This document shows positions 1 through 64,000 of a DNA stretch of 64,000 nucleotides, piece by piece. This DNA comes from Chiloscyllium plagiosum (lineage: Eukaryota), in assembly GCF_004010195.1 (NCBI RefSeq), contig NC_057726.1:19459321-19523320 (forward strand). The letters run 5' to 3'. Numbering within the stretch: position 1 is the stretch's first letter; each line of letters begins with the position of its first letter. The notes below the pieces were generated by a model that saw only the letters and a program-made list of their open reading frames with translations, did not search any database and had not been told where the DNA came from. The translations under genes were made by a program, and so were the position numbers.

Positions 1-181
1 GGTCAAGGTGAGGGCGATAGGCCGGAGGGAAATGGGAGGAAACCAAAGCACCCGGAGGAAACCCACACAGACACGAGGAGAATGTGCAAACTCCACACAG
101 ACAGTCGCCCGAGGCTGGAATCAAACCCGGTCCCTGGCGCTGTGAGGCAGCACCTGTAACCAATGAGCCACCGTGCCAACC
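1..181 (-). mobile_element. HE1-like tRNA-derived V-SINE, 5' part (cut by the window edge)
   Basis: Reverse complement reads ggttggcacggtggctca...gggtttgattcca (A/B boxes) followed by the V-domain tgtgtggagtttgcacattctcc..tgtgtgggtttcctccgggtgc. Confidence 0.85.
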
Positions 182-3100
182 TAAGTTCTGTCCAAATAAT
201 CATCTAATGCCCTCTTAAGTGCCTGAATTCAACTTGCCTCCACTATGTATTTAGACAGTACATTCTATACCCTAACGACTCATTGTGTGAGAAAAGTCTT
301 TTTTCCTCAAATCACCCTTGCTTCATTTGCACGTCACCTGAGGCAATGGAGACACATAAATCAGCCACATCATCATGTTTTTGAGTGCTGAACCACACCA
401 CTTTTACAATGTTTTAAAGCTGCTGACCTTGTGGGAAAGACTGCAGGGCATAATTTTGGTGTATTTTGGGTACCATCAGATGAGTAGGCAATTTGTGAAC
501 AAACAGTCATTCTCAAGATATTCCATCTGTTCTGGCTGCAGGCAGTAGGAGTGTGAAGAGATCACTGCCTCTCATTATATTAACCAAATTACAAGTTTAG
601 GTTTGTGCACCTAATTGAGCCTTACATAATTGATAATATTTGACCAAATTAAGCCATTCATTACATAGCCTTCATTTGCACAAAGCTTCTTTAATCTGCA
701 AATAACTCCACAGTTCAAATTCTAATGTGGCTCTTAACTGTATGTTTAATACAATAAGTCACGCAAAAAAATTCCACATAATCACACACTCTATGGAAGT
801 GTGTATAGGAAATAAAATATATTTAGATCCACAACATTTTGTAAGAACAAATGATTGCTAATGACAAAACAGACCAGAAAATATAAATGAATTTACATAA
901 ACAATAGTTAGTATCAAAACACTAACCCATTATGTAAAAAGTACCTTCCAACAGGCTATATTTATTTTAGTATCAGGAAAAGTTTAGCCACATGCCTCCA
1001 TCATTTGTCATAAGATTTCTCTGTTTTGTACAGGGAGTTTTTGATGATTTTGCCCTGGGGTCTCTTGTAGTCTTTTAAACTTAAATCACTGTCTCTACGA
1101 CACATTATGTAGCTGTTAACAGGGCAAGGGGATAAATACTGGGTTGTCAAGTACAGACCAGGCACTCTCAGCAAACTGGGATTCAACAAATAATCACATT
1201 CAAAGTCAAATGCCTTATTTTCAACCTTATTTTCACTGTAAGTTAATCTATTTGACTCAGAAATGCCAATGGCTCCCAGCCAGTCTGGAACTCTGCAGAA
1301 CGTCTTGGATCTTCTTGAAAATATTGCATTAATGGAATTGTACAACAAACTAAACCCAAACTGACTTGGCCCTAGAGCAGGGGTTCCCAGACAATGGCTT
1401 GAGACCTCCAATGGGTCAGATGCAGCTTCTGTGGTCACAGGTATTCCCCTCCCCCCCCCCACCACGCCCACCCCTATGAGACAGTGGAGATGAGATCCTA
1501 GCAGGGCAGTAATGGACTCATTGGCAGCTTCAAACTAAATAGGGTGGATAATGTTGATCTATAAACACCCATTAAATACTTGTAGTCCTGAGTGTTGCGC
1601 AGACCAGGGTCAGTATGCACCATCAACTAAGTTCTGGTAGTAAAGTGTAACTCAGGTAACTATTGATGACTGCATGGGGTTTTAAACAGGAGGCTGTGCA
1701 GAGAAGTTGGTTGGCGGCTCGGTTTCATAAGGAAAAAGGAAAGGGAAGCTAGGGATGGTGAAATGGGTTACAGCTGATGGCAGTTGAAAGATGGGCTGAT
1801 TACTGTGGGTGTGATGTGACATTACTGAAACATGCATGATTCTTTGGTGTCACGACAGCGTAAAAACTGTGAGATTGTTTGGAAATGTCCAGGACCAGAG
1901 GGCATAATCTCATAGCAAGGGATTGCCCAGTTAGGTTAGGGGTGAGGAGGAATTTCTTGTTCCAGTACACCTGTGAAATTCTTTACTGCAGAGGACTGGT
2001 AACGCTGGGACATTAGCATATTCAAGACTGAGATAGACGGATTTTTAATCAGTAAGGGAATTAAAGGTCAAATGGGGAAAAAGCAGGGAAGTGGAGTTGA
2101 GGATTATCAGATCAGCCATGATGTCACTGAATGTTGGAGCAGACTTGGTGAGTCGATTGGCCTTCTTCTGCTTCTATGTATTATGTTTTGATGGCCTGGT
2201 CAAAGGCCTTCCAAACCAAATCAGCAAAAAATGCTGAAATGTAAGAGATTAGAATCAGTTAGCCCGACACAGCAACCAGAGAGCATGGTTGCAAAGAGAA
2301 GGGAAAGGCTGAGCTATGAACTCAGTGTTCTGATTTGTGATGTGAGCTTATGAGGAATTATAAACTCGAATTGCAAATAGGGGTGATGACAGGCTATAAA
2401 GAGCTGAAGCCTGGGTGCGGAGAAAAGGAAATGGAGATAGCAGGGAATAGACAGTAGGAATAGTTTGGAGGGTGAGAGTCTGGCATTCTTGACTGATGAT
2501 GAAATCCTTGAATGATTACAACAGAGCCCATTGGGTCTGAGCTTGCTGTCTGCAAGGGCAACTCAACTATACTAACCCCTCACCTTTTGCCCACAGTCTT
2601 TGTCTTCAGATGCTAATTGAGTTCCCTCTTGAAATTCAGGATTGAATCTGCCTCCGAAACACTCTCAGCCAGTACATACTGGATCCTAAACATTCACTAG
2701 GCCAACAGGTTTATTTTGTCAATCGTCTCAAATCTGTGTCCTCTGGTCCACAGCCTTCCAACACTAAGAACAAACATCTCTTTCTCAGCTTTCCCTCATG
2801 ATTGAGAAGAGATTCTCTGAGGGGAACAATTCCAGCTTCTCCAATCTATCCTTGTGACTGAACTCCCTCATCCTTGGACATAAATCTTTCCACCATCCTC
2901 TGTAAACCCTTCAAGCTTTCCTGAAGAAAGGTAAAGAGTCTAGAAAGTCGACAAAGAATCACAAGCATCTCTTTCCATTAGAGAGAGACAATTGATTCTG
3001 TATAGTTTGAAAGTAGCCACTCTGCAAGCATGAGGTACAGTGCCCAGCACTGGACACAATGCTGCAGGCGGTTCCCTGGCACCCCTTCCCTCTTATTCTC

Positions 3101-3932
3101 TTATGTCACTTCCTTCAACTAATAAAGAAGAAAGACAAATGTTTTTGGAAGAGTTACTGTAGTACTTTCACAGATGGCAAAGATTGTCTTAAGTAATGCA
3201 AAGAACTCTAAGTTGATTTTACTGAGTGCAGCTAATTTCAGATATTTAAAGATAACATTGAAATTGGAAAAAAGGATAAATTAATAAGTTACAATATTTA
3301 TTTGATTCACAGTTGTCTATTTGAAAATGTGTGTGAATCTCCATTTTCTTTGCATGTAATGGTATCTAGCTCAGCTACAGCATTACCCCTTTATTAAGCC
3401 TCAATTTAGTTTATTTGAAAATTTTCAGCAAATATGTCAATGTTTCGTTTTCCTAGAAGATAAATATTTCTAATTTTAATTTTTGTTTTCCTGAACTGTT
3501 TATGTGTATACAAAAGCACATGTGATTTTGAACTACTGACTTCTTGTTTTTTGAATCAGGGCTGCATTGCAGAAACTGAGATTAATTTAATCAATTTTAC
3601 AAACAGAGTGTCTTTTCAAGTTATTAAATAATGAATACTGCTTTTCTCTACTGACAATTTGAAAACTGGTCAAGTAAATTATCTGAATATCCTCTGGTTC
3701 ATAATCGGGGATTGTCACTTGGCAATTGGCACTTTTAACTTCATAACCATAAGAGGAATCAATACTCTACAGTAGATAGGAACAAATAAGAAGGGAATGT
3801 CATGTGATTATGATAATTTGAATTTCTAAGTTGAGTGTCGGAAAATGTGAATAAAACAGTGTTTTTCTATTTTCAAAAAGATGACCAAATTATATTTCGC
3901 TCATTGCAACAGTATTGTGTTATACAGAGTAG

Positions 3933-4138
3933 AAAGTGATGTCTGCAGATGCTGGAGATCAGAGCTGAAAATGTGTTGCTGGAAAAGCGCAGCAGGTCAG
4001 GCAGCATCCAGGGAACAGGAGAATCGACGTTTCGGGCATAAGCCCTTCTTCAGGGAGGGGTTATGCCCGAAACGTCGATTCTCCTGTTCCCTGGATGCTG
4101 CCTGACCTGCTGCGCTTTTCCAGCAACACATTTTCAGC
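3933..4138. mobile_element. Palindromic Penelope-derived element (family A) with a 15-bp TSD
   Basis: Perfect 79-bp inverted repeat (3963-4041 / 4061-4139); TSD tgttatacagagtag at 3918-3932 and 4139-4153. Confidence 0.85.
4021..4054 (-). ncRNA. Minimal type I hammerhead ribozyme motif
   Basis: Minus strand c-CTGAAGA-a-gggc-ttat-gccc-GAAAC-GTC-gattc. Confidence 0.55.
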
Positions 4139-6659
4139 TGTTATACAGAGTAGGTTAACAACAGTTGACAAAGTGTTTTACCATCTAATGGTTTCTATTG
4201 TTTTAACAGTTCTGAATTTATTAAGGATGCATGTTCTTTAATTTTGTCATTTTTCTATTAGTTTAAATATAAAGCCTTTAGGTGTTTTTGCTTATGTTTA
4301 AATGTTAGAAATACAGGAAATCTTTTGTTTGAAAATCAAATGTATATTTTAAACTAAAGATGAGTAGCCCAGATTAACTTAGGTTGAAATTTGTTTGGCA
4401 GAATTCATATGCATGTCATTAAATAAGTCATATTTTGCTTTAAAGATCATTGTGCAGATTTACTTGGACCTAAATTGCTGCAAATTTAATTAACTCCACG
4501 GGAAACATTTTCCACTGTTAAATACGCAAGAAATTAATTAATAAAGGGAATTTGGAGAATCACACAGTTACAGGGCTATGTCCTTTTATGGTGAACAGAT
4601 TGAGAAATTGTTTCCTTTCCAATTTGGTCATGATTCTTTAAATTTACTTGCTATCTACCCAGGTCTGGAGCTGGTACGAAACTGAGCACATCCTTTTCTG
4701 CATTGCTTTTGCTGTAGAGAACTTAGCTTCTGTACGTCCATGAACAGTGTGATTTTTAAAAAGCCTCCTATTATCATTAAACAACCACTTTCACTAAGTT
4801 GTCATGCTGTGCATAAAGTTATAGTAATTTATTGATTCAAATCAATATTTAGCAACTGCATTCTGCAAGTGACAGAAGAATATCAGAAAGTGAACAATGG
4901 CATTGTGTATCATGCAAAGTAAACCATTTAAAGTCTGTCCAGAAGAGGTGCAATTGATTTTTCAGACTTTATTATGAGTGATTGTGATTCTCAACATTGA
5001 CAGTGACAGGGCACCGCTGAAAGCATTTCTTGCACACGATGGCAACTCTATTGAGTCACAGAACAGGCTTTGCCAGAAAAGGTATCGATTTATGCAGCAG
5101 ATCCAACAGTATTAACACAAATGATTGATAACCAAAGAACAGATAAATCAGAAAAGCATCAAACAACATTTTGAAGAATGATCAAAAAGGAAGGATTGAA
5201 ACATCAAGTTTAGAAAATGCCTGACTAGTTAGCATAAGTAGTGGACATGGCAGAGGTTCAACTGGAATATCTTGACGATATTGAAAGTGGACCAAAGAGT
5301 GGGTGTGAAGTTATTAAATGAAGCTTTGACCTTGTTCCAGTTTTTTTTTCAGTTTCACTGCTCCTACTGTGCAAAAGGTCCTGTGTTCTCAAAAGTGTAA
5401 GCAATTTTATCTGCAAGATATTAAACTTACAAAGCATCTCTCTAATCAGCGTAACCTGGATTGTGGTCAAAAAAGGAAAATAAGGAGGGATTTAGGAGAA
5501 TGAACAGGAATAAGAACAACAACAGATAACGCAGCTTGGAACAAGACAAGTACTGAATCACTGTGAGAGCATAACATGGCGATGTGAAAGTAAATAAAGG
5601 GAGTAACTAAAGCAGAATAAAGAAAAGGCAGTCCAGGAACAACAGAAATGCATTAATAACCTTGAAGGGGGTAGCAGAAGATGGACAATATTCAGGATAA
5701 CAGTAATTAGCTGATTAGACTCATTACTATTCAGTATAAAGCAGTGCTTCCCAAAGTTCCTTCCGTTTTCACTCTGTTTTAATGAGTTGCACTTGACATA
5801 ACCCCCAATGGAAAATTGTTAGGAGGGTGCCACAAGGTAAGTTGCTAAGCAGGGTGGGGATTCAAAGAGCAGCAATAAAGGCCCAAAGAAACTTCTAAAC
5901 ACCATTTGCAGGCTCTACTGGTGTCAGTGATAAGGCCTCACAGCTCATTGATTTAATGGCCAAAGGCAAAAATAAAGTGCTTGTTTAAAGAGGCCTTATA
6001 ATCAATCATGGATTGTCAAATCAGTCTCCACTCCAAATCTACTGCAGCCTATTCCAACTTCTCGTCCCAAGGCAACAGAGAGGGTCACAAGCCACAGTGT
6101 GTGACTCCTTTTTAATAAGTGGTAAATATCAAAAGCCAGAATGCAATGTATCAATGGAAGGTTGCTCCAAAACCAGTCTAAAATGAGGTCTAATTAACAC
6201 AGAGGACAATTGGATCTCTTTTATAACAAATAAACATAATCAGATCAAAATCGATCTAAAAGGTGGTACAGAGCTCCTTACTTTTCCTGAAATGCTTGTA
6301 GCCAGATTATTGATGTCATTGGAGTTCAATAATGGTAGCTATTCCAGTGCTGACAGAGAACAATAAATGTTTAAAGTAGAGGTTAGGAGAGTTTCTGGGT
6401 ATTCAACACTATGAAGTAATTTTAATCATCTTGATTTGTCTGGTTAAATAGTCAATAAGGCGGATACAATGAGGAAGAACACCATGGGAACTACTGGTTT
6501 AATAAGGAATAGGGGGGGCTAAGGAATACAACTGTGAGGCATACAGGTACTCAGGGGCTGAGAGGTGAAATAAGGATGGTCACTCCTTTAGGGAAGATCC
6601 CACAATTCCAAGCTGGGGAATGCTGGCAGCAAATATTTTAAATGATCTGCTTTGAAGAA

Positions 6660-7200
6660 TATGGAATTGCAGAAAGTTACAGGACAGAAGGAAGCAAGCT
6701 GTCTGTGCTAGAACATTAAATATCCTCCCTATTTACTCGATCACAACCATTGATAAACTTGAGCACCTCTATTAAGTATCCTCTTAACCATTTCTGTTGC
6801 AAGGAGAACAATCCTAGCTTCTCTAGGATCTCCACTTGGCTGAAGTCCGTTATCCATATGAAAACAAAGAAGAGCTCTGATGAAGAGTCATCTAAACTCG
6901 AAACATGAGCTTGCTCTCTCTCCAGGGATGCTGCCTGACTCACTGTGATTTCCAGCGTTTTTTTTGCTCTCAGCACAGATTCCAGCATCTGCAATTACAG
7001 TCCCTCATCTATTTCCATTCGGATAACTTTTTTCTACAATATGTCCAAGGATTTGACATCCTTCTGAAATAGTGTGGTGCCCAGAATTAAACACAATATT
7101 CCCATAAAGCCTCACAATGATTTATGAAGCTTTAGAGCAATAGCTTTGCCCTTGTATCTCCTGTTTCTGTTTCTAAACTCCAAGGATTACGCATTCTTTT
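6660..7200 (-). mobile_element. CR1 3' fragment with a nested Penelope-derived arm
   Basis: LEKLGLFSLQQKWLRGYLIEVLK remnant. Confidence 0.7.
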
Positions 7201-7906
7201 AAAAAAGGTCAGACAACTTCACAGTTTAAACATTTCAAGATGAACACATGATTGAAAAACACTGGGTACTGTTACACAATAATGACTATAAAGCAATAAC
7301 TTGTGCTTACTGCAATGAGAATGAGAAAAAAATTACTGAATATTATGGAAGTGCTGAAAGGTTGACATGAGAGGAAAGAGGATCCAATAAAGAACATGTG
7401 AAAAAAACCTTTGACCAGCAAATGAAGGGAGGAGTATGAAACCAAAACTAAATAAAGATCAGCATAGTCAAAGGAGGAAAGCTGACATTTCTGAGTACCA
7501 ACGAATAATAACAATGTTTGTGTTTCTTTACTATTTATAAATATAAGGAGCTGACAAGCAACTACAAGGTCCCTATCCTAAGGGTCCTTGAAGCCATCTC
7601 CATTGAGGTTCCTACCAGACCACTGTTCCTACACAAGCAGCTACAGTCATCTCTCACTACCCTGATGAGAATTCCTTTTGTATTTAAATGAATCAGCCAT
7701 ACAAACATTTATTGCCACATTACTATGAGGCCCTTTCAGCTTCTGAATCTTATTTGCAATTATGCATTCCAGCAAAAAACCAATTTTCACTTGCGCTCCA
7801 GAGGTAAAGAGCTGGAGAGATTCTGTTTACAAAGCAGCACATTAAACTCCTGATGCTTTCTGTAGCATTCAAGTGGAGTAGTCATAAAACTCAAATGCGT
7901 CCTTAC

Positions 7907-8053
7907 TCATGTACTCCATGTTGTTGGGTTCCTCCTTTGGCTGTGGTTGTGGTTGGGAATATGGCACTGTCCATGGGTTTAATACATCTGTATTGATCTG
8001 GGGAGGCTCCACTTCATTGGTTTGTTCGTGCTGCGGTCTTCTCACTGCATTGT
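7907..8053 (-). CDS. CRISPLD2: CRISPLD2 exon 7 (147 nt), Pro/Gln-rich linker before the LCCL domains
   Basis: ttcttag|(D)NAVRRPQHEQTNEVEPPQINTDVLNPWTVPYSQPQPQPKEEPNNMEYM|gtaagg; contains the NEVE motif typical of this linker; phase 1 to 1. The next exon was not found in 1-7900, so the gene continues left of the window. Confidence 0.85.
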
Positions 8054-9368
8054 CTAAGAATACATGTTGAAATAATGTTAAATAACATTTTGCACGCATT
8101 GCAGCAGAATTCCAATTCAGATGCAATGAATTAAAATATTTTTCCACTGTTTGTTTTTGTTTGTTTCTTTGTAAACTCCCTAGTTTCTACCCTTTCATTT
8201 CCAAGCTCCTCTTGGCAATAGATTGAATATTCAGCATTTGGTCTCATTCAGTTTGCACACTGATAATACACTTCACCTTAGAAAATAGAGGTCTATGTTT
8301 TTGAAAAGCAAAAGAATTGCTCATTTTTCCTTGAAAGATTAGGATGTCTAACTACTAACACCAAACACTACTTGCAAAATATACACAAGTGTTAGTAATT
8401 AGATTTGGACATCAGACTCTTTTTGTTTCACTGGCTAAATGGGTATTTTCTGATATAATACCTGTGACTTGTGCACACCATGGTAACTAATTATAAAGTT
8501 ACAATTCCTGGCTGAATCTCTCCTATTTTTACACATCAAAAAAGAACGGTTCTGTATATAGAAATACAACATTAACTGTCTAATTTAACAGTCAAAATGC
8601 TGAATGGAAATATACCAGCAAAGTTTTTTGTCTGAATAATTTTGAAATATTGGTTATTAATTGTTAATACAGTAGCAAGTACATGATACCAGCAGGAGAT
8701 TAGGCAAGTTTGTCAGTGTTAAAGCTATGCAATAATGTACCAGTAAACAGAAACTCTTGGGCAAGTTTGCATTTGTTATGAAAATAATTGTTGGCCAGTT
8801 CCTAAAAATTAGGTCCCTCCTTCTGTCCCCACTGACAATAAACAAAAGCTTCTCTTTATTTTCTCTCGCCAAGTTTCTCCCACTTCTCCTGAAAGCATTA
8901 ATTTGCTCCTGGGCCAGAGTGTGATGAATACTGGCTTCTCTCCAGCACCCACCTTCCCTCAACCTATTGTATAGCTGAGTTACTGAAGTCTGCCTTGTGG
9001 ATGCAGCTTTGGAGACCAAACAAAAAGCAGAAGAGGCCTCTCTTGAGAGGTGGACATGGGAAGCTTGACGGGGAGAGCGTATCTCCAGTTAGGGTGTGAT
9101 GTGGCAGTAGATGTCATCAAGGTTTCTCTTGTTCTCAGTCATAATCTTATCTACCTTTGGTCAGGAGTAAAGTGTACAATCCTAGCCTCAGTGGAGGGGC
9201 AAGGGGCTATTCCAACCACAGGAGGTAATTTTAATCTTGACCACATCCACTTTGCACACCAGTATGAGGCCAAAATCTTTTCACTTTTATAAAAGACAAT
9301 TGAAGTGCCTCATCTGATAAGTAAGAGCACAACGAACAACACAATATAAAATGGGGACTGGGTGTCAG

Positions 9369-9574
9369 TGTCGAGAGTGTGGTGCTGGAAAAGCACAGCA
9401 GGTCAGGCAGCATCTGAGGAGCAGGAGAATTGATGTTTCAGGTATAAGCCCTTCATCAGTAATTCCTGATGAAGGCCTTATGCCTGAAACGTCAATTCAC
9501 CTGATCCTCGGATGCTACCTGACCTGCTGTGCTTTTCCAGCACCACACTCTCAACTCTGATCCTCACTTTCTCC
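9369..9574. mobile_element. Palindromic Penelope-derived element (family A)
   Basis: Inverted arms centred at about 9462; degenerate 17-bp TSD at 9352-9368 / 9575-9591 (14/17 identical). Confidence 0.8.
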
Positions 9575-10349
9575 TAGGGGCTGCGTGTCAGACCTTGCTG
9601 GTTATGTAGTTCGATCAGGTCTGATCCACTGAGAGAATGCAGGAATCCTTTACCTAATTAGTTGGTTTGATTATGTTTCCTTCCATTTGGATGTCACCTC
9701 ATCTGTCCTCAGCAAAAATAAACTGAGAGCCCCATAGCCTCTCAATTCTGCTTTTACAGTTCATTCAATGCCAAAACAACTGTTAAAAAGTACCTGGCAG
9801 CTTAAAATGAAAGGTTCTGTTTAGAAACAAGCAGCTATTCATCGCAGAAGTGGATTACTCAAGCCAAAATCAACTGGATTAAAATTAGTAGACCAAAAAT
9901 TATATTAATTTAAGATGAGTAGGGCGACATTGAAATCTTTTACTCAGAGCAAATACAAAAATAAATTGGAAACCACATAACATGATTTTAACTGTGTCAG
10001 TTCTTTTTCTCGTGGCCATATTTATGTATGAACTAAGGTAAATTGTAAACTCCTTTAGTAAACTAGATATTGAGTAGCCAATATAAAACTGCAGTGCTGC
10101 TTATTCCAATGTTTGAAAAAGTGAATCCTTTCTAAGAAATGTAGTACCCTAATAAATTGTTAGAATGTTCAACTCAAGTAAATTTATACTGAGAACAAAA
10201 AAGAAATAACTATAAATGATTACAGCTAGTAATGATTTTGGTTAATGTATTTTTAAAATTTCTATCTTCAGCACTTTGCACAAATGCTATACGGAATTTT
10301 CTATTCAAAAATTCTATTTGACTACATTGGTTGGTATAAAATGGTATCT

Positions 10350-10680
10350 TTTCTTTTTCTCATTCATTCATGGGATGTGGGTGTTTTTGGCTAGATCAGC
10401 ATTTGTTGCCCAAAGAGCAGTTAAAAGTCAATCACATTGTTGCCAATCTGGACACTAGGTGAGAATGGCAGATTTCTTTCAAAGGATATTAGTGAACCAG
10501 ATGGGTTTTTACAATAATCGACAGTAGTTAGCCTAATGGCAACCATTTATCTTTTTATTCCAGACTTTGATTGCATTAAAATTTCATCATTTTCCATCGT
10601 GGGATTCAAACCCAGGTACCCTACATTGGCCTGGGTTCTGAAATACTGGTTCAGCAAAATTACCACTATGCCACCACCTT
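10350..10680 (-). mobile_element. tRNA-headed SINE whose 3' tail matches the LINE at 35780-37190
   Basis: Minus strand begins ggtggcatagtggtaa with B box gggtttgaatccc. The 3' end (+ strand ttcattcatgggatgtgg..ggctagatcagcatttgttgccca) resembles 35785-35840. Confidence 0.6.
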
Positions 10681-11339
10681 CCCTATCCTCCTTCAATTAA
10701 ACGTCCTTTTCTCTGTTCTGTTCTCTCATTTTGACACCCCCACATTGGTACGAAAGGGTTAGGTTTTTTGTCCCCAACAAGATAGATGGCCATTTCTCAT
10801 TTTAAACATTAAATGTTTATTTTCATATCCCTGCTAGAGGCTTTAAGTTCTTCCATTTCACTTGTTTTCATTACCATGTTGTTTCAGGTTCGAACTTAGA
10901 GTCATAGAGTAACGTCTTTGAACCTGAATCTTTCCACATCCACCTTCTCTTAGGTGCTTCTGTTTCACATTTCCCCTCATTCTATTCACCCAAAGACATA
11001 CTTTAACTAGGGCTTTAACTGAATTCTATGGGATGTCTTAATTCCCCACCACCCCATGTTCCCAAGGACAAAGTTGGTTAGGAACCCTTTTCACAAAAAA
11101 AGTCGTTGTGGCGTTAAATGGCTTTGGGTGAGCCTTTTGCCTGGGTATGAATTCCTAGTTTAAGGGTCCTATTGGCCATTTGATTGGCTGGCAGCTTGGT
11201 AGTTGCTGCAGCGCCAAGTTCAAACAGTGGCCACTGCTGGGACTTCAGGCAGAACCAAAGAAGAGGAAATTAAAAAGGCCAGACTGAAGGGTGGTTCAGG
11301 CCTTCAGTGAGGTGACAGTGAAAGGGTTTGTGGGAGGCT

Positions 11340-11865
11340 CAGTTTGAGAGTCATGGAGGATTACAGCTCAGAAAAAGGCCCTTCGGCTGATTGAGACTGC
11401 ACCAATCACCTAACTATTTTAATTCCACTTTCCAACACTTAGCCAATTCCTGATGAACAGCCTACGCCCAAAACGTCGATTCTCCAGCTCCTTGGATGCT
11501 GCCTGACCTGCTGTGCTTTCCCAGCACCACACTCTTGACCATAGTCCTCTATGCCTAGGCATTGCAAGTGCCCATCTAAATACTTCTTAAATTATATGAA
11601 GGCTTCAGCCTTTACCACCCTCCACAGGCAGTGAGTTGCAGATTCCCAGCACCCTTTGGGTGGAAAAGACGATTTCCTCTTAACCCCTCTAAATATCTAT
11701 CCATTACCTTAAATCTTTACCTCTTGGACATTGAACACTCCACCAAGGGGAGAAGTTCATTCCTTTCTACCCTGTCTATGCTCCTCATATTTTAGACATT
11801 GCAATCATGTCCGCCCACCTCAGTCTCCTCTGCTCCAAGGAAAGTAACCACAGTCTATTCAATGA
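11340..11865 (-). mobile_element. CR1 3' fragment with a nested Penelope-derived arm (11445-11539)
   Basis: LNRLWLLSLEQRRLR remnant plus the tail. Confidence 0.7.
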
Positions 11866-12417
11866 GAGGTCAGGGTTGGGAGAATATCTTTGGTGGACAA
11901 CGGGCCCAAATGTCAGAACCAGCTTACTGAGTAAAACTGCCAGATCCTGACCCAGGTGTAATAGTGGCAGGGCAATATGAGGCACTTAAGTGACCATTAA
12001 TTGGATACTTAAGGGGTTCAATGAGCCCAAGGGTGAGTGGGCCACTCTATACCTCCAACACCACCGCCAACGCACCCTCAAATAATGGGACACAGTTTAA
12101 AGGCATTGGAAGGTTTGCAAGCAGGCTGCAGATTGCATTTTCCAAGCCGCCCCCATCCCAGCTTCAAACACGCGAGCTGATGGCCGTTCAATCCTTTTGG
12201 TAATGTTTGCAGCCACACTGATGGCTCAACCACACTAACTCAGGGTCCCCTGCTGTTTTAATGGAACAGAATATACAGCTCTGCAAAAAGTAAGTGGACA
12301 CTCATCTCCACTCAAACACCCCTTATGAAAGAAAACAAAGATTATTTTTGGGATAACCAGGAGCAAATTCCTTTAGCTGATCCACATTATTGGGAGCAGT
12401 GCAACAGTCTTATATAC

Positions 12418-12518
12418 CTTTGTAGCAGAGATTGTTTTTACAGCCGCCGCCATAGCTGGGTGGACACTCCGAGCATGGCCGACCATGTCTATAGGGAGCT
12501 TCTCCAATCCAATTTCCC
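12418..12518 (-). CDS. CRISPLD2: CRISPLD2 exon 6 (101 nt)
   Basis: caccag|(K)[33 protein letters not shown]|gtatat; Cys-rich hinge region; phase 2 to 1. Confidence 0.94.
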
Positions 12519-13249
12519 CTGGTGAGTTAAAAACAGAGAAAAATTCAGTTTAATCCATTACCAGTTCAGATGAAAATAAAGCTAGTTGATGCACATGTGT
12601 TTCCTTGATTCTTAAATGAAAGAGTTAATAACCAAATACAGGGTCCAAACCTGTGCATAGTCCTGAGCAAGAATAGTCATGTCATGCAATATGAGGCAGT
12701 GCTCCAACCATCAAAGTGATAGATGGGAATGGGACAGAAGAGAGACCTCTTATTTCTCGTTGCTTTAAGACGTGGTTCAAGGTGACAGGAGGACGAGGAT
12801 CTTACTGACTATCTCCTAATTGCTGCACTTGTCCAAGTGAAGAAATGAGTCTATGTCAGAATGTAAAGAGAGGGCAGCTGCTCCCAAGGGTTCTCTTCCT
12901 TCCCCTGCAATGACTCATGCTGAGTTCTAAGTCCAGATCAGCGGCACTCTGATACCTTACCCAAATGGCTATTGGTTCTGGCAATGTTGCAGGTCATTCC
13001 GCCATGTAAAGTACCACTTTAAAAACCAATCTGGCTGTTTGCCAATCTAAACATATGCAAATTTTCAAGCAATGTGACTGAAATGTTAATGGATCCCTAA
13101 CTGATTTCCAGCTCCCTAACATGCTGAAGCTAATGTGTGCATTCCCTCCATCAGTGTAAGTATACCATGCACTCTAGCAATTCAAGGAAGTGACTTAGTA
13201 CCATTGTCTCAAGAGAAATTGAGGATGCATAAAAATTCTCATAACCTCA

Positions 13250-14425
13250 TAGACGTTTACAGAACAGAAGGAGGTCATTCAGTCCATCATGTCATTGCCA
13301 GCCAATAAATATCTGACTACACTAATCCCATTTTCCAGTTCTTGGCTCATAGCTCTGGAGGTTATGGCAACACAAGTAAATTTCTAAATAGTTCTTAGAT
13401 GTTACAAGAGTTTCTGACTTAGCTTCTGACTTTGGCAATAAGTTCCAGAATCCCAACTGGGTGAAAAGGCTTCTCCTCACCTCTCCTCTTAATGCCTATT
13501 TCTTATTGCCTTCATATCCATCCTATCTGTGCTCCTCATAATCTTACACATTTCTATCAGGTGTCCCTTCTCAACCTTTGCTGCTCTAAGGAAAGCAAAC
13601 ATATCCTATCCAATCTATTCTCACAGTCAGACCCTCCAGCCCAGGCAACATCCTGGTAAATCTCCTCTGCACCCTCTCTAATGTAATCACATCTTACTTA
13701 TAATGCAGTGATCAGAACTGCACTCAAGACGTCAGTTGTGGCCGAATCAGCATTTTATAAAGTTCCCCGTAACCTCTTGCATTCAATGTTTTATCTAATA
13801 AAGGCAAGTATCCTATCTGCCTTAACAACCTTATCGACCTACCCTGCTACTTTCAGAGATCTGTGGATATGAACACCAAGGTACCTCTGATTTTTCCGAC
13901 TTTCTTACCTTCATAGTATAATCCCTTGCCTTATTAGCCCTTACCAAGTGCACTACCTCACACTTTTCCAGATTGGAACTTATTTTACACCATCTGACTG
14001 GACCATTGATATCGTTATGCAGTTTATGGTTGTCCCACTTGCTATTTATTATCCTACAAGTTGTTGTGTCATCTACAAACTCTCTACATTAAGCACATTA
14101 ATGCACATGACAAACTGCAAGGGCATCAGCACTGAATCCTGCTGAACCGCACGGAAACAGACTTCCAGTCACATGAACATCCCTGTACCATCACAGTCCA
14201 CTTCCTGCCCATCAGCCAATTTTGAAACCAAATTATATTTTGCCTTGAGTCTCATGGGTTATCACTTTCTTAATCAGTCTGCATGAGGGACATCCTCAAA
14301 AGTTTTACGAAGGGCCATATAAACCATATCAAATGCATTATCCTCTTCTATATGCCTTGTTGCATCCTTGAAAGCTTCAATCAAATTTGTCAAACATGAC
14401 ATTCCCTTGACAAATCCCCATGACA
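13250..14425 (-). mobile_element. Old CR1 LINE 3' fragment
   Basis: GFVKGMSCLTNLIE..DMVYM..FEDVPH ORF remnant and a CR1 tail at the left end. Confidence 0.8.
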
Positions 14426-14753
14426 GCTTTGTCTTCATTGCAAATTCCTGCCTTGCCACCAATGCTCACATCCCAGGAATAGTTAAAAAATGTATGCCAC
14501 CACAAGGATTATGATAAGGGTTTTTCCCCTCGCATGTTTCTCTGACCAGGTAGGTCAAGCACTGTAAAGCACATGCATAATTCATTAAGAATAAATAAAT
14601 TTTAATTACTTACTTAAATAAAAATGTATTTGCCAATTTCATTTTACAAGTAACGCAAATGTTAGAAAACTTCCTAGAATTCCATATTACAATTCCAGTT
14701 ATCAACTAAATAGCAATAAACCAAAGTAAATGATATGATGTTCAACAGCTTAC

Positions 14754-14869
14754 TTTGGTGAATAATTGCAGACTAAGTAGACAGCATTCTCCCAAATTTC
14801 TCCCCATACGTTCATTCTTCCACAGACATTGATGGCACAGCCAACTCTATTCGTTGTTGCCCACACCAA
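14754..14869 (-). CDS. CRISPLD2: CRISPLD2 exon 5 (116 nt)
   Basis: tttttag|[38 protein letters not shown](K)|gtaagc; CRISP signature motifs VW..GCA and LVCNY; phase 0 to 2. Confidence 0.95.
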
Positions 14870-15396
14870 CTAAAAATAAATACAAAATGAATGTTAAACA
14901 AAGCACCAAGCTTTAAGCACATCTTGTGCACAGAATACGGCTGAACTGCTAACCAAGTGAAAATAAACACTGGTAACTTTATTGTTTTGATTTGAAAAAG
15001 GAAACGCAACTTGGTTGACTAGCTTCGCTCATTTAAGACGTGAGTTTGATTTAGAAGCTTGCAAAGTAATCAACAATGTACAATCTCTACTAAGGGATGA
15101 TCATAGGAGGAAATGGAGTTGAGGGTCAGTAAGAGTACAAAGTACACACACGGGTTTAAGAAAGACAAAACACTGAATTATCCTTTGATAGAGGGCCAAG
15201 TTGGAAGATAACTGAATGGTTAGTGGTCAGATCTGAGAATGTATGGTCTGCAGCTGTTGTCTGCAGCTGGTCCAGATAGTGGATAGGTGAAATACAAAGG
15301 CAGATGATCTGATGAAATCTTAGTTATGAAGTGAGCAAAGATATAGCTGATGGTAAGGAACAATAACTTTTAGACGATGCATATGAATAATATATA

Positions 15397-15611
15397 CAGG
15401 TCATTCTGCTACAATGCATTTTTCGTCAACATGAATTGGTTATAACACAATTGACGAATTGTGGACATTGTTTGGATAACACAAACTGTATACTGAACAG
15501 GTGTGGCAATTTTCTACAGTGATATCCTACAGTGAGACTTTCCATAGTGCGATTTTTTTATAGCGCAAGGTTTTAGAGGAACACACTGTTGTGTTATAGC
15601 AGACTGACTTA
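15397..15611. mobile_element. MITE of Tc1/mariner (Tigger-like) type
   Basis: Terminal inverted repeats caggtcattctgctacaatgca / tgtgttatagcagactgactta (16/22 match), flanked by TA on both sides. Confidence 0.6.
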
Positions 15612-16555
15612 TATATCAATGTTCGTAGACTTGGAACATCACATTACAACTGCCCAAACCTCCTTTATTTAAAATTAAAGAAGAAAGTTCCCGTGGCAAA
15701 CTTAGTTTAAAAAACTTGACAACTGCAAAACATGCTTTCATCACTGCCTCGAGGGACATTCAGAAAAAGTGTCATTTTAAAATTTAATATCCAGTTCTGG
15801 AGGAAACTGCTTTGTGAAATTTACTTTAAGTGACAGTAAATGTCAAGTCCATGTTCTTTGGAACAGTGCACTTGTCTAAAAGTCTGTGGTAGGTTTCACC
15901 TTAGAGTGGGATATTGTGGTGATTAACGTATCATTCACTCTAATAAAGGTTATTTAGCCACTCAAAAACCTGGCACTAAATTAACAAGTTAAAAGTAATT
16001 TTGCAAACCAGAATGCTGTCTGGACACAGCACCAAGTAAAGGATTCTACGTGCTTTCTCTTACAACCTGACCCAGACAGCTTCCATCAGATCACCTGAAT
16101 TTCAGTATTTCCTCTTCACTTTCTGATGGTCTGTACCTTATTTTGTGCTGATAATAGCTATTCCACATAGTGCTACCAGTGCTTGCAAATCACTTACTTT
16201 GCCCCAAGTACTTCAAATCAGTAACAGACAATATCATAATTAACAAATGTATTATACGCATATATGCACAAAAATATTAGAACAACATTACACAGTATTT
16301 ACAGCACTCACATTCACCAACTTCTGTAAGCCAATCAAACTTGCACATTAACAGAAAGCTTCTTAGTCAACTGTCCATAAACATTAATGTTGTTAAAAAT
16401 ATATTTTTGAGGCTTCTAATGTAATGTAATCCATAAATGATCCCAATCAGAATAGATAAACATTTTCCTTTTCACAATAATAATTCTGTAAAACATGTGT
16501 TTTGTTTTGTGTATTTGTTTTCAAATGTATTCTCAAACTTGGGCATTTCACTTAC

Positions 16556-16688
16556 TTGTGTGTAGTGGGTGCACATTGAACCAGAACATCTTTCAGGGCA
16601 CCAAGGATTGCATTCATGTGCATATGGGTATGTGTAATCTTTGACTTCGTCATACCATGCCTGCACATGGGAAGCTGGAGACCGATAT
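16556..16688 (-). CDS. CRISPLD2: CRISPLD2 exon 4 (133 nt)
   Basis: ttcag|(R)[44 protein letters not shown]|gtaagt; CAP-domain CTHYTQ motif; phase 2 to 0. Confidence 0.95.
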
Positions 16689-16799
16689 CTGAAACAACAG
16701 AGGCACAAATCTGTCACACCTATCACTTGCAAGTCATACTGCTGGTCAATAATTCACAAATACCTATTTAATACCACGCAAACATCTTCAAGTTATGAG

Positions 16800-17052
16800 A
16801 ATATAGGAAATAAGAGCAGGAATAGGTCATGTAACCCTTTGAAACTGTCCTACCATTCAGTAAGATCATGTTTTATCTGATCATAGCCTCAAACAACTTT
16901 ACTGCCTGTTCCAAATAACCCTTGTTTTGCCTATAGTTCACAAATCTGTTTATCTCAGCTTTAAATGCATTCAAAGATTCAGGTTGCATGGCTCTCTGAT
17001 GTAGAGAATTCCAAAGATTTACAACTCTTTGCGAGAGGAAATTCCTCATCTC
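16800..17052 (-). mobile_element. CR1 3' tail fragment
   Basis: EMRNFLSQRVVNLWNSL..FKAEINRF. Confidence 0.8.
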
Positions 17053-19944
17053 CAATTGATTTCCGATGGTATTGTATATGATGAGTCATGGTTAAGTCGA
17101 ACTTTCAAATGAATTAGAATTGAAGTGCAGAGTATAGTTTGAAGAGGGAAGGTGCAAGAAAAATTGAGTGCCCCATTTAAAGTCTTAAATTGTGTCTTTA
17201 ATTTTGTAACTAAATAATAACATAAAATCCAAATTATAATGAGCAAATTTTGCAGCAATTTTGATTCATATTAGACCTGAAGAACTGAAAAGCAAAATTG
17301 AGAGTCTACAATTTCATACTGATGATTACAGAATGACCTATTTACGCAAAGCATATTCATTGTAAAAGGGAGAATTTATAAGTTCATGCAAAAGCAAGAT
17401 TTTTAATATGCCAATTGTTGATCATATGTTGTGTAACAGATAGGAAGTCAGAAAATACAGGCCCTTGCTTACCTGTCTCTTATTTTGTTTTAATCTTAGG
17501 GTTTGAGAATGTATTGACCATTTCTCCTTGCCTTGAATTATTTATAGCAGATACAAAAGGCAGTATCTTGTTGGGAACCATGTTGAGATTGTAGTTATAT
17601 CTAATCTGAGCCAGTTAAGGATGATGGAACTTATAGCAATTCCAACATTTTAATAATTCTTCTAGCATTCAAATTCTTAACTGTAAATAATAATGTTTAA
17701 TTGAAATTATATTATCTCAATTACTAGTCCAGCAACATAATCCATTCCCAGCCCAATCTTCTGCTTCTTTCTCTCTTCTTCTCTTGTTTCTTTCACTCTA
17801 CATCTCTACTTCACTTTCTGTTCTTGATTTCCTTCTTTCTTTTATGATCAACGGTGATGGATGTTGGGGCCTTGGGGTGTGTCAAGGAAATGAGCAACCG
17901 TAGGTGCAAACTACTTGTGGACTGGGATTTGAGAGACGCTATGCTCTTCAGCAACTCCCTTTCCCTTCCCTTCACCAATCATTCGTGTTTGTGTTTCCAT
18001 TGTGTCTCACCCACCATCATTTGATCACCTTAGTTTTCCTTCCTGTCACTCTCTCATCTCTTTGCCTTTGATCGACACAATCTGCCTCATGTAACTTCCC
18101 TTTTTGGTGCCCACTATGAATGCTCTTATGAGGAACCCTCCATTTAAACCTTACCCTCTCCAATCCTGACAGAAATAGCCAGAAACCAGTGATCTCCTTT
18201 TTCATCTTATTTGTTTTCTTCACTATAGCTGTATTTGATCTCACAAATCAACTTACTTAGTGACTTCCCTCTCTGACTGGCATTAATAGTTTCAAACATG
18301 GTAACACTTTAACAGTTACACAAACAAGTGAAAACGATTTACAGCATCTTTTCTAATGTCGGAAAATATAGATGTTGGCTTCAACAAAGAACAAAAAACA
18401 ATACAGCACAGGAACAGGGCCTTCAGCCCACCGACCCATTTTGTCTTTCCAGATTATAACTGTCTTCACTGACACTTCACAATAATTGTTTCTTTTTGCA
18501 AAGATTAGCATAACGAGATATGGCTTGGTACCCAATATTGCTAATTTTTTCTCACTTATTTTATAACAACAAGCTCCATTCCTCAGTTTAAGACATTGAA
18601 TCCAAAACAAAAGCTACAGCTGGAATGCAGTCATTATTCTGATTGTCTCACTCACAATCCTTGTTTTAAAAAGAAACATCCAATATAAGATTTCTTCTTT
18701 TCTCAAGGCTGGTGGCATATAAGGCAAACAAAGCTTGTTTCTATTTCCATAGCTTGCTTTTCCTGAAACTAATCACTGGTCTGTCACCAGAGGCATTACT
18801 CCACACCAAATACGGCTAACCAAGAGTAACATCTACTCTTACTGCCAGCACTTGGCACATCAGCAGGACTTACAGGCTGATAATGGACCTATTTGGTCAT
18901 GTTATGACAGCACCTTCCATGGCCATCAACAATTCTTGTGGGATTTGAACTGGGAGCTTCTGGGCCAGAGATAGAGTTCCTCCAGCTGTATTGCAAGACT
19001 GTCCCTGGTTTTTCAAAAAAGCAAGAGGCCAAAAAATGCTGGAAACTGAGGGGAAATGATCCAACAATGCATTGTAGGAATTTGGGTACATTGTAAATTA
19101 AGTTGCAATGATTCAAATAGCAGTATCAAATCTCTGGTCAAAAATATCAAATCCAATGCTAAGCTTTTAGGAGAAATTGAGGTTTTCAATAAAATCTCAA
19201 ATGATGACATATTGGGAAATTAATTGTTTTAATTATTTATTAAGATCTTTATTTTAGGGATTAATATTTTCAATGACTATAAAAGACGTTTCAAATGAAA
19301 ATTATTCAGAAAGCATTTTGTTTAATTTGTGAGGCAAAGCCACCAGCTGGGCAGATGGTGCAGGTACAGGAATATGAACTTAGGTTGGAGAAACCTATTA
19401 CAAATGTGGATATAGAAAGTTATCTATTATGGTTAGATATAAAAGCAAAAGTGTAACAATGTGTACAACTTGGTAGAAATTATGGGCATTATGTAACTGA
19501 TCTAAAATGATTTCTACTTAAACGGCAAATGTTTATGGCAATTTGGGATGCCATGTGGTGAAGTTGGTTGAAGCAGAAGCAGTGCAGGTTGAGGAGCTGT
19601 GGGAAATGTAAAACTAAGGTGTTACTCTGCCACCACTGGATGAGGGATTTCATTACAGAATTACAAGCTCATGTTTGCAGTTTTCATTATGAATGCTGAC
19701 ACAAAAATATGCAGTGTTACAGAACCAGCTGACAAAACATGTACAGTTTCGATGGCAGGAAGTGTATATGGACATTAGTTTTCTTAAAATAATGCAGAGC
19801 AACAACTGATCCCAGTACAAAAATCATCAATAGGAAACTGCAGAGAGAAATTTCTCTCATATTAACTCTCCCAAATTAACGTGGGGTTTTTGTCTGTTTC
19901 TTTGTTTGACCCAGGAGTTCTCATAATTTTGCTGGGCAAGTGTA

Positions 19945-20360
19945 AACATAGCAACATAGAAAATGGAAACAGGAGTAGAATATTCAGCCCTTTGAGCCTG
20001 TTCTGCCATTCAATATGATTGTGGATGATCATCCAACTCAACTGCCTGTTCCCATTTTTCTCCATTATCCTTTGATCCCTTTAGCCCCAAGTGTGATATC
20101 TAACTTCTTCTTGAAATTATACAAGGTTTTGACCTTGACTGCTTTTTGTGCCAGTGAATTCCACATACTCACTACTCACTGGGTGAAGAAATTTTCTTCA
20201 TCTCAGTCTTAAATAGTCTGCCCTGTATCCTTAGACTGTGACCCCTGGTTGTAGACTGCCCCATCATCATATGTTCATCCTGTCATCCCAGGAATCAGTC
20301 TGGTAAACCTTTGCTGCACTCCCTTTATAACAAAATCTGCACACAATATTCCAGGCGTGA
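19945..20360 (-). mobile_element. CR1 3' tail fragment
   Basis: Typical CR1 3' end; similar pieces at about 1870-2185, 2560-2930, 26265-26970, 50660-50995, 58030-58475, 60355-60880 and 61755-61990. Confidence 0.75.
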
Positions 20361-20406
20361 TGCAAATAGTGTTAGACAATTTGGGTGCGTTGACCGTAAG
20401 CTCAGA

Positions 20407-20695
20407 CAGCATCCGAGGAGCAGGAGAATTGACATTTCAGGCATAAGCCCTTCATCAGGAATGAGGCTTGTTGGTTGGGGCGGGGGGGGGAGCTGTGAGA
20501 AAAATAGGAGGGGTGAGGCTGGGGTGAAGGTAGCTGAGATATCAATAGGTAGATGAAGGTAAGGAGAAGGTGATAGGTTGGAGAGGAGGATGGAGGGGAT
20601 AGGTGGGAAGGAAGATGAACAGGTAGGACCATTCCAAGAGGGTGGTGCCAAGTCTTTGACTCTGCTCTCCAACATCTGCAGTCGTCACTTTCTCC
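20407..20695. mobile_element. Penelope-derived element (family A) with purine-rich internal segment
   Basis: Same terminal sequence; TSD tgaccgtaagctcaga / tgaccataagatcaga at 20391-20406 / 20696-20711. Confidence 0.78.
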
Positions 20696-20822
20696 TGACC
20701 ATAAGATCAGATCCACTATCCTAACAAACATCCTGTATTGTTCTTGGATTGATCCAAACTTTAAAATATGGTATCTGTGTTCGGAAATAAGTACAATACA
20801 ATGAACCTGTGTAAGAGCTTAC

Positions 20823-20941
20823 CTTCCCCAGTGTACTGCGAGGTTCTGACCTATTGACTTGATCAGATGGGAAGGACCATGGTCCCAAACGCATTGCTGA
20901 GCCCAGCTCTCAGCAGACTGTTCCAATTCATAATCCCATTC
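20823..20941 (-). CDS. CRISPLD2: CRISPLD2 exon 3 (119 nt)
   Basis: Not in the ORF track; read manually as tttttag|[39 protein letters not shown](R)|gtaagc. Phase 0 to 2, in frame with both neighbours. Confidence 0.93.
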
Positions 20942-22236
20942 CTAAAAAGCAACACACATAGCATTAAATAATACCAGACAAATAACAATTTATTCTGTGT
21001 CAGGAATAGCACCTTGAGTTAAAACATTCCATATAACAGCCCATCTTTAAGTTTTACTACAGACTTCTACATGGACTGTTCAATCATTCCCTCTTCAGTG
21101 CAGTAATAATGATTGACAGCCATCTGAATTAAAAGTTGAAAATGTAACTCCCAGAGTGATGATGTTACAAATTTAGGTTCCTACTACCAGATTAAAGATC
21201 CCTTTTTCTGTTGCATTCATTTTGTGTCTCATTTACCTAAAACTCCAGTTTTAAGAATTTTAAGATTACATTTTGTTGGTAAGGGAAAGCAGGAATAAGA
21301 GGAGTTTGCAGGCACGTTTGAATATTTAGAATCAAAATGACTAGTTTTCTCAATTAACAGTTCTGAAAATAACTGCATTACTAGACAAGTACTTATCAAT
21401 TTTCTGTTTTTTTAAATGTATTACCTACTCCTAATTTCTACACATTATTTAAAGTCCTGCCCACAGTTAACTTGAAATAGTCACAACAGGAAAATATATG
21501 TTCCGGAAGATGGAAATCACAAACATTGAAACAATGTTGTAAAAAAGTGATTTAGTGGCTGTTTCTTCTAGAAGCCAATAAACAAAAACGTTCCTTCACA
21601 TTTTCCTCAACATGTAGTCTGCTACCTTTACATCATCCTCAGGCTGGACAAATCAAACACATCAATGTGATGCTTACATTCATATTTATAGCGAGGATGG
21701 AGCCAGTCTCCTGTAAGGTACAGGGCAAAGCCAAGTTCAACTTTGCATGGAACATGTCAAAAAAGTGAGTGCATGGAGCATCCCAAGACCAAGCAGAAAT
21801 ACTTGGAGCAGCCCATGTCAATTTTCTGGAATGATTGATAAAAGCCAGAAATGACAGTAGCAATGCAGTTTTTTTCCTGTGACATCTGTCCAAGGTGCTT
21901 TCTGTTTAAAGTTGTCAATTTGAAAAGTTCCTTCCCCCAGTTGAGTATCCCATGATGGTGAAAGTTCTGGCAGGGCTTCCTAAAGTGGGGATGGAAACCC
22001 AAAAAGGGTAACATTTTCAGGGCTATTAGTTTCAGGACAGGAGTAGCTGCCAATGGAGCTCTGACTGAGTTATAGCACCTGTGTTTGGTGCGAACAGATA
22101 GCCCCATTCCTTACACAGGATCCCCTGCTGTCTCTCCACACAGTTCTCCCTTTGGGATTACAACAATTCCCATGCCTCCAAATAAGATCCCAGATTTAAA
22201 CATGTTGGGAAGCACTGATCTCTGACACCTACTCAC

Positions 22237-22461
22237 CATGTATTCCATGTTGGAGGATGATGGATAGACCTCTCCCCTCAGGTGGTTGTGAAGTTGCAAA
22301 ATCTCATCTTTGTCAATTTGGGAGATGGATCTCTTGGCCCTGGAGTGGAAATGTTTGAGCAAATGTTCGAAATGCGTGGCATTAAGCACACTCCGGCAGC
22401 TCGAGTCTTGCACCAAGGCTATTAATGTAGCAACTAGGATCCAGGAGTGGCAAGGACTCAT
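22237..22461 (-). CDS. CRISPLD2: CRISPLD2 first coding exon (exon 2, 75 codons): signal peptide, RAKR furin-type site, start of the CAP/SCP domain
   Basis: Translates MSPCHSWILVATLIALVQDSSCRSVLNATHFEHLLKHFHSRAKRSISQIDKDEILQLHNHLRGEVYPSSSNMEYM and ends at a GTGAGT donor (22236-22231). HNxLRxxVxPxxSNMEYM is the CRISP/CAP signature. CRISPLD2 is preferred over CRISPLD1 because of the adjacent USP10 (known human synteny). Confidence 0.92.
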
Positions 22462-22521
22462 GTCTTGAGGAATGATCGGTCTCAAACAACGGACTAAAGC
22501 CAAACACCTAATGGGCTCGGT
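22462..22521 (-). other. CRISPLD2: CRISPLD2 exon 2, 5' UTR portion
   Basis: Strong acceptor ttttttattactattccag immediately upstream on the minus strand (AG at 22523-22522). Confidence 0.7.
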
Positions 22522-22987
22522 CTGGAATAGTAATAAAAAATGTCAGACTCATTGGCTGTTAAAATAATTGGGCATACATTTCAGGGAATACTTGGCCGCT
22601 GTGTTAATTCTTTGAAGAGTTATTCTACGGCTCTAAAACTATTCGTGAGTAAGTACTGATGCTGAAAGATAAATGACTAAAATACTGAATATAAATATAT
22701 AATTATCTTGGCTCTAAGAGCTGAATGCTTCACAGTGCAAATTCAAACGCAGCAATGACGTTAAGGCACAGGGTAAACTGGAGTCTTTGCTACTTCAGCT
22801 GTTTGGACATGACTGGATCAGAAACGAGAGTGCCACGCGATCATGTCAATGAAACAGTCAATTCCAGCGACTCGATTAAAGATTATTTTGTTCATCTTTG
22901 ATGAACGCGTCTCTGATCTCGTCTATCAGCCGGAATCAGTTTGGCCCTCCAGCCTCCCTGTGATCCAGAGAACGGTTCCCGGCAGAT

Positions 22988-23122
22988 AGAGGTAAAAACA
23001 ATGACTGCAGATGCTGGAAACCAGATTCTGGATCAGTGGTGCTGGAAGAGCACAGCAGTTCAGGCACCATCCGAGGACAGGCAAAATCGACGTTTCGGGC
23101 AAAAGCCCTTCATCAGGAATAA
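22988..23122 (-). mobile_element. Penelope-derived terminal repeat (family A variant) in CRISPLD2 intron 1
   Basis: gactgcagatgctgga..gtgctggaagagcacagcag..tcgacgtttcgggcaaaagcccttcatcagg. Confidence 0.8.
23084..23120 (-). ncRNA. Minimal type I hammerhead ribozyme motif
   Basis: Minus strand attc-CTGATGA-a-gggc-tttt-gccc-GAAAC-GTC-gatt: core intact, 4-bp stem II, palindromic ACGT stem III, GUC triplet; stem I is weak. Confidence 0.6.
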
Positions 23123-23406
23123 TGCCGAGTGCCGAGTGTGGGAAAGGTGTCTCCCGGAGTGAACCGCCTGGACATCCAGAGAACGGCCACGGGCGACGCC
23201 TGGGGAGGTCAGAGCAACTTTAAACTCTGAACCCAGAACTTAACCCTGAAGGAGTGTGGAAACCTTTCGCGTCCGGGAATGTTTCAGTAAATAATGCCAA
23301 ACAATTCCGCAGATGTTTACGTTCTGCCTAAAACAAGAACATTTTCGGATTGTAAACTAACAGCACACCCCCTTCCCCAACCACACACACACACACAATT
23401 ACTCAC

Positions 23407-23620
23407 CTTGCAACAAGTCCAAGTGTGGACCAGGGGCAGAGGGAAAGTAAGAGCAGTAAAAAAAAACCTTTACTTTCTTGCGCCGCCTCAAATTCGCTGC
23501 TAAGTGTGTTCCTTTGAAGCGGAGCTGGGCTGTTCTGGGTCAGTTTGCAGGGGTCTGCTCCTTACTGTGGATGTCTGTCTCCCAGCCGGACAGTGAAGCT
23601 CAGGTCGACAGCGCCTCTCT
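23407..23620 (-). other. CRISPLD2: Putative non-coding first exon of CRISPLD2 (start approximate)
   Basis: Consensus donor AAG|GTGAGT at 23407/23406, a TATA box about 30 nt upstream of the inferred start, and locally CpG-rich sequence. Confidence 0.6.
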
Positions 23621-23639
23621 CCGTCTCTCCAGAAGCCGG

Positions 23640-23780
23640 TCGCTGAATTTATATATTTCTACTTGGGGGCAGGACGGGGGTAAAAGCCAGGCTGGTCACA
23701 TCCTGTAAAATGATGTTGTCTCCAGACCTGCCTCTGACGCAGCTTGAAGTGACAAGCCGACTCTGATGCAGATCGAGTTT
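23640..23780 (-). promoter_or_regulatory. Putative CRISPLD2 core promoter (TATATAAA at 23655-23648, GC-rich boxes, TGACGCAGC motif at 23735-23743)
   Basis: Minus-strand TATATAAA within a CpG-enriched region (about 22.7-24.2 kb) that stands out from the CpG-poor background; correctly spaced to the putative exon 1. Confidence 0.55.
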
Positions 23781-25286
23781 GCAAACATCTGTTGTCTTAA
23801 GTTCAGACTTTTTTCTTTCTCTCTGTCTGCTTCATTGCATCCATTCACATGTTTCACTGATGATGCTGCAGGTTTGCAAAACAAAAATAGCACACAAAAT
23901 CGCGCCTTTTAGCTTCAATGTGGGCAGTCGCAGGCTTTCCCCAGCAGGTATTGCATTGAGTTCCTGAAGTAGACAGGGAATTGGTAAGCAGAACTAAATA
24001 AAAACCGGAAGAACTGCGGATGCTGTAAACCAGAAACATTGGGGAGCTGTACTGCCTGTCCTCTTTACCCGCTGGTCTGTCCTCCCTGCCCAGGGGCGAA
24101 CTCACTGCCGATGCAAACACTTTCAACCCCATTAGTCTGAGCTTGGGGAGAAAGGAGGCATTGAACACTGCAGCTAAATCAATTCAACAGAGAAAAAAAA
24201 ATCAGCCGCGCACTTTCACAATAAATGGCTTGAAATGAAGAATAGGTGTCTTTTTTCTCAGGTGTTCCCAGGAAGGGTCGACACTGAACGTAACTCTTGA
24301 TTTCTCTCCACACATGCTGGCAGACCTGCTGAGCTTTTCTAGCAATTGCTGTTTTTGTATTTTTACTAACATGATTTTCATCCAATAATGCAACTGAGAG
24401 CAGGGGATTCCTTTGAATCGCACTGCATTGTAAATATAATTTATTAGTATTTATCCAGGTTTAGTGCACTGGAAATTGTGGTTCCGTTTCAGTAATGAGG
24501 TGGTCTTTACATTTTGACAGAGACAATTTTTAAAGGAATTTCAAATGCTCAAGTCTGCAGAGTACCCCCAGATGCAGGGGTTAACAATACCTACATCAGT
24601 CAGCATGAAGGGACTAGGAGAGAAAACGTTTTGCACAGGGATCGACTTAAATGATCTTACGGCTAATTCACAGCGCCCCTTATCCCAAGGTGATATTTGG
24701 AAATTTAATATCATGTTTTACAACAGCAAACGGATGGTCAACTTGAAGTTTTACTGTTAGATTTAAGTTATAATTTCCTTAAAATGCGAAGTTGTTTCTT
24801 TTTCAAACTTTCACATTTACATTTATAACGCCATGTCTCTGCATCTATCATTAAAAGAACGACTTCACAAATCTTTCGGTCTTTCTCCATTTATTCAGAG
24901 GTACAGTACTGCGATGAATAAAGCGTAAAGTATTGATGTCTTATAGAAACAAGTTAAAACTGAAATAATCATCTGTTTCGTGATATGTTGCCTGAAATAA
25001 TTATGCGTGGGTAAGGTTACATTTGGATCGAAAATGTACAGTCGGACAAGCCATATCGGTGGATGAGGTACTTGGAGTCCGTCAATAGTTTTGTTGAAGT
25101 AACTCTACAAGTTTCTGTTGGGGTGCCCTCTAGCGATAAATTCACGCTTTAAACTGGAACTTTGAAAATAAGTCAAAAGTTTTTCTGGTTGACTGACATT
25201 GTAATTGCAAACACACAGACGCCAGGAAAATGGTTCATGTGGAATAGTTGATCTGCTTTCCCAATCACAGAGAAACTTCCATGAAA

Positions 25287-25775
25287 GGGTGGCACATTGT
25301 CTAGGATGGTTGCCTCACATTACCAGGGAAAAGCAGGAGGCTGGAAGAACACAGCAAGCCAGGCATGTCAGACGGTGGAGGAGTCGCCGTTTCGGGTGTA
25401 ACCCTTCTTCAGTCCGAATGCTGCCTGGCTTGCTGTGTTCTTCCAGCCTCCTACCTGTCTACTTTGGATTTCAGCATCTGCAGTTTTTTAAATCTCTCAC
25501 AGCACCAGAGAACCAGGTTCGATTCCACATTCAGGGGGACCGTGTGCAGTTTGCCCATTCTCTCTGTGCCTGTGTGGGTTTCCTCTGGGTGCGCTAGTTT
25601 CCTCCCACAGTCCAAAGATGTGTGAGCTAGGTGGATTAGCCATACTAAATTGAGCATAACATGCAGGCTAGATGGATTAGCCACAAGAAATATAGAGATT
25701 TGGATACTCTTCAGAGAGTCAGTGTGAACTCGATGGGCCGAATGGCCTGCTTCCATACTATAGAGATTCTATGAT
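25287..25775 (+). mobile_element. HE1-like SINE interrupted by a Penelope-derived insert
   Basis: Head gggtggcaca at 25287; resumes at 25496 with ggttcgattcc, the V-domain and a CR1-like tail gggccgaatggcctg. Confidence 0.75.
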
Positions 25776-27964
25776 ACTAAGCTGAGGTTCTGAGACAGGG
25801 AAAACACAGATTGTTTAATTGGGTTCACATCGGTTTTAACTATACTGGGTATTGTAATGCCAAAGGGCACACACACAAATCAGAAGTACTATTTAACATT
25901 ATCATGTCGGGCTCTGGGCAGCAAGCAGGTAAGTCCAGTGAATCGTGTAGTTATTTTAAAGATAATACAGACATGACAGGTCCAAATAAGAACCATATCA
26001 GACTTGTAACATTAACTCTGTTTCTTGCCCCACAGATGTTGCCAAACCTGTTGAGCTTCTGCAACACTTTTTGTGTTTATATTGTAGGTCTACTTGTGTG
26101 TTACAAGGCTCTGGGAATCTCTGAATAGTTAGTCTGTTGTACTTATTATCTCAATCCGCTGCCCTAAGTGGAGTTATTTGTTTTGTACTTTAACAAGATT
26201 TTGCCCACGATTTATCTCTGATTATTACAGACTTAAATTGACAAAATCAAGCTAATATAACACATGAATTAGAAGCAGGTGGAGGCCTTTCAGCCCTTCA
26301 AACTTGTATGACCATTCTATACCATTATGGTTGATCTGACTGTAGCCTTAAATCCACTTTTCTACCCCCGATACACAGAAACCAGGGGCAGGAGTTGACC
26401 CTTCAAGTCTGCTTCACCGTCCAATATGATCATCGCTGACTAATTCAGTGCCCTGTTCCTGCTTTATTCCCCGTACCTTTTGATCTCTTTCGCCCTAAGA
26501 ATTATGTCAAACTCCTCCTTGAAAATATTCAATGTTTTGACCTCAACTGCTTTCTATGGCAGAGAACACCATAAGCTCACCACTCTCTTAGTGAAGAAAG
26601 TTCTCCACAGTTAATTCCTAAATAGACTACCTCACATACTTAGACCATGACCCTTGGTTCTGGACTCAACGATCATCAGGAACATCTTTCTAAAGATACC
26701 CTTCCAAAAACTTGGGCTACCTCTGTCTTAAAAATATTCAGTGCTCCTACCTCCACCGTTCTCTGGCATAAAGAATTCCACAGATTCTCAACTTGCTGAG
26801 AGAAAAGAATTCTCTTTGGCACTGTCTTCAGTGGGATACCCATTATGTTAAAATTATGTTCTTTAGTTCTAGCTTTCCTATAAGGGTCAGCACCTTCTCA
26901 GCAGTCACCCTATCAAGTTCTCACAGGATCTTACCAATGCCAGCAAGATCATCTTTAATTCTCCTCAAAACATATCTTTGTGACAATTGAAAGAATAAAG
27001 AAATCCACTATTTATAAAACTGTTTATGTAAGTACTAAAAGTGAATAATTAGGCAGGAAGTCTCAATATGTGGATCTTTAAAATCTTGAAACTTCTTATA
27101 AGATTCAAAATATTTGATTTTTTAGACTAGGACTGTTTTATTTTATAAATTATACTTATATTGCGATTCATTGGGAAAATATGACTATCCCCAACTTTAG
27201 CAAAAGCCCAATTGCACATTACCATACTCCTCTTTTTTCCTTTTCTTAATCATCTATGTAGACTTTTCTCAATATTAACATGGTCATTGTGACATTCTCT
27301 AACTTTAGTAATTCAGCATGGTCACAATGCTTTGCATAAACATTCTCCAATTCCCTGTCCTAAATTTCTTGCATTAAGTTCTTGCCGTCTTCTATGAGAC
27401 ATTTCAAGATTAGAAAACACTTTTTTTGTCTACTGTGTCTCATCCTTTCGTATGTATAAATATCTCTGACAGGCCTCATTTCGAATGGGTGATTCATGGA
27501 CTTATTGCAAAGCCCAGATACATGCCAGTGATCAATTCAAACTACTTACTATGCAACTAGTGTCCTACACAGGGGCATCAGCGATGACATATTTCAGCTA
27601 TAGACCTAACCTTTCAAGATTATGACTGGAAGATCCTACTGGCCCCACAGGGACCAGATCAAATTAAAATTTAAACTGTTGACCTATGTATAACTTCCAC
27701 ACAATTCACAGTACGTGGACGCCTATAATTATTATAATGACTTGCAACATGTAGCATAATTTTGTGCAATTTTAGATAATGCAGAAATAAATCAGGTTCC
27801 ATCAAAATCTTTAGTTCAATCTTCAAATAGCTGATAACTTATGTCTTCAGTAACATTTTCCAAATCCTGTTCCTATACATTCATATCCAGCTCCCTCTTT
27901 GTAAAGTGCTTTTGCATGTTCTATTTTAGTAAAGGTGCTCTTTGGTAATGAAGATGGTAGCCAT

Positions 27965-28290
27965 GATGGTGGTACAGTAGCTCAGTAGTTCGCACTGCTG
28001 CCTGCCAGTGCCAGAGACCTGGGTTCAATCCCTGCCTCAGGCGACTGACTGTGTGGACTTTACACATTGTCCCTGTGTCTGCATGGGTTTCCTCCAGGTG
28101 CTCCAGTTTCCTCCCACAATGCAAAGAAATGCAGGTCAGGTGAATTGACCACATCAAATTGCCCATAGGTCATTAGTCAGGGGTAAATATAGGATAGGGG
28201 AATGGGTCTGGATGGGTTATTCTTTAGAGGGTCGGTGTGGACTTGTTGGGCCGAAGGGCCTGTTTCCATACTGTAGGGAATCTAATCTAA
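27965..28290 (+). mobile_element. HE1-like SINE, full length
   Basis: A box gtagctcagtag, B box gggttcaatcc, V-domain, and tail gggccgaagggcctgtttcc...tctaatcta. Confidence 0.88.
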
Positions 28291-28309
28291 AAAAATGTGG
28301 AGATGCCAG

Positions 28310-28485
28310 GGGTGGACAAATGTTGCACGACATAAGATTATAGTCCAACAGGTTTATTTAAAATCACAAGCTTTCAGAGCACTGCTCTTCGTCAGGTGAA
28401 GGAACAAAGGAGAAATGCTCTGAAAGCTTGTGATTTTAAATAAACATTTTGGACCATAACCCAGTGTTATGTGATTTCTGACTTG
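28310..28485. mobile_element. Palindromic Penelope-derived element (family C)
   Basis: ttatagtccaacaggtttattt..cacaagctttcagagc arm and its inverted copy; related copies at 54783-55235 and 61118-61195. Confidence 0.75.
28364..28399 (-). ncRNA. Minimal type I hammerhead ribozyme motif
   Basis: Minus strand tcac-CTGACGA-agagc-agt-gctct-GAAAGCTT-gtga: 4-bp stem I, 5-bp stem II, palindromic AGCT stem III. Confidence 0.65.
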
Positions 28486-28929
28486 GCAGTGAAGTATTGG
28501 TATGAATTACCAAAACAGAAGAAGTTATAAACCAGATTATTTTGTATTTTACTCAGTTCAAGTTCTCAGTTTAGTGTTGCCCCTGCCTACTAAGTTATAA
28601 AATTCTAAATTAAAAGTTATAAATCCTGGGTTTTGAGGAAGAGTCACTGGACCCGAAATATTAACTCTGATCTCTCTCCACAGATGCTGCCAGATTTGCT
28701 GAGCATGAATAGGAAGGGTTTGGAGGGATATGGGCCGGGTGCTGGCAGGTGAGACTAGGGTTGGGATATCTGGTCGGCATGGAAGGGTTGGACCGAAGGG
28801 TCTGTTTCCATGCTGTGCATCTCTATGACTCTATAACTTGTATTTCATACTCCTGTTGTGGAGCACATTTTGACTTTTTATATGCAATACATACATTGCA
28901 ATACATAATTGACTCGGTTGCTAAAGGGT

Positions 28930-29940
28930 AAATCAGGTCTCTCTAAACTGACAGAAATTTTTGAAGAGTTAGCCAAGGGAATGGAAAGAGGAACGTATGT
29001 GGATGTGATTTATACAGACACTTGTTAAAAGTCCCTCAGAAGAAACTGTTAGGTAAAGTTGAAGCCCATCAAATTGAAGGCAAATTATTGGCTTGGTTCA
29101 CAAACTAGTTGAGCAGTAGGAGGTAAGAGTATAGAACGCAGTAAAATTGATATTCTCACTGATGGCGTGTAACTTAATGATGTTCTGAAAGGATCTAAGT
29201 TGGATCTCAACAATTTGCCGAATGTCACTAATTCAAATTTATAAAAATGCACAAAGGTAAAATTACAACACCATTAAAAAATTCAGAAAACGTGTCAAAT
29301 GACTTTGAATGTGTGCAGATATGACCTCATCCCCATTGAACGAAAAGCAGATCACCTTCTAAATGATGAAAATCTAAAGCAGTGAAAGTTCACAGAGGTT
29401 TGGGGGTCCTGCCATGTAGAGTAAAATGTTGTCGTCAAGTACAAAACCCAGAAAGGCTAATGGATTATTGTTATTTTTATGTCTAGAGGCCTAGAATCCA
29501 GTGAGTGGTATGGGTATGGAATGAGCTGCCAGAGAAAGTGGTGGAGGCTGGTACAATTGTAACATTTAAGAGGCATTTGGATAGGTATATGAATAGGAAG
29601 GGTTTGGAGGGATATGGGCCAGATGCCGGCAGGTGGGACTAGATTGGGTTGGGATGTCTGGTCGGCATGGACGGGTTGGACCGAAGGGTCTGTTTCCGTG
29701 CTGTACATCTCTATGACTCTATGACATTATAAGGTAAAGGTCATGCTTCAGCTATACAAAGCCCTGATGACAGCACACTTGAGAGCAGTTCTGGACACTC
29801 TATCTTAGAAAGGATATATTGGCCTTGGAGGGAATGCAAATTTACCAGGATGATAGCAGGATTCCAAGTGTCAAATTAAATGGGAAAAATGCACAAGGTT
29901 GGATTGCATTTCCCGGAATTAAGAAGGCTAAGGGATGCAT
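28930..29940 (+). mobile_element. Old CR1 RT fragment with a young CR1 3' tail nested at about 29505-29725
   Basis: Degenerate RT sequence; the nested tail ends in ctctatgactctatgac. Another young tail lies at 28706-28834. Confidence 0.75.
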
Positions 29941-30149
29941 AGTAGTTGCGGTGTATACTATCAACATGATGCAAAGTAGCTTGAGGGTTACTTCCTGTGA
30001 GACATCAAAGTCTGAGAGAATGTATAGGATGCCTCTGTCAACAAGGGAAGAACAATTCTGCAGAAGTGTGGAATTTCAGCTGGTTATTCTTCACACAGCA
30101 CAAGAAGCCATATGGTCTATTTTACTTGTAAATCGTCACTATATTCTGA

Positions 30150-30347
30150 CCAGACCATAGGGCCAATCTCTTATTAGAGGTAGATGACTGATGGTGGTTT
30201 GATCTGAAGGATACCAGACCTCAGGTGAGGGGAAAAGTTGAGAAGGGACATTCTTCATGGTAATCTCATCTGATGTAGGATTTGAACCCACACTGATGAT
30301 GTCACCGTCCATTGAGAATTCAGCTGACCAGCCAACTGAGCTAACCT
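30150..30347 (-). mobile_element. Short tRNA-derived SINE (third family)
   Basis: Minus strand reads ggttagctcagttggctgg (A box) and gtgggttcaaatcc (B box); a related fragment lies at about 2965-3040. Confidence 0.55.
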
Positions 30348-30654
30348 AATGCCTGTCCATACCATCTGAAGGAGATACCAGTCAGGCCCACTCTGAGGTT
30401 CTTTCTTCATAGTCCAGCAAAACATTCATGTACAACTCCTTTTTAAAGGGACAATTGATTATTTTATCATCACCCTTTCAAACAATGAAGTCTGGATCAT
30501 AACTTAATAAGAAATAGGTACTTCCCCTTGGCATCTTTTAACGATTACTTCAATTTTGTGTTCTCTGCCTGCATGGACTCATGCTCTTCCCAATCTAATC
30601 TATTTAAACCACACAATGTTGAATCTTCACTTCTATTTTTGCTCGAAGAATCAA

Positions 30655-30966
30655 GACAGTGTGGAAGCTGGCTATTCAGCCCATTGAGTCTACACCGATC
30701 CTATGAAGAGCATACCATCCAGATTCAACTCCCCACCAACACCGCACCCCTCCCCAACCCTTCCTCTATAACCTTGCATTCCCCATGGCTAATTCACCTG
30801 GTCTGCACATCTTTGGACTGTAGGCGGAAACTGGAACACCAGATGAAACCCATGCAGACACGGGGAGAATGTGCAAATTTCACATTGTTACCCAAGGGTG
30901 GAATCAAACTTGGGTCCCTGGTGCTGTGAGGCAGCAGTGCTAACCACTGATTCATCATGCCACCCT
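30655..30966 (-). mobile_element. HE1-like SINE
   Basis: Reverse complement of the same head, V-domain and tail. Confidence 0.8.
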
Positions 30967-30992
30967 AACTAAAACAACTAAAATTCCCTCAT

Positions 30993-31363
30993 GAAAACAA
31001 CAAATTTTGGAGGTCATAATGAGTCAGACAGCGTCCATGGTGAAAGAGCAAGCTAACATTTTAAGTCGAGATGACTCTTCATCGGAGCCGAAGAGACGCA
31101 ACGTTAGCTTGCTGTCACTCCATGGATGCTGTCTGAGCATCCACTGAGACACCGCACTGCCCTGTCTTAGATGACAGAATAGAGAGCTATGTGTTCAAGT
31201 TTACTGATGACAACCCAGAAAGACAGCAATATGGTAACAGTGTCAGCAGAAGGTTAAAATTATAGATCAGACTACAGTTAAGGTGGCAAAATGCTAGACT
31301 CGCTGTGATCTCCAACATTTGTTGTTTTCAGTACAGGTTCCAGCATCTGCAGTCATTTGCTCC
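30993..31363. mobile_element. Palindromic Penelope-derived element (family B) carrying a 150-bp insert
   Basis: The arms match the copy at 6872-6997; the right arm is interrupted at 31138-31295. Confidence 0.72.
31141..31291 (+). repeat. About 150-bp direct duplicate of 31895-32040
   Basis: Near-identical ccactgag..ctgccctgtcttagatgacagaatag..cagttaaggtggcaaaa. Confidence 0.92.
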
Positions 31364-31665
31364 AAAATTCCTTCATTCTGGCCACCATGTGGTAAATGAC
31401 ATTTTTTTTCTAAAGTGTAGCACTAAAAACTGGACACAATACGATCATTGAAGTCTTATTCTTATTTTTATTCTAATTCTTAATAAAGATTCAGTTTAAC
31501 TTCCTTACTTTTGCCGAAGATTTTCAACAAAGTGCCTCATAGGAGACCATTGTTAACAAAGCATCAGGAACCAAGGTAGGTATCCTTACTGGCAGGATGT
31601 GATTAAAGGGGACCCACAGAAAATTGTGTTGGGGCCTCACTGATTCACCATATTTGTTAGCAACT

Positions 31666-31917
31666 TAGATTAGATTGCCTACAGTATGGAAACAGGCTCT
31701 TCGACCCAACCACCAACCCTCCAAAGAGTGACCCACCCAGACCCATTCTCCATATGTATCCCTGACTAATGCACATCTTCAGAAAGTGGGAGGAAACCAG
31801 AGCACCCGGAGGAAGCCCATGCAGACACGGGGAGACAGTCACCTGAGGCTGTAATCGAACCTGGGTCCCTGGCACTGTGAGGCAGCATTGCTACCCACTG
31901 AGTCACCGCACTGCCCT
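31666..31917 (-). mobile_element. HE1-like SINE (internal deletion)
   Basis: tagattagatt tail at the left and gggcagtgcggtgactcagtgg head at the right, read on the minus strand. Confidence 0.8.
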
Positions 31918-32177
31918 GTCTTAGATGACAGAATAGAATGTGTTCAAGTTTTCTGATGACAACCCAGAAAGACAGCAATATGGTAACAGTGTCAGCAGAA
32001 GATTAAAATTATAGATCAGACTACAGTTAAGGTGGCAAAATTCAAAAAGGTATGGAGATCCAAAGACTCATAAGTAAGTGGGTTAAAATATCAAAGTACG
32101 AAGGAAAAATCAAAAAAGCAAATAGGACATTAGTCTCAATATCTAGAGGGCTAGAATACAAGGGGTTAATAATCATG

Positions 32178-32293
32178 TAGCAGCAATACAAAGCACTGGT
32201 TAGACTGTAAGGTATAGAGGAGATGAGTTCGGTGGGGCAGGACAGGCTGAGACTAGCAGCAATACAAAGCACTGGTTAGACTGTAAGGTATAG
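32178..32293 (+). repeat. Perfect 40-bp direct repeat with a 36-bp spacer
   Basis: tagcagcaatacaaagcactggttagactgtaaggtatag at 32178-32217 and 32254-32293. Confidence 0.92.
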
Positions 32294-34900
32294 GAGCAGG
32301 TTTAGGCCATTTGGCCCATCAAGTCTGCTCCATCATTTGATCATGGTTGATGCATTTCTCAACCCCATTCTCCTACCTTCTCTGTGTAACCCTTGATCAC
32401 CTTACTCATTAAGAAGCTAGCTATCTCTGTCTTACATACACTCAATGACTTGGTCTCCACAGTCCTCTGCAGCAATGAGTTACACAGATTCATCATTGTC
32501 TGGCTGCAGACATTCCTCCTCATCTCAGCTGTAAAGGCTTGTCCCTTCATTCTGATGCTCTGCCTTGGGACATCTTCTCCATGTCCACTTTGACAGTCAG
32601 TATTCTGTAAGTTTCAATCAGATCCCTCTTCATCCTTCTAAAGTCCATTGAATACAGACCCAGAGTCCTCCACTGCTCCTCACATGACAAGCCCTTCATC
32701 CCTGCGATCATTCTCGTAAAGCTCCTCTGGACCCCCTCCAATGCCAACAGTTTTACCTTAGATATGGGCCCAAAGATCTGTTCACAATATTCCAAATACA
32801 GTCTGACCAGAGCCTTATACTCCTCAGCAGTACATTTCTGCTCTTGTGTGTTAGACCTCTTGAAATCAATGTTAACATTGTATTTGCTTTTCTAATTGCT
32901 AACTGAAACTCCATGTTAACTTTAGGAGATTTCTGAACAAGGACTCCGAAGTGCTTTGTGCTTCAGATTTCCAATTTTTTCCCTGTTTAGAAAATAGTCT
33001 TTGCTTCTATTGTTCCTACAAAAATGCAGAGCCTCATGCTTTCCCACATTGTATTTCATCTGCCACTTCTTTGCCCGTTCTCCTAGCCAAAGTCCATCTG
33101 CAGCCTCCCCATTTCTTCAAAACTACCAGTCCCTTCACCTAACTTTGCATCATCTGCAAACATATCAAGAATGCCCTTAGTTCCTTCTTCCAGATCATCA
33201 TTGTACAACCTCTTCTGTCAGGCAAAAGCTTAACACTCATATCAAAAGATTTAAGCACAAAGTCTTCCCCATTGTTATTAGAATTCTGGATGGATCTCTC
33301 AAATTTTAAATTTAAAAAATGTTTCACTGTATCTACATGTATGTATGTGATGATAAGAAATCAAGTAAGAAAACATCACTAGGGGAACACTGACACCTGC
33401 GGAACTCCACTGGTCACTAGCTGCCATCCTGTAAAAGACCCCTTTATGCCTTCTCTCTGCCTTCTGTCAGTCAGCCAATCCTCGATCCATGCCAGTACCT
33501 TTCCCCCTACACCTTGAGCTCTTATCTTGCTTAGCAGCCTCCTGTGCAGCACCTTATCAAAGGCCTTATGAAAATAGATCTTGTCTACTGGCTCCCCTTC
33601 ACCTAAGTTATTTGTTACCTCCTTAAAGAATTCTAACAGATTTGTCAGGCATGACCTCCTGCTCCTCAGATGCTGCCTGGCTGGCTGTGCTTTTTCTAGC
33701 ATTACGCTTTTAGACTCTGACTCGCCAGCATCTGCAGTCCTCACTTTCTCCTCCATTTGACAATGTCATATTGACTCAGCCCTATTTTACCATGCACTTC
33801 CAAGTACTCTTATCGTTATAAGCAATCTTATCTTTAATAATGGACTCTAAAATCTTACCAACGATTAAGATCAAGCTAACCAGCCTATTGTTTCCTGTCT
33901 TCTCCCTCCCTCCCTTCTTATACAGAGTTTTATAAGCTATTTCCCAGTCCTCTGGGACCCTCTTTGACTCCAGTGGTTCCTGAACAATCATCTCCAATAC
34001 CTCTAATCTCCTCCACTATCTCCTTCAGAACCCTGAGGTGTAGCCCATCTGACCTGGGTGATTTATCCACCTTCAGACCTTTTCAGTCTCAACAGCACCT
34101 TCTCCTTCATGATATCCGCTACACTCACCTCTGTCTCCTGACTCTTTTGAAGTACTGGTTTGTTGCTGGCATTTTCCATCTGATTCAATCTTCTCCCTCA
34201 ACTGCAGGATGAATTCTATCGTATTATGGGCAGTGTTCCCAAGGGGGTCCTTTACCTTCAGCTCCCTAAGTCTGCCTCATTACACATCAATAAGTCCAGA
34301 GTTACCTGTCGTCCAGTGGGCTCAACCACAAGCTGCTCTGAAACAATCCAATCATGGACATTTCCCAATTTCCTTTTCTTGAGGTCTGCTACCAACCTGA
34401 TTTTCCAAATCCACTTGCATATTGCAGTCCCCCATGATTATTGAAATAGTATCTTTCTTATATGCTTTTTCTATTTCCTGATTTATTTTCTGTTCCTCAT
34501 CCTGATTACCGTTCAGAGTCCCGTACACAACTCTCACCAAGGTCTTTATTCCTTTGTTGTTCCTCAACTCTGTCTCCACACAGATTCTATGCATTCCGAA
34601 TCTATATCACTTCTTGCAATCAATGTAATTGCGTTTCCTGCTAACAGTGCAGCACATCCCCCACCGCACAGCCTTTCGTTAGGACGTATGTTCTGGAATA
34701 TTTAGTTCCCAGCTGATTCCCTTGATGCCACGTCTCTGTGATACCTACATCATTGTACCTGCCACTTACAATCTGTGCTGTATGTTCATTTGTTTTGTAT
34801 ACTGTGTGTATTTAAGTACAACACCCTCAGTCCTGCTTTGACTGCCTCCCTTCTCAGAGTTGTCCCCTTATCCACTGTGCCTGAAATTAGATTCCTGACC
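32285..34900 (-). mobile_element. Older CR1 LINE (3' tail, RT, endonuclease), fragmented, with inserts
   Basis: ORF pieces SCLTNLLEFF..KAFDKV..VTSGVPQ, VPEDW..NNRLVSL and IIMGDCN; the CR1 3' tail is at about 32290-32520. Confidence 0.88.
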
Positions 34901-35779
34901 CTTGCCATGCTTTGTCATATTACTTGTTTTGGAAATGTTAACCTCTGCTAACCCCTTCCCTCCTCCCACCCCCCAAATAAACATATATCCATAATTTTCC
35001 ATGCAGCTGAACCCACACCCCCACTATTTAGTTTAAAGCCCTATTCACAGCCTTTCTGATGAAGGGCCCCAGTCCAAAATATCGATTTTCTTGCTCCTCA
35101 GATGCTGCCTGACCTGCTGTGCTTTTCCAGCACCACACACTCAACTCTGATCTCCAGCATCTGCAGACCTCACTATCCCCTATCCACAGGCCTAGTTATG
35201 CAGTTTGCAAGGACTCTAATCCCTGCAATATTTAGTTGGGAGCCCATCCCATTGGAACAGGATCCTCCTTCCACATTTGGAGTACTGTCAGCAGTTCTGG
35301 GTTGCGCAGCCCAGGAAAAATACACTGAACTTGGAGGGGGCTCAGTATGAATTGATGAGAATGACAACAAAAAGGCAAAATACAGCAGAAGCTGAAAATC
35401 TGAACTGAAAAAGAGAAAATGCTAGACATACTCGGCAGGACACTCAGCATGCGTGGAGAACAACACAGTTAAATGGCAGATTTTTCCCAGGCAGTAGCTG
35501 ACCTGAGCAATTGAGAGACATTTGGGAAGGTACAGTGAGAATGGAAAGATGAGATAGTCAACATTTTAGCAAAAACAAAATCAGATCTTTTTCTTCAGGG
35601 TTCTACAACCAGGTGAGAATCTGCTAGTGAATGGAGACAGCCTATTTGCACACCTTTGAAATGTATTTTTTTTTACCTAATCTGACCTCAGTTGTATGCA
35701 AGTTCCTACTTTCACACACAGCAGAGAGAGACCAGAGGCACCAATTCACAACATGAAATTCAAAACTGTTACCTATCTC

Positions 35780-37190
35780 TTTTTATTTATTCACAGAACG
35801 TGGGCCTTGTTGGCAGAGTCAGCATTTATTACCCATCCCTATTTACCCCAGTGACGGTGGCAGTGAGCTGCTTTCTTGAACCACTGCAGTCCAGTTGCTG
35901 TAGGTGGGTCCACACTGCTTTGCGGGAGGAAGTTCCAAGAATTTGACACAGTGACACTGAAGGAGAGGTGTTATACTTCCAAGCCTAGGTAATAGTGGCT
36001 TGGAGGAGTATTTGTAATATTGCTGTTCCCATATATACGTGCTGCTCTGCACTCCAGGATGGTAGTGGTCTGAGCTGAGATGGTGTTGTTTAAGGAGTGA
36101 TGGTGAATTTCAGCAGTGTAGCTTGTATATACTACATATTGCTGCTCCTGAGCATCAGTGGTCGGGGGTGGGGGGGGGGGGGGGGTGGAGGGAGGGGGAC
36201 AAAGGTTGTTGATCTGCCTTGTCCTGGATGGCGTCAAGGCTTTTTGAAGGGAAGTGGGGAAGAGATTGTCACATCCCTCACTTGAAACTTATAGATGGTG
36301 GACAAGCTTTGGGAGTCAGGAATTATGATTTTAGAATTCCTAATCTCTGACCTGCTCTTGTTGCCTTGTATTCATAATGGCCAATTCAGTGAGTTTCTGG
36401 TCAATGGTAACCTTCAGGATGCTGATAGTCAGGTTATGAGTGAGAGTAGTACCATTGAATGGCAAGGGGTGATAAATATATAGTCTGTTATTAGAGATGC
36501 GCATTGCCTGGTATTTGTGTGGTACAACAATGAAGGTCCATGCTCCAGATCTTGGCACACATGCAGCCAAGCTTTCCCAGTGCAGTCGCAAAACTGGCAT
36601 CTATTCAGCAATGTGGAAGATAGCTGAGGCATATACTATATTCCAAAAAGCAGGACAGATCCAACCGCCCCCATCAGACTCCTTTTGATTGTCAATAAGG
36701 TGATGAAAGATATCAATAGTGCAGTCAAGCGGCACCTGCTGAGCAATAACCTGCTCAGTGACCCCCAGTTTGGGTTCAGTCATGGCCACCCTGTTCCTGA
36801 TCGCTTTGCAACCTTAGTTCAAACATGAACAAAAGAGTTGAATTCCAGAGGTGAGGGAAGGTGAGAGCATGACAGTCTTTGGCATCAAGAAGCCCTAGTA
36901 AAACTCATGTCAAGGGTAAAACTCTGTTGATTAGAGTCATAACTGACACAGATGATTGTTGTTGGAGGTCAGACATCTCCAGGACATCTTTGAAGGAGTT
37001 CCTCAGGGGTAGGCCTAATCACCTTCATATGGTTTATCAATGACCTTCCCTTGATCATAAGGTCAGAAGTAGGATAATCGCTGGTGACTGCACTCTGTTT
37101 AGTACCACTCATGACACCTCAGTTACTGACGACGACCATACGCCAACACAACAAGATCTGGACAATATCCAGGCTTGGGCTGACAAGTGC
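35780..37190 (-). mobile_element. CR1/L2-group LINE of a second family, with an inverted 5' segment
   Basis: Minus-strand PHKYQAM.ISN..ILKVTIDQKL (36340-36530) and plus-strand APDL..AKL..TGIY.AMWKIA through DLDNIQAWADK (36540-37190). Confidence 0.75.
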
Positions 37191-37734
37191 TAATTTCACA
37201 GTTGTCATCAGATCTTAAAAGTCCAGCCTTATGCAAAATTCAGAAACACCATTAACCTAGAAGCTAACGACAAAAGAGCGGTTCACTCTTACCAATCACA
37301 TTTTTCGTTGATTGAATGATTTAACTTTCCAAGTTGGGCAGTTATTGCAAGTTGTATTAGGACAATTTTAATTTGCAAAAAAAAAGTCAATTTCTTTCAT
37401 GGTTTTTGGATTATACCCCCAAATATTGGATCGTTTCATTACTTTTAATATTATCAAAACACTACATTCAAATTTGATTGGAACTTGGTATCTTAGGGCA
37501 TAAGTTAAACTGTTTAGTCGAATTTGAATTTGTTTTTGGTTTCATGGCAACCCATGGCTGCTATTTTATTTGACCAAGTGCTACATTGTTACCTTGTTCA
37601 GGACTCCGTGCTTTGTCAGTTCTTGCTAGTTTTTCAACTACACCTTCATAACAACACTAAAGTAATACCGAAAAATTTCAGCCCAGTGTTGCAGGATAAT
37701 GATCCTTCATCAGGACAATGACCTGAGAAGTTTC

Positions 37735-40300
37735 TCACCTATTAAGACTGGCAGCTTAGTGTTCCAGGATACAAATGCTACAGGAAGGATAGAAGGGAGG
37801 CGAGAGAGGAGGGGGAGTGGCATTTTTGATAAGGGATAGCGGCATTTTTGATAAGGGATAGCATTACAACTGTACGGAGGGAGGATATTCCTGGAAATAT
37901 ATCCAGGGAAGTTATTTGGGTAGAACTGAGAAATAAGAAAGGGATGATCACCTTATTGGGATTGTATTATAGACTCCCCAATAGTCAGAGGGAAATTGAG
38001 AAACAAACTTGTAAGGAGATCTCAGCTATCTGTAAGAATAATAGGGTAGTTATGGTAGGGGATTTTAACTTTCCAAACATCGACTGGGACTGCCATAGTG
38101 TTAAAGGCTGAGATGGAGAGGAATTTCTGAAGTGTGTGCAAGACAACTTTCTGATTCAGTATGTGGATGTACCTACTAAAGAAGGTGCAAAACTTGACCT
38201 ACTCTTGGGAAATAAGTCAGGGCAGGTGACTGAGGTGTCAGTGCGGGAGCACTTTGGGGCCAGCGACCATAATTCTATTCGTTTTAAAATAGTGATGGAA
38301 AGGATAGACCAGATCTAAAAGTTGAAGTTTTAAATTGGAGAAAGGCCAATTTTGACGGTATTAGGCAAGAACTTTCAAAAGCTGATTGGGAGCAGATGTA
38401 CGCAGGTAAAGGGACGGCTAGAAAATGGGGAGCCCTCAGAAATGAGATAACAAGAATCCAGAGAAAGTATATTCCTGTCAGGGTGAAAGGAAAGGCTGGT
38501 AGGTATAGGGAATGCTGGATGACTAAAGAAATTGAGGGTTAAGAGAAAGGAAGCATATGTCAGGTATAGACAGAATAGATAGAGTGAATCCTTAGAAGTG
38601 TATAAAGAAAGTAGGAGTGTAATTAAGAGGGAAATTAGGAGGGCAAAACAGGGACATGAGATAGCTTTGGCAAATACAATTAAGGAGAATCCAAAGGATT
38701 GTTACAAATATATTAAGGACAAAAGGGTAACTAGGGAGAGAATAGGGCCCCTCAAAGATCAGCAAGGCGGCCTTTGTATGAAGCCACAGAAAATGGGGGA
38801 AGAGACTAAATGAATATTTTGCATCAGTATTTACTGTGGAAAAGGATATGGAAGATATAGACTGTAGGGAAATAAATGGTGACATCTTGCAAAATGTCCA
38901 GAATACAGAGGAGGAAGTGCTGGATGTCCTGAAATGGCTAAAAGTGGATAACTCCCCAGGACATGATCAGGTGTACCCGAGAGCTCTGTGGGAAGCTAGC
39001 GAAGTGATTGCTGGGCCTCTTGCTGAGATATTTGTATCAATAGTCACAGGTAAGGTGTCGGAAGACTGGAGGTTGGCAAACGTGGTGCCACTGTTTAAGA
39101 ACGGGGGTAAAGACAAGCCAGGGAACTATAGACCGGTGATCTTGACTTCGGTGGTGGGCAAGTTGTTGGAGGGAATCCTGAGGGACAGGATGTACATGTA
39201 TTTGGAAAGGCAAGGACTGATTAAGGATAGTCAACATGGCTTTGTGCGTGGTAAACCATGTCTCACAAACTTGATTGAGTTTTTGAAGAAGTAACAAAGA
39301 AGATTGATGAGGGCAGAGCAGTAGATGTGATCTATATGGACTTCACTAAGGCGTTCGACAAGGTTCCCCATGGGACACTGATTAGCAAGGTTAGATCTCA
39401 TGGAACACAGGGAGAACTAGCCATTTGGATACAAAACTGGCTCAAAGGTAGAAGACAGAGGGTGGTGGTGGAGGGTTGTTTTTCAGACTGGAGGCCTGTG
39501 ACCAGTGGAGTGCCACAAGGATCGGTGCTGGGTCCTCTACTTTCTTGTCATTTACTTAAATTATTTGGATGCAAGCATAAGAGGTACAGTTAGTAAGTTT
39601 GCAGATGACACCAAAATTAGAGGTGTAGTGGACAGCAAAGATAGTGAAGGCAGCGTTTGGTATGCTTTCCTTTATTGGTCAGAGTATTGAGTACAGAAGT
39701 TTGGAGGCCATGTTTCAGTTGTACAGGACATTGGTTAGGCCACTGTTGGAATATTGCGTGCAATTCTGGTTTGGTATGCTTTCCTTTATTGGTCAGAGTA
39801 TTGAGTACAGAAGTTGGGAGGCCATGTTTCGGTTGTACAGGACATTGGTTAGGCCACTGTTGGAATATTGCGTGCAATTCTGGTCTCCTTCCTATCGGAA
39901 GGATGTTATGAAACTTGAAAGTGTTTAGAAAAGATTTACAAGGATGTTGCCAGGGAGAGGCTGAACAGGCTAGGGCTGTTTTCCCTGGAGCGTCGGAGGC
40001 TGAGGGGTTATAAAGGTTTACAAAATTGAGGAGCATAGATAGGGTAAATAGACAAAGACTTTTCCCTGGGATCGGGGAGTCCAGAACTAGAAGCCATAGG
40101 TTTAGGGTGAGAGGGGAAAGATATAAAAGAGATCTAAGGGGCAACTTTTTCACGCAGAGGGTGGTACGTANNNNNNNNNGTTTGGAGGGATATGGGCCGG
40201 GTGCTGGCATGTGGGACTAGATTGGGTTGGGATATTTGGTCGATATGGACAGGTTGGACCGAAGGGTCTGTTTCCATGCTGTACATCTCTGTGACTCTAT
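37735..40300 (+). mobile_element. CR1/HER1 LINE, 5'-truncated ORF2 (APE endonuclease plus RT) with 3' tail; disrupted
   Basis: ORF fragments GLYYR..VMVGDFNFPNIDW, LDLLLGN..SDHN, PGNYRPV.LTSVVGK, YMDFTKAFDKVPH, SGVPQGSVLGP and KFADDTK. Contains frameshifts, a deletion, an internal duplication and an N gap near 40171-40179; tail ..ctctgtgactcta. Confidence 0.95.
39655..39883 (+). repeat. 114-bp tandem duplication inside the CR1
   Basis: The 38-aa block FGMLSFIGQSIEYRS..LLEYCVQFW appears twice in ORF 39644-39928. Confidence 0.93.
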
Positions 40301-43300
40301 ATTTACTGACCTGTTAAGTATTCCCAGCATTGTATCATTTTATTAACAAAAAAAAAACACAATCACTCTAAGGAATACATTTAGAGGAAACATTACACAG
40401 CTAAAGTTATATTCCATGGAATGTATAAGGATGAGAGTTGAGTTTTCCAAATATTAAAAAGTAACACAAAGTAAAGAGAGTCTATGTCTGCTGTTTGGCA
40501 GTCAAACTTAGGCATAGGTGAAAAACTGGAGCCAGGTTTTAAAGATTGAATGACAAAACAAAAGGCCTGTTCTATGCTGTATTCTATTTTCTATGTAAAA
40601 CAAAAAGTTAGTTTAAAATTATCCTCCACAAATAGGGTTTGATGGTATTTTAACTCGAGTTTAAATTTGAGTTGGATATATTACAATAAATATAATTTTA
40701 AGCATTGTGACCTCCTTCTGCCTCTTAGAATCCAGGCAATTAATAAATATTGAAGCAAGCAACATGCCCAAAGGTTACTCCACCCAGGGGGAAAACAAGA
40801 AAAATTACATTACTGTACAGTGCCCTGCAGTCTGAAAAAGAACTGTTCACTATTTTGCTTCCTGCCTCTCAGCCAATTTCATAGCCCTGCAGCCACTGTC
40901 TTTCTAATCCCATGGGTTCTCTTTTAAGGTGTAAAAATGCAAGGATCAACAATGCAACATATTTCAACAGCAAACTAAAGCCAAAGGATTCTTGATAGAG
41001 GGATGATCTACCCAAAAAGACTCCAGACATGGCTTACTAAATATATTGATATTTCTTAATAAGTAAACTACCCAAAAACTGGCATTGCCTCGATTTAATT
41101 CAATTCCTTGCTTGTTGATTTAATCCTACGAACAAAGTTCAACTTTGCAGTCCATGTAATAAACCACCAACAACATAGATGCCAATATAAAGATTACAGA
41201 TGGGCAGGATTTGCCTAACAGATTTGCCTAACTAAAAGTTAAGCTTCTCACTTGATCTTGAGAAATGGGAAAGCTATTTGAACAGATTTTAAGTCACTTC
41301 ATACAGGGCTGATAAATTGCTACACTGATCAGTAAAATGAATGCAATCAAGATGACAAACTTGCATACAGATAGCGCACAGGGAGAATTATGAGGTTTTA
41401 GTTATAACAGAAAACAGGAGGTATCCAAAACTCCACTGCAATGACCAAAGTTCTAGCAGTGGTATAAATTACCTTAGGATGAAAGAGAACTGCATCAAGC
41501 AATCCACAAGAGAAACTGTTAAAAAGCATCATAATGAAAACTTCATGAAAACAAATCACAAAACTTGGACGAGAAATTAAACTGGCTGGGCTTTGAATCT
41601 ATTTGTCAGCTATTATATGTCAGTGAGTCGTGATCCTGTCGTAAATATACACTGCCTTGGTTCTCTGGAGTTAGACCAGAGTGCAATCTTTTACCTTGAT
41701 TCTGCACAGAAACATAAATGGTCAAGTGATGCAGAGTAGCCTGCAACACCCAGAAATGTAAAAATAAAAGGTTTGTTTGGTTTGATTGATGAGTGACAAA
41801 ATGAGGAGTTCCTACTGAAGATAGGAAGTTTAGCACCATGAAACTTTCAACATTTATGTACAAGCAGGAAAATGAGAAAAATGCCCAAAGGTGCTTCACT
41901 GTGGTGGAAAAAAATTGCTCCAGCAAAACTATCGGGAGTTGTGACAATAGGCTGGTCGAAACCTATTGAGGAAGAACTTAAAGAAAGAGACAAGGAGATA
42001 ATCTGTGAAATGTCAGCAACTAAAAATTTTAAGAATCGAGATAATGCAATTAAGATTCATTGCACATTAAAATTTTAATTTTGAATAGATCAGCCTCCAT
42101 TTCTTCTGTTTACCTGAGGGGCAAGTACTTAAACTTCATGTGATGAATGCTGTCCCTCAGTGGAAAACAAATGCAGCAAAACTTCTGGAGGAGTGGGAAA
42201 CAAGACAATTAACAGATTTACATGGTTTACTGTGTATATTTAGAGACCAGAAGCTGCTGAGAGATTTACACCTTTGTGGTCAACAATGATGATGTCACCA
42301 TTATTCTAAATTCAATTGCATGACACAAGTTAGTCAATGCATTTCTGGTGAATCTTACTTGCATCATTGAAATTAACAGTTTCAGTTCAGGTACTGCTGA
42401 AAATATAAACATTTTGATGAAGCTTTCCATCTTTCACATCAGGACAGGATTGCAAAAATGCAAGATTCTAATGGGAATAACAATTTATACTGCATGAGAA
42501 GAGGGTGCTGATTGGAAGGCAAGTAGACTCTGACTGGTAGAGGCTTTTCCACAGGGATGCACCAGGGAACAGTTAATTGCTAAGTGTTTGTTTAAATTCA
42601 AACCAGACAACTTGACTGACTCAACAACATTGCCATGAGGAATACACTAGGGTGGATGATCCGCTTGTGTTTAAGTTGAAAAGGCACATGTTCCTTGTTC
42701 ACAAAGATAGGGTCCACTGGGCGAATACAGGGAGTTCTTAGCATATGTGAATCACATTGTGAGCCCAACTGAATGCCAATGGACAGTTATTGTATCTCAG
42801 CTTAGTCACAAAGATTCATCTGGCTGTACAAGACTCAAAATGAGAATTCATATGCTACTTCATCTCCTGGCATATTAGTAAACTCAAGTCTAAATAAAAA
42901 CAGATGAAGGAACTAGACAATTATAAAATTAAGACTTCTGGAAAAACACATTCACCTTATTTTAATTCAGTTCAAATTTGTTGCTTGCTTGGTTTCCAGG
43001 GCTGTATAGCCAAATCAAACATTGTCCCAAGAACTGAAATGCAATTCTGTCAGTTTTATGAATGAAGTTCATATAGTGCCACTAAATAATTATGCACCAT
43101 GTACAAACTGGCAGCTGCTCCTCAGACTGTGTTTAACTTCACCTCAATCTGCCAAACTAAAGCAAACAAATGCATAAAAACAAACAATTTCTCCCCCAAG
43201 TGACCCATCTGCTGCATGCCACTGGGCTGCTAAAATTACTTAAGTAAATCATTGCTGAGGTGCAATTGGTTTTGTGGTACTGAACTGGTTCTAACTGTGA

Positions 43301-43789
43301 TTTGAAGCTTTATCAGCCGTCTCCCCAAATGGGAAAGTTTTGTAAATTCCTTGTCAATAGATGGAGTCCATCTGGTAATATAATGCATTGCTTTGAGCAA
43401 CTTGATAAAACCAGTTCTAACTAATAACGGTACTAATCTGCTATTTTTAGGCATTTTGCTCAGGTCAAAAATCAGAAAATGGGAACGGTATCAAGTTAAT
43501 GGGGGGAAAAAAAAATCATACTTTAAAGTTATCTTAGGTACAACTTTGAATATTATTCAATCTTCAGGTTTGATATTAACCACACACTTTAACCAAGAAA
43601 TGGTTAAAAAACGTTATAACTGAATTTATTGTAACATATGCAGGATTAAAACTTCAAATAGCAAGCAACAGATACTGTGCAAATATGGAACCATTTTTGC
43701 CATTTTGATAAATAAAGCATATTACATAAATGAATATTCAAATAGAATATGGGGCAAACTTCTTGGTTAAACAGATTACACGTTGCAAT

Positions 43790-45495
43790 ATTTCATAGTA
43801 ATAGACTTTTATTCAAGGTAGTTTCATCTGCAAGACAACAAATTAACTCAAGATCAAGTTCACAGAATCTAAAAGCAAATCATTTGGTTACCACGTATGT
43901 ATAGTTCTTAAAAAGCTCTGAAAATATCTCACATTAAAATGTCAGCCATGTTTGGTCATTTAAGAAAGAACTTAAAAGGTACTGGGGAAAGTCTTTAATT
44001 AGGGAATGCACAAGTTAAGGATTAAAAAGATTGGGAAAATAAGTCTTTGAATGCATGAACTAAACAGATCAAGCAAAAATTGCAGATAGCTGTCTATCAA
44101 TCCCTGGCAACCAAACATGGAAAGAAGTTTTTAAAAAAAGAGACTAAATCCCCAGCACCAGCTACCCTCCATCCCAACAGAAACCGGTATCCTCAAACCA
44201 ATAACTAAAAACATTTGCCACAGCCTAATGGGTTGAGACACATTTCTTACGGCAGTAGTAAGAACTCAGTTCATTAAAGTTCAGGTGCACTTTAATTCAA
44301 ACTGTTAGCTGACAAAAGTATGGCAATGATGAGGACTTTTGATGAGGTTACTACTAGCTTATTGAACAGGTGGTAACATTTAATTGACCCAAACAAGCAA
44401 CCAATTCCACTGGTATGGGAATAAGTTGGCAAGATCTCAAAAATGGCTGTGTGGCGATCAATAGTGGAATGAGTTGTCAGTTAACTGCAAGTTTGTAAGA
44501 ATGTTATAATTAGCAAAAAAGCATTTAATTACAGTAAAGTTTCACAGGGAAGTTTTAGTTACAGTCCAATTAAGGTTGCGTAAACAATATCAAAAGGTGA
44601 TTTGTCTAAATGTTTTTGAATGGGTAACTATCTTGAAATTCTAGAACTGCAGAGGGTTTTAAATTTTTTTTTAACCATTTTCTGGTACCAATACTGGGAA
44701 AGCTGAAACAGACTGTTCAAGTCAACTTTCTTTGCACCATTGTGATCTTGCATCCAATTCACGCCCAAACAGTTATTTAAAGAGCTTGAAATGAATTTAT
44801 TAACTGATGGGTGATAAACTCAATTTTCTCTAAATATCACTAAATTGTTTACAGCTCCATTTCAACAATGAGAGAAGAGCAAAACCACAAAGTAAACAAA
44901 GCCAGACTGAACCATTAATGGAATTATATCAATCATCTTTTCTTTTTATATCAAGTTTCAATTGTGTACACAGAAGCATAATTGCAATCAGAAGTCTTAG
45001 TAGCTGCATTAAGGTTACAATCACCCATCTACACAGTCTCAATATTTCAACCTCAAATGTGGATTTGCATGTTATTTTGTAACGTGCAGTTTTAAGCATT
45101 TTCATTAAGCTTTTTTTAAAAAACTGTCAGCATTCTACTGCTGCTCAACACCCAGTAATCACACACGCAAGTTTTTCTCATTAAAACACCAAAGCATTCA
45201 GTACAATGGAACACTTATCCCTCCCCCAAAACCATGGGCTCAAGTGTTACCTATTATCAAAAGCAAAAACATTAGCAACTGATTTGTATGAAGTTAAAAC
45301 GTTATGAAAGATGTCACATAGACGTAAATCTACAAGATTTGCTGCTGGTGCACATCCCCAGGTTTTTCCCCATTTAAACTTTAATCTGAAGTTACTGAGA
45401 GTGGATTTGAAAAATTGTAATGAGGGAGGGAAGGGTTTATCTGACAGTTGGTGCTCTGAAAGGGTGAGATGCTAGAGCAACAGTACAGTGACAGT
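43790..45495 (-). other. USP10: USP10 3' UTR (about 1.7 kb; end inferred)
   Basis: Repeat-free, U-rich (minus strand) sequence downstream of the stop codon, ending near an AATAAA. Confidence 0.6.
43808..43813 (-). terminator. Candidate USP10 polyadenylation signal AATAAA (alternatives at 43625-43630 and 44796-44801)
   Basis: tttatt on the + strand downstream of the USP10 stop. Confidence 0.5.
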
Positions 45496-45683
45496 TCACA
45501 GCAGATCAACTCGGCGATAGTACAGGAGGTAGGCTGTACGTTCAGCAGAGGGCTTCACAACGTGGTATTGATTTATCACTTTCACTATCTGGTCATCAAT
45601 GCGCAGCCAGCCGTTAAGACCAATATGGAAGACATCTGTAGTGTAATGTCCACCAGTTGCACTGTTTCCATGGTGATAGACAA
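45496..45683 (-). CDS. USP10: USP10 terminal coding exon (188 nt including the stop): His-box of the USP catalytic domain
   Basis: ctttctcttttcag|(V)[61 protein letters not shown]; this is the recognisable USP10 C-terminus with the catalytic His (GHY). Confidence 0.97.
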
Positions 45684-47071
45684 CTGAAAAGAGAAAGGAA
45701 AATGTTGTGGGACAATGAAAAGAAATAGGATCTTTCAAAACTGACATGCTATAGTCAATAACAGTCAACATTCTGAACAGATTTTTTATAATCAGTTTTA
45801 TAAATACAAATAGATATTATATATATATATATATTTTACAAAGTATAGTATTACCATACTTCAAGTTTTTTCTTCAGTTATGATAAAATCACAAAGACAA
45901 GAAAAATCTTCTAGCAAATTTAGCTGGTGCTTCCATAGAGAGACCTACAGTTCAATCCCAATTCTGGATCAGTAACTTATAGTTTCACCTTAGGTAACAC
46001 TTTTATGAATGGCTTGAGTGGCGGATTTATGAACTTTATCACTATTCTATTTCTGTTATGATAATCAATCAGGTACTTCAAAGCAAGGCAATTTCTTGCA
46101 ACCTAGATATTTTGGGTCAATCTGTTCAGACACATTACGATGCATGCCTACAGAGGATGGGACTTGAACCCAAGCCTACTGGCTCAGAGGTCTACACCCT
46201 ACAACTACACCCTAACAGCCTTCCTGTTCTTGGGCAAATCTGTGATTTTAGTGCATAATAGTTGATAGTCTAGAAATAGTGTCACTGAAATCAGCATTTC
46301 ACTCCTCCTCAAATGCATCTTTCTATCAGCAAACTGCGCAAGACTGCCTTAAAGTTAAGTTTTTGCACACTCTTCCACAACTTCTTGAATTTAAACATAA
46401 GACAAAAACTACCATATCCAGTCAAACATCTAAGGATTATAGAACAGAAGTCTTGTAGCAGCATCCAGAGAGGAGAGTGGGTGCGTGGGGGGGGAGGGGG
46501 GGGGGGGGAGGTGAATCCGCTCCCCTCTTTTTAATCATCTGTGCAAGATAAGTAGGGGCGTGGAGGGGGAAGGTGGCTGATTGAGTAGGGGGTGATAATG
46601 ATAGGTCAGAGGAGTGTAGAACGGATAGGTGGGAATGAAGGTGAACAGATAAGATACTGCCACGTTGGAGGGTTGAATCTGGGATGAGTGGGGGGAGATG
46701 AGGAAACTGGTAAAGTCACCTTCAAGCAGCTTTACAGCATTGTGCCCAAAGTTCTAGCACCACGACTGTGCCAAGTCTAGATGGGCAGCAGGCAGTCACT
46801 TCAGGTTATTTGATTAAAATGTAAAAATGCCAAAAGCTATAACATATGTCTTTTTTTTTTAAATCCTCCATATGCCCGTTGATTACATTTGATTATAATT
46901 TTATTAGTCTCTGGCTAAAAATATTTGTTCCTTTGCGATTTGAAAGCATCAGATATCAATTAAACGACTATATGTTGCATGTATAAAGTACTATTTTTCT
47001 CTTTCCCAGTAGGTGTTTGCACTTCAAGGAAACTATGGTTCTAAAAACTGAAATAAATGTAGATGCTTTAA

Positions 47072-47240
47072 ATCAGAAACAGAAGTTGCTCGAAAAGCTC
47101 AGCAGGTTGGCAGCATCTGTGAAGAAAAATCAGAGTTAATGTTTTGGGTCCGGTGACCATTCCTCAGTTCACCAGACATGAAACATTAACTGTGATTTCT
47201 CTTCTCAGATGCTACCAGATCGGCTGAGCTCTTCCAACTA
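47072..47240. mobile_element. Palindromic Penelope-derived element (family D)
   Basis: gctcagcagg..gcagcatctg..gagttaatgtttt arm and its inverse; related single arms at about 24260-24360, 25995-26085, 28630-28705 and 35365-35475. Confidence 0.7.
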
Positions 47241-48589
47241 TGGTCCTAACATCTGTTGTACAGAAACATCCGTTGTACAGAAACATCCACAGTGGATGAG
47301 TGTAAAAGTTAAATAAAAGCATCTGCAAGAATTGTTTGTTGCCAGCAGGACCACGATCAGGTACTTCAAAAGAAACTGCATTTTTCTGTGCTTCAGAATA
47401 CAAATCCATGAAGAGGCTGCAGTAGTAAATTGTAAAGTTGGGGTAAACTAACGCTGACCAGGTTGCATTTCACCCAGCAAGCAGTGTTACTGGCCTTAAA
47501 CAAAATAATTATATTTACCTACATCTTAATCCATCTTCAGGATGATTTAAAGTGATTCAGTGATTTACTTTTCACAAAGGTAAGTAATAAAGGTAAACAC
47601 AATAACCAACTGATAAACGTATTCAAATAAATCAAGTTACATGATCTACTAAACTGTTTCTCTCATGTGCAATTTGAAGCAAAAACAAATTAATAACAGC
47701 TCATGCCCAATGTTCCCTGTAATATTTTTTCCCCATCTATGTGCAGAATGTGTACCAATATCAAGGTAATGCACAGATATGCATTCGCAGTGTAAACATG
47801 AAATCTATATTTGAGTTATCACAGGTGTGTAAAAATGAATGTACCCCAAGTAATGGATATGGCAAAATGCTAATCCACAAATCAAATTTAGTAAATCTCA
47901 ATTTTAAATTTACCATAGCACTATTTGAACTCATGACCCCTCTGTTTTAAATGCAGCATAATTATTAAACGACCATTCATTTTCATATCGTAGTTTGTAC
48001 TTTAGTCAGCTGACAAGTCAAATTAGTAGCGGTGGCGAAAGACAAGGATGTTATGTTTCAATTTGACAAGGTCAAAATTCAAACAGCTAAATAGGCTTGT
48101 TCATAAAATTGATAGCTGTAAAAGGCAACTTATTTCACTTCAGAGTGATTTCTTTACTTAAAAAGTGCTACGAGTAGTGAGAGGAAGATTGTTTAATTTC
48201 TTCACTTCAACAAATATAATCAGAGGTGAAGTGTCTCTAACTTTAAAGAGTTTTTTTGCACTGGACTATGAAAGTCAGAGACAGTTTCTATGTAAGTTAA
48301 ACGAACATTAAAGGAGAAAAACTACATCCAGGAACTGGCAAGGAGAGAACTGTGGTAAGAATGATTAAGAACAGTTGTTGAGGTAGCTTTTACAAAAGCA
48401 ATGACATTTATTTCACCTAAAATATTTTTATTTAATATTCATGGAGTTTAAATGTAATATAAAATTTCACAATTTTTAAACTAAACTGTCACTCAATGAC
48501 CAAAGTGAATTTTGTAGAGCTAGTATACGGAAATACGTAGTTTAAAACGCTCCATGAGACAACCTCACAACCTTTTCAATATTGTTTTG

Positions 48590-49435
48590 AGATCATAGAA
48601 TTCGAGGTTTACAAACAGGAGGACCTTCAACCCATTGTACCTATACTGGCTCCCAAAAGAGCTACCCAACAAGTTTCAATTCTCCAGCCCTACCTCCGTA
48701 GCTGTAATTTATCAAATTTCTTGAAACCATTTATGGAATCCATCTTCACCACTCTCCCAGGCAGCACAATCCAAATCCTAACTACCGAGTCTAAAAGTTT
48801 CTCCTCATTTCACTTGCTGACAATTTTGAAACTGTGATCCCTAGCAACTGACAAACCAACTAATAGAAACAGAACATCCTTCTTTATCCTGTAAAAACTG
48901 CTCATAATTTTGAACACCTCAATGAGGCCAGCTCTTAATCTTCTCTACTCCAAGGACAATAAGCCCAATTTCTCTAACCTTGCCTTGATTCAAAATTCCT
49001 TGTATCATTCTAAGCCTCGTTTGCATGCTCTCCACCGCTTTAATATCCTTCCTTAAATAAGGCACTGAACACAATACTCCAAATGTGATCTGACCAATGA
49101 CTTTTAGAGGTGTAGCATCACGTCCATGCTTTTACACTGTATACCTCTATTTATAAATCCATAAGTTTTCATTATAATTGTTTCAACTTGCCTGGTCACT
49201 TTCAAAAAATTATACAAGTGAACCCAAGATCCCTCTGCTCCTGTATGTCCCTCAAAGTTGTACATTGAGTCTGTATTGACTTTCCAAGTTTCTTATTAAA
49301 GAATGCATTACCTCATTTCTTCACATTGAAATTCATCTGCCAGGTGACTGCCCATTTGGCCAACTTGTCAATGCCCCTCTGAGACGCCTAGCATCATCCT
49401 CACTATTCACTCTTCTCCCTAGCTTAATATCAGGT
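48590..49435 (-). mobile_element. Old CR1 LINE 3' fragment
   Basis: Degenerate CR1 3' sequence (ctctactccaaggacaataagcc, cacattgaaattcatctgcc). Confidence 0.7.
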
Positions 49436-52398
49436 TTAGAAATCTAAACCTTCCCCAAATCCCTTTGAAAAGCAGAGTTCTTAAAGTGTCAAATGTCTTT
49501 GGGAGTCAATCTTCATTTAAAAGGTTCTACAGAACCAGCTGCAGCAGAATGACTAGGCAAGTGGTATTAAATGGCCCCAAAATCATGCTTCAAATTTCCC
49601 AAGGTCATTGCCTCCATCCCAAATATCTTGCTTAGTGAGCATTCTGGACAAGGAAGTGGTAAGCAGAAGTGTGGAGAGGCTGAGAGACTGGGACACCAAT
49701 GGGTCAAGCCAGAGGGAGACATGGAGAGTGAGAGGAGATTTGATGAAAATGCTACAGGATAGAAGAGTCCTAAAATGCTTTCAGATTCCAGGAACTGAAG
49801 AGTGAATTTTGACTCTGAATCCCACCTGACTAATGGCAGGCATGGCTTTCATCCATTAATTCCTGTCATGGGCATCTACCAGATCTTTGCTTGTGGGCTG
49901 GAGTGGCAGTACATTTTGTTCATCCACCATGGAATGCACAACTATTAGGGTTAAAAGCCCAGCATATTACAGGGCATTTGTTTGTGACCGACCTCACCAA
50001 CAACCCAGATTTGCTAAGTTAGACAGACTGGTCGTACATCAGTAGTAGATGTACGTTTCCTTTTAAAGTTGGTATACCAAGTTACACTCCTCAGAGAATT
50101 TAATGACAGCCAGAGCACTGGTCTTACACACATACAGACCAGTGCGCAGAGCAGAAACATCTTGTATTGCCAGATTTAAAGTCAGACACTTTAAACTTAT
50201 TTACTAAATATCGAGGTTGATTTCATTTTTTTTGTTAAGATTTAATATAGCATTAGATAACTTGAAAACCTGGCAATGTCTCATACCAATACGAGACTGT
50301 AATGAATCTTCTGCTAAATGGTGGCTAGAGACAGAATGTGAAAAGAATCATATCAGATATATCTAAAAGAAGAAAAGGCAGCTTGGTGGAATGACAATGC
50401 AGAGCGACCAATTTTAAGTTGCAATGGCAGCATGGTAACATGCTGCATTGGCTGGTATTGTCAGCATTTTACTTTCATGAACACCAAGGGCTGAAAATGT
50501 TAGGCAGCTGTGAAATCTCCAGTGAAAGACCCAGACAGACCACTGATTAACCCCAGAAGCCCTTAACCCTACTTATAAAGTCATGACGATTCCTAGCAAC
50601 CAGGGACTAAGACGATGCATGTACAGATTGAGTACTGTACTAAACCTCAGAGAAGTAAATAAAATTATGACAGACATGGATAGGATGGATAGCCAGAGTC
50701 TGTTTCCCAGGGTGAAAATATCAAATACTAACAGGTATAAGATTTAAAGTGAGAGGGGGCAACAGTTCAGAAGAAATGCGCATGGAAAGCTTTGTTTAAA
50801 GAGGGAAATAGATGCCTGGAGTGGTCACAGAAACAGAGATAAGAGCAATGTTTAAGAGGCACTTAGACAAAAACACATGAACAGACAGGAAGTAGAGGGA
50901 TACAGACCATGGGCAGACAAATGGGATTACTTTAGAATGGTATCGCGGTCAGCACAGACATGGTGAGCCTACTCTGTACTGGTCTATGTTCTGTACCTTA
51001 ATACTGTTCGTGTGAGATTGGAGAGTTCACCTTTTATCATTATATAAAATTGCCTTTTTATAAATAACTTTTTTTAAAAATGAAGATGAAATATAAATAC
51101 TTATATGATGCCAGGAAAGGCTAATAGATTTGTACTAAAATATATAATGTACTATTAGTGAAGGATGATGCATATGGAAGTTATATTTCAGCCAAATGCA
51201 AATTTATTAAGCAGGTTCAGTCTAGTTTGCAAATTTCTTTAGCCACTATATGAATAGATCACTTTGAAAATACCAGAATCACAATGAACTGTAAATTATT
51301 TCCCCCTTACCAACATACTGCTAAAACTGTACTGAAACAACTTTAAAATCATTTCATCAACTTTAAATAATTATTTCAACATTGCAAGGGATAATCCAAT
51401 TCAAAATTCATGTCCACAGTCAATACAAAGTGATATCAAGCTAAATAAGTGCCATGATTGATTTCTGCTCAGAATTAGCTGATTTCAGCCACTGCACTGG
51501 TACTAACGTTGGCCTCCTGACAGAGGGAATTGAAGCAAGATGACCTATTATAGATTTCTATCCAGTGATTTATATTAGAATGATGCAAGCGTACATAATG
51601 GACAGTGTATACTGTCAGAATATTATTCCATGCTACATGGTGCCTGAACTCATGCATACTGCATTCTTAACACTGAAATATGGACAGTTGCATCTTGGAA
51701 ATCACCCTAGCAGTTTCACCCAATTATAGGGCAAAGCAGTAAGCAAGTTAACTAAATTAAAACACTAGAATCGCTTGAAGCACCAGAGATTTAACACTTT
51801 TACAGTTTAAATTACTTTGCTATTAATTTATCTTACAGTATGACTAAGTTACAAGAGCATTCCAATCTAGAAACAATATTTTTTAAAGGTATTCCTTAAA
51901 ATTTTGACAGGCAAAAGGTAGACAAAAACAGTTACACTTAGAGCATACTCCAGCTTCCTTCTTTAATTGTGAATGATGGGGTAAAGTATCTCCTGGTGCT
52001 CTCAATGATTGTTAAAGCTGCATAATGCTTTGCTGAAAAATACTGGCAAAAATATATACTAACTACTTCCCCGCTTGTTCCCAGAATGAAACAGCCGATC
52101 CTACAAATATTAGGAATCTAGGCTCCACATAAAATAGAAAAACTCAGAAATCATGACTGACTAAGAATTATGAAAGCTCCATAACTAGATATCATGTTCC
52201 TAGTAATCACTTAACATTTTACACTTGCCATCAAGTGTGCACATGGCTTTTAATTTAATCTGTGAAATAAAAAATTCTCATATATGCTTTGAACTTCAAA
52301 TTGCATCCTCCTAAAAAGACATTTATCATTCCAATCCAGCATAAAGCTTTCATTCTGCTGTTCAGTTTTGCCTTCCCACGTACAATCTAAAATAGGAC

Positions 52399-52723
52399 TG
52401 GCATGGCTGTACAGCAGTTAGCACTACTGCCTCAGCACCAGGAACACTGGTTCGATTCCAGCCATTGGTGACTGTGTGGAGATGGCACATGTTCGCCATG
52501 TCTGGGTGAGTTTCCACTGGGTGCTCTGATTTCGTCCCACCAGTCCAAAAATGTTCACGTTAGGTGGATTGCCCTACAGTGTCTAGGAATGTGCAGACAA
52601 AGTGGATTAGCCCTGGGAAATATGGGGATGGGTGGAAGCAGGTGGGATGCTCTTTGGAGGGTTGGTTCAGAGTCAATGGGCTGAACAGTGTTGATCTGCA
52701 CTGTCGGGGTTCTGAGATTCTAT
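52399..52723 (+). mobile_element. HE1-like SINE in USP10 intron
   Basis: B box ggttcgattcc, V-domain and tail; diverged. Confidence 0.78.
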
Positions 52724-53671
52724 AGAATGTCTCCACCATAGCAGTGCGTAGTGGAATTCTTGGTACAGAAATGTCAGCACTATGCAGTTACTACATTCTT
52801 GATATATATTAGCCGGAACTATATTCTTGAAAGAATAAAATGGCCCCATTTTAAACAGTTGGCACTTTTAAAAAAAATGTAAAGACAGGTGTGGTGTCTA
52901 TATTTGAAAAAAAAAGTCCCAGAACGTCAATATTTGCACTTGGCCTGCTCACACAAAAACATGTGAAATTCCATTATTGCACAAAGCCAAATGACAGAGG
53001 GGAAAGAAAACTTGCTTAAAATCACAAGTTCTAAATTGCTGTTTGTCTAAAAATTGCGCAAAATCCTATACAGATTATATTTTTCTTTTGAGCATTTTTA
53101 AACGAGTGCACCTTCCTAAAGGTAATAAACATTGCACAAATTAGGATCCCAGCATTCAGACTTTTGCTCTCTTTAATACCATTTACATTTCATCATGTCC
53201 GGAGCAAACATGTCTTCTCTTGATCGCAGATGGAGTAAAAATCACAGTTGCTTATTTACTCTCAAGTGAAACTCAATCATCCAGCTCATCAAAGCCCAAC
53301 CACAATAATTATGATGATGATTTAGGAATATCAAAAATATACTTCAGCATAATGCAAACATTCTTCTTCGAGATATTCTCAATTACAATCTCTGTTGCTG
53401 TGAAACTTCCCAAATTATTTCTAATATAGGAAATTGCCAAGCACCCATATGAAATAAATTGCTAAGAATAGGAGGGCGCAGTGGTCACCTAAAATATACA
53501 AAGTCAATAACAAACCAAGTAGTTTAAACACTAAAGACAACTGAAAAGCAGGAAAAGAACAACAATGCAAAATGGTGGCTTTTTCCTTAAATGGGTTATT
53601 ATAATATAGCTTTCATCCGAATATCTGTAGTGACACTCATTCTAGTATCAAGAGTTAAAAATTAAAAGGAA

Positions 53672-54236
53672 AGAGTATTGAGTACAGGAGTTGGGAGGTC
53701 ACGTTGCAGTTGTACAGGACATTGGTTAGGCCACTGTTGGAATATTGAGTGCAATTCTGGACTCGTTCCTAGCGGAAAGATGTTGTGCAACTTTAAAGTG
53801 TTCAGAAATGGTTTACAAAGATGTTGACAGGGAGAGGATAAATAGGCTGGGATTGTTTTCCCTGGAGCGTCAGAGGCTGAGAAGTGACCTTATAGAGGTT
53901 TACAAAATCATGAGGGGCATGGATAGGATCAACAGCAAAGTCTTTTCCCTGGGGTGGGGAAGTCCAGAACTAGAGGGCATAGGTTTAGGGTGAGAGGGGA
54001 AAGATATAAAAGAGACCTAAGGGTGGTATGTGTATGGACTGAGCTGCCAGAGGATGTAGTGGAGGCTACCACAATTACAGCGCTCAAAAGGCATTTGGAT
54101 GGATATATGAATAGGAAGGGCTTGGAGGGATACGGGCAGGGTGCTAGCAGGTGGGACTAGATTGGGTTGGGATACTTGGTCGGCATGGACGGGTTAGACT
54201 GAAGGGCCTGTTTGCGGCTGTACATCTCTGACTCTA
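53672..54236 (+). mobile_element. CR1 LINE 3' fragment
   Basis: LGLFSLERQRLRSDLIEVYKIM and RTRGH motifs, plus the 3' tail. Confidence 0.9.
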
Positions 54237-55237
54237 AATCATTAGCAATAGGACAGAAAAAAATTAAGTTATGCAGCACATGCATTTAACTAATACCCAC
54301 TATTTAGATGTGAACTTATGACTTCCTGAGGGTCCTTGCATATTGATGAGGAAACTCATTACTTTATCACAAAATACTAAACATGATTTCATTTTAACCT
54401 GAAACTACTTGGTATTTCTAAACATCCTTAAGACAACTCCTAGCGCACCTATTAAAAGATGTCTTATTTTTGGTTGCCTGAAGGCAACACCAATGTTTTG
54501 TTTCAAAGCAATTCTCTCCATATCGAAAGCCTGTTGGTATGTCAGACATTTCTGGAGCTTCTCACAATCAGCACACCTTGCAGATTTAGCAGTTTATAAC
54601 TAGCTTTGTAAATAAGCACTGGATTCATAAAGGAAACATGACAGCCTCAAAATAGTTTGCATGTTAATTCCAAATGGTTATTATTTTCAGGTTGCTGGCC
54701 AAAGAGATTTAAGAGCGCAACTGAACAGAACAAAAGATGACTTCATCTCTTTGATCTGTGCCCAGGTTATTTCAAAGTTTAAAATCACACAACAGGTTAT
54801 AGTCCAACAGGTTTATTTGAAATCATTAGCTTTCAGAGTGCCGCTCCTTCATCAGGTGGTTGTGGAGTATAAAATCATAAGACATGGAATTTATACCAAA
54901 GTTTACGGTGTGATGCAACTGAAATTATATATTGAAAAAGACCTGGATTGTCTGTTAAGTCTCTCACCTTGGGCATGACCATGTTGGTTTCAGTTCTTTC
55001 ATATGTAAATCCCAGAACTTTTTTTAAAAGAAGTTACATTCTCAAGTGAACTTTAACAATAGGTGCCACGTTGTCTCAGAAAATGCACTGAAGGTGTGAG
55101 GTGCCCTGTGTGAGACTGTCAGTGCCCCAATGTTCACACTGATTCTATTTCTAAAAAAGGTATTTATGGAATCTTGCATGTTGCAGTTTTTGAGAAAATA
55201 AAACATAATTGTGCGAGTACTAATTCTCCCCACAAAC

Positions 55238-56375
55238 ATTCGACAAGGTTCCCCAAGGGAGACAGGATAGCAAAATTAGATTTCATGGAATTCAGGGACA
55301 ACTAACCATTTGGATACAGAACTGGCTCAAAAGGTAGAAGACAGAGGGTGGGTAGTGGAGGATTGTTCTTCAGACTGGAGGCCTGTGACCAGTGGAGTGC
55401 CACAAAGATCAGTGCTGGGTCCGCTACTTCTCACTGTTTATAGAAATGATTAGGACATGAGCTTAAGAGGTACAGTTAGTAAGTTTGCAGATGACACCAA
55501 AATTGGAGGTATAGTGGACAGTAAAGAAGGTTACCTCGCATACAATGGAATTTTGATCAAATGGGCCAATGGGCTGAGAAGTAGCAGATGGAGCTTAACT
55601 TAGATAAATGAGAGGTGTTGCATTTTCAGAAAGCAAATCTTCACAGGACTTATACACTGAATGGCAAGGTCCTAGCGAGTGCTGCTGAACAAAGAGACCT
55701 TGGAGTGCATGCCCATAGCTCCTCGAAAGTAGAGTCGCAGGTAGATTGGATAGGGAAGGCGGCGTTTGGTATGCTTTCCTTTATTGGTCAGAGTATTGAG
55801 TACAGGAGTTGGGAGGTCATGTTGCGGCTGTACAGGACATGGGTTAGACCACCGTTGGAATATTGCAATTCTGGTCTCCTACCTATTGAAAGGATGTTGT
55901 GAAACTTGAAAGGGTTCAGAAAGGATTTACAAGGATGTTGCCAGAGTTGGAGGATTTGAGCTACAAGGAGAGTTTGAATAGGTTGGGGCTGTTTTTCCTG
56001 GAGCATCAGAGGCTGAGGGATGACCTTATAGAGGTTTATAAAATCATGAGGGGCATGGATCTTTTCCTTGAGGTGGGGGTCCAGAGCTAGAGGGGGCATA
56101 GGTTTAGGGTGAGAGGGGAAAGATATAAAAGAGACCTAAGCGGCAACCTTTTCACGCAGAGGGTGGTGCTGCATTTGTGTGGAATGGGCTGCCAGAGGAA
56201 TTGGTAGAAGCTAGTACAATTGCAGCATTTAAAAGACATCTGGATGGGTATATGAATAGATAGGGTTTAGAGGGATATGGGCCGGGTGCTGGCAGGTTGG
56301 ACTAGATTGGATTGGGATATCTGGTCGGCATGGAGGAGTTGGACCGAAGGGTCTGTTTCTGTGCTGTACATCTCG
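55238..56375 (+). mobile_element. CR1 LINE 3' fragment (RT to tail)
   Basis: FDKVP, FADDTK and AFGMLSFIGQSIEYRSWEVML motifs, plus the tail. Confidence 0.92.
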
Positions 56376-56884
56376 TGTGGCTGTACGCCACTTGTCCCTC
56401 TAAGTAGTTGGACGCGGACCTTTTTTTTTGAGAATGGTGGCAATATACCACAAAGTAATTTTAATGGTAAGACAAAATAGACTAGTGAAATAATTAGCCA
56501 GAAGATACAGAACAAGAGCCAAGAGATTACACAAAAAAAAAGGTCAGCTCACACTTGAAGAAATGCATTTAATGCCAGTCACTACATCACAAAGAACATA
56601 TACAAACACCAAAGACATGTACAGCACAGAAACATGTACATCTGTGACTCTATGACTCGAGGAAACCAGAAATTTTAAGGCAATTACACGATATTTAGCA
56701 TGGGAACATCACTTTAATTCACCTAGACTAATAGCAGGAGGCTCACCACAGAACTTATGAAAAACGTTTTGCACGAATCGAAACACAAATCTTTGAGATA
56801 ATCTTCGATGACAGTAAAGATTGGAGAATTAGATACACAAGTTCAACAAGCAAAGTCAAAGACTGCAGTTAAGGACTCCCCCAC

Positions 56885-57836
56885 CACAGGGAAAAGACCT
56901 TGCCCATTTACCCAATCCACGCCCCTCATGATTTTCTTTCAAGTTTCACAACATCTTTCCGATAAGGAGACCTGAACTGCAATATTCCAACAGTGGCCTA
57001 ACCAATTTCCTGTACAGCCGCAACATGACCATGCAACTCCTGTCCTCAATACTCTGACCAATAAAGGAGAAAGTGAGGACTGCAGATGCTGGAGATCAGA
57101 GCTGAAAACGTGTTGCTGGAAAAGCGCAGCAGGTCAGGCAACATCCAAGAAGCAGGAGAATCGATGTTTCAGGCATGAGCCCTTCTTCAGGAATGAGGAA
57201 AGTGCGCCAAGCAGGCTAAGATAAAAGGTAGGGAGGAGGGACTTGGGGGAGAGGCGTTGGAAATGCAAGAGGTGGGAGGAGGTTAAGGCGAGGGTGATAG
57301 GCCGGAGTGGGGGTGGGGGTGGAGAGGTCAGGAAGAAGATTGCAGGTTAGGAAGGTGGTGCTGAGTTCGAGGGTTGGGACTGAGACAAGGTGGGGGGAGG
57401 GGAAATGAGGAAACTGGAGAAGTCTGAGTTCATCCCTTGTGGTTGAAGGCGCTCTTCCTCCAGCCGTCGTGTTGCTATGGTCTGGCGATGGAGGAGTCCA
57501 AGGACCTGCATGTCCTTGGTGGAGTAAGACTTCTCCAGTTTCCTCATTTCCCCAAGTCCCTCCTCCCTACCTTTTATCTTAGCCTGCTTGGCACACTTTC
57601 CTCATTCCTGAAGAAGGGCTCATGTCCGAAACATCGATTCTCCTGCTCCTTGGATGCTGCCTGACCTGCTGCGCTTTTCCAGCAACACATTTTCAACTCT
57701 GACCAATAAAGGAAAACATCCCAAACGCCTGCTTCCCTATCCAATCTACCTGCAACTCTACTTTCAAGGAGCTATGATCTTACACTCCAAGGTCTCTTTG
57801 TTAAGCAACACTCGCTAGGACCTTACCATTAAGTGT
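56885..57836 (-). mobile_element. CR1 fragment split by a Penelope-derived insertion
   Basis: The CR1 sequence ..caatactctgaccaataaagga at 57047-57068 resumes at 57696. Confidence 0.8.
57069..57695. mobile_element. Penelope-like element remnant: inverted termini plus the C-terminal end of a GIY-YIG endonuclease
   Basis: Perfect 18-bp TSD actctgaccaataaagga (57051-57068 / 57696-57713). The minus ORF VLGLLHRQTIATRRLEEERLQPQGMNSDF resembles the RxxxE..L.P.GxN terminus of Penelope GIY-YIG domains. Confidence 0.8.
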
Positions 57837-59386
57837 TAAGTCATAACTATACATGACTGGATGCCTTTGATACTTGTACAAAAGTATAAATAAAGTTGAA
57901 ATTCAATTCTTTACCAAAAAGAGATCAATCGCATTCAATAGAAAATAGAAACAAGAGAACCTTGGATTTCTTTTGGATGCAACAAATGAGTTGAAGCAGC
58001 CAGAAATATCCAGTTTTGAGTATCTAATTTCACAATTCATTTGGTAGGATGAACAAGGGCTGGACTTACACAGTTAATGCTCAAGCTCTGGGGTATGTTA
58101 AAGAACAGAGAAACCCAAAGGTTCAGTACATAGTTTATTGAAACTTACAGCACAAGTAGATAGGGCGATAAAAAAGACCTTTGGCACATTGGCCTTCATG
58201 CTCAGACCATTGAGTCTGGAGGTGGGACGTCACGTTGCAGTTGTACAGGACATTGGTGAGACTACTTTTTGAGTAATGAGCAGTTTTAGGTGCCCTGGTA
58301 TATGAAGGATATAATTAAATTGGAGAGGGTGCCGAAAAGTTTTATAAGGATGCAATTTGGACTGGAGGGTTTGAGTTATAAAGGAGAAATTGATAGGCTG
58401 AAATTTCTCTCACTGGAGTGTCAAAGGTTGAGGGGAGACCTTGGTGGTTAATAAAATCACAAGGACCATAGATAAATCCAAGTAAATTCCAGAGGGCTGA
58501 GAGATCGTTGGTTTGGTTTCAAAAGCAGAAGTAAATGAATCGTCAAGATGTCATAACGTATCAGAGACCCTTAGGTAGAATTAGGAAGTAAAAGGGAACT
58601 CTCAAATCAAATACACGAATGCAGCTGCATTTTTAAATCTTCAACTGTCAAGCAAACTCAAAAGTACTTTAAATTTAGCATCTCACAGAAATGTTCCAGC
58701 AAGAATCCTAAACAAGAATTGCTGGTACGAAGTGTCATTAAGCTTCTTTAACACCAAGCCCGTCCAGACATCTACACCTGGTCCACCAAGAGTTAATCAT
58801 TAAGTATCAATTATTCCTGGATCTGGTGCAAATTTCTAGATGACTGATCTTTTACAACTGCATTGTTGAATGGAATTTTAAAAAACAACTTTATTGTCAT
58901 TGAACTCTAATGTGAAATTCCAGATTTATAATGGATTTTGAAGATCTCCTCAACAATGCCCCTTAGAATTTGTTTCCAATCAAAATAACTGAGATTTTTC
59001 AGTGTCCTATATTCTCACACAAACAAAAAAGCCTCAATCAGTTGTATCACCAGGGGAGGTAAGAATTTCATATACAGCATCTATGTACAGTGCATTCTCT
59101 TACTTGCAGAATTGAAAATTAGAACTGAAATGAACCATAGATGGAAGCATCAAGATGTTGAAATGTGCATGCCATTTTGAAAAGTTCCAAATCATTATGG
59201 CTTTGATCTAATCATTCCCATGCACTCATAAGGAATGTTAATGTGCTAAAATGGGACAAAATGCTACACTTAATTTCACAGTGCTGCAAGTTTTACAACT
59301 TTGTTCTTCCCAAAGATTAAAGTTTAATATTTTATTGGTTTACATTGTTATAAATATTAAAAAAGCACTTTTCATAACTTACATAC

Positions 59387-59452
59387 CTGCAAAGAGTCTA
59401 TAGGTTCGTTGGACTTTGAAAATCTTACCCTTCACACCAGGAGAAAGGAGAT
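59387..59452 (-). CDS. USP10: USP10 penultimate coding exon (66 nt)
   Basis: Not in the ORF track; read as ttctttcag|(D)LLSPGVKGKIFKVQRTYRLFA(V)|gtatgt. Phase 1 to 1, in frame with the last exon across a 13.7 kb intron. Upstream exons lie beyond position 64000. Confidence 0.93.
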
Positions 59453-59617
59453 CTGAAAGAAAAGTAACAGTTTAACAAAGCTTCTTAAGACTGGCCGGTT
59501 TGTCGTCATAGCTAAGCTTTAACACTGTACAGTATAAGCAAAAAACTTGGGAAAGTCAATGTTAAGATGGTGATGGTGATGGTGGGGGTGGGGGCAGGTG
59601 CGGCACACATGATCAAG

Positions 59618-60274
59618 CATGGAAACAGACCCTTCAGTTCAACCCGTCCATGCCGACCAGATATCCCAACCCAATCTAGTCCCACCTACCAGCAGCCGCC
59701 CCATATCCCTCCAAACTCTTCCTCTTCCTATACCCATCCAAATGCCTCTTAAATGTTGCAATTGTACCAGCCTCCACCACATCCTCTGGCAGCTCATTCC
59801 ATACACTTACTACACTCTGCGTGAAAACGTTGCCCCTTAGGTATCTTTTACATCTTTCCCCTCTCACCCTAAACCTATGCCCTCTAGTTCTGGACTCCCT
59901 GACCCCAGGGAAAAGACTTTGTCTATTTATCCTANNNNNNNNNNNCTCAATACTCTGACCAATAAAGGAAAGCATACCAAACGCTGCCTTCACTATCCTA
60001 TCTACCTGCGACTCCACTTTCAAGGAGCTATGAACCTGCACTCCAAGGTCGCTTTGTTCAGCAACACTCCCTAGGACCTTACCATTAAGTGTATAAGTCC
60101 TGCTAAGATTTGCTTTCCCAAAATACAGCACCTCACATTTATCTGAATTAAACCCCATCTGCCACTTCTCAGCTCATTGGTCCATCTGGTCCAGATCCTG
60201 TTGTATCTGAGGTAACCCACTTCGCTGTCCACTACACCTCCAATTTTGGTGTCATCTGCAAACTTACTAACTGT
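59618..60274 (-). mobile_element. CR1 LINE 3' fragment (N gap near 59935-59945)
   Basis: KFADDTKIGG and FNSDKCEVLYFGK motifs, plus the tail. Confidence 0.92.
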
Positions 60275-62679
60275 ATTCAGCTGAATATGAATCAAAAATC
60301 TAGTGGACCTGTGAATTCAAAATAGCTAGTTCACATCATCTTATCAAGGGAGCATAAAAATCATAGAATTATAGAGGACAGAAGTCTGTACCAACAAAAC
60401 TAGTCTAAGTCTACACTTGTTCCACTTTCCAGCACAGCACATTAGCCTTTAATGTCATGGCACTTCAATACTCATCCAAGTACTTTTTAAAAGACAGAGT
60501 TTTTCCATCTTAATTCTCCTCCCAAGCAGTGCATTCCAGATTCCCACTACCTTCTGGGTGAAGACATTTTCTGCACATCCCCTCTAAACCTCTTGTCTTT
60601 CACCTTAAAAATTAGATCCCATTCTTTGGCTATCCCTGATCAAACCCAATCCCCCCCAAATGGGTATTAATTCTCTGCTTTAGAATATTCTCCAACAGTT
60701 TGCCTTTCACTGATGAGATGTGTACTGGTCTGTAATTCCCTGGTTACCTCTACCACTCTTCCTAAAAAGCAGAACCACTTCAACTACCTTCCAGTCTGCC
60801 ACGAATGAAAAATTTCAGTCAGAGCCCCTGTAATTTACTCCCACATCTCCCACTACAGCCTGGGAAACAATTCATCTGGAAAAATGCAGAATAAAGATGC
60901 ATTGTGTCTTACTTCAGTGAGATCTATTTTAGCAATTTACATTGGACCAATGCTACTTATATCTTTGAAAAGGCAAGAAACAGGGCCATGAATCTTCCTT
61001 TGAGAGTACAGAGAGTGTGGATTATAAAGGACACCCCCTTCCATATCTGGCCCCAATCCTTAAACATGATGCCAGACAGATTACATTTATTCCATCTATC
61101 CTGACCTACTCTAACGAACCAGGTTATAGTCCAACAGGTTTATTTGGAAGCTAGCTTTCAGAGCACTGCTCCATTAGGTGATTACCACCTGCATCTCCAA
61201 ATTATACTCTAAAACAGCATCATGTATCTTGCCATGTTACATCCTACCCACTCGGTACCCTACCCTTTCCATTGCCAAAACCCTACCCCCATCACATTAA
61301 TCTGTCGCACTTTAGGTTTGACAGCAGCTCTCAAAGTGGCTGTCAGGGACCTTAAATATCAGATTATGTTTCAAATGTTCCCAGTCATCTTCGAACATAA
61401 TGGGCCAGTTTCAGCAGGAGTGACAATCTTAAATAGTTTTGCACTATGAAAGGACTGTCAGAATGGAAGTTTGAGTCTACCACTGCGAAGGAAGCCATCA
61501 TCGGAAACTCCCCTCACAAACACAGCTCCCTTCTCACGTGAAAAAACGGCCAGAGATGCAGTTTGAGATTGTCACCCCCTCAGAGAAAATAGCATACAAT
61601 ATTCTAAGATGATGGCTTCAAATCTTCTTGGTGCAAACAAACAACCTTTGAATTGTGTGGAAAATTACTTCAAGTAATATTTCAATGATTATTTTGTTTT
61701 GATCAAGTGGAGATGCAGGATTACTTCAATATATTCATATTGCTCTACCAGAAGACCACAAAATCTAGAGCAGAAGTGGGTCCAGTGAGTCTGCTTTGCC
61801 ATTTAATGAGATTATGGCTGGTCCAATGATTGTCATCAACTGCAATTTCCTGCTTTTCTCCCTTGCAACCCTGGATTCCCTTCAAAGATCAAAAACCCTC
61901 CCATCGGAGTCTTGAATATTTTTAATAACCCAGCCTTGACAGCTCTGTGGTAAAGAACTCCACAGATTCATTATTCTCAGAAGAAATTTACTGGTAAATA
62001 TTTGCATGAATCATGTTTCTATGATTTTTTTGGATATAAATATAATATTCTTTCAATGAGCAGTTTCCAGTTAGTTGCTTTTAAAGACAAACTCCATTTT
62101 AAACTCTATCCTTCTGTAAGCAAAACGTGAGTGAAATGAGAAGGCAATTGCAGCTTAGCTGCCGTAAGCTACCTCTCGAGCTCAGTTGCTACTTCAATTT
62201 GATAGCATGGCTGTAGATTTGTATCCTACATTTAGCTTCAATTGTAATGCGTCATGGATGCTAGTTGATCAGGATTGGGTTTTATCAGCTGTTAAGGAAA
62301 ACACTGCTCCCTAAAATGGAGTGCAATGACACAAATCAGTTTAAAAGTAGGGGGAAAATGCTCTTTTTGAACTTCGCCATAGCCAAAAATCCTGATGTAC
62401 TAATATATTGGTATTTTATCAATTCGAATATCTTAGCAATTGTTATAGGAAACATGCAAATGTACGTTCATTTCAGGGAAAAGAACTCGCTTTCCATCAT
62501 CCTGGCAGCTAAAATGTACATCTCAGTACATTATGCCTACACAATACTCTTCACTTCGATTATTGTTCCGCTGTGCAAGTTTGCATTAATGACGACTTCT
62601 GAAGTTAGACCCCAGAATTTTGCAACTTGCTTCAATTGTTTCAAAGCATCAGTTAATTCTTATTCAAAAGAGATGCGAC

Positions 62680-63050
62680 TAATTGGTAACACCCCTTTGT
62701 CAGAAAGATAGAATTTGAATTCAAGATTTGAGCACAAAGTCATGAGTGACATTTCAATAGAGTGCACTGCACTGATGGCTGACTGATATCTTTCAGATGT
62801 GATGTTTAATCAAGACCTTAACTTCTCTCCATAAAAGATCCACAGCTGTATTTGCAACAGTGGAGTCAATTGTCAAAGTGGCTTGGCCAGTTATCACAGA
62901 ATAAATCTGGTAATTTATTTCACTGATGTTTACGGTAGCTTGCTATGCATAAACTGATTGCTATGATTCCTACAATAGAAAAATGATTATACTGCAAATT
63001 ACTTGCAATGCCTCAAGATCACAAAAGGAATTATATAAAATGCAAATCAT
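62680..63050 (+). mobile_element. Degenerate DeuSINE (SacSINE1-like)
   Basis: Recalled similarity to the Deu-domain and tail: aaagatcc..., atctggtaattt..ctgatgtttacggtagcttgctatgcataaactg..ttcctaca..., ending tatataaaatgcaa. Not confirmed by a search. Confidence 0.5.
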
Positions 63051-63244
63051 TTGCCTATTTCTACTACATTTGTCCAAATATTAAAAAATCAAGTACAATT
63101 TAACCTGAAAATTAATTACAGCTATTCTCAACTGACTGCCAGTCCTTCCTAATAGGTGTACGCTTAAGTGTTAAAATATTCCCAGTTACATTGAGACTAA
63201 TTCTTACATTTTGACACTGACATGATTGGCACATCTAAAGTTGC

Positions 63245-64000
63245 GAGTGCATTTATTGTATATCCTCGTTTGCCTTTGAGAAGCTATAGATGAGCTGCCT
63301 CTTAAACCATTTGCTGCAGCTAAACCACAACGTCATGAGGGAGGGAATTCCAAGGTTGTGACCCAGTGACACTGAAGGAACTTGCATACATTTCCAAGTC
63401 AGGATGGTGAGTGGCTTGGCGGGAAATTTGCAAGTGGCAGTGCTCCCACGTACCTGCTACCTTTGTCCTACTCTATGGTCATGGCCATGAGTTTGGAAGG
63501 TGCTGTTTAAGGAATCTTGGCAAATTTCTGTAATGCATCCTGTAGACGGCACACACAACTGCTACAGGGAGTGAATGTTTGTGGATGCTGTTCCAATCAA
63601 GTGGGCTGCTTTGTCCAGGATGGTATCCAACTTGTCAACGGAGCTGCACTTATCCATGTAAAGTGAGGAGCATTCCATCACACTCCTGTCTTGCATCTTG
63701 TACATGATGGACAGGCTTTGGGGAATCAGAAAGTTACTTGTGGCTCAAGTATTTCTAACCTTTGACCAGCTCTTTGAGCTGCAGCACTTAAGGCTAGCCT
63801 AGTCCCATTTCCGACTTAACAATAACCTCTGATGTTGCTATGGGGGATTCAGTGATAATGCCATTGAAAGTAAGGGTGATTGCTAAATTCTCTCTTGTTG
63901 GAGATGATCATTGCCTGGTACTTGCGTGACGTGAACTTTACTTGCCATTTGTCAACTCAAAATCTGGATATTGTCTAGATCTTGCTGCATTTAGACAGGG
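63245..64000 (-). mobile_element. 3' part of the same second LINE family
   Basis: Shares gaattccaag..gacccagtgacactgaagga..ttccaagtcaggatggtgagtggcttgg and cattgcctggtacttg with 35920-36520. Confidence 0.75.

What the first reader, a model, noticed from the sequence alone, without database searches (positions are those of the whole stretch)
3933..57695. Several distinct short-repeat families carry a covarying minimal hammerhead-ribozyme fold
Seen: at least four families with different sequences converge on CTGANGA-(a)-stem II-GAA-[palindromic ANN'T]-H-stem I. Family A has gggc/gccc with ACGT-C (23084-23120, 4021-4054, 9466-9493, 57604-57640). Family B has gagt/actc with stem I agct/agct (6873-6911; copy at 31050-31090). 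Family C has gagc/gctc with AGCT-T/A and stem I cac/gtg (28364-28399, 54823-54858). Family D has g(a/g)gtc/gaccc with gtt/aac (28630-28667, 47134-47167). Decayed cores occur at 11445-11480, 25383-25414, 35055-35085, 37683-37715 and 42412-42445. Established: Penelope-like retroelements carry minimal hammerheads with a palindromic stem III that cleave as dimers. Inference: these are non-autonomous, retrozyme/SINE-like derivatives of several shark Penelope lineages at roughly one per 3-4 kb here. This is the best candidate for an under-described system in the window, although the general phenomenon is known.
Basis: partly seen in the sequence, partly recalled or inferred. Interest (0 to 1): 0.75.

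Follow-up and report, generated by a model that had tools for sequence, protein, structure and literature searches.

The report
Hammerhead-tipped Penelope-element end fragments, shark
This stretch of shark DNA holds about twenty short, mostly decayed end-pieces of Penelope-like jumping genes, most carrying the small hammerhead ribozyme motif already known from such elements; they were likely copied from RNA the ribozyme had not cut, so this is an abundant new example of a known kind, not a new system.

Summary
The motifs are real. A minimal hammerhead descriptor gives 9 hits against 0.095 in shuffles, and the stems covary between families (best of 120 permutations). 13 of the 15 cited sites belong to repeat families; 37683 and 42412 do not. 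Families A, B and D, plus a variant E, share one downstream tail, so they are homologous, not convergent; only C is separate. One family-A copy runs upstream into a Penelope-like GIY-YIG C-terminus whose homologues carry the Neptune-type linker. Eight loci are head-to-head pairs. Seven have 13-18 nt target duplications, and seven carry the roughly 35-nt tail on one arm only, which is the published architecture of these elements. Short copies share subfamilies with long ones, are not tandem here, and start at the front edge of the ribozyme rather than at its cut site. They are 5'-truncated insertions, not retrozymes. Only 2 copies pass the strict descriptor, and cleavage is untested. The scan already reported this on other pieces of this genome. 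The one open lead is that the 5' ends may mark a transcription start at an initiator-like motif.

The parts
3918..4153 (.). Family A head-to-head pair (3933-4138): minus arm with hammerhead (C3 at 4053) and long tail; plus arm starting at stem II with short tail; perfect 15-nt TSD at 3918-3932 and 4139-4153
6872..6995 (+). Family B single arm, hammerhead C3 6877 (position 17 is G, predicted inactive), long tail; no TSD found
9354..9591 (.). Family A head-to-head pair, C3 at 9459(-) and 9466(+); both arms start at -4 and overlap by about 2 nt at the centre; short and long tail; TSD 13/15
11446..11540 (+). Family A single arm, decayed core (AAA for GAA), short tail; no TSD found
20391..20711 (.). 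Family A long pair: minus arm with hammerhead (C3 20458) and about 160 nt of upstream pLTR; plus arm is tail only; TSD 14/16
22990..23126 (-). Family A variant, best-preserved hammerhead (C3 23116), passes the strict descriptor; possible extension of stem I through an internal loop (MFE only)
24261..24362 (+). Family D arm, decayed core
25314..25512 (.). Family E head-to-head pair (C3 25412, minus); TSD 14/17
25990..26079 (+). Family D arm, core lost
28326..28484 (.). Family C head-to-head pair (C3 28395, minus; passes the strict descriptor; AGCT palindrome); no TSD found
28629..28709 (+). Family D arm (C3 changed to T), 3' part cut by a neighbouring repeat
30980..31376 (.). Family B head-to-head pair (C3 31085, minus, decayed); right arm interrupted at about 31150-31291; TSD 12/13
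33656..33752 (+). Family A tail-only arm, starting about 4 nt downstream of the predicted cut site
35039..35189 (+). Family A single arm (C3 35056, decayed), long tail; TSD 11/12
35375..35490 (-). Old, strongly decayed arm of the A/B/D tail type
46458..46723 (-). PLE 3' fragment: ORF-end and pLTR sequence homologous to the 57190 upstream region, hammerhead absent, short tail remnant
47031..47249 (.). Family D head-to-head pair (C3 47167, minus, decayed); TSD 13/14
54771..54860 (-). Family C arm (C3 54855); upstream extent not determined, TSD not tested
57051..57713 (.). Family A long head-to-head pair, C3 at 57190(-) and 57608(+), long and short tail; perfect 18-nt TSD at 57051-57068 and 57696-57713
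57353..57529 (-). C-terminus of the PLE ORF (GIY-YIG region), with an internal deletion; 25/27 identical to Chiloscyllium punctatum RT+EN protein P0002
57159..57194 (-). Minimal type I hammerhead of the long arm; predicted cut between 57163 and 57162
57189..57196 (-). Initiator-like motif (consensus recalled); its +1 A is at 57194, 4 nt before C3, where 5' ends recur
57065..57101 (-). Optional 33-37 nt tail between the two 3' end sites; holds the 3' strand of a conserved but non-covarying helix
61120..61183 (-). Family C arm, decayed core

Best explanation
These are 3'-end fragments of shark Penelope-like retroelements (pseudo-LTR end, minimal hammerhead motif and tail), likely laid down as 5'-truncated copies by the element's own reverse transcriptase/GIY-YIG protein from RNA the ribozyme had likely not cut. 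SHOWN: each arm has a sharp 3' end at one of two sites about 35 nt apart; target duplications of 12-18 nt; head-to-head pairs with the tail on one arm; 5' ends crowded at the front edge of the hammerhead; one arm continuous with a GIY-YIG C-terminus. INFERRED: the protein makes a staggered cut and primes cDNA from each target 3'-OH at internal start sites, as Poseidon_Ac does in vitro (PMC11167929). Each cDNA runs towards the RNA 5' end, and the two are joined, often through a few bases of microhomology, so each palindrome is built at insertion. The cDNAs keep the whole core upstream of the cut site, so the template was uncleaved. The hammerhead is predicted to be inactive as a monomer and to need a partner through its ACGT or AGCT palindrome, or the element's protein. 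The genomic copies then decay, mostly at CpG. Least certain: the 5' pile-up marks the element's transcription start at an initiator-like motif 4 nt before the core.
For: Protein link: P0001 matches P0002 (RT YIDD motif plus GIY-YIG) at 25/27; 72 of 78 homologues carry the CX2-5CxxC linker, which PMC8557442 gives for Neptune and Nematis. Architecture: 8 inverted pairs; TSDs at 7 of 8, with scores reached by at most 1% of 300 random boundary pairs; 7 of 8 carry the CAGCATC-bearing tail on one arm only. This matches PMC8557442 Fig. 2 and PMC3846280. Ends: of 13 family-A arms, 7 start between -15 and +7 of C3, 4 extend far upstream, and 2 start downstream (+32, +78); the cut site is at +27/+28. 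The long end lies 120 nt from A9, against 111-118 nt into the ORF for Poseidon_Ac. Reads: a sharp end at 57065-57066 with unlike, AT-rich flanks (1905+821 loose ends in X4, 1877+1105 in X14); RNA-read depth falls about 7-8-fold across the hammerhead; listed joints and pieces recur at 57192-57198; the 33-37 nt tail is seen duplicated; majority alleles restore the ACGT palindrome (1061/1365) and the G10.1-C11.1 pair (992/1254). Subfamilies mix long and short copies: 4053 is 91-93% identical to 57190/57608, and 9459/9466 are 90-92% identical to 20458.
Against: No genome was available, so the end statistics rest on 20 loci and on truncated read tables (117 joints and 1414 loose ends not shown). 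Only family A is tied to an ORF. A profile of 60 PLE proteins found no significant ORF remnant in the window; the 57529 piece scored E=5.4. No TSD was found at 8 of 10 single-arm loci or at the family C pair; boundaries were set by eye and two loci were not tested. The depth drop upstream of the hammerhead may partly reflect subfamily divergence at the 80% threshold, and in contigs it is only about 3-fold. Rare tandem 129-nt joints exist (7 contigs in X4, 14 in X14), so retrozyme-like dimers are not absent from these genomes. One to three arms start near the cut site (33656 and decayed D-type arms). The initiator-like motif is common in this pyrimidine-rich region (6 matches in 306 nt) and is absent before family C. 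RNA reads show no pile-up of starts anywhere (table 6).
Confidence: 0.8

Rival explanations
1. The 130-nt units are a true non-autonomous, SINE-like family: short copies are transcribed, by host read-through or an internal promoter, and re-mobilised in trans by the PLE protein.
For: Short copies far outnumber long ones (read depth 7-8 times higher in the hammerhead and tail). 5' ends are clustered. The unit holds the putative protein-binding and initiation region, and solo pLTRs act in trans in Adineta (PMC3846280, passages).
Against: Short copies group with long copies of the same subfamily. Junctions differ per locus. No tRNA-type head or poly(A) tail was seen by eye (not scanned). Read-through templates would carry host 5' flanks, which are not shared among the window's copies.
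Confidence: 0.13
2. They are non-LTR retrozymes: self-cleavage of tandem transcripts gives unit-length or circular RNAs that are reverse-transcribed and inserted.
For: Head-to-tail joints of a 129-nt unit (57194 to 57066) occur in 7 and 14 contigs of two runs. A 2026 preprint (10.64898/2026.07.22.740005) reports retrozymes in one chondrichthyan and derives retrozymes from pLTRs.
Against: 0 of 20 loci in the window are tandem. Unit ends are at -4 and +125, not at the cut site (+27/+28). No read pile-up at the cut site (weak test: 3'-type single-cell library).
Confidence: 0.04
3. The inverted pairs arise by self-priming on an antisense template or by later DNA rearrangement, not by priming from both target strands.
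For: Proposed for PLE inverted junctions in PMC3846280 (Discussion passage). Some junctions contain extra or deleted sequence (28399-28406, 47168-47176, 57530-57541).
Against: Both tail ends abut a TSD copy, with short target-element microhomologies read by eye (up to 7 nt at 57696, 4 nt at 9365 and 57065). The tail is on one arm only. Poseidon_Ac extends both strands in vitro (PMC11167929). This rival concerns one step only and leaves PLE membership intact.
Confidence: 0.15
4. The motifs are chance hairpins inside unrelated repeats.
For: CTGANGA alone is within the shuffle range; 2 of the 15 cited sites are at chance level; no Rfam hammerhead hit.
Against: 9 vs 0.095 descriptor hits; 169 of 176 core positions kept; compensatory stems across five families; position in a PLE pLTR.
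Confidence: 0.01

Closest known systems
Minimal hammerheads (min-HHR) in pLTRs of metazoan Penelope-like elements (Cervera & De la Pena 2014, PMC4209133)
   Same: [quoted passage not shown]
   Different: Sharks are not named in the text parts and supplements I searched. Helix II is 4-5 bp here, against 7-8 bp in Schistosoma. Local density (20 loci in 64 kb) is far above what 4,000-9,000 motifs per genome (coelacanth, Xenopus) imply, though those counts are descriptor hits and this is one window.
Insertion architecture of endonuclease-bearing PLEs (Craig et al. 2021, PMC8557442; Arkhipova et al. 2013, PMC3846280)
   Same: Heavy 5' truncation, inverted 5'-truncated arm, 30-40 bp tail on one end only, TSD, microhomology junctions, Inr-like motif in the pLTR.
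   Different: TSDs here are 12-18 nt against 8-10 in Adineta. Most inserts are cut down to 95-130 nt per arm, with 5' ends at the hammerhead's front edge; I did not see this clustering described in the passages read.
Poseidon_Ac of the green anole (Frangieh et al. 2024, PMC11167929)
   Same: Two internal 3' ends bounding the tail, distal end about 120 nt from A9, AT-rich targets, extension of both strands, uncleaved RNA as template.
   Different: Family A is Neptune-type by its linker, not Poseidon. There is no ATG at A9. Short target-template microhomologies are seen here, whereas in vitro initiation was reported as non-homologous.
Animal non-LTR retrozymes (preprint 10.64898/2026.07.22.740005; Cervera & de la Pena 2020, PMC7229834, seen as a search listing only)
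   Same: Non-coding, type I hammerhead, derived from PLE pLTRs.
   Different: Retrozymes are defined as tandem repeats with a hammerhead in each unit; none of the 20 loci is tandem, and only rare tandem joints appear in the reads.

Membership tests
Minimal type I hammerhead of PLEs | Core CUGANGA / GAAA / UH above background | tested here: met
   9 vs 0.095 hits; 169/176 core positions; 9 of 16 arms with an intact core
Minimal type I hammerhead of PLEs | Covarying helices I and II, extra nucleotide after A9, G10.1-C11.1 | tested here: met
   39/45 paired, best of 120 permutations; extra A in 15 of 16 arms; hand-registered alignment; family A helix I is weak
Minimal type I hammerhead of PLEs | Palindromic helix III core | tested here: met
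   ACGT in A and E, CpG-decayed forms in B and D, AGCT in C; majority reads restore ACGT in family A
Minimal type I hammerhead of PLEs | Self-cleavage as a dimer or with protein help | not testable with these tools
   Cofolding of two copies did not return the active dimer as the MFE; energy models do not capture the core
Endonuclease-bearing Penelope-like element | RT plus C-terminal GIY-YIG ORF upstream of the pLTR | tested here: met
   Family A only: C-terminus at 57529-57446, 25/27 to P0002, which has an RT motif and a sub-threshold Pfam GIY-YIG hit
Endonuclease-bearing Penelope-like element | ORF linkage for families B, C, D and E | tested here: inconclusive
   No ORF remnant found; B, D and E are linked through the shared tail
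Endonuclease-bearing Penelope-like element | Inverted 5'-truncated arm, 30-40 bp tail on one end, TSD | tested here: met
   8 pairs, 7 with one-sided tail, 7 with TSD
Neptune clade of PLEs | CX2-5CxxC linker between RT and EN | tested here: inconclusive
   72 of 78 homologues have it; P0002 keeps only the second half; the motif is shared with Nematis (PMC8557442)
Neptune clade of PLEs | Placement in an RT tree with reference clades | not tested
Non-LTR retrozyme | Tandem units, each with a hammerhead | tested here: not met
   0 of 20 window loci; rare tandem joints in 7 and 14 contigs
Non-LTR retrozyme | Unit bounded by the cleavage site or circular RNA | tested here: not met
   Ends at about -4 and +87 to +125; cut at +27/+28; circular RNA not testable
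SINE-like non-autonomous family | Own master lineage distinct from the autonomous element | tested here: inconclusive
   Short and long copies interleave among 9 family-A arms; too few copies for a tree

The most novel reading that the evidence does not exclude
The shark stubs are a fossil map of the PLE replication intermediate. Transcription starts at an initiator 4 nt before the hammerhead core, so helix I's 5' strand is the first bases of the RNA. Internal priming about 90-125 nt downstream copies this 5' module straight to the RNA end, from uncleaved RNA and often from both target strands at once. Occasional template jumps give tandem 129-nt dimers, the seeds of retrozymes. This would explain solitary min-HHRs, head-to-head inversions and retrozyme birth in one mechanism.
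Probability: 0.35. Interest if true: 0.5.

Novelty: new member of a known kind. Interest (0 to 1): 0.24.

Why it matters
As a discovery it matters little: hammerheads in PLE ends, their solitary truncated copies and the inverted-arm and tail architecture are all published. Its use is as material. A very abundant vertebrate set of insertions with clean TSDs lets one test in vivo what was shown only in vitro for one anole element: priming on both strands, two internal start sites and an uncleaved template. It also bears on why PLEs keep a hammerhead at all, which is still open (PMC8557442, PMC11167929). If the 5' pile-up is a transcription start, it would place the PLE promoter relative to the ribozyme.

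Tried and rejected
No whole genome was held, so there was no genome-wide count. The Rfam scan gave no hammerhead hit, only miRNA-like hairpin matches below gathering score that come from the inverted pairs. A metagenome scan with a 19-nt tail motif gave 48 matches, 0 of them with the element. No RNA holder was listed for the stretch; RNA run X22 laid 0 reads (no test). X21 comes from an organism holding 0.77 of the words and may not be the window's species; 94% of its laid reads run on into unlike sequence, so they are likely host transcripts. PDB sequence search with P0002 gave 0 hits. Pfam on the 58-aa ORF end gave 0. A PLE profile over six frames found nothing significant. RNAalifold on the MAFFT alignment found only a 4-bp tail hairpin. 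My first structure string was mis-registered and is discarded. The corrected tail helix is 88.5% paired but has 0 two-sided changes and does not beat shuffles, so it is conserved, not proven. Whole-unit folding z-scores are unremarkable for 7 of 8 arms. The TSD-like match at 28628/28716 was rejected because it overlaps the core and a neighbouring repeat. 37683 and 42412 were rejected as family members. Lunse et al. 2017 was not held and is known only through review PMC6765202. Searches for a shark-specific description found none: 'Penelope shark Neptune retrotransposon' gave 0 papers; searches listed none by title; no shark terms in the supplements of PMC4209133 (one file not searched). The preprint's supplements, Repbase and Dfam could not be seen and may hold these families.
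Full report
1. Observation. The cited sites contain the described motifs. A descriptor with both catalytic boxes and a stem II of at least 3 pairs gives 9 hits against a mean of 0.095 in 200 dinucleotide shuffles. Adding a palindromic stem III and a stem I of at least 2 pairs leaves 2 hits (23116, 28395) against 0.01. The first box alone is not enriched (55 vs mean 40, max 60). Rfam gave no hammerhead match at E<=5. In 16 hand-registered arms, 169 of 176 core positions match and 9 arms have an intact core. With one copy for each of five families, own-family partners pair at 39 of 45 positions, the best of 120 permutations. I left the decayed arms without a registrable core (24267, 25990, 35490, 61113) and the coreless partner arms out of that count. 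Stem II reads GGGC/GCCC (A), GGGT/ACCC (E), GAGT/ACTC (B), GGGTC/GACCC (D, pieced together from decayed copies) and GGAGC/GCTCC (C, likewise). Stem I is AGCT/AGCT (B), GTT/AAC (D), CAC/GTG (C), and only TC/GA plus a mismatch and one pair (A). Two of the 15 cited sites, 37683 and 42412, match no family seed and are at chance level (2.25 core-plus-stem motifs expected per window).

2. What the repeats are. nhmmer with 10 window seeds links A, B, D and E through a shared downstream tail, and leaves C separate. The families are therefore diverged homologues, not convergent forms. The arm at 57065-57530 (minus) continues upstream through a pyrimidine-rich region into a reading frame. That frame matches Chiloscyllium punctatum protein P0002 at 25/27 residues. 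P0002 has an RT YIDD motif and a GIY-YIG region (Pfam hit below cutoff). 72 of its 78 longer homologues carry a CX2-5CxxC linker, which PMC8557442 (passages) assigns to Neptune and Nematis; the 2026 preprint (parts 1 and 3 and passages) found only Neptune and Poseidon in vertebrates. Family A is thus a Neptune-type PLE by inference; no tree was built. No ORF remnant was found for B-E.

3. Anatomy. I count 20 loci. Eight are head-to-head pairs. Seven of these have target-site duplications of 13-18 nt, two of them perfect (15 and 18 nt), with scores reached by at most 1% of 300 random boundary pairs. Of 10 single-arm loci tested, one has a clear TSD, one match was rejected and 8 have none; two loci were not tested. 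In 7 of 8 pairs one arm ends at a distal site (+125 from C3 in family A) and the other ends earlier (+87 to +90 in three A pairs, about +51 in one); family C's arms are unequal but its tail is not defined. Of 13 family-A arms, 7 begin between -15 and +7 of C3 (local-alignment limits; by eye most stop at -1 to -4), 4 run far upstream and 2 begin downstream (+32, +78). The predicted cut lies between +27 and +28. Short and long copies share subfamilies, and the centres of the palindromes differ from locus to locus.

4. Reads. Four runs were laid on 57050-57530. Two DNA-type contig sets laid 161,753 and 96,754 contigs, so the family is very abundant; summed depth is not a copy number. Loose ends pile up at 57065-57067 with unlike, AT-rich flanks. 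In RNA run X21 (3,366 reads laid; possibly another species; 94% running on into unlike sequence) depth is about 1,500-1,900 over the tail and 220-235 just upstream of the hammerhead. Majority alleles restore the ACGT palindrome (1061 of 1365) and the G10.1-C11.1 pair (992 of 1254), so the window's breaks are mostly CpG decay of an intact ancestor. Listed joints and pieces recur at 57192-57198, show duplication of a 33-37 nt tail, and include a head-to-tail 129-nt unit in 7 and 14 contigs. Most rows of these tables are not shown. No place where many molecules begin or end was found, which is a weak test with this library. X22 laid nothing.

5. Mechanism. The anatomy fits target-primed reverse transcription by the autonomous element's protein from internal start sites. 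PMC11167929 (parts 1-2 read) showed for Poseidon_Ac cleavage and extension of both strands, two start sites bounding the tail 111-118 nt into the ORF, AT-rich targets, protein-assisted hammerhead cleavage, and unprocessed RNA as the main template. Here the distal end is 120 nt from A9. I infer that each target strand primes one arm and that the cDNAs are joined at their ends. Because the arms keep the core upstream of the cut, the template was not cleaved. Why they stop at the ribozyme's front edge is open. All four family-A arms with intact upstream sequence have an initiator-like match (consensus recalled) with +1 at -4, but such matches occur 6 times in 306 nt upstream and family C has none. 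An RT stall at the ribozyme, or a short non-autonomous master, remains possible. The tail holds a 9-bp helix and a 5-bp hairpin kept across A, B, D and E, without two-sided changes; it is a candidate protein-binding element only.

6. Comparison. PMC4209133 (parts 1-2 read; 2 supplements searched, one not searchable) describes min-HHRs with the extra nucleotide, G10.1-C11.1, a palindromic centre, many families per genome, mostly solitary copies from truncated PLEs, opposite-strand pairs, and low dimer-dependent activity. PMC8557442 and PMC3846280 (passages) describe the inverted arm, one-sided tail, TSD and Inr-like motif. PMC2377424 (passages) places the Drosophila start site 46 bp before an intron whose end, per PMC4209133, maps to helix I, so a start directly at helix I is not the rule. 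Retrozymes as defined in the 2026 preprint need tandem units; that test fails here. PMC6765202 (passages) summarises dimer cleavage and cites Lunse et al., which I could not read. My searches found no shark-specific description, but the preprint includes one chondrichthyan, and its supplements, Repbase and Dfam were not seen.

7. Earlier scan notes. After reaching this reading (note) I found that the scan had reported the same thing on many other pieces of this genome. These are unchecked AI notes and are not counted as support.

8. Verdict. A real, abundant, mostly decayed set of PLE end fragments with minimal hammerheads: a new member of a known kind. Interest 0.24. The reading in which the 5' ends map the transcription start and record two-strand priming on uncleaved RNA has probability about 0.35 and would merit 0.5.

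Noticed in passing
window:45496-45816 (-): Last coding exon of a ubiquitin-specific protease (Pfam UCH, E 1.7e-9; USP hits in PDB). It looks like USP10; the name is recalled, not from a call.
   Followed up: partly
window:22111-22542 (-) and 16472-16753 (-): Exons of a secreted CAP/CRISP-domain gene (weak PDB hit, E 0.7). It looks like CRISPLD2, the USP10 neighbour in mammals (recalled). Hammerhead arms lie on both strands around these exons, with no obvious loss of host-sense copies (not tested).
   Followed up: partly
window:57066-57194, joints: Head-to-tail repeats of the 129-nt hammerhead-tail unit in 7 (X4) and 14 (X14) contigs; candidate retrozyme-like dimers elsewhere in these genomes.
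   Followed up: no
window:23081-23126 (-): The best-preserved hammerhead may extend helix I through an internal loop (GGCA/UGCC in the MFE, z -2.5 for the arm), unlike the other family-A copies; its upstream flank matches nothing else in the window.
   Followed up: partly
window:22964-22976 and 23174-23186: A 13-nt direct repeat brackets the 23116 copy, offset from its ends; possibly a host repeat or a larger insertion unit.
   Followed up: no
window:46458-46723 (-): PLE ORF-end and pLTR fragment joined to a tail remnant with the hammerhead missing.
   Followed up: partly
window:33379-33765, 38782-40300, 53646-56385, 59616-60275: Many LINE-type reverse-transcriptase fragments (weak Pfam RVT_1 hits; repeats), likely CR1-type (label recalled); the 57051-57713 pair sits inside one. 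The two N runs (40171-40179, 59935-59945) lie in these repeats.
   Followed up: no
window:103-170, 30887-30954, 31838-31905: A further dispersed repeat family (D17), likely a SINE (recalled), unrelated to the hammerhead elements.
   Followed up: no
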